This document shows, piece by piece, positions 1 to 64,000 of a stretch of 64,000 nucleotides of DNA (the stretch's first letter is position 1; each line of letters opens with the position of its first letter). This DNA is from Eledone cirrhosa (Eukaryota): positions 40,114,001-40,178,000 of the forward strand of contig OZ024740.1 of assembly GCA_964016885.1 (NCBI GenBank), written 5' to 3'. The notes beneath the pieces are model-generated. The model was not told the origin of the DNA. It made no database searches and was given only the letters and a program-made list of their open reading frames with translations. The position numbers were made by a program, and so were the translations under genes.

Positions 1-3000
1 GACACTGTTCTATCATTGACACTGTTCTATCATTACCACTGGGTTCTATCATTACCACTGTTCTATCATTGACACTGTTCGATCATTGACACTGTTCTAT
101 CATTACCACTGTGTTCTATCATTGACACTGTTCTATCAATGACACTGTTCTATCATTGACACTGTTCTATCATTACCACTGTGTTCTATCATTGACACTG
201 ATCTATCATTACCACTGTGTTCTATCATTGACACTGTTCTATCATTGACACTGTTCTATCATTACCACTGTGTTCTATCATTACCACTGTTCTATCATTG
301 ACACTGTTCTATCATTACCACTGTGTTCTATCATTGACACTGTTCTATCATTGACACTGTTCTATCATTGACACTGTTCTATCATTACCACTGTGTTCTA
401 TCATTGACACTGTTCTATCATTGACACTGTTCTATCATTACCACTATGTTCTATCATTGACACTGTTCTATCATTACCACTGTGTTCTATCATTGACACT
501 GTTCTATCATTACCACTGTTCTATCATTGACACTGTTCTATCATTACCACTGTGTTCTATCATTGACACTGTTCTATCATTACCACTATGTTCTATCATT
601 GACACTGTTCTATCATTAACACTGTGCTCTATCATTGACACTGTTCTATCATTGACACTGTTCTATCATTACCACTATGTTCTATCATTGACACTGTTCT
701 ATCATTACCACTGTGTTCTATCATTACCACTGTTCTATCATTGACACTGTTCTATCATTACCACTGTATTCTATCATTGAATCTGTTCTATCATTACCAC
801 TGTGTTCTATCATTGACACTGTTCTATCATTACAACTGTGCTCTAACATTGACACTGTTCTATCATTGACACTGTTCTATCATTACCACTGTTCTATCAT
901 TGACACTGTTCTATCATTACCACTATGTTCTATCATTGACACTGTTCTATCATTAACACTGTTCTATCATTACCACTGTGTTCTATCATTGACACTGTTC
1001 TATCATTGCCACTGTTCTATCATTGACACTGTTCTATCATTACCACTATGTTCTATCATTGACACTGTTCTATCATTGACACTGTTCTATCATTACCACT
1101 GTGTTCTATCATTGACACTGTTCTATCATTGACACTGTTCTATCATTGACACTGTTCTATCATTACCACTGTGTTCTATCATTGACACTGTTCTATCATT
1201 ACCACTGTGTTCTATCATTACCACTGTTCTATCATTGACACTGTTCTATCATTGACACTGTGTTCTATCATTGACACTGTTCTATCATTACCACTGTGTT
1301 CTATCATTGACACTGTTCTATCATTGACACTGTTCTATCATTACCACTGTTTTCTATCATTGACACTGTTCTATCATTGACACTGTTCTATCATTACCAC
1401 TATGTTCTATCATTGACACTGTTCTATCATTGACACTGTTCTATCATTACCACTGTGTTCTATCATTGAGACTGTTCTATCATTGACACTGTTCTATCAT
1501 TGACACTGTTCTATCATTACCACTGGGTTCTATCATTACCACTGTTCTATCATTGACACTGTTCTATCATTGACACTGTTCTATCATTACCACTGTGTTC
1601 TATCATTGACACTGTTCTATCACTGACACTGTTCTATCATTGACACTGTTCTATCATTACCACTGTGTTCTATCATTGACACTGTTCTATCATTACCACT
1701 GTGTTCTATCATTGACACTGTTCTATCATTGACACTGTTCTATCATTACCACTGTTCTATCATTGACACTGTTCTATCATTACCACTGGGTTCTATCATT
1801 ACCACTGTTCTATCATTGATACTGTTCTATCATTGACACTGTTCTATCATTACCACTGTGTTCTATCATTGACACTGTTCTATCACTGACACTGTTCTAT
1901 CATTGACACTGTTCTATCATTACCACTGTGTTCTATCATTGACACTGTTCTATCATTACCACTGTGTTCTATCATTGACACTGTTCTATCATTGACACTG
2001 TTCTATCATTACCACTGTTCTATCATTGACACTGTTCTATCATTACCACTGGGTTCTATCATTACCACTGTTCTATCATTGACACTGTTCTATCATTACC
2101 ACTGTGTTCTATCATTGACACTGTTCTATCACTGACACTGTTCTATCATTGACACTGTTCTATCATTACTACTGTGTTCTATCATTGACACTGTTCTATC
2201 ATTGACACTGTTCTATCATTGACACTGTTCTATCATTACCACTGTGTTCTATCATTACCACTGTGTTCTATCATTGACACTGTTCTATCATTACCACTGG
2301 GTTCTATCATTACCACTGTTCTATCATTGACACTGTTCTATCATTGACACTGTTCTATCATTACCACTGTGTTCTATCATTACCACTGTGTTCTATCATT
2401 GACACTGTTCTATCATTACCACTGTGTTCTATCATTACCACTGTTCTATCATTGATACTGTTCTATCATTGACACTGATCTATCATTACCACTGTGTTCT
2501 ATCATTGACACTGTTCTATCATTGACACTGTTCTATCATTACCACTGTGTTCTATCATTACCACTGTTCTATCATTGACACTGTTCTATCATTACCACTG
2601 TGTTCTATCATTGACACTGTTCTATCATTACCACTGGGTTCTATCATTACCACTGTTCTATCATTGACACTGTTCTATCATTGACACTGTTCTATCATTA
2701 CCACTGTGTTCTATCATTACCACTGTGTTCTATCATTGACACTGTTCTATCATTACCACTGGGTTCTATCATTACCACTGTTCTATCATTGACACTGTTC
2801 TATCATTGACACTGTTCTATCATTGACACTGTTCTATCATTACCACTGTTCTATCATTGACACTGTTCTATCATTACCACTGGGTTCTATCATTACCACT
2901 GTTCTATCATTGATACTGTTCTATCATTGACACTGATCTATCATTACCACTGTGTTCTATCATTGACACTGTTCTATCATTGACACTGTTCTATCATTAC

Positions 3001-6000
3001 CACTGTGTTCTATCATTACCACTGTTCTATCATTGACACTGTTCTATCATTACCACTGTGTTCTATCATTGACACTGTTCTATCATTGACACTGTTCTAT
3101 CATTGACACTGTTCTATCATTACCACTGTGTTCTATCATTGACACTGTTCTATCATTACCACTGTGTTCTATCATTGACACTGTTCTATCATTACCACTA
3201 TGTTCTATCATTGACACTGTTCTATCATTACCACTGTGTTCTATCATTGACACTGTTCTATCATTACCACTGTTCTATCATTGACACTGTTCTATCATTA
3301 CCACTGTGTTCTATCATTGACACTGTTCTATCATTACCACTATGTTCTATCATTGACACTGTTCTATCATTAACACTGTGCTCTATCATTGACACTGTTC
3401 TATCATTGACACTGTTCTATCATTACCACTATGTTCTATCATTGACACTGTTCTATCATTACCACTGTGTTCTATCATTACCACTGTTCTATCATTGACA
3501 CTGTTCTATCATTACCACTGTGTTCTATCATTGAATCTGTTCTATCATTACCACTGTGTTCTATCATTGACACTGTTCTATCATTACAACTGTGCTCTAA
3601 CATTGACACTGTTCTATCATTGACACTGTTCTATCATTACCACTGTTCTATCATTGACACTGTTCTATCATTACCACTATGTTCTATCATTGACACTGTT
3701 CTATCATTAACACTGTTCTATCATTACCACTGTGTTCTATCATTGACACTGTTCTATCATTGCCACTGTTCTATCATTGACACTGTTCTATCATTACCAC
3801 TATGTTCTATCATTGACACTGTTCTATCATTGACACTGTTCTATCATTACCACTGTGTTCTATCATTGACACTGTTCTATCATTGACACTGTTCTATCAT
3901 TGACACTGTTCTATCATTACCACTGTGTTCTATCATTGACACTGTTCTATCATTACCACTGTGTTCTATCATTACCACTGTTCTATCATTGACACTGTGT
4001 TCTATCATTGACACTGTTCTATCATTACCACTGTGTTCTATCATTGACACTGTGTTCTATCATTGACACTGTTCTATCATTACCACTGTGTTCTATCATT
4101 GACACTGTTCTATCATTGACACTGTTCTATCATTACCACTGTTTTCTATCATTGACACTGTTCTATCATTGACACTGTTCTATCATTACCACTATGTTCT
4201 ATCATTGACACTGTTCTATCATTGACACTGTTCTATCATTACCACTGTGTTCTATCATTGAGACTGTTCTATCATTGACACTGTTCTATCATTGACACTG
4301 TTCTATCATTACCACTGGGTTCTATCATTACCACTGTTCTATCATTGACACTGTTCTATCATTGACACTGTTCTATCATTACCACTGTGTTCTATCATTG
4401 ACACTGTTCTATCACTGACACTGTTCTATCATTGACACTGTTCTATCATTACCACTGTGTTCTATCATTGACACTGTTCTATCATTACCACTGTGTTCTA
4501 TCATTGACACTGTTCTATCATTGACACTGTTCTATCATTACCACTGTTCTATCATTGACACTGTTCTATCATTACCACTGGGTTCTATCATTACCACTGT
4601 TCTATCATTGATACTGTTCTATCATTGACACTGTTCTATCATTACCACTGTGTTCTATCATTGACACTGTTCTATCACTGACACTGTTCTATCATTGACA
4701 CTGTTCTATCATTACCACTGTGTTCTATCATTGACACTGTTCTATCATTACCACTGTGTTCTATCATTGACACTGTTCTATCATTGACACTGTTCTATCA
4801 TTACCACTGTTCTATCATTGACACTGTTCTATCATTACCACTGGGTTCTATCATTACCACTGTTCTATCATTGACACTGTTCTATCATTACCACTGTGTT
4901 CTATCATTGACACTGTTCTATCACTGACACTGTTCTATCATTGACACTGTTCTATCATTACCACTGTGTTCTATCATTGACACTGTTCTATCATTGACAC
5001 TGTTCTATCATTGACACTGTTCTATCATTACCACTGTGTTCTATCATTACCACTGTGTTCTATCATTGACACTGTTCTATCATTACCACTGGGTTCTATC
5101 ATTGACACTGTTCTATCATTGACACTGTTCTATCATTACCACTGTGTTCTATCATTACCACTGTGTTCTATCATTGACACTGTTCTATCATTACCACTGT
5201 GTTCTATCATTACCACTGTTCTATCATTGACACTGTTCTATCATTACCACTGTGTTCTATCATTACCACTGTTCTATCATTACCACTGTGTTCTATCATT
5301 GACACTGTTCTATCATTACCACTGTGTTCTATCATTGACACTGTTCTATCATTACCACTGTTCTATCATTGACACTGTTCTATCATTACCACTGTGTTCT
5401 ATCATTGACACTGTTCTATCATTGGCACTGTTCTATCATTACCACTGTGTTCTATCATTGACATTGTTCTATCATTGGCACTGTTCTATCATTACCACTG
5501 TGTTCTATCATTGACATTGTTCTATCATTGACACTGTATTGTATCATTGACATTGTTCTATCATTACCACTGTGTTCTATCATTACCACTGTGTTCTATC
5601 ATTGACACTGTTCTATCATTACCACTGTGTTCTATCATTGACATTGGTCTATCATTGACACTGTTCTATCATTACCACTGTGTTCTATCATTGACACTGT
5701 TCTATCATTACCACTGTGTTCTATCATTGACACTGTTCTATCATTACCACTGTGTTCTATCATTGACATTGTTCTATCATTGGCACTGTTCTATCATTAC
5801 CACTGTGTTCTATCATTGACACTGTTCTATCATTACCACTGTGTTCTATCATTACCACTGTTCTATCATTGACACTGTTCTATCATTACCACTGTGTTCT
5901 ATCATTGACACTGTTCTATCATTACCACTGTGTTCTATCATTACCACTGTTCTATCATTGACACTGTTCTATCATTGACACTGTTCTATCATTGACACTG

Positions 6001-9000
6001 TTCTATCATTACCACTATGTTCTATCATTGACACTGTTCTATCATTACCACTTTGTTCTATCATTGACACTGTTCTATCATTACCACTGTGTTCTATCAT
6101 TGACACTGTTCTATCATTACCACTGTTCTATCATTGACACTGTTCTATCATTGACACTGTTCTATCATTGGCACTGTTCTATCATTACCACTGTGTTCTA
6201 TCATTGACACTGTTCTATCATTACCACTGTGTTCTATCATTACCACTGTTCTATCATTGACACTGTTCTATCATTGACACTGTTCTATCATTACCACTAT
6301 GTTCTATCATTGACACTGTTCTATCATTACCACTTTGTTCTATCATTGACACTGTTCTATCATTACCACTGTGTTCTATCATTGACACTGTTCTATCATT
6401 ACCACTGTTCTATCATTGACACTGTTCTATCATTACCACTGTGTTCTATCATTGACACTGTTCTATCATTACCACTATGTTCTATCATTGACACTGTTCT
6501 ATCATTACCACTGTGTTCTATCATTGACACTGTTCTATCATTACCACTGTTCTATCATTACCACTATGTTCTATCATTGACACTGTTCTATCATTACCAC
6601 TGTGTTCTATCATTGACACTGTTCTATCATTACCACTGTTCTATCATTGACACTGTTCTATCATTACCACTGTGTTCTATCATTGACACTGTTCTATCAT
6701 TGACACTGTTCTATCATTACCACTATGTTCTATCATTGACACTGTTCTATCATTAACACTGTGCTCTATCATTGACACTGTTCTATCATTGACACTGTTC
6801 TATCATTACCACTATGTTCTATCATTGACACTGTTCTATCATTACCACTGTGTTCTATCATTACCACTGTTCTATCATTGACACTGTTCTATCATTACCA
6901 CTGTGTTCTATCATTGAAACTGTTCTATCATTACCACTGTGTTCTATCATTGACACTGTTCTATCATTACCACTGTGCTCTATCATTGACACTGTTCTAT
7001 CATTGACACTGTTCTATCATTACCACTGTTCTATCAATGACACTGTTCTATCATTACCACTATGTTCTATCATTACCACTATGTTCTATCATTGACACTG
7101 TTCTATCATTGACACTGTTCTATCATTACCACTGTGTTCTATCATTGACACTGTGTTCTATCATTGACACTGTTCTATCATTACCACTGTGTTCTATCAT
7201 TGACACTGTTCTATCATTACCACTGTTCTATCATTGACACTGTTCTATCATTACCACTGTGTTCTATCATGGACACTGTTCTATCATTACCACTGTGTTC
7301 TATCATTGACACTGTTCTATCATTACCACTATGTTCTATCATTGACACTGTTCTATCATTACCACTGTGTTCTATCATTGACACTGTTCTATCATTACCA
7401 CTGTTCTATCATTGACACTGTTCTATCATTACCACTGTGTTCTATCATTGAAACTGTTCTATCATTACCACTGTGTTCTATCATTGACACTGTTCTATCA
7501 TTACCACTGTGCTCTATCATTGACACTGTTCTATCATTGACACTGTTCTATCATTAACACTGTGCTCTATCATTGACACTGTTCTATCATTGACACTGTT
7601 CTATCATTACCACTGTGTTCTATCATTACCACTGTTCTATCATTGACACTGTTCTATCATTACCACTGTGTTCTATCATTGACACTGTTCTATCATTACC
7701 ACTGTGCTCTATCATTGACACTGTTCTATCATTGACACTGTTCTATCATTACCACTGTTCTATCATTGACACTGTTCTATCATTACCACTGTGTTCTATC
7801 ATTGACACTGTTCTATCATTGACACTGTTCTATCATTACCACTGTGTTCTATCATTGACACTGTTCTATCATTGACACTGTTCTATCATTACCACTATGT
7901 TCTATCATTGACACTGTTCTATCATTGACACTGTTCTATCATTACCACTGTGTTCTATCATTGACACTGTTCTATCATTACCACTGTGTTCTATCATTGA
8001 CACTGTTCTATCATTGACGCTGTTCTATCATTGACACTGTTCTATCATTACCACTGTGTTCTATCATTGACACTGTTCTATCACTGACACTGTTCTATCA
8101 TTGACACTGTTCTATCATTGACACTGTTCTATCATTACCACTGGGTTCTATCATTACCACTGTTCTATCATTGACACTGTTCGATCATTGACACTGTTCT
8201 ATCATTACCACTGTGTTCTATCATTGACACTGTTCTATCAATGACACTGTTCTATCATTGACACTGTTCTATCATTACCACTGTGTTCTATCATTGACAC
8301 TGATCTATCATTACCACTGTGTTCTATCATTGACACTGTTCTATCATTGACACTGTTCTATCATTACCACTGTGTTCTATCATTACCACTGTTCTATCAT
8401 TGACACTGTTCTATCATTACCACTGTGTTCTATCATTGACACTGTTCTATCATTGACACTGTTCTATCATTGACACTGTTCTATCATTACCACTGTGTTC
8501 TATCATTGACACTGTTCTATCATTACCACTGTGTTCTATCATTGACACTGTTCTATCATTACCACTATGTTCTATCATTGACACTGTTCTATCATTACCA
8601 CTGTGTTCTATCATTGACACTGTTCTATCATTACCACTGTTCTATCATTGACACTGTTCTATCATTACCACTGTGTTCTATCATTGACACTGTTCTATCA
8701 TTACCACTATGTTCTATCATTGACACTGTTCTATCATTAACACTGTGCTCTATCATTGACACTGTTCTATCATTGACACTGTTCTATCATTACCACTATG
8801 TTCTATCATTGACACTGTTCTATCATTACCACTGTGTTCTATCATTACCACTGTTCTATCATTGACACTGTTCTATCATTACCACTGTGTTCTATCATTG
8901 AATTTGTTCTATCATTACCACTGTGTTCTATCATTGACACTGTTCTATCATTACAACTGTGCTCTAACATTGACACTGTTCTATCATTGACACTGTTCTA

Positions 9001-12000
9001 TCATTACCACTGTTCTATCATTGACACTGTTCTATCATTACCACTATGTTCTATCATTGACACTGTTCTATCATTAACACTGTTCTATCATTACCACTGT
9101 GTTCTATCATTGACACTGTTCTATCATTGACACTGTTCTATCATTGACACTGTTCTATCATTACCACTATGTTCTATCATTGACACTGTTCTATCATTGA
9201 CACTGTTCTATCATTACCACTGTGTTCTATCATTGACACTGTTCTATCATTGACACTGTTCTATCATTGACACTGTTCTATCATTACCACTGTGTTCTAT
9301 CATTGACACTGTTCTATCATTACCACTGTGTTCTATCATTACCACTGTTCTATCATTGACACTGTTCTATCATTGACACTGTGTTCTATCATTGACACTG
9401 TTCTATCATTACCACTGTGTTCTATCATTGACACTGTTCTATCATTGACACTGTTCTATCATTACCACTGTGTTCTATCATTGACACTGTTCTATCATTG
9501 ACACTGTTCTATCATTACCACTATGTTCTATCATTGACACTGTTCTATCATTGACACTGTTCTATCATTACCACTGTGTTCTATCATTGAGACTGTTCTA
9601 TCATTGACACTGTTCTATCATTGACACTGTTCTATCATTACCACTGGGTTCTATCATTACCACTGTTCTATCATTGACACTGTTCTATCATTGACACTGT
9701 TCTATCATTACCACTGTGTTCTATCATTGACACTGTTCTATCACTGACACTGTTCTATCATTGACACTGTTCTATCATTACCACTGTGTTCTATCATTGA
9801 CACTGTTCTATCATTACCACTGTGTTCTATCATTGACACTGTTCTATCATTGACACTGCTCTATCATTACCACTGTTCTATCATTGACACTGTTCTATCA
9901 TTACCACTGGGTTCTATCATTACCACTGTTCTATCATTGATACTGTTCTATCATTGACACTGTTCTATCATTACCACTGTGTTCTATCATTGACACTGTT
10001 CTATCACTGACACTGTTCTATCATTGACACTGTTCTATTATTACCACTGTGTTCTATCATTGACACTGTTCTATCATTACCACTGTGTTCTATCATTGAC
10101 ACTGTTCTATCATTGACACTGTTCTATCATTACCACTGTTCTATCATTGACACTGTTCTATCATTACCACTGGGTTCTATCATTACCACTGTTCTATCAT
10201 TGACACTGTTCTATCATTACCACTGTGTTCTATCATTGACACTGTTCTATCACTGACACTGTTCTATCATTGACACTGTTCTATCATTACCACTGTGTTC
10301 TATCATTGACACTGTTCTATCATTGACACTGTTCTATCATTGACACTGTTCTATCATTACCACTGTGTTCTATCATTACCACTGTGTTCTATCATTGACA
10401 CTGTTCTATCATTACCACTGGGTTCTATCATTACCACTGTTCTATCATTGACACTGTTCTATCATTGACACTGTTCTATCATTACCACTGTGTTCTATCA
10501 TTACCACTGTGTTCTATCATTGACACTGTTCTATCATTACCACTGTGTTCTATCATTACCACTGTTCTATCATTGACACTGTTCTATCATTACCACTGTG
10601 TTCTATCATTACCACTGTTCTATCATTACCACTGTGTTCTATCATTGACACTGTTCTATCATTACCACTGTTCTATCATTGACACTGTTCTATCATTACC
10701 ACTGGGTTCTATCATTGACACTGTTCTATCATTACCACTGTGTTCTATCATTACCACTGTGTTCTATCATTGACACTGTTCTATCATTACCACTGTTCTA
10801 TCATTGACACTGTTCTATCATTACCACTGTTCTATCATTGACACTGTTCTATCATTACCACTGTTCTATCATTGACACTGTTCTATCATTACCACTGTTC
10901 TATCATTGACACTGTTCTATCACTGACACTGTTCTATCATTACCACTGTTCTATCATTGACACTGTGCTCTATCATTGACACTGTGCTCTATCATTGACA
11001 CTGTGTTCTATCATTGACACTGTTCTATCATTACCACTGTTCTATCATTGACACTGTTCTATCATTACCACTGTGTTCTATCATTGACACTGTTCTATCA
11101 TTACCACTATGTTCTATCATTGACACTGTTCTATCATTACCACTGTGCTCTATCATTGACACTGTTCTATCATTGACACTGTTCTATCATTACCACTATG
11201 TTCTATCATTGACACTGTTCTATTATTACCACTGTGTTCTATCATTACCACTGTTCTATCATTGACACTGTTCTATCATTACCACTGTGTTCTATCATGG
11301 ACACTGTTCTATCATTACCACTGTGCTCTATCATTGACACTGTTCTATTATTGACACTGTTCTATCATTACCACTGTTCTATCATTGACACTGTTCTATC
11401 ATTACCACTATGTTCTATCATTGACACTGTTCTATCATTGACACTGTTCGATCATTGACACTGTTCTATCATTACCACTGTGTTCTATCATTGACATTGT
11501 TCTATCATTGGCACTGTTCTATCATTACCACTGTGTTCTATCATTGACACTGTTCTATCATTACCACTGTTCTATCATTGACACTGTTCTATCATTACCA
11601 CTGTGTTCTATCATTGACACTGTTCTATCATTGACGCTGTTCTATCATTACCACTATGTTCTATCATTGACACTGTTCTATCATTACCACTGTGTTCTAT
11701 CATTGACACTGTTCTATCATTACCACTGTGTTCTATCATTGACACTGTTCTATCATTGACACTGTTCTATCATTACCACTGTGTTCTATCATTGACACTG
11801 TTCTATCATTACCACTATGTTCTATCATTGACACTGTTCTATCATTACCACTGTGTTCTATCATTGACACTGTTCTATCATTACCACTGTTCTATCATTA
11901 CCACTATGTTCTATCATTGACACTGTTCTATCATTACCACTGTGTTCTATCATTGACACTGTTCTATCATTACCACTGTTCTATCATTGACACTGTTCTA

Positions 12001-15000
12001 TCATTACCACTGTGTTCTATCATTGACACTGTTCTATCATTAACACTGTGCTCTATCATTGACACTGTTCTCTATCATTGACACTGTTCTATCATTACCA
12101 CTATGTTCTATCATTGACACTGTTCTATCATTACCACTGTGTTCTATCATTACCACTGTTCTATCATTGACACTGTTCTATCATTACCACTGTGTTCTAT
12201 CATTGAAACTGTTCTATCATTACCACTGTGTTCTATCATTGACACTGTTCTATCATTACCACTGTGCTCTATCATTGACACTGTTCTATCATTGACACTG
12301 TTCTATCATTGACACTGTTCTATCATTACCACTATGTTCTATCATTGACACTGTTCTATCATTGACACTGTTCTATCATTACCACTGTGTTCTATCATTG
12401 ACACTGTTCTATCATTGACACTGTTCTATCATTGACACTGTTCTATCATTACCACTGTGTTCTATCATTGACACTGTTCTATCATTACCACTGTGTTCTA
12501 TCATTACCACTGTTCTATCATTGACACTGTTCTATCATTGACACTGTGTTCTATCATTGACACTGTTCTATTATTACCACTGTGTTCTATCATTGACACT
12601 GTTCTATCATTGACACTGTTCTATCATTACCACTGTGTTCTATCATTGACACTGTTCTATCATTGACACTGTTCTATCATTACCACTATGTTCTATCATT
12701 GACACTGTTCTATCATTGACACTGTTCTATCATTACCACTGTGTTCTATCATTGAGACTGTTCTATCATTGACACTGTTCTATCATTGACACTGTTCTAT
12801 CATTACCACTGGGTTCTATCATTACCACTGTTCTATCATTGACACTGTTCTATCATTACCACTGTGTTCTATCATTGACACTGTTCTATCACTGACACTG
12901 TTCTATCATTGACACTGTTCTATCATTACCACTGTGTTCTATCATTGACACTGTTCTATCATTACCACTGTGTTCTATCATTGACACTGTTCTATCATTG
13001 ACACTGTTCTATCATTGACACTGTTCTATCATTACCACTGGGTTCTATCATTACCACTGTTCTATCATTGATACTGTTCTATCATTGACACTGTTCTATC
13101 ATTACCACTGTGTTCTATCATTGACACTGTTCTATCACTGACACTGTTCTATCATTGACACTGTTCTATCATTACCACTGTGTTCTATCATTGACACTGT
13201 TCTATCATTACCACTGTGTTCTATCATTGACACTGTTCTATCATTGACACTGTTCTATCATTACCACTGTTCTATCATTGACACTGTTCTATCATTACCA
13301 CTGGGTTCTATCATTACCACTGTTCTATCATTGACACTGTTCTATCATTTCCAGTGTTCTATCATTGACACTGTTCTATCACTGACACTGTTCTATCATT
13401 GACACTGTTCTATCATTACCACTGTGTTCTATCATTGACACTGTTCTATCATTGACACTGTTCTATCATTACCACTGTGTTCTATCATTGACACTGTTCT
13501 ATCATTACCACTGGGTTCTATCATTACCACTGTTCTATCATTGACACTGTTCTATCATTGACACTGTTCTATCATTGACACTGTTCTATCATTACCACTG
13601 TGTTCTATCATTACCACTGTGTTCTATCATTGACACTGTTCTATCATTACCACTGTGTTCTATCATTACCACTGTTCTATCATTGACACTGTTCTATCAT
13701 TACCACTGTGTTCTATCATTACCACTGTTCTATCATTACCACTGTGTTCTATCATTGACACTGTTCTATCATTACCACTGTGTTCTATCATTGACACTGT
13801 TCTATCATTACCACTGTTCTATCATTGACACTGTTCTATCATTACCACTGGGTTCTATCATTGACACTGTTCTATCATTACCACTGTTTTCTATCATTAC
13901 CACTGTGTTCTATCATTGACACTGTTCTATCATTACCACTGTTCTATCATTACCACTGTTCTATCATTGACACTGTTCTATCATTACCACTGTTCTATCA
14001 TTGACACTGTTCTATCATTACCACTGTTCTATCATTGACACTGTTCTATCATTACCACTGTTCTATCATTGACACTGTTCTATCACTGACACTGTTCTAT
14101 CATTACCTCTGTTCTATCATTGACACTGTGCTCTATCATTGACACTGTGCTCTATCATTGACACTGTTCTATCATTACCACTGTTCTATCATTGACACTG
14201 TTCTATCATTACCACTGTGTTTTATCATTGACAATGTTCTATCATTACTACTATGTTCTATCATTGACACTGTTCTATCATTACCACTGTGCTCTATCAT
14301 TGACACTGTTCTATCATTACCACTATGTTCTATCCTTGACACTGTTCTATTATTACCACTGTGTTCTATCATTAACACTGTTCTATCATTGACACTGTTC
14401 TATCATTACCACTGTGTTCTATCATTGACACTGTTCTATCATTACCACTGTGTTCTATCATGGACACTGTTCTATCATTACCACTGTGCTCTATCATTGA
14501 CACTGTTCTATCATTGACACTGTTCTATCATTACCACTGTTCTATCATTGACACTGTTCTATCATTACCACTATGTTCTATCATTGACACTGTTCTATCA
14601 TTGACACTGTTCTATCATTACCACTGTCTTCTATCATTGACATTGTTCTATCATTGGCACTGTTCTATCATTACCACTGTGTTCTATCATTGACACTGTT
14701 CTATCATTACCACTGTGTTCTATCATTACCACTGTTCTATCATTGACACTGTTCTATCATTACCACTGTGTTCTATCATTGACACTGTTCTATCATTGAC
14801 ACTGTTCTATCATTGACGCTGTTCTATCATTACCACTATGTTCTATCATTGACACTGTTCTATCATTACCACTGTGTTCTATCATTGACACTGTTCTATC
14901 ATTACCACTGTGTTCTATCATTGACACTGTTCTATCATTACCACTGTTCTATCATTGACACTGTTCTATCATTACCACTGTGTTCTATCATTGACACTGT

Positions 15001-18000
15001 TCTATCATTACCACTATGTTCTATCATTGACACTGTTCTATCATTACCACTGTGTTCTATCATTGACACTGTTCTATCATTACCACTGTTCTATCATTAC
15101 CACTATGTTCTATCATTGACACTGTTCTATCATTACCACTGTGTTCTATCATTGGCACTGTTCTATCATTACCACTGTTCTATCATTGACACTGTTCTAT
15201 CATTACCACTGTGTTCTATCATTGACACTGTTCTATCATTACCACTATGTTCTATCATTGACACTGTTCTATCATTAACACTGTGCTCTATCATTGACAC
15301 TGTTCTATCATTGACACTGTTCTATCATTACCACTATGTTCTATCATTGACACTGTTCTATCATTGACACTGTTCTATCATTACCACTGTGTTCTATCAT
15401 TGACACTGTTCTATCATTGACACTGTTCTATCATTACCACTGTGTTCTATCATTGACACTGTTCTATCATTACCACTGTGTTCTATCATTACCACTGTTC
15501 TATCATTGACACTGTTCTATCATTGACACTGTTCTATCATTACCACTGTGTTCTATCATTGACACTGTTCTATCATTGACACTGTTCTATCATTACCACT
15601 GTGTTCTATCATTGACACTGTTCTATCATTACCACTGTGTTCTATCATTGAAACTGTTCTATCATTACCACTGTGTTCTATCATTGACACTGTTCTATCA
15701 TTACCACTGTGCTCTATCATTGACACTGTTCTATCATTGACACTGTTCTATCATTACCACTGTTCTATCAATGACACTGTTCTATCATTACCACTATGTT
15801 CTATCATTACCACTATGTTCTATCATTGACACTGTTCTATCATTGACACTGTTCTATCATTACCACTGTGTTCTATCATTACCACTGTGCTCTATCATTG
15901 ACACTGTTCTATCATTGACACTGTTCTATCATTACCACTGTTCTATCAATGACACTGTTCTATCATTACCACTATATTCTATCATTACCACTATGTTCTA
16001 TCATTGACACTGTTCTATCATTACCACTGTGTTCTATCATTGACACTGTTCTATCATTGACACTGTTCTATCATTGACACTGTTCTATCATTACCACTAT
16101 GTTCTATCATTTACACTGTTCTATCATTGACACTGTTCTATCATTACCACTGTGTTCTATCATTGACACTGTTCTATCATTGACACTGTTCTATCATTAC
16201 CACTGTGTTCTATCATTGACACTGTTCTATCATTACCACTGTGTTCTATCATTACCACTGTGTTCTATCATTGACACTGTTCTATCATTACCACTGTGTT
16301 CTATCATTGACACTATTCTATCATTACCACTGTGTTCTATCATTACCACTGTTCTATCATTGACACTGTTCTATCATTGACACTGTGTTCTATCATTGAC
16401 ACTGTTCTATCATTACCACTGTGTTCTATCATTGACACTGTTCTATCATTGACACTGTTCTATCATTACCACTGTGTTCTATCATTGACACTGTTCTATC
16501 ATTACCACTGTGTTCTATCATTGAAACTGTTCTATCATTACCACTGTGTTCTATCATTGACACTGTTCTATCATTACCACTGTGCTCTATCATTGACACT
16601 GTTCTATCATTGACACTGTTCTATCATTACCACTGTTCTATCAATGACACTGTTCTATCATTACCACTATGTTCTATCATTACCACTATGTTCTATCATT
16701 GACACTGTTCTATCATTGACACTGTTCTATCATTACCACTGTGTTCTATCATTGACACTGTTCTATCATTGACACTGTTCTATCATTCCCACTATGTTCT
16801 ATCATTGACACTGTTCTATCATTGACACTGTTCTATCATTACCACTGTGCTCTATCATTGACACTGTTCTATCATTGACACTGTTCTATCATTACCACTG
16901 TTCTATCAATGACACTGTTCTATCATTACCACTATGTTCTATCATTACCACTATGTTCTATCATTGACACTGTTCTATCATTACCACTATGTTCTATCAT
17001 TGACACTGTTCTATCATTGACACTGTTCTATCATTGACACTGTTCTATCATTACCACTATGTTCTATCATTGACACTGTTCTATCATTGACACTGTTCTA
17101 TCATTACCACTGTGTTCTATCATTGACACTGTTCTATCATTGACACTGTTCTATCATTACCACTGTGTTCTATCATTGACACTGTTCTATCATTACCACT
17201 GTGTTCTATCATTACCACTGTTCTATCATTGACACTGTGTTCTATCATTACCACTGTGTTCTATCATTGACACTGTTCTATCATTACCACTGTTCTATCA
17301 TTGACACTGTTCTATCATTACCACTGTGTTCTATCATGGACACTGTTCTATCATTACCACTGTGTTCTATCATTGACACTGTTCTATCATTACCACTATG
17401 TTCTATCATTGACACTGTTCTATCATTACCACTGTGTTCTATCATTGACACTGTTCTATCATTACCACTGTTCTATCATTGACACTGTTCTATCATTACC
17501 ACTGTGTTCTATCATTGACACTGTTCTATCATTGACACTGTTCTATCATTACCACTATGTTCTATCATTGACACTGTTCTATCATTAACACTGTGCTCTA
17601 TCATTGACACTGTTCTATCATTGACACTGTTCTATCATTACCACTATGTTCTATCATTGACACTGTTCTATCATTACCACTGTGTTCTATCATTACCACT
17701 GTTCTATCATTGACACTGTTCTATCATTACCACTGTGTTCTATCATTGAAACTGTTCTATCATTACCACTGTGTTCTATCATTGACACTGTTCTATCATT
17801 ACCACTGTGCTCTATCATTGACACTGTTCTATCATTGACACTGTTCTATCATTACCACTGTTCTATCAATGACACTGTTCTATCATTACCACTATGTTCT
17901 ATCATTACCACTATGTTCTATCATTGACACTGTTCTATCATTGACACTGTTCTATCATTACCACTGTGTTCTATCATTGACACTGTTCTATCATTGACAC

Positions 18001-21000
18001 TGTTCTATCATTGACACTGTTCTATCATTACCACTATGTTCTATCATTGACACTGTTCTATCATTGACACTGTTCTATCATTACCACTGTGTTCTATCAT
18101 TGACACTGTTCTATCATTGACACTGTTCTATCATTGACACTGTTCTATCATTACCACTGTGTTCTATCATTGACACTGTTCTATCATTGACACTGTTCTA
18201 TCATTACCACTGTGTTCTATCATTGACACTGTTCTATCATTACCACTGTGTTCTATCATTACCACTGTTCTATCATTGACACTGTTCTATCATTGACACT
18301 GTGTTCTATCATTGACACTGTTCTATCATTACCACTGTGTTCTATCATTGACACTGTTCTATCATTGACACTGTTCTATCATTACCACTGTGTTCTATCA
18401 TTGACACTGTTCTATCATTACCACTGTGTTCTATCATTGAAACTGTTCTATCATTACCACTGTGTTCTATCATTGACACTGTTCTATCATTACCATGTGC
18501 TCTATCATTGACACTGTTCTATCATTACCACTGTTCTATCAATGACACTGTTCTATCATTACCACTATGTTCTATCATTACCACTATGTTCTATCATTGA
18601 CACTGTTCTATCATTGACACTGTTCTATCATTACCACTGTGTTCTATCATTGACACTGTTCTATCATTGACACTGTTCTATCATTGACACTGTTCTATCA
18701 TTACCACTATGTTCTATCATTGACACTGTTCTATCATTACCACTGTGTTCTATCATTGACACTGTTCTATCATTGACACTGTTCTATCATTGACACTGTT
18801 CTATCATTGACACTGTTCTATCATTACCACTGTGTTCTATCATTGACACTGTTCTATCATTACCACTGTGTTCTATCATTACCACTGTTCTATCATTGAC
18901 ACTGTTCTATCATTGACACTGTGTTCTATCATTACCACTGTGTTCTATCATTGACACTGTTCTATCATTGACACTGTTCTATCATTGACACTGTTCTATC
19001 ATTACCACTATGTTCTATCATTGACACTGTTCTATCATTGACACTGTTCTATCATTACCACTGTGTTCTATCATTGACACTGTTCTATCATTGACACTGT
19101 TCTATCATTACCACTGTGTTCTATCATTGACACTGTTCTATCATTACCACTGTGTTCTATCATTACCACTGTGTTCTATCATTGACACTGTTCTATCATT
19201 ACCACTGTGTTCTATCATTGACACTGTTCTATCATTGACACTGTTCTATCATTACCACTGTGTTCTATCATTGACACTGTTCTATCATTACCACTGTTCT
19301 ATCATCGACACTGTTCTATCATTACCACTGTGTTCTATCATTGACATTGTTCTATCATTGACACTGTTCTATCATTACCACTGTGTTCTATCATTGACAC
19401 TGTTCTATCATTAACACTGTGCTCTATCATTGACACTGTTCTATCATTACCACTATGTTCTATCATTGACACTGTTCTATCATTACCACTGTGTTCTATC
19501 ATTACCACTGTTCTATCATTGACACTGTTCTATCATTACCACTATGTTCTATCATTGACACTGTTCTATCATTACCACTGTGTTCTATCATTGACACTGT
19601 TCTATCATTGACACTGTTCTATCATTGACACTGTTCTATCATTGACACTGTTCTATCATTACCACTGTGTTCTATCATTGACACTGTTCTATCATTACCA
19701 CTGTGTTCTATCATTACCACTGTTCTATCATTGACACTGTTCTATCATTGACACTGTGTTCTATCATTACCACTGTGTTCTATCATTGACACTGTTCTAT
19801 CATTGACACTGTTCTATCATTACCACTGTGTTCTATCATTGACACTGTTCTATCATTGACACTGTTCTATCATTACCACTGTGTTCTATCATTGACACTG
19901 TTCTATCATTACCACTGTTCTATCATCGACACTGTTCTATCATTACCACTGTGTTCTATCATTGACATTGTTCTATCATTGACACTGTTCTATCATTACC
20001 ACTGTGTTCTATCATTGACACTGTTCTATCATTAACACTGTGCTCTATCATTGACACTGTTCTATCATTACCACTATGTTCTATCATTGACACTGTTCTA
20101 TCATTACCACTGTGTTCTATCATTACCACTGTTCTATCATTGACACTGTTCTATCATTACCACTGTGTTCTATCATTGAAACTGTTCTATCATTGACACT
20201 GTTCTATCATTACCACTGTGCTCTATCATTGACACTGTTCTATCATTGACACTGTTCTATCATTACCACTGTTCTATCATTGACACTGTTCTATCATTAC
20301 CACTATGTTCTATCATTACCACTGTGTTCTATCATTGACACTGTTCTATCATTACCACTATGTTCTATCATTGACACTGTTCTATCATTACCACTGTGTT
20401 CTATCATTGACACTGTTCTATCATTGACACTGTTCTATCATTACCACTGTTCTATCATTGACACTGTTCTATCACTGACACTGTTCTATCATTACCACTG
20501 TTCTATCATTGACACTGTTCTATCACTGACACTGTTCTATCATTACCACTGTTCTATCATTGACACTGTTCTATCACTGACACTGTTCTATCATTACCAC
20601 TGTTCTATCATTGACACTGTTCTATCACTGACACTGTTCTATCATTGACACTGTTCTATCACTGACACTGTTCTATCACTGACACTGTTCTATCACTGAC
20701 ACTGTTCTATCATTGACACTGTTCTATCATTGACACTGTTCTATCATTACCACTGTTCTATCAGTGACACTGTTCTATCACTGACACTGTTCTATCATTG
20801 ACACTGTTCTATCACTGACACTGTTCTATCATTACCACTGTTCTATCATTGACACTGTTCTATCACTGACACTGTTCTATCATTACCACTGTTCTATCAC
20901 TGACACTGTTCTATCACTGACACTGTTCTATCATTGACACTGTTCTATCACTGACACTGTTCTATCATTGACACTGTTCTATCACTGACACTGTTCTATC

Positions 21001-21290
21001 ATTGACACTGTTCTATCATTGACACTGTTCTATCATTGACACTGTTCTATCATTACCACTGTTCTATCAGTGACACTGTTCTATCACTGACACTGTTCTA
21101 TCATTGACACTGTTCTATCACTGACACTGTTCTATCATTACCACTGTTCTATCATTGACACTGTGCTCTATCATTGACACTGTACTCTATCATTGACACT
21201 GTGTACTATCATTTCCACTATGTTCTATCATTGACACTGTTCTATCATTACCACTGTTCTATCATTGACACTGTCCTCTATCATTCCCTG
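1..21290. repeat. 17/19-bp satellite array (TTGACACTGTTCTATCA / TTACCACTG[TG]TTCTATCA), >=21 kb, roughly 1200 monomers, open at left edge
   Basis: Uninterrupted head-to-tail monomers are visible directly; the last units degenerate at ~21160-21290. Copy number is estimated from length divided by unit size. Confidence 0.99.
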
Positions 21291-21295
21291 TCTAC

Positions 21296-21336
21296 TACTA
21301 ACAGAAATAATATCTCTTCTTTATTTGTTTTTCCAG
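21296..21336 (+). promoter_or_regulatory. TIMM22: Branch point (TACTAAC 21296-21302), polypyrimidine tract and 3' splice site (TTCCAG 21336) of a TIMM22 5'-UTR intron
   Basis: Perfect TACTAAC with the branch A 35 nt before the end of ...tctcttctttatttgtttttccAG. The ATG follows 24 nt after the acceptor. Confidence 0.85.
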
Positions 21337-21360
21337 GTTATTGTTTATAATATAACGACA

Positions 21361-21580
21361 ATGTCTGGTCTGTCAATAAATGAAAATAAAGACTCATCTG
21401 CAGAGGATATCAGTAATTTCAATTTTATTATTGATCATGTAATTAATCACAAAGTGAAACAGACGGATACATTTATTCCTTTGGGAGGAATACCTCAACT
21501 TTCCAGACCACAGGAAGAAGTTATGATTAGCCGAATGTTTGAAAGTTGTCTTTTCAAATCAGGTGTAAGCTGTATTTTAG
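21361..21580 (+). CDS. TIMM22: Mitochondrial inner-membrane translocase Tim22, coding exon 1
   Basis: ATG 21361; reads ...QEEVMISRMFESCLFKSGVSCILG, the Tim22 'ESC.FK...SC..G' motif. Donor G|gtaagt at 21581, phase 1. Confidence 0.93.
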
Positions 21581-21732
21581 GTAAGTGAATAGACAAGATG
21601 TGATTTGGGGGAGATCTATCTACTATTTCTAACATAAATACTCCCTATTTGTCTCATGTTAAGCCAAATCAGCTGTGCATCATGTGAGGAGGTCATCATT
21701 CATAGCATTAAGATAAAGAGGGTTAAGGATAG

Positions 21733-22045
21733 AATTCTCATGGGAATTTACATAAACTCTCAAGGACTTAGTACTTTCTATCTGGTGGGAATCTACATAA
21801 ACTCTAGATGATAATACTTTCTATCTGGTGGGAATCTACATAAACTCTAGATGATAATACTTTCTATCTTGTAGGAACCTACATGAATTCTGGAGGACGT
21901 CATACTTTCTATCTCATGGGAACCTGCATAAACTCTAGCGGACTTAGTATTTTCTATCTTGTGGGAATCTACATAAACTCTAGAGGACAATATTTTCTAT
22001 CTCGTGGGAACCTACATGAATTCTGGAGGACTTAATACTGTCTAT
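21733..22045. repeat. 43-bp minisatellite (~7 diverged copies) in a TIMM22 intron
   Basis: Unit ACTTTCTATCTGGTGGGAATCTACATAAACTCTAGATGATAAT; tctggtggga recurs at 21781 and 21824. Confidence 0.9.
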
Positions 22046-22217
22046 CATTTATTTATCTGCAGAGTTTGATCAGTTTTCACAAGTCATTCATTCACCCAGC
22101 TTCTTCATAGATTTATTGATTGGATGCTGCAACCTGGGGCCTTATCAATTCTTAATGTGTCCTGTTTAATAAATTACTTCAGAAACAAAAATTTAAATAT
22201 TTATTTCTTATTTGAAG

Positions 22218-22402
22218 GTTTTGCTGTTGGAGGTGCCTTTGGTTTATTTACTGCTGGTATTGACCCAATGTCAACGATGAGTACTGAGACTCCAACTACT
22301 AAATTAGTGCTCAAAGAAATGAAGGCACGCACAATTTCATATGGAAAAAACTTTGCATTGGTTGGTGCTATGTTTGCAGGTACTGAGTGCACTTTAGAAT
22401 CA
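22218..22402 (+). CDS. TIMM22: Tim22 coding exon 2
   Basis: Acceptor tttgaag|; (G)FAVGGAFGLFTAGID...VLKEMKARTISYGKNFALVGAMFAGTECTLES; donor |gtaagt at 22403. Phase is compatible with exon 1. Confidence 0.96.
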
Positions 22403-22640
22403 GTAAGTATCAATTATATATTGTGTTATAATGTCACTGTGCCAGACTCATTTTTATGTTTGTTTAGAGATAGATGTACAGAATTCTCTCTCTTTCTTTT
22501 TACTTTGGTAAAAGATTTCATATAACAACTCAATTCTAATTTTTTTCTCTTCTCTCATCTCAAGTGAATTGGTTCCATCTATCGATATATTTTCTGGTGT
22601 TTTCACTTCCTTGGAACACCATATATATATATATATATAA

Positions 22641-23015
22641 TCATTTTCCATGCTGGAATGGGTTGGATGGGTTGTTACAGTCTAAGTTCTTTGGAATTAC
22701 TGCACTCCGAGTTGGATCAGCAGACTACCTCACACTTGTATGTTCCAAATTTGGACAGTCTCTACTAGATGCCCTTCCTAACACCAACCACTTTATAGAG
22801 TGAACTGGGTACATAGTTCCTACTGCTAGATGCCTTCTTAATGCCACCCACTTTTCAGAATGTATTAGGTGTATTTTGTCGTCATGGTACAGTACTAAAG
22901 AGGTGGTCATGTCCTCAACAAGGTTAAAGGTTCTTCTCTGCGTTATGCTGTCTCCATTCAATCATTGGCCACTTAACAGAGTTTGTTTTATTGTGGCACC
23001 AATACTAGGGAGGTT
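22641..23015 (-). mobile_element. Degenerate RTE-type LINE/SINE 3'-tail copy (antisense), with internal tandem duplication
   Basis: tagatgcccttcctaacaccaaccac is the reverse complement of gtggttggtgttaggaagggcatc at ~25289-25312; ttttccatgctggaatgggttggatggg matches the tail end. Confidence 0.75.
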
Positions 23016-23212
23016 GTCTTGTCCACTGCCACATAGCTGTCAATCTCCATACTTGTGACATGCCTGTACCAGTGCATTCATCTCTTGCACACTACATCTT
23101 CTATACAGCTTTCCTATCAGAATATGTGTGATTTTTAAATTATATTTTCTGCTTCTTTTTACCCATAGTAATGACTGAATACAATTTAGTGAAAATATTT
23201 TTATTGTTATAG

Positions 23213-23285
23213 ATTAGAGGTAAAACAGAATTACTAAATGGTACATTATCTGGAGGTATTGTTGGCGGAGTACTGGGACTTCGGG
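23213..23285 (+). CDS. TIMM22: Tim22 coding exon 3 (73 nt)
   Basis: Acceptor ttgttatag|; IRGKTELLNGTLSGGIVGGVLGLR; donor G|gtaagt at 23286. Not present in the ORF track. Confidence 0.95.
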
Positions 23286-23327
23286 GTAAGTTATCAATAA
23301 ATATGCTCATTCTTCTTTATATTGTTA

Positions 23328-23654
23328 TTAGCAGAAGTACCCGGCAATGCCCGGGTATATTATGGAAATAACAATATCTTTTGGCATATATTTATTTTTT
23401 TCTCACATCCATTATTTTCTTCTTTAAAGAATGGAGAGAGAGACAATTCAAAAACAAAATAGTCAGATTGTTTTTATATGAATATGGGAAAATAAATAGA
23501 ATTGAATTTAATATAAATTACTGTTTTAAACATCCAAATAAATTCTACCATTACTTGTCTGGACAAGAATATATGTTTTTTTTTTTTTGTGGGTTCTCTA
23601 AATTCCGAGTAGAACGCAGACACACATACAGACAACTTTCCTTTATATTATTGA
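23328..23654 (-). mobile_element. Probable non-autonomous Helitron (~327 bp)
   Basis: The minus strand begins TCAATAATATAAAG, has a short (TCTG/TG)-type microsatellite near the 5' end, and ends with a GC hairpin (TACCCGG-caatgc-CCGGGTA, 23338-23357) ~10 nt before CTAA|T, which fits the CTRR rule. The 5' flank is T rather than the canonical A. Confidence 0.55.
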
Positions 23655-23808
23655 ACATAAGTTTCTAATAAATTGCAATTCTTTAAATTACATCATAGAT
23701 ATATTAGTTATATTTCTCTTTAAAGGAAATGAATATAATTCCACATTTAGCATTGTACTTTAATAACATATACACTATGGCTGTTTTTCATCAAACAGTT
23801 ATACTTCA

Positions 23809-25438
23809 GAAAAAGTAATAGCGCAACTAATCAGAGAGAGAATTGATCTAGATGAAATGCAGTTCGGGTTTGTGTCATGTAAAAGTACCACAGATGCTCT
23901 TTTCATTGTACGACAACTACAGGAGAAGTACCTAGCTAAAAGTAAACCCCTATACTTAGCTTTTGTCGACTTGGAGAAAGCCTTCGACAGAGTCCCCCCG
24001 TTCCATTATCTGGTGGCCTCTTAGAAAACTAGGTGTTGATGAATGGCTTGTGAGAGCTATACAAGCCATGTATAAAGAAACAGTCAGCAAGGTTAGAATT
24101 AACAACGAATATAGTGAAGAGTTTAGCGTAAAAGTTGGTGTTCATCAGGGCTCTGTTATTATTGCCCTTCAGGCTATAACGGTGGAGTTCAAGACCGGCT
24201 GCCCATGGGAACTCCTATATGCAGATGATCTAACGCTCATAGCTGAATCGATGGCCGAACTAGAGAAGAAAATCCAAACATGGAAGCATGGCCTAGAATC
24301 AAAAGGCCTTAAAATTAACCTGTCTAAGACTAAAGTTCTAGTTTGTAGGAAGGAAAATAGAGCACCGGTCCCATCCGGGAAATGGCCATGCTCAGTGTGT
24401 AGGAAAGGCGTAGGTAGAAACTCCATTTTATGTTCCAAATGCAAAGTATGGGTGCATAAAAGATGTAGTGGGATCACAGGTAAGCTAACTAAGAACATAG
24501 ATTTTATATGTGGCCGGTGCTCTGGTGCAATAAGTAGCAGCAAGTGCCCACAGAATACTAGCTCATTCCATTGCACAGATGGTTCTATAGAAATAGTGGA
24601 CACCTTCCGTTACTTGGGTGACAAAATCAGCAGTGGGGGAGGGTACAGTAGCTAGAGTCAGAACTGGATGGAAAAAGTTCAGAGAGCTTATACCACTATT
24701 AGCCGCTAAAGGGTTCTCTCTAAAAATGAAAGGCAGGCTGTATGATGCCTGCATATGAACAGCAATGTTACATGGCAGTGAGACATGGGCATTGTGTGCA
24801 GAGGAACGAAGCTTGCATGCTCCGCTGGATGTGTAATAGTAATATACGTGAACGGCAAAGCATAAATGAACTAAGGAAAAAATTAGAAATAAGAGGGATC
24901 ATGTTGTTTACTCGAGAGAAGACTGCGTTAGTATGGTCACGTGATGCGCATGAAAGACGACAGCTGTATAACAAAGTGCAGGGCAATAAAAATAGACGGT
25001 AGCCACGGAGTAGGCAGACCCAGAAAAACCAGACGACTTGATAAATTCCGACCTCACACACTTACACCTCTCCAAGACAATGTCACTGGACCGAGATCTT
25101 TGGCGCTACACAGTAATACAGAAGACCCGCCTTACCTAAGTACAAAGTGAAACCTACGACAGTCAGTAGGCACCTCTAACAAAATACACCCCGTCCCATG
25201 TAAAGTTATGTTGGTACCACAACATCCAGTCCGAAACAAATGAGGTCGTGTAGGTGTCACGACAAAAAAACACAGTCCACGCTGTAATGTGGTTGGTGTT
25301 AGGAAGGGCATCCAGCCGTAGAAAACCCGCCAGACAGTCCTATGCGAGCAAGACAACCACTCTTGCCTCAAGTGGGAAAACTCCCGTCTAAACCCATGCA
25401 AGCGTGGAAGATGAACATTAAACAATGATGATGATGAT
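23809..25438 (+). mobile_element. 5'-truncated, inactivated RTE-clade LINE (RT, PHD-like finger, C-terminus, 3' UTR, (TGA)n tail) in TIMM22 intron
   Basis: EMQFGF..KSTTDALFIVRQLQEK..FVDLEKAFDRVP, GVHQGS, LLYADDL, FRYLG, GWKKFREL..MLHGSETW. Frameshifts at ~23995 and ~24650 and an in-frame stop at ~24755. Ends aacattaaacaatgatgatgatgat. Confidence 0.93.
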
Positions 25439-25534
25439 ACATAATTAACTTTCACACTAGATATTTTTAAATTGTAACTATTGACCACTTTATAAATGTT
25501 ATGTAGTAGCCACTTTATGGTATTAACTGTCTAT

Positions 25535-25950
25535 TTTACATTTATTGGCATGAGTTAGGCTAGACTGGTCAGATCAGTGTTCTGTTTATTCATTCCATTC
25601 TGGCATGGTTTCTACATCTGGATCCACTTCATAGTGTGTACCATGTACAAACATAACCACCAGACAAGGTAGACTGTGTGCTTTTTATCAGTGGACCAGT
25701 ACCTTCCAGGGAGGACTGGGTGCTTTTTATCATGGCACCAGCACTATCACTTTTCAACTAGAGATGAAAGGGTTATTTCGATGTCATGATCATAGACATG
25801 GACTGAGGTATCATCATTTTATGTCCACTTTTCCCTGCTTGCAAGGGTGGGACGGGTCTTATTCAGCACAGCATCTCTCCACCTCCGCCACGTCTTCCTT
25901 CAACTGGCGTTTCCTGGTACTTCTTCCTCCATGCGCATCACATGTCCATA
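25535..25950 (-). mobile_element. Cluster of degenerate antisense RTE/SINE tail fragments
   Basis: ggcatggtttctacatctggat, gactgggtgctttttatcatggcacc and catcattttatgtccacttttccctgcttgcaagggtgggacgg are approximate reverse complements of parts of the tail copies at 25250-25438 and 27100-27285. Confidence 0.65.
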
Positions 25951-26212
25951 CCATATTAAAAGAAATATATTAATATTAACTCTTAATGTCCTGTAAGACA
26001 TTCTTGAAAAGTATGAAACAGTACTATGACTGCATCACATCAAAAATTAAAGTCTTTATTGTAATACTGTAAAGATATTTTCACAATTTGTCTACCAATA
26101 AAGATATAAACAATTTCTGTGCCAGATATTGATTCTATAACATTGCTGGTTTGTTCTTAGGATATTTTTATTTTAGCACTATAACATTTATATATTATTA
26201 TGCTTGTTTACT

Positions 26213-26362
26213 AGGGCGGTGGATTGGCAGTACCGGACGCTATGCTTTGATGCATGGAGTTACAGCCCATGCCATTCTGTGTTCAAATCCCGCCGAGGTC
26301 GATAAAATAAAGTACCAGTAATGCACTGGGTAATTGCTGGTTTTGTGCCAAAAGTAGAAACA
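26213..26362 (+). mobile_element. tRNA-derived SINE (150 bp, probably internally deleted) with 19-bp target-site duplication
   Basis: Pol III B-box GTTCAAATCC at 26281-26290. Exact direct repeat ATTATTATGCTTGTTTACT at 26194-26212 and 26363-26381. The gtcgataaaataaagtaccag core resembles octopus SINEs as I recall them. Confidence 0.85.
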
Positions 26363-26408
26363 ATTATTATGCTTGTTTACTGATTTGTTAATTTATCTTT
26401 AATTTCAG

Positions 26409-26488
26409 CTGGCCTAAAAGCTGGTGTATTTGGAGCGCTTGGTTTTGCTGCATTTTCAACTGCCATCGATTATTATTTACGACACTAA
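26409..26488 (+). CDS. TIMM22: Tim22 final coding exon
   Basis: Acceptor aatttcag|; (A)GLKAGVFGALGFAAFSTAIDYYLRH*, the Tim22 C-terminal signature. Spliced CDS is 220+185+73+80=558 nt (185 aa plus stop). Confidence 0.96.
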
Positions 26489-27099
26489 GTCTTGTCATTG
26501 TTAACACTTTATTCTCCATGTAGTCTACCAATCATTGAAACATTTCCACTGAGCACATAGCAGCTTGTATGTGGAGGAACAGTACTGTCATTGTATATAC
26601 TCCTGTTAAACTATATTACAATATATGCTAGCCAAATGTGGCAAAGTAGATCAACACTTAAAAAAAAAAAAAACCCATAATATTGATGGTGAGTTTTTAG
26701 TTTGTTCCATCAAGTGTTTATGAAATTCCTATTAAATTAAATCATTTAGTTTGTCTTATTTATTTTTAATGTTATCTCAAGTTGGAACAGTTTATAAAAC
26801 ATTTCTCTATCCTACAACAATGTTTGTTGAACACATTCTGATATCAAATGAGAAATATACCAGTCAATAGTCAACTCTATCACCAAACTAGACTGATTTG
26901 GAATATTTGTTAGTAAATTGCAAGTTGGACCAACTTTGCTTTACAAACTCAGTCAGGAACTTACTGTTGTATTAGAAATCTTTACTAAAATATTCAACAA
27001 AGAATTAATATTTAGACTTGGGATGACCATGATCTCTGGTGTTATGCAGACCCACATCTAGAATGCACCACCTTCCCCCTTAGATCTACCTCGACAAGG

Positions 27100-27285
27100 C
27101 GGACCCAGTCCACACTGTAAAGTGGTCATGTAGGTGTCACGACAAAAAGCACCCAGTACACACTAAATGCAGTTGGCATTAGGAAGGGCATCCAGCTATA
27201 GAAACCAAGCCAAAATCAGTTCTGTATGAGCAAAACAGTCATCTGGCTAGTCTAACCCCATGCTAACGTTGAAAATAGGTGGTGA
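27100..27285 (+). mobile_element. RTE-type LINE/SINE 3'-tail copy
   Basis: Shares gtaggtgtcacgacaaaaa...ttaggaagggcatccagc.tagaaa with 25249-25325. Confidence 0.8.
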
Positions 27286-27368
27286 TATAAAAGTAGCTAC
27301 AGTGCAGTGTATAGAAAAAACAAATATAACATTGCCATGACATACAATAGCTTGAAAATTAAATTACA

Positions 27369-27413
27369 AATAAAGTTTCTAATAATTAGATGGCAAATTT
27401 TTTTTTTTCTTTG

Positions 27414-27447
<34 letters not shown>

Positions 27448-27480
27448 TAAAATTTGCTGATAATAAATTCAATTTTTATT
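27369..27480. terminator. Candidate back-to-back polyadenylation signals for TIMM22 (+) and ROGDI (-)
   Basis: + strand AATAAA at 27369-27374 followed by T11 at 27398-27408; - strand AATAAA at 27480-27475 followed by a T30 tract (A30 on + at 27414-27443). Confidence 0.45.
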
Positions 27481-29104
27481 TATAAATGTATTGCAACAAA
27501 AGATTGGAAAAAAAGTTCCCTTTTCATATATAATTATTACAAAAATGGTCCTTCCAATTCTGTATGAACAATTAAAACAAACTGCATAACAAAAACTGAT
27601 ATTCTGACAGCTACTTTTGAAATGTCTAACTGTAATGCTTGAGACAAAATATTACATGAGGCAGTGATTCAATTTTCATACTTTCTATAAAATAATACAA
27701 AAAATAAACATCTAAAATGTGATTTGGAATCATGGAAAACAACTATTATACAAGTTTAGTTATATAGAACTTTGGTTTTATTTTTAAAAATTAATTTGCA
27801 CTCATAGTAAACTCTAACCTCAATATAAGTTTAATAGTTATCCTAACTATTAAATATGGCATCATTGTTTTATTGTAAAAGCTATCCCCTCCCAATAATT
27901 GGTTACCATTTAAATTGACTTTTACAACATACTCTTTAACTGAGTTTAGTTAAAGCATATTTCTTGTTTTATGAAAGATTCAATGTTCAAATTGCCAAAA
28001 TAATATATCACAGTCTACCAGCATGCCAAAATGTCACTTTTCTTAGTGACTATTTTATTATTTGTATCACAACCCTAAAGTATAAAATTTCACCTATAAA
28101 TTACCTGCAATTTGACAATTTCAGTATTTTTTTTCTATAGAAACAACTACCAGACATCTAGACATTTTATTTCCACAATATATAGGATGTTGTCTCGATC
28201 AAAAGAAAAGTCAACTGTATTCATCCTATTTACTTATATCATTCCCATTAGAGTTATCAACTAAAGACAATGAAATCTATAGGTCCAATCCATCTGGAGA
28301 GGTGCAGTTTACCACTGTTAGGAATGAGACATTTGTATTTTGTGTTGACTTACAGCGCTGAATTAAAATTTTAGGAAGGACAGAACTAATAATTTAGTTA
28401 TACTTTCAAAAGACAATATTGATTGCTGTTCTTTCAAAAATAATTTTTTCTATAACATATGTTCATATTTAATTCCACATCTGGCTGGTTGTCAGTCTTA
28501 TGCAGTAAATTGATATTCATTTATAATTTGAAACAATACTGATGAAATAAATGAGGACCTGATGCTGACTTGTTTAAAGTGATATGTTATACAGCCATCA
28601 CAGAGCTCAGATAAAATTAATCAAAAACCTCACTAAATATATCATATACCATCCAGATTTAATAATAAATTAACTGATATGCATGATTATTAATAAAACA
28701 TTACAGAATACATTTAGAAAGTAGTTGAATTTTATGGGAAGAAAATTATTTCACCTACTCTAGGAAATATATTACTATGAGTGTCAATCAGAATTTGCTA
28801 TTAATTATATTTTAGTCATTTTGTTAATTAAAGACAAAATATAACTTTGATAGCAATAAATGTGTTTTGGTCAAAGTTTTATGAGTAATACTATTGATTA
28901 TTATAACAATTATGTACAATTTATTTGGTAATATTTTATAACTTTAAATTATAGATGCAATTACAGTAATAACACATGTGAAAGTTTGAATTTATTAATT
29001 CATATGTTCAATTAGGAATAGCATCTAAATAGAAAAATCAAACTCGTTGTTACTCATAATTTACATAATATGCTTTTGTGCTTTAAAATGAAAAATAATA
29101 TAAG

Positions 29105-29328
29105 TTGCCCAACCTGCTCAATGTACCAACCATATTCCTGTTGACAACCTCTCTACAACCAGCTAAAGTAGGAACCACATGTTTTGGACAGCATGTCCAT
29201 AATAAAGACAGGAAACTAATCAGAGTTGGAACATTAATTTAACAATTCTTTGATTAGATACCACGGAGCCATTGGGTTTTGCTCAAGTCGAGCTGACTGG
29301 ACTACTCAACAACAACAACAACAACAAT
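29105..29328 (+). mobile_element. Probable SINE remnant with (CAA)n tail
   Basis: Higher-GC patch in AT-rich DNA, ending in (CAA)7 at ~29306-29327. Confidence 0.4.
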
Positions 29329-29972
29329 TATTAAATAATGAATTGTGTGCCAAGTCTTTGTCTTTCATGAAGTTATCTCAAATTATTTTTCTAGCAAAGG
29401 AAACTTTCTTCATTGACTTGATTATATAAATAAGGTTTCATAAAATATTGACTTTATACAATTAAAATGAAACAAGTGCAGTTATTGTTCAATATTTGGT
29501 AACACAGTATTCATTTTATTTTATGAGTGACACTGAATATATCAATATATCCACAAACATATATATATACACATGCACACAATATATTCAACAACATTGT
29601 GTGTGTGTGTGTATATGTATGAATATATTCAGCAATCTTTTAAATGACATTTAAATTTCAATAAAATGAAGGCATTAGATTTAATAATTATTATTACATT
29701 ACAAACATGGCTTCATCAAGTGATGTTAAAAAAATTTGCGGCTTTTGGTTTTCAGTGTCTATGTCTACTGTAGATTAGAAGTGACTAAAACACTACTAAT
29801 TTGCTGACTCATAGATTATGTAGTGGTCATTGGATGAGATCAGTTCATTTATATCAATAAATATCTGTTTGGAATGATCACTGGGAAACACAATGTAAAA
29901 ATTATTTCATGTGGAATGCATAGGCCGACTGCATGAGGAGAGTTTTCATTAGGACTCTCCATTGTCGTATTA

Positions 29973-30029
29973 TCAAGATTTTACATTTATAAAGTGAGAA
30001 GTTTCTTCAAAATATTGCAGTGATTGAAT
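29973..30029 (-). CDS. ROGDI: Rogdi, probable final coding exon
   Basis: Minus-strand acceptor tttttctattcttacag|; IQSLQYFEETSHFINVKS*. Phase 0 continues KDK|I as in the ROGDI 'KDKISVF' motif. Confidence 0.75.
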   Translation of the reverse strand: MQSLQYFEETSHFINVKS

Positions 30030-30344
30030 CTGTAAGAATAGAAAAATTACACTGTACTATTTATAAAATATTTATACATGCTGCTAATGATGATATTTAA
30101 ATAATAAAATTCTAAGAAGGTAAGGTAATATTTTCTTGGCAACATCAAATTCTAATTCAAGAAAATAGATGTGGATGTTATAATAATCATACATACACAG
30201 TCCAACATTTGCTAGCAGGGGAAGTGGATATTAAACAATGATGACATTGGCTATTCTATAGTAATATTCAATAGTATTAAATCAAAAATATTGATACATT
30301 TTCTGCTGCATTAATACAGAAATCATGCTCACAAATGGTTCCAT

Positions 30345-30515
30345 TTGTACTATTGAACTATTCCATTATAGTACATGGGGTAGTCACTTGTATTATAGGA
30401 CTATTCCATTATAATATATGTGTGAATCACTTGTACTATTAGACTATTCCATTATAGTACTATCAGTAACCATGGGATAACCACCTGTACTCTAGGACTA
30501 TTCCTTATAATATGT
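30345..30515. repeat. 43-bp minisatellite (~4 diverged copies)
   Basis: ttccattata recurs at 30361, 30404 and 30447. Confidence 0.8.
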
Positions 30516-31104
30516 GTTGATAATAGTGTTCCCTTTAACCACCCGTACAATTATACTATATGAAGTAACAGAGCTCACTTGAACTACTGTTAATAGTACA
30601 TTTGTTAATAATAAAGCTGTCTTGAATCAGTATTCAATCAACTGAATTAATTTTCCCCACAATTTCCTTTTACTATCTGACTAACCTGCTCACTGTTAGA
30701 AATTATACAAATTCCTATATTGATGGTATTATTATTTACTGCATTCTCTCAACACTTCTCACTTCACATGCACAACTTTCATCAGTAGAATCCTTGAAAA
30801 CATATTGGAATTGGCATTTAACATCAATTTCCCATGCTTGCATGGCTAGACAAGTCAGGCGACCATGACTTGCTCATATGTTCCATTTTTGGTTTGCTCT
30901 ATAGCTGGATGCTTTTCCTATCTAGTCTCATTTACGAAGGCCAAGACAGATCCTACACAAACCCTTCTCATAAACAACACACAGTTAAAAGATTCACATT
31001 CTTTACATCTCTAATGACTTTTAATGACAAGTACTCTGGTGTATTAGAATATACTCAGGTGTAACCTTAAAAGTTATTCAGGTGTAAGAAGATATTTCAG
31101 TTTT

Positions 31105-31320
31105 GAAGAATTGCTGAAATTGCAAGTCATAAGTATGCTTTACATTACAGTAGTTATCTGGGAATTACTTTAAAATACCAACATTTAATGATGTGTGGAT
31201 TGCTGAGCTTGCAAGGCACATGTATGCCTTACACTACACTAGTTATCATATATCTAGGAATTACTTTAAAATACTCACATATCTGGGAATTTCTTTAAAA
31301 TAGCAACATTTTAAGAGGTG
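31105..31320. repeat. Degenerate tandem duplication (~90-bp unit with partial extra copy)
   Basis: attgctga..ttgcaag..tatgc.ttaca.taca.tagttatc occurs twice; ggaatt.ctttaaaata occurs three times. Confidence 0.65.
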
Positions 31321-31468
31321 TGAAAAAATATTGCTTAATTCCTGCCATATAAACATATATCAATTCCATGGTAAGAGACGATTTTACAGAATACAAATAT
31401 ATCAAGAATATATATATCCCCAGAGATGATAAATCTAACTATTTACTACAACAGTTTTAATGAGTTAA

Positions 31469-31676
31469 CCCTTTAGCATTTACACTACTCTATATTTACT
31501 ATTGTATTTTCATAGTAAACACTTTATTTCACATGATATCAAATCTATTAGATTTTGATATTATTTATTTGCAGAACAATACCTTAAATTAAGTATGAGG
31601 GGCCGGTTAAGTCCAGTTTGAACAAAAAGACATGAGAGAATTCTGGCTGGATATGGTTGGTTTAAATGCTAAAGGG
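31469..31676. mobile_element. piggyBac-type MITE copy A (208 bp), TTAA target-site duplication
   Basis: TTAA|CCCTTTAGCATTTA ... TAAATGCTAAAGGG|TTAA: perfect 14-bp terminal inverted repeat. Confidence 0.9.
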
Positions 31677-31829
31677 TTAACTAATAACTTGATCCTGAAT
31701 ACATTCATTAACAAGATAATACAGACAAATGTCTCTAGGAAAGATTATTTGTGGTATGCTGTTAAAATATTTCCTAGTACGAAAGAAAATATAATTTCAT
31801 TTTAAATAATAAGAAATGGAAATAGTAAC

Positions 31830-31913
31830 CTTGTCTTTCAATTGCTGTAATTGTTGAATTGCAAGAGTGAACAACATAATAGCTTCATTTAACCATTTCA
31901 CAGTACATTCCAC
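31830..31913 (-). CDS. ROGDI: Rogdi penultimate coding exon (84 nt)
   Basis: Acceptor cttttctattcag|; VECTVKWLNEAIMLFTLAIQQLQQLKDK, compared from memory with human [28 protein letters not shown]; donor AAG|gttact. Not present in the ORF track. Confidence 0.93.
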
Positions 31914-32036
31914 CTGAATAGAAAAGATTAACAGAAAATTATAAGATAGACAAAATGATCGACTTTAGGGTGTTTCATACAGATCATTTCAATATTAAAT
32001 CAAAAATAAGCTGTTCAATTCTATGTACGAGAAAAA

Positions 32037-32770
32037 ACAGCGATTTGCGTTGGACAAAGCATGTCTCTAAGATTGTCAAGAAGGCTGAGGGTATCTTGGC
32101 ATCACTTAACAAGACCTTTGTTAGCCACTCTCCAGCCATCTATTTAAAGCTGTATACAGCTATGGTACGACCACACTTGGAATTCGCATCATCAGTCTGG
32201 AACCCCTATCTTGCTCAGAACATTGACCTCCTGGAAACTGTTCAGAGACGTGCAACCAAGCGCATACCCTCCATCAAACACCTACCATACTCTGAACGCC
32301 TTGCTTCCCTGGGCATGGATTCATTGAAGCTCCGACGTCTGGCAATGGACTTGGTAAACACCCACAAAGTTATTAACCATCTCGCCAACAACAACCCTGA
32401 GCACCTTTTTGATCTCCATGTGTCTAACACACATGGACATGCCTACAAAATCAGAAAACAGCACAGCTCCCATGACTTTCGGAAACATTTTTTCACGCTT
32501 AGAGTTGCTGAAGCATGGAACAAACTGCCTGCGTCAGTTGTTAGCTGCCGAGACACTGCATCCTTTAAAACCCTCATGCTTCCCGAAATTCGCCAAAACT
32601 ACACCTGATGTACCCCTTCCATACACATGCACACGTGTATATCATGACTCATGCACTGTTCATTTACCTGACGTTTGTACATTGCCCTATGTACTATACA
32701 TACACTTTTTGATGAGTTGTAGTGCACCTGAGCACTGTACACAATATTTTCATTTTCATTATTATTTTAT
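32037..32770 (+). mobile_element. 5'-truncated CR1-like LINE (ORF2 C-terminus plus 3' UTR), antisense within a ROGDI intron
   Basis: LYTAMVRPHLEFASSVWNP..LETVQRRATK..YSERL..L..RR..THGH..FFTLRVAEAWNKLP motifs; stop at 32608; cattttcattattatt-type tail. Confidence 0.9.
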
Positions 32771-32825
32771 GATCTACTTAAGATTTGTTGTCTAAAACAT
32801 AGTTTTGAAGAAAGAAGGCACTTAA

Positions 32826-33013
32826 CCCTTTTAGCATTTAAACCGGCCAGAATTATCTCACCTATTTCCGTTCAAACTGGCCACTCATACTGTTGTTACG
32901 GTAGTGTTCTCAAAATAAATAACATCAAAATCTCATAGATTTGATATTATGTACAATAAAGCCTTACCACAAAAATACAATAGTATATATAAAGTAATGT
33001 GAATGCTAAGGGG
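32826..33013. mobile_element. piggyBac-type MITE copy B (188 bp), inverted relative to copy A
   Basis: TTAA|CCCTTTTAGCATTTA ... GAATGCTAAGGGG|TTAA. The interior (tagatttgatat, aaaatacaatagta) is the reverse complement of the copy A interior. Confidence 0.88.
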
Positions 33014-33399
33014 TTAAGTTAGTTAATAGGCTTAGTTACAAAATTATTAAGTGTGGGTGTAGCTTGCATAAATCTTTTGCCAAATTTTAAAGGGGAAAAT
33101 TATAAGGATTAATGATGCAGAATACTAAATTGATGCCTATGAGAATAGAACATCTTTGTTTTGAGTTATGAGATTTTGTTTGATGAGAAGGAAGATAAAT
33201 TTTGTTATGAAAATGTTCTTCAGTGGCAGAAATAAATACATCCAGGTCTTTCTGTGATGAGAACCTACACCTAGCTAAAATATGAGCTTTAAATAATCAA
33301 AGAGACTGATATATATGATTTACATGACAAGTTTCATTAACCCCTTATGGAGCAATACACTGCTGATGTAATAAAGAATTTGAAAGGAACTACTGTATA

Positions 33400-33550
33400 T
33401 ACTTTACAGAGTGGACTGGGTGTATTTTATCAAGGTATCAGTACTACCACTTTACAGGGTAGACTCAATATATTTAATCATGGCACCATGACTACCACTT
33501 TACAGAGTGGACTGGGTGCATTATATCATGGCACCAGAACAACCACTTTT
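33400..33550. repeat. 48-bp minisatellite (3 copies) derived from the antisense RTE/SINE tail
   Basis: actttacag recurs at 33401, 33449 and 33497; the unit matches gactgggtgctttttatcatggcacc at ~25714-25740. Confidence 0.75.
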
Positions 33551-33778
33551 TATCTAAGTTTTGCTTTGCTTTAAGTGTTAAGTAGAAAAGTGTTGAAATA
33601 AAACAAAAGCTTCACTGTTAGAATATAATTAAGATAAACTTCAGCATAAATAAAGAAAACTCTCAAAAGGAAACACACAGATGTTTTCAAACCATTGTAA
33701 TAAATTGATATAATACATCATTATAATACTGAAGCAAAATTTTTCTGATAACAAGAAAAGAAAAACAAATCTATATAC

Positions 33779-33907
33779 CTGGTGTCGTGACAAAACTTCT
33801 ATTTTTTGATTGTTGCGATGTATCTGGTACAGAGCGAGTATCAATTTGGATGTATGGATGTAAAAACTTAAAGCAACAGTATTTGGTACAGCTGGGTGAA
33901 ACACTTG
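33779..33907 (-). CDS. ROGDI: Rogdi internal coding exon (129 nt); upstream exons lie beyond the window
   Basis: Branch-like AACTAAT at 33944-33938, acceptor gatattcag|; QVFHPAVPNTVALSFYIHTSKLILALYQIHRNNQKIEVLSRHQ, compared from memory with human [38 protein letters not shown]; donor CAG|gtatat. Confidence 0.9.
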
Positions 33908-33970
33908 CTGAATATCAAATACAATACAAAAGATCAAATTAGTTCACGAATCATTAAATTGTGAAAGTAA

Positions 33971-36900
33971 AGTTATTGACACATTACAATACAATACACA
34001 GTTATTGACACATTACAATACAATACACAGTTATTGACACATTACAATACAATACACAGTTACTGACACATTACAATACAATACACTGTTATTGACACAT
34101 TACAATACCATACACTGTTACTGACACATTACAATACAATACACAGTTATTGACACATTAGAATACAATACACAGTTATTGACACATTAGAATACAATAC
34201 ACAGTTACTGACACATTACAATACAATACACAGTTATTGACACATTACAATACAATACACAGTTACTGACACATTACAATACAATACACAGTTATTGACA
34301 CATTAGAATACAATACACAGTTATTGACACATTAGAATACAATACACAGTTACTGACACATTACAATACAATACACAGTTACTGACACATTACAATACAA
34401 TACACAGTTATTGACACATTACAATACAATACACAGTTATTGACACATTACAATACCATACACTGTTACTGACACATTAGAATACAATACACAGTTACTG
34501 ACACATTACAATACAATACACAGTTATTGACACATTACAATACAATACACAGTTATTGACACATTAGAATACAATACACAGTTATTGACACATTACAATA
34601 CAATACACAGTTACTGACACATTACAATACAATACACAGTTATTGACACATTACAATACAATACACAGTTATTGACACATTACAATACAATACACAGTTA
34701 CTGACACATTACAATACAATACACAGTTATTGACACATTAGAATACAATACACAGTTATTGACACATTAGAATACAATACACAGTTACTGACACATTAGA
34801 ATACAATACACAGTTATTGACACATTACAATACAATACACAGTTATTGACACATTACAATACAATACACAGTTACTGACACATTACAATACAAGACACAG
34901 TTATTGACACATTACAATACAATACACAGTTATTGACACATTACAATACAATACACAGTTATTGACACATTACAATACAATACACAGTTATTGACACATT
35001 ACAATACAATACACAGTTATTGACACATTACAATACAATACACAGTTATTGACACATTACAATACAATACACAGTTACTGACACATTACAATACAATACA
35101 CAGTTATTGACACATTAGAATACAATACACAGTTATTGACACATTAGAATACAATACACAGTTACTGACACATTAGAATACAATACACAGTTATTGACAC
35201 ATTACAATACACAGTTATTGACACATTACAATACAATACACAGTTACTGACACATTACAATACAATACACAGTTATTGACACATTACAATACAATACACA
35301 GTTATTGACACATTAGAATACAATACACAGTTATTGACACATTAGAATACAATACACAGTTACTGACACATTAGAATACAATACACAGTTACTGACACAT
35401 TAGAATACAATACACAGTTATTGACACATTACAATACAATACACAGTTATTGACACATTACAATACAATACACAGTTACTGACACATTAGAATACAATAC
35501 ACAGTTATTGACACATTACAATACAATACACAGTTATTGACACATTACAATACAATACACTGTTACTGACACATTAGAATACAATACACAGTTATTGACA
35601 CATTACAATACAATACACAGTTATTGAAACATTACAATACAATACACAGTTACTGACACATTACAATACAATACACAGTTATTGACACATTACAATACAA
35701 TACACAGTTATTGACACATTACAATACAATACACAGTTATTGACACATTACAATACAATACACAGTTATTGACACATTACAATACAATACACAGTTACTG
35801 ACACATTAGAATACAATACACAGTTACTGACACATTAGAATACAATACACAGTTACTGACACATTACAATACAATACACAGTTACTGACACATTAGAATA
35901 CAATACACAGTTACTGACACATTAGAATACAATACACAGTTATTGACACATTAGAATACAATACACAGTTACTGACACATTACAATACAATACACAGTTA
36001 CTGACACATTAGAATACACAGTTATTGACACATTACAATACACAGTTACTGACACAATACAATACAATACACAGTTACTGACACATTACAATACAATACA
36101 CAGTTACTGACACATTAGAATACACAGTTATTGACACATTACAATACACAGTTACTGACACAATACAATACAATACACAGTTACTGACACATTACAATAC
36201 AATACACAGTTACTGACACATTAGAATACAATACACAGTTACTGACACATTACAATACAATACACAGTTACTGACACATTAGAATACAATACACAGTTAC
36301 TGACACATTACAATACAATACACAGTTACTGACACATTACAATACAATACACAGTTACTGACACATTAGAATACAATACACAGTTACTGACACATTAGAA
36401 TACACAGTTATTGACACATTAGAATACAATACACAGTTACTGACACATTACAATACAATACACAGTTACTGACACATTAGAATACAATACACAGTTACTG
36501 ACACATTACAATACAATACACAGTTACTGACACATTAGAATACAATACACAGTTACTGACACATTACAATACAATACACAGTTACTGACACATTAGAATA
36601 CAATACACAGTTACTGACACATTACAATACAATACACAGTTACTGACACATTACAATACACAGTTATTGACACATTAGAATACAATACACAGTTACTGAC
36701 ACATTACAATACAATACACAGTTACTGACACATTAGAATACAATACACAGTTACTGACACATTACAATACAATACACAGTTACTGACACATTAGAATACA
36801 ATACACAGTTACTGACACATTACAATACAATACACAGTTACTGACACATTAGAATACAATACACAGTTACTGACACATTACAATACAATACACAGTTACT

Positions 36901-39900
36901 GACACATTACAATACAATACACAGTTACTGACACATTAGAATACAATACACAGTTACTGACACATTAGAATACACAGTTATTGACACATTAGAATACAAT
37001 ACACAGTTACTGACACATTACAATACACAGTTACTGACACATTACAATACAATACACAGTTACTGACACATTACAATACAATACACAGTTACTGACATAT
37101 TACAATACAATACACAGTTACTGACACATTACAATACAATACACAGTTACTGACACATTACAATACAATACACAGTTACTGACACATTAGAATACAATAC
37201 ACAGTTACTGACACATTACAATACAATACACAGTTACTGACACATTACAATACAATACACAGTTACTGACACATTACAATACAATACACAGTTACTGACA
37301 CATTAGAATACAATACACAGTTACTGACACATTAGAATACACAGTTATTGACACATTAGAATACAATACACAGTTACTGACACATTACAATACACAGTTA
37401 CTGACACAATACAATACACAGTTACTGACACATTAGAATACAATACACAGTTACTGACACATTACAATACAATACACAGTTACTGACACATTACAATACA
37501 ATACACAGTTATTGACACATTACAATACAATACACAGTTACTGACACATTACAATACAATACACAGTTATTGACACATTAGAATACAATACACAGTTATT
37601 GACACATTACAATACAATACACAGTTACTGACACATTACAATACAATACACAGTTATTGACACGTTACAATACAATACACAGTTACTGACACATTACAAT
37701 ACAATACACAGTTATTGACACATTACAATACACAGTTATTGACACATGACAATACAATACACAGTTACTGACACATTACAATACAATACACAGTTATTGA
37801 CACATTACAATACAATACACAGTTACTGACACATTAGAATACAATACACAGTTATTGACACATTACAATACAATACACAGTTATTGACACATTACAATAC
37901 AATACACAGTTATTGACACATTACAATACAATACACAGTTATTGACACATTACAATACAATACACAGTTACTGACACATTAGAATACAATACACAGTTAT
38001 TGACACATTACAATACACAGTTATTGACACATTACAATACAATACACAGTTACTGACACATTACAATACAATACACAGTTATTGACACATTACAATACAA
38101 TACACAGTTACTGACACATTAGAATACAATACACAGTTACTGACACATTACAATACACAGTTATTGACACATTACAATACAATACACAGTTACTGACACA
38201 TTACAATACAATACACAGTTACTGACACATTACAATACAATACACAGTTATTGACACATTACAATACAATACACAGTTACTGACACATTAGAATACAATA
38301 CACAGTTATTGACACATTACAATACAATACACAGTTACTGACACATTACAATACAATACACAGTTATTGACACATTACAATACAATACACAGTTATTGAC
38401 ACATTACAATACAATACACAGTTATTGACACATTACAATACAATACACAGTTATTGACACATTACAATACACAGTTATTGACACATGACAATACAATACA
38501 CAGTTACTGACACATTACAATACAATACACAGTTATTGACACATTACAATACAATACACAGTTATTGACACATTACAATACACAGTTACTGACACATTAC
38601 AATACAATACACAGTTATTGACACATTACAATACAATACACAGTTACTGACACATTACAATACAATACACAGTTATTGACACATTACAATACAATACACA
38701 GTTATTGACACATTACAATACACAGTTACTGACACATTACAATACAATACACAGTTATTGACACATTACAATACAATACACAGTTATTGACACATTACAA
38801 TACAATACACAGTTATTGACACATTACAATACACAGTTATTGACACATTACAATACACAGTTACTGACACATTACAATACAATACACAGTTACTGACACA
38901 TTACAATACAATACACAGTTATTGACACATTACAATAAATACACAGCTAGTGACACATTACAATACAATACACAGTTACTGACACATTACAATAAATACA
39001 CAGCTAGTGACACATTACAATACAATACACAGTTACTGACACATTACAATACAATACACAGTTATTGACACATTAGAATACAATACAGTTATTGACACAA
39101 TACAATACACAGTTACTGACACATTACAATACAATACACAGTTATTGACACATTACAATACAATACACAGTTATTGACACATTACAATACAATACACAGT
39201 TATTGACACAATACAATACACAGTTACTGACACATTACAATACAATACACAGTTATTGACACATTAGAATACAATACACAGTTATTGACACATTACAATA
39301 CAATACACAGTTATTGACACAATACAATACACAGTTACTGACACATTACAATACAATACACAGTTACTGACACATTACAATACAATACACAGTTACTGAC
39401 ACATTACAATACAATACACAGTTACTGACACATTACAATACAATACACAGTTATTGACACATTACAATAAATACACAGCTAGTGACACATTACAATACAA
39501 CACACAGTTATTGACACATTACAATACAATACACAGTTATTGACACATTACAATACAATACACAGTTATTGACACAATACAATACAAACACAGTTACTGA
39601 CACATTACAATACACAGTTATTGACACATTAGAATACAATACACAGTTATTGACACATTACAATACGATACACAGTTATTGACACATTACAATACAATAC
39701 ACAGTTATTGACACATTAGAATACAATACACAGTTATTGACACATTACAATACGATACACAGTTATTGATACATTACAATACAACACACAGTTATTGACA
39801 CATTACAATACAATACACAGTTACTGACACATTACAATACAATACACAGTTACTGACACATTACAATACACAGTTATTGACACATTAAAATACAATACAC

Positions 39901-42900
39901 AGTTACTGACACATTACAATACACAGTTATTGACACAATACAATACACAATTACTGACACATTATAATACAATACAAAGTTACTGACACATTAGAATACA
40001 ATACACAGTTACTGACACATTACAATATAATACATAGTTATTGAAACAGAATACAATACACAGTTATTGACATTACAATACAATACACAGTTATTGACAC
40101 ATTACAATACAATACACAGTTACTGACATATTACAATACACAGTTACTGACACATTAGAATACAATACACAGTTATTGACACATTACAATACAATACACA
40201 GTTATTGACACATTACAATACAATACACAGTTACTGACACATTAGAATACAATATACAGTTATTGACACATTACAATACAATACACAGTTATTGACACAT
40301 TACAATACACAGTTATTGACACATGACAATACAATACACAGTTACTGACACATTACAATACAATACACAGTTATTGACACATTACAATACAATACACAGT
40401 TACTGACACATTAGAATACAATACACAGTTATTGACACATTACAATACAATACACAGTTATTGACACATTACAATACAATACACAGTTATTGACACATTA
40501 CAATACAATACAATACACAGTTATTGACACATTACAATACAATACACAGTTACTGACACATTAGAATACAATACACAGTTATTGACACATTACAATACAA
40601 TACACAGTTACTGACACATTACAATACAATACACAGTTATTGACACATTACAATACAATACACAGTTACTGACACATTAGAATACAATACACAGTTACTG
40701 ACACATTACAATACACAGTTATTGACACATTACAATACAATACACAGTTACTGACACATTACAATACAATACACAGTTACTGACACATTACAATACAATA
40801 CACAGTTATTGACACATTACAATACAATACACAGTTACTGACACATTAGAATACAATACACAGTTATTGACACATTACAATACAATACACAGTTACTGAC
40901 ACATTACAATACAATACACAGTTATTGACACATTAGAATACAATACACAGTTATTGACACATTACAATACAATACACAGTTACTGACACATTACAATACA
41001 ATACACAGTTATTGACACATTACAATACAATACACAGTTACTGACACATTACAATACAATACACAGTTATTGACACATTACAATACAATACACAGTTATT
41101 GACACATTACAATACAATACACAGTTATTGACACATTACAATACACAGTTATTGACACATGACAATACAATACACAGTTACTGACACATTACAATACAAT
41201 ACACAGTTATTGACACATTACAATACAATACACAGTTATTGACACATTACAATACACAGTTACTGACACATTACAATACAATACACAGTTATTGACACAT
41301 TACAATACAATACACAGTTACTGACACATTACAATACACAGTTATTGACACATTACAATACAATACACAGTTATTGACACATTACAATACACAGTTACTG
41401 ACACATTACAATACAATACACAGTTATTGACACATTACAATACAATACACAGTTACTGACACATTACAATACAATACACAGTTATTGACACATTACAATA
41501 CACAGTTATTGACACATTACAATACACAGTTACTGACACATTACAATACAATACACAGTTACTGACACATTACAATACAATACACAGTTATTGACACATT
41601 ACAATAAATACACAGCTAGTGACACATTACAATACAATACACAGTTACTGACACATTACAATAAATACACAGCTAGTGACACATTACAATACAATACACA
41701 GTTACTGACACATTACAATACAATACACAGTTATTGACACATTAGAATACAATACACAGTTATTGACACAATACAATACACAGTTACTGACACATTACAA
41801 TACAATACACAGTTATTGACACATTACAATACAATACACAGTTATTGACACATTACAATACAATACACAGTTATTGACACAATACAATACACAGTTACTG
41901 ACACATTACAATACAATACACAGTTATTGACACATTAGAATACAATACACAGTTATTGACACATTACAATACAATACACAGTTATTGACACAATACAATA
42001 CACAGTTACTGACACATTACAATACAATACACAGTTACTGACACATTACAATACAATACACAGTTACTGACACATTACAATACAATACACAGTTACTGAC
42101 ACATTACAATACAATACACAGTTATTGACACATTACAATAAATACACAGCTAGTGACACATTACAATACAACACACAGTTATTGACACATTACAATACAA
42201 TACACAGTTATTGACACATTACAATACAATACACAGTTATTGACACAATACAATACAAACACAGTTACTGACACATTACAATACACAGTTATTGACACAT
42301 TAGAATACAATACACAGTTATTGACACATTACAATACGATACACAGTTATTGACACATTACAATACAATACACAGTTATTGACACATTAGAATACAATAC
42401 ACAGTTATTGACACATTACAATACGATACACAGTTATTGATACATTACAATACAACACACAGTTATTGACACATTACAATACAATACACAGTTACTGACA
42501 CATTACAATACAATACACAGTTACTGACACATTACAATACACAGTTATTGACACATTAAAATACAATACACAGTTACTGACACATTACAATACACAGTTA
42601 TTGACACAATACAATACACAATTACTGACACATTATAATACAATACAAAGTTACTGACACATTAGAATACAATACACAGTTACTGACACATTACAATATA
42701 ATACATAGTTATTGAAACAGAATACAATACACAGTTATTGACATTACAATACAATACACAGTTATTGACACATTACAATACAATACACAGTTACTGACAT
42801 ATTACAATACACAGTTACTGACACATTAGAATACAATACACAGTTATTGACACATTACAATACAATACACAGTTATTGACACATTACAATACAATACACA

Positions 42901-45900
42901 GTTACTGACACATTAGAATACAATATACAGTTATTGACACATTACAATACAATACACAGCTATTGAAACATTACAATACAATACACAGTTACTGAAACAA
43001 TACAATACACAGATACTGACACATTACAATACAATATACAGTTATTGACACATTACGATACAATACAATACACAGTTACTGACACATTAGAATACAATAC
43101 ACAGTTACTGACACATTAGAATACAATACACAGTTATTGACACATTACAATACACAGTTATTGACACATTACATTACAATACAATGTTACTGACACATTA
43201 CAATACAATACACAGTTATTGACACATTACAATACAATACACAGTTATTGACACATTACAATACAATACACAGTTACTGACACATTACAATACAATACAC
43301 AGTTACTGACACATTACAATACACAGTTACTGACACATTAGAATACAATACACAGTTATTGACACATTACAATACAATACACAGTTACTGACACATTACA
43401 ATACAATACACAGTTATTGACACATTACAATACAATACACAGTTACTGACACATTACAATACAATACACAGTTACTGACACATTAGAATACAATACACAG
43501 TTATTGACACATTACAATACAATACACAGTTATTGACACATTAGAATACAATACACAGTTATTGACACATTACAATACACAGTTATTGACACATTACAAT
43601 ACAATACACAGTTATTGACACATTACAATACAATACACAGTTATTGACAGATTACAATACAATACACAGTTATTGACACATTACAATACAATACACAGTT
43701 ACTGACACATTAGAATACAATACACAGTTATTGACAGATTACAATACAATACACAGTTACTGACACATTAGAATACAATACACAGTTATTGACACATTAC
43801 AATACAATACACAGTTATTGACACATTACAATACACAGTTATTGACACATTACAATACAATACACAGTTACTGACACATTACAATACAATACACAGTTAC
43901 TGACACACTACAATACAATACACAGTTATTGACACATTACAATACAATACACAGTTATTGACACAATACAATACAATACACAGTTACTGACACATTACAA
44001 TATAATACACAGTTATTGACACATTAGAATACAATACACTGTTATTGACACATTAGAATACAATACACAGTTATTGACACATTACAATACAATACAGAGT
44101 TATTGACACATTAGAATACAATACACAGTTATTGACACATTACAATACAATACACAGTTACTGACACATTACAATACAATACACAGTTATTGACACATTA
44201 GAATACAATACACAGTTACTGACATATTACAATACAATACACAGTTATTGACACATTACAATACAATACACAGTTATTGACACAATACAATACACAGTTA
44301 CTGACACATTAGAATACAATACACAGTTACTGACACATTACAATACAATACACAGTTATTGACACATTACAATACAATACACAGTTACTGACACATTAGA
44401 ATACAATACACAGTTATTGACACATTACAATACAATACACAGTTATTGACACATTACAATACAATACACAGTTACTGACACATTAGAATACAATACACAG
44501 TTATTGACACATTACAATACAATACACAGCTATTGAAACATTACAATACAATACACAGTTACTGAAACATTACAATACAATACACAGTTACTGACACATT
44601 ACAATACAATACACAGTTATTGACACATTACAATACACAGTTATTGAAACATTACGATACAATACAATACACAGTTACTGACACATTAGAATACAATACA
44701 CAGTTACTGACACATTAGAATACAATACACAGTTATTGACACATTACAATACACAGTTATTGACACATTACATTACAATACAATGTTACTGACACATTAC
44801 AATACAATACACAGTTATTGACACATTACAATACAATACACAGTTATTGACACATTACAATACAATACACAGTTACTGACACGTTACAATACAATACACA
44901 GTTACTGACACATTAGAATACAATACACAGTTATTGACACGTTACAATACAATACACAGTTATTGACACATTAGAATACAATACACAGTTATTGACACAT
45001 TACAATACAATACACAGTTATTGACACATTACAATACAATACACAGTTACTGACACATTACAATACAATACACAGTTACTGACACATTAGAATACAATAC
45101 ACAGTTATTGACACATTAGAGTACAATACAGTTATTGACACATTACAATACAATACAGTTATTGACACATTACAATACAATACACAGTTATTGACACATT
45201 ACAATAAATACACAGCTAGTGACACATTACAATACAACACACAGTTATTGACACATTACAATACAATACACAGTTATTGACACATTACAATACAATACAC
45301 AGTTATTGACACAATACAATACAAACACAGTTACTGACACATTACAATACAATACACAGTTATTGACACATTAGAATACAATACACAGTTATTGACACAT
45401 TACAATACGATACACAGTTATTGACACATTACAATACAATACACAGTTATTGACACATTACAATACAATACACAGTTACTGACACATTACAATACAATAC
45501 ACAGTTACTGACACATTACAATACACAGTTATTGACACATTAAAATACAATACACAGTTACTGACACATTACAATACACAGTTATTGACACAATACAATA
45601 CACAATTACTGACACATTATAATACAATACAATACACAGTTACTGACACATTAGAATACAATACACAGTTACTGACACATTACAATACAATACACAGTTA
45701 TTGAAACAGAATACAATACACAGTTATTGACATTACAATACAATACACAGTTATTGACACATTACAATACAATACACAGTTATTGACACATTACAATACA
45801 ATACACAGTTATTGACACAATACAATACACAGTTACTGACACATTAGAATACAATACACAGTTACTGACACACTAGAATACAATACACAGTTACTGACAC

Positions 45901-48900
45901 ATTAGAATACAATACACAGTTATTGACACATTACAATACAATACACAGTTACTGACACATTAGAATACAATACACAGTTATTGACACATTACATTACAAT
46001 ACAATGTTACTGACACATTACAATACAATACACAGTTATTGACACATTACAATACAATACACAGTTATTGACACATTACAATACAATACACAGTTACTGA
46101 CACATTACAATACAATACACAGTTACTGACACATTACAATACACAGTTACTGACACATTAGAAGACAATACACAGTTATTGACACATTACAATACAATAC
46201 ACAGTTACTGACACATTACAATGCAATACACAGTTATTGACACATTACAATACAATACACAGTTACTGACACATTACAATACAATACACAGTTATTGACA
46301 CATTACAATACAATACACAGTTATTGACACATTACAATACCATACACTGCTACTGACACATTAGAATACAATACACAGTTATTGACACATTACAATACAA
46401 TACACAGTTATTGACACATTACAATACAATACACAGTTATTGACACGTTACAATACAATACACAGTTACTGACACATTACAATACAATACACAGTTACTG
46501 ACACATTAGAATACAATACACAGTTATTGACACATTAGAGTACAATACAGTTATTGACACATTACAATACAATACAGTTATTGACACATTACAATACAAT
46601 ACACAGTTATTGACACATTACAATACAATACACAGTTATTGACACATTACAATACAATACACAGTTACTGACACATTAGAATACAATACACAGTTATTGA
46701 CACATTACAATACAATACACAGTTATTGACACATTACAATACAATACACAGTTACTGACACATTACAATACAATACAGAGTTACTGACACACTACAATAC
46801 AATACACAGTTATTGACACATTACAATACAATACACAGTTATTGACACAATACAATACAATACACAGTTACTGACACGTTACAATATAATACACAGTTAT
46901 TGACACATTAGAATACAATACACAGTTATTGACACATTAGAATACAATACACAGTTATTGACACATTACAATACAATACACAGTTATTGACACATTAGAA
47001 TACAATACACAGTTATTGACACATTACAATACACAGTTATTGACACAATACAATACACAATTACTGACACATTACAATACAATACACAGTTACTGACACA
47101 GAATACAATACACAGTTATTGACACATTACAATACAATACACAGTTATTGACCCATTACAATACAATACACAGTTATTGACACATTAGAATACAATACAC
47201 AGTTACTGACACATTACAATACACAGTTATTGATACTTTACAATACAATACACAGTTATTGACACATTACAATACCATACACTGTTACTGACACATTAGA
47301 ATACAATACACAGTTATTGACACATTACAATACAATACACAGTTATTGACACATTACAATAGAATACACAGTTATTGACACATTACAATACAATACACAG
47401 TTACTGACACATTACAATACACAGTTATTGACACATTACAATACAATAGAGTTATTGACACGTTAGAATACAATACACAGTTACTGACACATTACAATAC
47501 ACAGTTACTGACACGTTACAATACAATACACAGTTATTGACACATTACAATACAATACCATACACATTTACCGACACATTACAATACACAGTCACTGACA
47601 CATTACAATACAATACACAGTTATTGACACATTACAATACAATACACAGTTATTGACACATTACAATACAATACACAGTTACTGACACATTACAATACAA
47701 TACACAGTTATTGACACATTAGAATACAATACACAGTTACTGACACATTACAATACAATACACAGTTATTGACACATTACAATACAATACACAGTTATTG
47801 ACACAATACAATACACAGTTACTGACACATTAGAATACAATACACAGTTATTGACACAATACAATACACAGTTACTGACACATTAGAATACAATACACAG
47901 TTACTGACACATTAGAATACAATACACAGTTATTAACACATTAGAATACAATACACAGTTACTGACACATTAGAATACAATACACAGTTATTGACACATT
48001 ACATTACAATACAATGTTACTGACACATTACAATACAATACACAGTTATTGACACATTACAATACAATACTCAGTTATTGACACATTACAATACAATACA
48101 CAGTTATTGACACAATGCAATACAATACACAGTTACTGACACATTAGAATACAATACACAGTTATTGACACATTACAATACACAGTTATTGACACATTAG
48201 ATTAAAATACAATGTTACTGACACATTACAATACAATACACAGTTATTGACACATTACAATACAATACACAGTTATTGACACATTACAATACAATACACA
48301 GTTATTGACACAATACAATACAATACACAGTTACTGACACATTACAATACACAGTTATTGACACATTACAATACAATGTTACTGACACATTACAATACAA
48401 TACACAGTTATTGACACATTACAAAACAATACACAGTTATTGACACATTACAATACAATACACAGTTATTGACACAATACAATACAATACACAGTTACTG
48501 ACACATTAGAATACAATACACAGTTATTGACACATTACAATACACAGTTATTGACACATTACATTACAATACAATGTTACTGACACATTACAATACAATA
48601 CACAATTATTGACACATTACAATACAATACACAGTTATTGACACAATACAATACAATACACAGTTACTGACACATTACAATACACAGTTATTGACACATT
48701 ACAATACAATGTTACTGACACATTACAATACAATACACAGTTATTGACACATTACAGTACAATACACAATTATTGACACATTACAATACAATACACAGTT
48801 ATTGACACATTAGAATACAATACACAGTTACTGACACATTAGAATACAATACACAGTTACTGACACATTACAATACAATACACAATTATTGACATGTTAC

Positions 48901-51900
48901 AATACAATGCACAGTCACTGACACATTAGAATACAATACACAGTTATTGACACATTACAATACAATACACATTTACTGACACATTAGAATACAATACACA
49001 GTTATTGACACATTACAATACAATACACAGTTACTGACACATTAGAATACAATACACAGTTATTGACACATTACAATACAATACACAGTTACTGACACGT
49101 TACAATACAATACACAGTTATTGACACATTACAATATAATACACAGTTATTGACACATTACAATACAATACACAGTTACTGACACATTAGAATACAATAC
49201 ACAGTTATTGACACATTACAATACAATACACAGTTATTGACACATTACAATACAATACACAGTTACTGACACATTAGAATACAATACACAGTTATTGACA
49301 CATTACAATACAATACACAGTTATTGACACATTACAATACAATGCACAATTATTGACACATTACAATACAATACACAGTTACTGACACATTACAATACAA
49401 TACACAGTTATTGACACATTACAATACAATACACAGTTACTGACACATTACAATACAATACACAGTTATTGACACATTACAATACAATACACAGTTACTG
49501 ACACATTACAATACAATACACAGTTATTGACACATTACAATACAATACACAGTTACTGACACATTACAATACAATACACAGTTATTGACACTTTACAATA
49601 CAATACACAGTTACTGACACGTTAGAATACAATACACAGTTATTGACACATTACAATACAATACACAGTTATTGACACATTACAATACAATACACAGTTA
49701 TTGACACATTACAATACAATACACTGTTACTGACACGTTAGAATACAATACACAGTTATTGACACATTACAATACAATACACAGTTATTGACACAATACA
49801 ATACACAGTTATTGACACATTACGATACAATACAATACACAGTTACTGACACATTAGAATACAATACACAGTTATTGACACATTACATTACAATACAATG
49901 TTACTGACACATTACAATACAATACACAGTTATTGACACGTTACAATACAATACACAGTTATTGACACATTACAATACAATACACAGTTATTGACACATT
50001 ACAATACAATACACAGTTACTGAAACATTACAATACAATACACAGATACTGACACATTACAATACAATACACAGTTATTGACACATTACAATACAATACA
50101 CAGTTATTGACACATTACAATACAATACACAGTTATTGACACATTACGATACAATACAATACACAGTTACTGACACATTAGAATACAATACACAGTTACT
50201 GACACATTAGAATACAATACACAGTTACTGACACATTAGAATACAATACACAGTTACTAAAACATTACAATACAATACACGGTTATTGACACATTACAAT
50301 ACAATACACAGTTATTGACACATTACAATACAATACACAGATACTGACACATTACAATACAATACACAGTTATTGACACATTACAATACAATACACAGTT
50401 ACTGACACATTACAATACAATACACAGTTATTGACACTTTACAATACAATACACAGTTACTGACACGTTAGAATACAATACACAGTTATTGACACATTAC
50501 AATACAATACACAGTTATTGACACATTACAATACAATACACAGTTATTGACACATTACAATACAATACACTGTTACTGACACGTTAGAATACAATACACA
50601 GTTATTGACACATTACAATACAATACACAGTTATTGACACAATACAATACACAGTTATTGACACATTACGATACAATACAATACACAGTTACTGACACAT
50701 TAGAATACAATACACAGTTATTGACACATTACATTACAATACAATGTTACTGACACATTACAATACAATACACAGTTATTGACACGTTACAATACAATAC
50801 ACAGTTATTGACACATTACAATACAATACACAGTTATTGACACATTACAATACAATACACAGTTACTGAAACATTACAATACAATACACAGATACTGACA
50901 CATTACAATACAATACACAGTTATTGACACATTACAATACAATACACAGTTATTGACACATTACAATACAATACACAGTTATTGACACATTACGATACAA
51001 TACAATACACAGTTACTGACACATTAGAATACAATACACAGTTACTGACACATTAGAATACAATACACAGTTACTGACACATTAGAATACAATACACAGT
51101 TACTAAAACATTACAATACAATACACGGTTATTGACACATTACAATACAATACACAGTTATTGACACATTACAATACAATACACAGATACTGACACATTA
51201 CAATACAATACACAGTTATTGACACATTACAATACAATACACAGTTATTGACACATTACAATACAATACACAGTTATTGACACATTACGATACAATACAA
51301 TACACAGTTACTGTCACATTAGAATACGATACACAGTTATTGACACATTAGAATACAATACACAGTTATTGACACATTACATTACAATACAATGTTACTG
51401 ACACATTACAATACAATACACAGTTATTGACACATTACAATACAATACACAGTTATTGACACATTACAATACAATACACAGTTATTGACACATTACAATA
51501 CAATACACAGTTACTGAAACATTACAATACAATACACAGATACTGACACATTACAATACAATACACAGTTATTGACACATTACAATACAATACACAGTTA
51601 TTGACACATTACAATACAATACACAGTTATTGACACATTACGATACAATACAATATACAGTTACTGACACATTAGAATACAATACACAGTTACTGACACA
51701 TTAGAATACAATACACAGTTATTGACACATTACAATACACAGTTATTGACACATTACATTACAATACAATGTTACTGACACATTACGATACAATACACAG
51801 TTACTGACACATTAAAATACAATACACAGTTACTGACACATTACAATACAATACACAGTTATTGACACATTACAATACAATACACAGTTATTGACACATT

Positions 51901-54900
51901 AGAATACAATACACAGTTATTGACACATTAGAATACAATACACAGTTATTGACACATTACAATACACAGTTATTGACACATGACAATACAATACACAGTT
52001 ACTGACACATTACAATACAATACACATTACAATACAATACACAGTTATTGACACATTACAATAAATACACAGCTAGTGACACATTACAATACAATACACA
52101 GTTATTGACACAATACAATACACAGTTATTGACACATTACAATACAATACACAGTTATTGACACATTAGAATACAATACACAGTTATTGACACAATACAA
52201 TACACAGTTACTGACACATTACAATACAATACACAGTTACTGACACATTACAATACAATACACAGTTACTGACACATTACAATACAATACACAGTTACTG
52301 ACACATTACAATACAATACACAGTTATTGACACATTACAATAAATACACAGCTAGTGACACATTACAATACAACACACAGTTATTGACACATTACAATAC
52401 AACACACAGTTATTGACACATTACAATACAATACACAGTTATTGACACATTACAATACAATACACAGTTATTGACACAATACAATACAAACACAGTTACT
52501 GACACATTACAATACACAGTTATTGACACATTAGAATACAATACACAGTTATTGACACATTACAATACGATACACAGTTATTGACACATTACAATACAAT
52601 ACACAGTTATTGACACATTAGAATACAATACACAGTTATTGACACATTACAATACGATACACAGTTATTGATACATTACAATACAACACATAGTTATTGA
52701 CACATTACAATACAATACACAGTTACTGACACATTACAATACAATACACAGTTACTGACACATTACAATACAATACACAGTTACTGACACATTACAATAC
52801 ACAGTTATTGACACATTAAAATACAATACACAGTTACTGACACATTACAATACACAGTTATTGACACATTACAATAAAATACACAGTTATTGACACATTA
52901 CAATACAATACACAGTTACTGACACATTACAATACAATACACAGTTACTGACACATTACAATACACAGTTACTGACACATTAGAAGACAATACACAGTTA
53001 TTGACACATTACAATACAATACACAGTTACTGACACATTACAATACAATACACAGTTATTGACACATTACAATACAATACACAGTTACTGACACATTACA
53101 ATACAATACACAGTTATTGACACATTACAATACAATACACAGTTATTGACACATTACAATACAATACACAGTTACTGAAACATTACAATACAATACACAG
53201 ATACTGACACATTACAATACAATACACAGTTATTGACACATTACAATACAATACACAGTTATTGACACATTACAATACAATACACAGTTACTGACACATT
53301 AGAATACAATACACAGTTACTGACACATTACAATACAATACACAGTTATTGACACGTTACAATACAATACACAGTTACTGACACATTACAATACAATTCA
53401 CAGTTACTGACACATTAGAATACAATACACAGTTATTGACACATTACAATATAATACAGTTACTGACACATTACAATACAATACACAGTTATTGACACAT
53501 TACAATACAATACACATTTACTGACACATTAGAATACAATACACAGTTATTGACACATTACAATACAATACATAGTTATTGACACGTTAGAATACAATAC
53601 ACAGTTATTGACACATTACAATACAATACACAGTTACTGACACATTAGAATACAATACACAGTTATTGACACATTACAATACAATACACAGCTATTGAAA
53701 CATTACCATACAATACACATTTATTGACACAATACAATACACAGTTATTGACACATTACGATACAATACAATACACAGTTACTGACACATTAGAATACAA
53801 TACACAGTTACTGACACATTAGAATACAATACACAGTTATTGACACATTACAATACACAGTTATTGACACATTACATTACAATACAATGTTACTGACACA
53901 TTACAATACAATACACAGTTATTGACACATTACAATACACAGTTATTGACACATTACAATACAATACACAGTTACTGACACATTAGAATACGATACACAG
54001 TTATTGACACATTACAATACAATACACAGTTACTGACACATTACAATACGATACACAGTTATTGACACATTACAATACAATACACAGTTACTGACACATT
54101 ACAATACAATACACAGTTATTGACACATTACAATACAATACACAGTTATTGACACATTACAATACCATACACTGTTACTGACACATTAGAATACAATACA
54201 CAGTTATTGACACATTACAATACAATACACAGTTATTGACACATTACAATAGAATACACAGTTATTGATACATTACAATAAAATACACAGTTACTGACAC
54301 ATTACAATACACAGTTATTGACACATTACAATACAATACAGTTATTGACACATTAGAATACAATACACAGTTACTGACACATTACAATACACAGTTACTG
54401 ACACGTTAGAATACAATACACAGTTATTGACACATTACAATACAATACCATACACAGTTACCGACACATTACAATACAATACACAGTTATTGACACATTA
54501 CAATACAATACACAGTTATTGACACATTACAATACTATACACAGTTACTGACACATTACAATACAAAGTTATTGACACATTACAATACAATACACAGTTA
54601 TTGACACATTACAATGCAATACAATACACAGTTACTGCCACATTACAATACAATACACAGTTACTGACACATTACAATACAATACACAGTTATTGACACA
54701 TTACAATACAATACACAGTTACTGACACATTACAATACAATACACAGTTATTGACACATTACAATACAATACACAGTTACTGACACATTACAATACAATA
54801 CACAGTTATTGACACATTACAATACAATACACAGTTATTGACACATTACAATACCATACACTGTTACTGACACATTAGAATACAATACACAGTTATTGAC

Positions 54901-57900
54901 ACATTACAATACAATACACAGTTATTGACACATTACAATAAAATACACAGTTATTGACACATTACAATACAATACACAGTTATTGACACATTACAATACA
55001 ATACACAGTTACTGACACATTACAATACAATACACAGTTACTGACACATTAGAATACAATACACAGTTATTGACACATTAGAGTACAATACAGTTATTGA
55101 CACATTACAATACAATACAGTTATTGACACATTACAATACAATACAATACACAGTTATTGACACATTACAATACAATACACAGTTATTGACACATTACAA
55201 TACAATACACAGTTACTGACACATTAGAATACAATACACAGTTATTGACACATTACAATACAATACACAGTTACTGACACATTAGAATACAATACACAGT
55301 TATTGACACATTACAATACAGTACACAGTTATTGACACATTACAATACACAGTTATTGACACATTACAATACAATACACAGTTACTGACACATTACAATA
55401 CAATACACAGTTACTGACACACTACAATACAATACACAGTTATTGACACATTACAATACAATACACAGTTATTGACAATACAATAAACAGTTACTGACAC
55501 ATTACAATATAATACACAGTTATTGACACATTAGAATACAATACACAGTTATTGACACATTAGAATACAATAAACAGTTATTGACACATTACAATACAAT
55601 ACACAGTTATTGACACATTACAATACAATACACAGTTATTGACACATTAGAATACAATACACAGTTATTGACACATTACAATACACAGTTATTGACACAT
55701 TACAATACACAGTTATTGACACAATACAATACACAATTACTGACACATTACAATACAATACACAGTTACTGACACATTAGAATACAATACACAGTTATTG
55801 ACACATTACAATACAATACACAGTTATTGACCCATTACAATACAATACACAGTTATTGACATTAGAATACAATACACAGTTACTGACACATTACAATATA
55901 ATACACAGTTATTGACACTTTACAATACAATACACAGTTATTGACACATTACAATACCATACACTGTTACTGACACATTAGAATACAATACACAGTTATT
56001 GACACATTACAATAGAATACACAGTTATTGACACATTACAATAGAATACACAGTTATTGACACATTACAATACAATACACAGTTACTGACACATTACAAT
56101 ACACAGTTACTGACACGTTACAATACAATACACAGTTATTGACACATTAGAATACAATACACAGTTATTGACACATTACAATACAATACCATACACAGTT
56201 ACCGACACATTACAATACACAGTCACTGACACATTACAATACAATACACAGTTATTGACCCATTACAATACAATACACAGTTATTGACACATTACAATAC
56301 AATACACAGTTACTGACACATTACAATACAATACACAGTTATTGACACATTACAATACAATACACAGTTATTGACACATTAGAATACAATACACAGTTAC
56401 TGACACATTACAATACACAGTTATTGAGACATTACAATACAATACAGTTATTGACACATTAGAATACAATACACAGTTACTGACACATTAAAATACACAG
56501 TTACTGACACGTTACAATACAATACACAGTTATTGACAAATTACAATACAATACCATACACAGTTACCGACACATTACAATACACAGTCACTGACACATT
56601 ACAATACAATACACAGTTATTGACCCATTGCAATACAATACACAGTTATTGACATTACAATACAATACACAGTTATTGACACGTTACAATACAATACACA
56701 GTTACTGACACATTACAATACAATACACAGTTATTGACACATTAGAATACAATACACAGTTACTGACACATTACAATACAATACACAGTTATTGACACAT
56801 TACAATACAATACACAGTTATTGACACATTACAATACAATACACAGTTATTGACACGTTACAATACAATACACAGTTATTGACACATTACAATACAATAC
56901 ACATTTACTGACACATTAGAATACAATACACAGTTACTGACACATTACAATACACAGTTATTGACACGTTACAATACAATTCACAGTTACTGACACATTA
57001 CAATACAATACACAGTTATTGACACATTACAATACAATACACAGTTACTGACACATTACAATACAATACACAGTTATTGACACATTACAATACAATACAC
57101 AGTTATTGACACATTACAATACAATACACAGTTACTGAAACATTACAATACAATACACAGATACTGACACATTACAATACAATACACAGTTATTGACACA
57201 TTACAATACAATACACAGTTATTGACACATTACAATACAATACACAGTTACTGACACATTAGAATACAATACACAGTTACTGACACATTACAATACAATA
57301 CACAGTTATTGACACGTTACAATACAATACACAGTTACTGACACATTACAATACAATTCACAGTTACTGACACATTAGAATACAATACACAGTTATTGAC
57401 ACATTACAATATAATACAGTTACTGACACATTACAATACAATACACAGTTATTGACACATTACAATACAATACACATTTACTGACACATTAGAATACAAT
57501 ACACAGTTATTGACACATTACAATACAATACATAGTTATTGACACGTTAGAATACAATACACAGTTATTGACACATTACAATACAATACACAGTTACTGA
57601 CACATTAGAATACAATACACAGTTATTGACACATTACAATACAATACACAGCTATTGAAACATTACCATACAATACACATTTATTGACACAATACAATAC
57701 ACAGTTATTGACACATTACGATACAATACAATACACAGTTACTGACACATTAGAATACAATACACAGTTACTGACACATTAGAATACAATACACAGTTAT
57801 TGACACATTACAATACACAGTTATTGACACATTACATTACAATACAATGTTACTGACACATTACAATACAATACACAGTTATTGACACATTACAATACAC

Positions 57901-60900
57901 AGTTATTGACACATTACAATACAATACACAGTTACTGACACATTAGAATACGATACACAGTTATTGACACATTACAATACAATACACAGTTACTGACACA
58001 TTACAATACGATACACAGTTATTGACACATTACAATACAATACACAGTTACTGACACATTACAATACAATACACAGTTATTGACACATTACAATACAATA
58101 CACAGTTATTGACACATTACAATACCATACACTGTTACTGACACATTAGAATACAATACACAGTTATTGACACATTACAATACAATACACAGTTATTGAC
58201 ACATTACAATAGAATACACAGTTATTGACACATTACAATAAAATACACAGTTACTGACACATTACAATACACAGTTATTGACACATTACAATACAATACA
58301 GTTATTGACACATTAGAATACAATACACAGTTACTGACACATTACAATACACAGTTACTGACACGTTAGAATACAATACACAGTTATTGACACATTACAA
58401 TACAATACCATACACAGTTACCGACACATTACAATACAATACACAGTTATTGACACATTACAATACAATACACAGTTATTGACACATTACAATACTATAC
58501 ACAGTTACTGACACATTACAATACAAAGTTATTGACACATTACAATACAATACACAGTTATTGACACATTACAATGCAATACAATACACAGTTACTGCCA
58601 CATTACAATACAATACACAGTTACTGACACATTACAATACAATACACAGTTATTGACACATTACAATACAATACACAGTTACTGACACATTACAATACAA
58701 TACACAGTTATTGACACATTACAATACAATACACAGTTACTGACACATTACAATACAATACACAGTTATTGACACATTACAATACAATACACAGTTATTG
58801 ACACATTACAATACCATACACTGTTACTGACACATTAGAATACAATACACAGTTATTGACACATTACAATACAATACACAGTTATTGACACATTACAATA
58901 CAATACACAGTTATTGACACATTACAATACAATACACAGTTATTGACACATTACAATACAATACACAGTTACTGACACATTACAATACAATACACAGTTA
59001 CTGACACATTAGAATACAATACACAGTTATTGACACATTAGAGTACAATACAGTTATTGACACATTACAATACAATACAGTTATTGACACATTACAATAC
59101 AATACAATACACAGTTATTGACACATTACAATACAATACACAGTTATTGACACATTACAATACAATACACAGTTACTGACACATTAGAATACAATACACA
59201 GTTATTGACACATTACAATACAATACACAGTTACTGACACATTAGAATACAATACACAGTTATTGACACATTACAATACAGTACACAGTTATTGACACAT
59301 TACAATACACAGTTATTGACACATTACAATACAATACACAGTTACTGACACATTACAATACAATACACAGTTACTGACACACTACAATACAATACACAGT
59401 TATTGACACATTACAATACAATACACAGTTATTGACAATACAATAAACAGTTACTGACACATTACAATATAATACACAGTTATTGACACATTAGAATACA
59501 ATACACAGTTATTGACACATTAGAATACAATAAACAGTTATTGACACATTACAATACAATACACAGTTATTGACACATTACAATACAATACACAGTTATT
59601 GACACATTAGAATACAATACACAGTTATTGACACATTACAATACACAGTTATTGACACATTACAATACACAGTTATTGACACAATACAATACACAATTAC
59701 TGACACATTACAATACAATACACAGTTACTGACACATTAGAATACAATACACAGTTATTGACACATTACAATACAATACACAGTTATTGACCCATTACAA
59801 TACAATACACAGTTATTGACATTAGAATACAATACACAGTTACTGACACATTACAATATAATACACAGTTATTGACACTTTACAATACAATACACAGTTA
59901 TTGACACATTACAATACCATACACTGTTACTGACACATTAGAATACAATACACAGTTATTGACACATTACAATAGAATACACAGTTATTGACACATTACA
60001 ATAGAATACACAGTTATTGACACATTACAATACAATACACAGTTACTGACACATTACAATACACAGTTACTGACACGTTACAATACAATACACAGTTATT
60101 GACACATTAGAATACAATACACAGTTATTGACACATTACAATACAATACCATACACAGTTACCGACACATTACAATACACAGTCACTGACACATTACAAT
60201 ACAATACACAGTTATTGACCCATTACAATACAATACACAGTTATTGACACATTACAATACAATACACAGTTACTGACACATTACAATACAATACACAGTT
60301 ATTGACACATTACAATACAATACACAGTTATTGACACATTAGAATACAATACACAGTTACTGACACATTACAATACACAGTTATTGAGACATTACAATAC
60401 AATACAGTTATTGACACATTAGAATACAATACACAGTTACTGACACATTAAAATACACAGTTACTGACACGTTACAATACAATACACAGTTATTGACAAA
60501 TTACAATACAATACCATACACAGTTACCGACACATTACAATACACAGTCACTGACACATTACAATACAATACACAGTTATTGACCCATTGCAATACAATA
60601 CACAGTTATTGACATTACAATACAATACACAGTTATTGACACGTTACAATACAATACACAGTTACTGACACATTACAATACAATACACAGTTATTGACAC
60701 ATTAGAATACAATACACAGTTACTGACACATTACAATACAATACACAGTTATTGACACATTACAATACAATACACAGTTATTGACACGTTACAATACAAT
60801 ACACAGTTATTGACACATTACAATACAATACACATTTACTGACACATTAGAATACAATACACAGTTACTGACACATTACAATACACAGTTATTGACACGT

Positions 60901-63900
60901 TACAATACAATTCACAGTTACTGAGTCATTTGAATACAATACACAGTTATTGACACATTACAATATAATACACAGTTACTGACACATTACAATACAATAC
61001 ACAGTTATTGACACATTACAATACAATACACATTTACTGACACATTAGAATACAATACACAGTTATTGACACATTACAATACAATACACAGTTACTGACA
61101 CATTAGAATACAATACACAGTTATTAACACGTTACAATACAATACACAGTTACTGACACGTTACAATACAATACACAGTTATTGACACATTACAATACAA
61201 TACACAGTTATTGACACATTACAATACACAGTTATTGACATATTAGAATACAATACACAGTTATTGACACATTACAATACAATACACAGTTATTGACACA
61301 TTACAATACACAGTTATTGACACATTACAATACACAGTTATTGACACATTAGAATACAATACACAGTTATTGACACATTACAATACAATACACAGTTACT
61401 GACACATTAGAATACAATACACAGTTATTGACACATTACAATACAATACACAGTTATCGACACATTAGAATACAATACACAGTTACTGACACATTAGAAT
61501 ACAATACACAGTTATTGACACATTACAATACAATACACAGTTACTGACACATTACAATACAATACACAGTTATTGACACATTACAATACAAGACACAGTT
61601 ATTGACACATTACAAGACAATACACAGTTATTGACACATTACAATACAATACACAGTTACTGACACATTAGAATACAATACACAGTTATTGACACATTAC
61701 AATACAATACACAGTTACTGACACATTAGAATACAATACACAGTTATTGACACATTACAATACAATACACAGTTATTGACACATTACAATACAATACACA
61801 GTTACTGACACATTAGAATACAATACACAGTTATTGACACATTACAATACAATACACAGTTATTGACACATTACAATAGAATACACAGTTATTGACACAT
61901 TACAATAGAATACACAGTTATTGACACATTACAATACAATACAGTTATTGACACATTAGAATACAATACACAGTTACTGACACATTACAATACACAGTTA
62001 CTGACACGTTACAATACAATACACAGTTATTGACACATTAGAATACAATACACAGTTATTGACACATTACAATACAATACCATACACAGTTACCGACACA
62101 TTACAATACACAGTCACTGACACATTACAATACAATACACAGTTATTGACCCATTACAATACAATACACAGTTATTGACACATTACAATACAATACACAG
62201 TTACTGACACATTACAATACAATACACAGTTATTGACACGTTACAATACAATACACAGTTACTGACACATTACAATACAATACACAGTTATTGACACATT
62301 AGAATACAATACACAGTTACTGACACATTACAATACACAGTTATTGAGACATTACAATACAATACAGTTATTGACACATTAGAATACAATACACAGTTAC
62401 TGACACATTAAAATACACAGTTACTGACACGTTACAATACAATACACAGTTATTGACAAATTACAATACAATACCATACACAGTTACCGACACATTACAA
62501 TACACAGTCACTGACACATTACAATACAATACACAGTTATTGACCCATTGCAATACAATACACAGTTATTGACATTACAATACAATACACAGTTATTGAC
62601 ACGTTACAATACAATACACAGTTACTGACACATTACAATACAATACACAGTTATTGACACATTAGAATACAATACACAGTTATTGACACATTACAATACA
62701 ATACCATACACAGTTACCGACACATTACAATACACAGTCACTGACACATTACAATACAATACACAGTTATTGACCCATTACAATACAATACACAGTTATT
62801 GACACATTACAATACAATACACAGTTACTGACACATTAGAATACAATACACAGTTACTGACACATTACAATACACAGTTATTGAGACATTACAATACAAT
62901 ACAGTTATTGACACATTAGAATACAATACACAGTTACTGACACATTAAAATACACAGTTACTGACACGTTACAATACAATACACAGTTATTGACAAATTA
63001 CAATACAATACCATACACAGTTACCGACACATTACAATACACAGTCTCTGACACATTACAATACAATACACAGTTATTGACCCATTGCAATACAATACAC
63101 AGTTATTGACATTACAATACAATACACAGTTATTGACACGTTACAATACAATACACAGTTACTGACACATTACAATACAATACACAGTTATTGACACATT
63201 AGAATACAATACACAGTTACTGACACATTACAATACAATACACAGTTATTGACACATTACAATACAATACACAGTTATTGACACGTTACAATACAATACA
63301 CAGTTATTGACACATTACAATACAATACACATTTACTGACACATTAGAATACAATACACAGTTACTGACACATTACAATACACAGTTATTGACACGTTAC
63401 AATACAATTCACAGTTACTGAGTCATTTGAATACAATACACAGTTATTGACACATTACAATATAATACACAGTTACTGACACATTACAATACAATACACA
63501 GTTATTGACACATTACAATACAATACACATTTACTGACACATTAGAATACAATACACAGTTATTGACACATTACAATACAATACACAGTTACTGACACAT
63601 TAGAATACAATACACAGTTATTAACACGTTACAATACAATACACAGTTACTGACACGTTACAATACAATACACAGTTATTGACACATTACAATACAATAC
63701 ACAGTTATTGACACATTACAATACACAGTTATTGACACATTAGAATACAATACACAGTTATTGACACATTACAATACAATACACAGTTATTGACACATTA
63801 CAATACACAGTTATTGACACATTAGAATACAATACACAGTTATTGACACATTACAATACAATACACAGTTACTGACACATTAGAATACAATACACAGTTA

Positions 63901-64000
63901 TTGACACATTACAATACAATACACAGTTATCGACACATTAGAATACAATACACAGTTACTGACACATTAGAATACAATACACAGTTATTGACACATTACA
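33971..64000. repeat. 29-bp satellite array (GTTA[T/C]TGACACATTA[C/G]AATACAATACACA, with 24- and 34-bp variants), >=30 kb, roughly 1050 monomers, open at right edge
   Basis: Directly visible; length variants differ by one ATACA pentamer. No unique sequence interrupts the array. Confidence 0.99.

What the first reader, a model, noticed from the sequence alone, without database searches (positions are those of the whole stretch)
1..64000. Two convergent genes each carry a >20-kb satellite inside an intron, ending next to a 3' splice site
Seen: array 1 ends ~6 nt before TACTAAC and ~46 nt before the TIMM22 acceptor, leaving no room for a promoter. Array 2 starts 63 nt from the acceptor of an internal ROGDI exon. 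Inference: both arrays are transcribed as satellite-filled giant introns in mirror arrangement. Established: satellite intron gigantism is best known from Drosophila Y-linked fertility genes (kl-3, kl-5), whereas TIMM22 and ROGDI are conserved, broadly expressed genes.
Basis: partly seen in the sequence, partly recalled or inferred. Interest (0 to 1): 0.75.

Follow-up and report, generated by a model that had tools for sequence, protein, structure and literature searches.

The report
Repeat-swollen introns in octopod housekeeping genes
In a likely octopus-family genome, a 45-kb run of one short DNA repeat fills an intron of ROGDI and a 35-kb run of another likely fills the first intron of TIMM22, but the neighbouring genes are swollen the same way, so this is likely a by-product of repeat growth across a multi-megabase region rather than a paired design.

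Summary
Array 2 (29 bp, 44.7 kb) lies inside a 46.8-kb intron of single-copy ROGDI. Array 1 (17 bp, 34.5 kb) ends about 50 nt before an acceptor used in a spliced TIMM22 contig that carries 130 further upstream letters; that upstream exon was not located. ROGDI has a second, 101.5-kb array intron; neighbours SPT6 and BRAP carry 38.6- and 43-kb arrays ending about 2.3 kb from their acceptors. Units are nearly locus-private. Arrays make up 66% of 12 tiles at C1 33-41.2 Mb against 1.4% of 8 tiles beyond. An acceptor-side bias did not replicate (7/52 versus 8/54), so the mirror layout is incidental. Best reading: short introns inflated by runaway local minisatellite amplification; the array 2 unit may descend from its own splice junction. 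Closest known: CACNA1C TRACT, zebra finch dot-chromosome minisatellites, amphioxus mirages; not Drosophila Y loops. The scan already noted this on other DNA of this genome (DCP2, mTOR).

The parts
1..21285 (+). Array 1: 17/19-bp minisatellite, 3' part of a 34,537-bp array that starts 13,251 bp before the window; likely inside the TIMM22 5'UTR intron
   Evidence: all 268 genome-wide matches of a two-unit pattern are local; AG dinucleotides 0.3/kb on the sense strand against 114.8/kb on the other
21296..21302 (+). Branch-point-like TACTAAC
   Evidence: use as branch point not tested
21337..21580 (+). TIMM22 first coding exon (24-nt 5'UTR part, ATG at 21361), entered by splicing at acceptor 21335-21336
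   Evidence: spliced contig of run X4 starts at 21337 with 130 unaligned upstream letters; homology; acceptor score 15.5 against a median of 10.0 for true acceptors
21736..22046 (+). Small 43-bp minisatellite (7 copies) in the next TIMM22 intron
22218..22402 (+). TIMM22 coding exon 2
   Evidence: GT..AG joint of 637 nt in X4 only, absent from X1-X3; translation
23213..23285 (+). TIMM22 coding exon 3
   Evidence: translation; fits the 72 unlisted letters of X4 record 25
23800..25430 (+). High-copy interspersed repeat (LINE-like 3' fragment) in TIMM22 intron 3
   Evidence: 1624 of 1631 bases repeated elsewhere in the fetched DNA; depth near 10^6 in DNA runs; LINE label read by eye
26409..26488 (+). 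TIMM22 last coding exon to the stop; the X4 contig continues about 570 letters past 26560 as 3'UTR
29973..30029 (-). ROGDI last coding exon (residues 256-273 and stop)
31830..31913 (-). ROGDI exon 10 (residues 228-255)
33779..33907 (-). ROGDI exon 9 (residues 185-227); its acceptor is 63 nt from array 2
33971..64000 (-). Array 2: 29-bp minisatellite, part of a 44,715-bp array (to 78685) in the 46,777-bp ROGDI intron 8
   Evidence: of 63 genome-wide matches of a 68-nt pattern 41 are here and 22 in one 3.4-kb copy on C25

Best explanation
Array 2 lies inside a ROGDI intron and array 1 likely lies inside the 5'UTR intron of TIMM22; both are nearly locus-private minisatellites that likely grew in place inside once-short introns, as part of a satellite-rich domain of at least 8 Mb. 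Shown: positions, sizes, private units, multi-kilobase near-identical block duplications, the same swelling in SPT6 and BRAP, and use of the TIMM22 acceptor in a spliced contig. Inferred: a short tandem duplication seeds each array (for array 2 possibly a copy of its own intron-end/exon-start junction, about even odds); unequal exchange or break-induced replication then copies blocks of 2-8 kb; the cell tolerates this because branch point, pyrimidine tract and AG stay intact in the last 50-90 nt and exons are recognised by exon definition. Closeness to the acceptor follows from the intron having been short, not from a dedicated function.
For: ROGDI exons 1-8 lie beyond array 2 in order and phase, and the gene is single-copy; about 80% of its 175.5-kb coding span is array. 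TIMM22: spliced contig begins at 21337 with 130 foreign upstream letters; SPT6 ends at -32.5 kb and CpG-rich unique DNA at -19 to -14.2 kb drops to zero CpG just before array 1, as it does at the SPT6 first exon. Without array and interspersed repeats, ROGDI intron 8 has 435 nt left (372 + 63). Tandem blocks of 2.7-8.4 kb at 99.7-100% identity in arrays 1, 2, 3 and the SPT6 array. 17 different units among 18 arrays compared. Array share 54% of 634 kb locally, 66% of 12 tiles at 33-41.2 Mb, 1.4% of 8 tiles at 41.5-49 Mb, about 11% (arrays of 1 kb or more) in 39 evenly picked tiles genome-wide. Arrays end within 300 nt of 32 of 258 sampled splice sites, on both sides.
Against: The upstream TIMM22 exon was not located and no RNA was laid across the ROGDI junction, so transcription through either array is inferred. 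The TIMM22 evidence is one contig of one run whose library type is not on record. No orthologous intron could be measured, so 'once short' rests on subtraction within this genome. Three of the five giant arrays do end within 91 nt of an acceptor, and among arrays of 350 bp or more the pooled sample still leans to acceptors (12 of 123 versus 4 of 135, p=0.036, a cut chosen after the fact). The junction origin of array 2 has only P of about 0.01-0.04, and the same test gave a false positive for the 94-bp array.
Confidence: 0.78

Rival explanations
1. The arrays are selected regulatory spacers: giant introns placed against 3' splice sites delay or tune expression of TIMM22 and ROGDI, with a dedicated RNA-processing programme as for Drosophila Y-loop genes.
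For: Three giant arrays end 51-91 nt from acceptors; arrays 1 and 2 are almost free of sense-strand splice-site-like motifs (0.03 and 0.07 acceptors/kb against 2.3/kb in ordinary introns) and of AATAAA; 4 of 5 giant arrays are T-rich on the sense strand. Human TRACT length is associated with expression (PMC13131567, abstract).
Against: All four consecutive genes and two-thirds of a multi-megabase region are affected; units are unrelated; the 67-bp ROGDI and 42-bp SPT6 arrays carry 17-18 donor-like motifs per kb, so there is no general purge; the acceptor bias did not replicate.
Confidence: 0.1
2. Array 1 is not intronic: the 130 upstream letters come from a trans-spliced leader, an exon inside the array or a chimeric contig, and the array is upstream or intergenic DNA.
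For: The upstream exon was not found; several donor candidates at -16.2 to -14.4 kb score 7.3-10.0 and none can be singled out; X4 shows no depth on 21290-21336 although later introns have depth 8-14.
Against: Strong cis acceptor (score 15.5); the best donor-like score inside array 1 is 1.0; promoter-like CpG-rich DNA lies just beyond the far end of the array; 130 nt is longer than the spliced leaders I recall (recalled, not checked).
Confidence: 0.07
3. The arrays are assembly artefacts (over-expanded or misjoined repeats).
For: Some blocks are 100% identical over 2.8 kb; no long read spanning an array was seen; DNA runs are one sample, possibly the assembly's own.
Against: No gap in the region; gene order and exon phase are intact on both sides; unit variants change along the arrays; longest exact repeat 3.8 kb or less. 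Exact lengths may be off, but presence is unlikely to be false.
Confidence: 0.05

Closest known systems
Human intronic VNTR TRACT in CACNA1C (PMC13131567, abstract read; bioRxiv 10.1101/311795, search listing)
   Same: Locus-private unit of about 30 bp inside an intron, reaching 3-30+ kb, with variant units and expansion through perfect tracts
   Different: One locus in human; here 35-95 kb arrays occur in four consecutive conserved genes and across megabases
Minisatellite-rich euchromatin of zebra finch dot chromosomes (bioRxiv 10.1101/2025.10.14.682431, passages read; chicken dot chromosomes enriched for housekeeping genes, PMC9974502, passages read)
   Same: Gene-rich DNA that is about half minisatellite (51.3% there; 54-66% here), with the repeats concentrated in introns
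   Different: There GC-rich, degenerate 10-30-bp repeats on tiny chromosomes; here AT-rich, homogeneous single arrays of tens of kb at 33-41 Mb of a 443-Mb chromosome
Amphioxus 'mirage' minisatellites (PMC3087553, section 16 read)
   Same: Tandem copies of an intron-exon boundary that do not block normal splicing; fits the 28-bp SPT6 array well and array 2 moderately
   Different: The globin mirages have 3-6 units; array 2 has about 1,570 and is separated from the junction by a spacer; array 1 and the 67-bp array show no junction match
Drosophila Y-loop genes kl-3 and kl-5 (PMC6508621, passages read; PMC11207136, abstract read)
   Same: Satellite-filled introns transcribed with the gene
   Different: Megabase introns of 5-bp simple satellites, over 99% of the locus, spermatocyte-specific and needing Blanks and Heph; here 46-102-kb introns, 17-67-bp private units, conserved genes
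Tribolium castaneum euchromatic Cast1-9 satellites (bioRxiv 10.1101/2023.04.24.538079, passages read)
   Same: Arrays up to about 112 kb in gene-rich regions
   Different: Nine families spread over many loci; here nearly every array has its own unit

Membership tests
Drosophila-type Y-loop intron gigantism | Megabase-scale introns, over 99% of the locus | tested here: not met
   Introns of 46.8 and 101.5 kb; ROGDI span 80% array
Drosophila-type Y-loop intron gigantism | Simple (5-bp) satellite content | tested here: not met
   Units of 17, 29 and 67 bp
Drosophila-type Y-loop intron gigantism | Germline-restricted expression and dedicated RNA-binding proteins | not testable with these tools
   Tissue of run X4 not on record
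Intronic VNTR / giant minisatellite | Head-to-tail unit of 10-100 bp inside an intron | tested here: met
   Array 2 by exon mapping; array 1 by the spliced acceptor, donor not located
Intronic VNTR / giant minisatellite | Unit confined to one or very few loci | tested here: met
   Array 1: 268 of 268 exact matches local; array 2: one further 3.4-kb copy; exact patterns miss diverged copies
Intronic VNTR / giant minisatellite | Variable copy number between alleles or individuals | not testable with these tools
   One assembly; contigs of short reads cannot span the arrays
Amphioxus-type mirage (array 2) | Unit homologous to the adjacent intron-exon boundary | tested here: inconclusive
   Own acceptor ranks first of 48 and the AG is in register; 5 of 500 shuffles reach the score; 85 of 2000 at the array end; far flank not significant; the test has one shown false positive
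Amphioxus-type mirage (array 1) | Unit homologous to the adjacent intron-exon boundary | tested here: not met
   5 of 47 other acceptors and 224 of 500 shuffles score as high; branch-point spacer not significant
Amphioxus-type mirage | Normal splicing past the repeats | tested here: inconclusive
   Seen at the TIMM22 acceptor; no RNA laid on the ROGDI junction

The most novel reading that the evidence does not exclude
C1 33-41 Mb is a sharply bounded chromosomal domain in which transcription itself drives exon-proximal seeds, including copied splice junctions, into private 30-100-kb arrays in essential genes, and intron RNA from such arrays is reverse-transcribed to seed new arrays elsewhere (the C25 copy fused to half a SINE). 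It would be a natural series for watching satellites being born inside active housekeeping genes.
Probability: 0.2. Interest if true: 0.7.

Novelty: new variant of a known kind. Interest (0 to 1): 0.42.

Why it matters
It shows that broadly conserved genes (BRAP, SPT6, TIMM22, ROGDI) tolerate introns that are over 90% tandem repeat, and it supplies dozens of independent, locus-private arrays for testing how minisatellites become satellite-sized and whether giant repetitive introns cost anything. In practice such genes will be split or truncated in short-read cephalopod assemblies and in annotations that cap intron size. The two-gene mirror picture itself carries no special meaning.

Tried and rejected
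(1) Acceptor-side bias: first sample 12 of 71 acceptors versus 5 of 81 donors within 300 nt (p=0.04); pre-set replication on 60 new loci 7 of 52 versus 8 of 54 (p=1.0); pooled 19 of 123 versus 13 of 135 (p=0.19). Of 170 loci, those without a site scoring 5 or more or with under 1 kb of flank were dropped; splice sites there are motif-called, not RNA-proven, and some loci share a gene. Rejected. (2) Mirage origin as a general rule: 3 of 8 local arrays ranked first at their own acceptor, but one of them (94 bp) is the end of a dispersed repeat with 20,847 matches; 1 of 12 acceptor-side arrays ranked first in the first genome-wide set and 0 of 7 in the second. (3) Locating the TIMM22 first exon: donor ranking and CpG profile give a zone (-19 to -14.2 kb), not an exon; my automatic TIMM22 model was wrong and was replaced by the RNA joints and hand reading. 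(4) General purge of splice signals from arrays: true for arrays 1 and 2, false for the 67- and 42-bp arrays. (5) C25 copy as a clean retrotransposed chimera: weakened, because a SINE 1.3 kb away is broken at the same position and the neighbourhood is a patchwork of local duplications. (6) No RNA holder was listed as such; X4 is taken as RNA only from its GT..AG joint. ROGDI splicing stays untested with RNA. (7) Link of arrays to low-CpG DNA: weak (rho -0.32, p=0.03 in 49 of 59 tiles; group test p=0.31). (8) Literature: searches listed nothing on satellite- or minisatellite-filled introns in octopods; passages of two octopus genome papers (PMC10700109, PMC6279123) give only intron sizes and transposons; PMC10030371 passages were not relevant. 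Supplements were not read, and most subscription journals are not searched.
Full report
Coordinates are window coordinates, extended to both sides; the window is G000:C1:40114001-40178000 on a 443-Mb sequence.

Observation. The window holds a 17-bp array (1-21285), 12.7 kb with two convergent genes, and a 29-bp array (33971-64000). The genes are TIMM22 on the plus strand and ROGDI on the minus strand by best hits to Octopus proteins, so the animal is likely an octopod (inference).

ROGDI. tblastn with the Octopus protein finds all 11 coding exons in order from 205497 to 29973, with GT-AG junctions in phase, and the gene has one locus in the assembly. Array 2 is 44,715 bp in a 46,777-bp intron. 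A second intron of 101,516 bp holds a 67-bp array of about 94 kb, broken by two LINE-like insertions, ending 91 nt from its acceptor; a third holds a 2.5-kb 94-bp array 163 nt from its acceptor. About 80% of the coding span is array. No RNA was laid on these junctions, so their use is inferred from homology.

TIMM22. The ATG lies 24 nt after the acceptor, so any intron holding array 1 is in the 5'UTR. In run X4 one 1,354-letter contig (depth 41) joins the exons with a GT..AG joint absent from three DNA runs, begins exactly at 21337, and has 130 more letters that do not lie on 21290-21336. That refutes initiation at 21300-21360 for this contig. The upstream gene SPT6 ends at -32.5 kb. Unique DNA is CpG-rich at -19 to -14.2 kb and CpG-free just before array 1, the pattern seen at the SPT6 first exon; reading this as promoter against methylated gene body is inference from general knowledge of molluscan methylation (recalled). 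Donor candidates there could not be told apart.

Context. SPT6 intron 2 (41,983 bp) holds a 38.6-kb 42-bp array, and a 46.5-kb intron of a gene with BRAP2 and zf-UBP domain matches (BRAP, name inferred) holds a 43-kb 28-bp array; both end about 2.3 kb from the acceptor. Four genes in a row thus carry five arrays over 30 kb; three end within 91 nt of an acceptor and two do not. Arrays of 1 kb or more are 54% of 634 kb around the window. In 10-kb tiles, arrays are 66% of 12 tiles between 33 and 41.2 Mb (7 tiles fully array) and 1.4% of 8 tiles between 41.5 and 49 Mb (p=0.001). In 39 evenly picked tiles elsewhere, arrays of 1 kb or more are about 11% and 3 tiles are fully array. Of six edge-running arrays next to conserved exons on other chromosomes that I followed, two reached 9 kb or more, and a further array of at least 14.5 kb turned up beside a third. 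Of 18 arrays compared, only two shared a unit.

How the arrays grew. Each array is built from a few unit variants and contains tandem blocks of 1-8 kb, many at 99.7-100% identity, which points to recent block-wise copying by unequal exchange or break-induced replication (inference). ROGDI intron 8 has 435 nt left once the array and 1,627 nt of interspersed repeat are removed, so an array seeded there at random would lie within 63 nt of the acceptor about one time in seven (arithmetic). Across 258 motif-called splice sites from Pfam exon matches, 32 had an array within 300 nt, and 20 of the 46 nearest arrays within 1 kb lay within 100 nt; short introns inflate this. The apparent acceptor bias of the first sample vanished in a pre-set replication.

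Where the seeds came from. The array 2 unit matches the ROGDI exon 9 junction with an exact 11-mer followed by the acceptor in register; it ranks first of 48 acceptors, with 5 of 500 shuffles as good, and the far flank adds nothing. The 28-bp SPT6 array runs into its junction and also ranks first (2 of 500 shuffles). The 94-bp array ranked first too but derives from a 20,847-match dispersed repeat, so I give the mirage origin of array 2 about even odds. Array 1 shows no significant match to its junction or branch-point region. Seeds are therefore mixed.

Why splicing survives. The last 50-90 nt keep branch-point-like motif, pyrimidine tract and AG. Arrays 1 and 2 are nearly free of sense-strand acceptor- and donor-like motifs and of AATAAA (0 and 2 copies), but the 67- and 42-bp arrays have 17-18 donor-like motifs per kb, so exon definition rather than purging of the repeats is the likelier safeguard (inference).

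A second copy of the array 2 unit. 22 of 63 matches lie in a 3.37-kb array on C25. It has a private variant in 21 units and lacks one common variant of array 2, so it expanded separately. In ROGDI-sense orientation it is fused to the 3' half of a SINE, with a TA-rich 9-nt direct repeat on both sides, as a reverse-transcribed chimera would be; but a neighbouring SINE is broken at the same position and the region is a patchwork of local duplications, so DNA-level template switching is at least as likely.

Comparison. It works like a very large intronic VNTR (CACNA1C TRACT, 3-30+ kb; PMC13131567, abstract) repeated over a domain, much as minisatellites make up 51.3% of zebra finch dot-chromosome euchromatin (passages). 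It is not a member of the Drosophila Y-loop class (passages). Mirages are described in amphioxus (section read); I took that lead from earlier notes of this scan. Four searches listed no paper on this in octopods. The scan has already noted the same swelling at DCP2 and mTOR and several junction-derived arrays elsewhere in this genome (unchecked AI notes).

Verdict. Real, larger than reported, apparently undescribed for octopods, but a regional and genome-wide property rather than a special pairing: new variant of a known kind, interest 0.42.

Noticed in passing
G000:C1 about 33-41.3 Mb (L291-L310): Sharply bounded domain: 66% of 12 tiles are tandem array, against 1.4% of 8 tiles at 41.5-49 Mb and none in a tile at 27 Mb. 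It is not at a chromosome end; an old fusion point or recombination-rich zone is untested.
   Followed up: partly
L043:4693-8062 (G000:C25:10444693-10448062): 3.4-kb copy of the ROGDI 29-bp repeat fused to the 3' half of a SINE, beside a SINE interrupted at the same position by a 60-nt insert; many other minisatellites nearby, several built from SINE or LINE pieces.
   Followed up: partly
L012-L024, window-relative 86955-187713: ROGDI intron 3 is 101.5 kb: a 67-bp array with two LINE-like insertions that have open frames of about 900 codons and 17 donor-like motifs per kb on the sense strand.
   Followed up: partly
L007:5038-6557: 1.5-kb 28-bp array in SPT6 intron 21 that runs into and resembles its own acceptor junction (best local mirage candidate).
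   Followed up: yes
L024, window-relative 188592-191045: 94-bp (2 x 47) array built from the end of a dispersed repeat with 20,847 exact matches that forms small tandem arrays at many loci.
   Followed up: partly
window-relative -322566 to -253613 (L052-L059) and from 278117 (L033, L207-L209): A 69-kb 37-bp array and a G-rich 31-bp array of about 30 kb; host genes not identified.
   Followed up: no
L297 and L298 (C1 39.0 and 39.3 Mb): The same 22-bp unit fills both tiles in opposite orientations; the only shared unit among 18 arrays compared.
   Followed up: no
L072 (C9), L160 (C25): Arrays whose units best match their own acceptor or donor junction (rank first of 79 and of 86), further mirage candidates.
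   Followed up: partly
window 20400-21150: A unit variant that reads as a branch-point consensus (CACTGAC) is concentrated in the last part of array 1: 16 copies in the last 2.5 kb against 0-4 per 2 kb elsewhere.
   Followed up: partly
P0003: An annotated Octopus sinensis ROGDI isoform lacks the exon that precedes the array 2 intron (residues 152-184).
   Followed up: no
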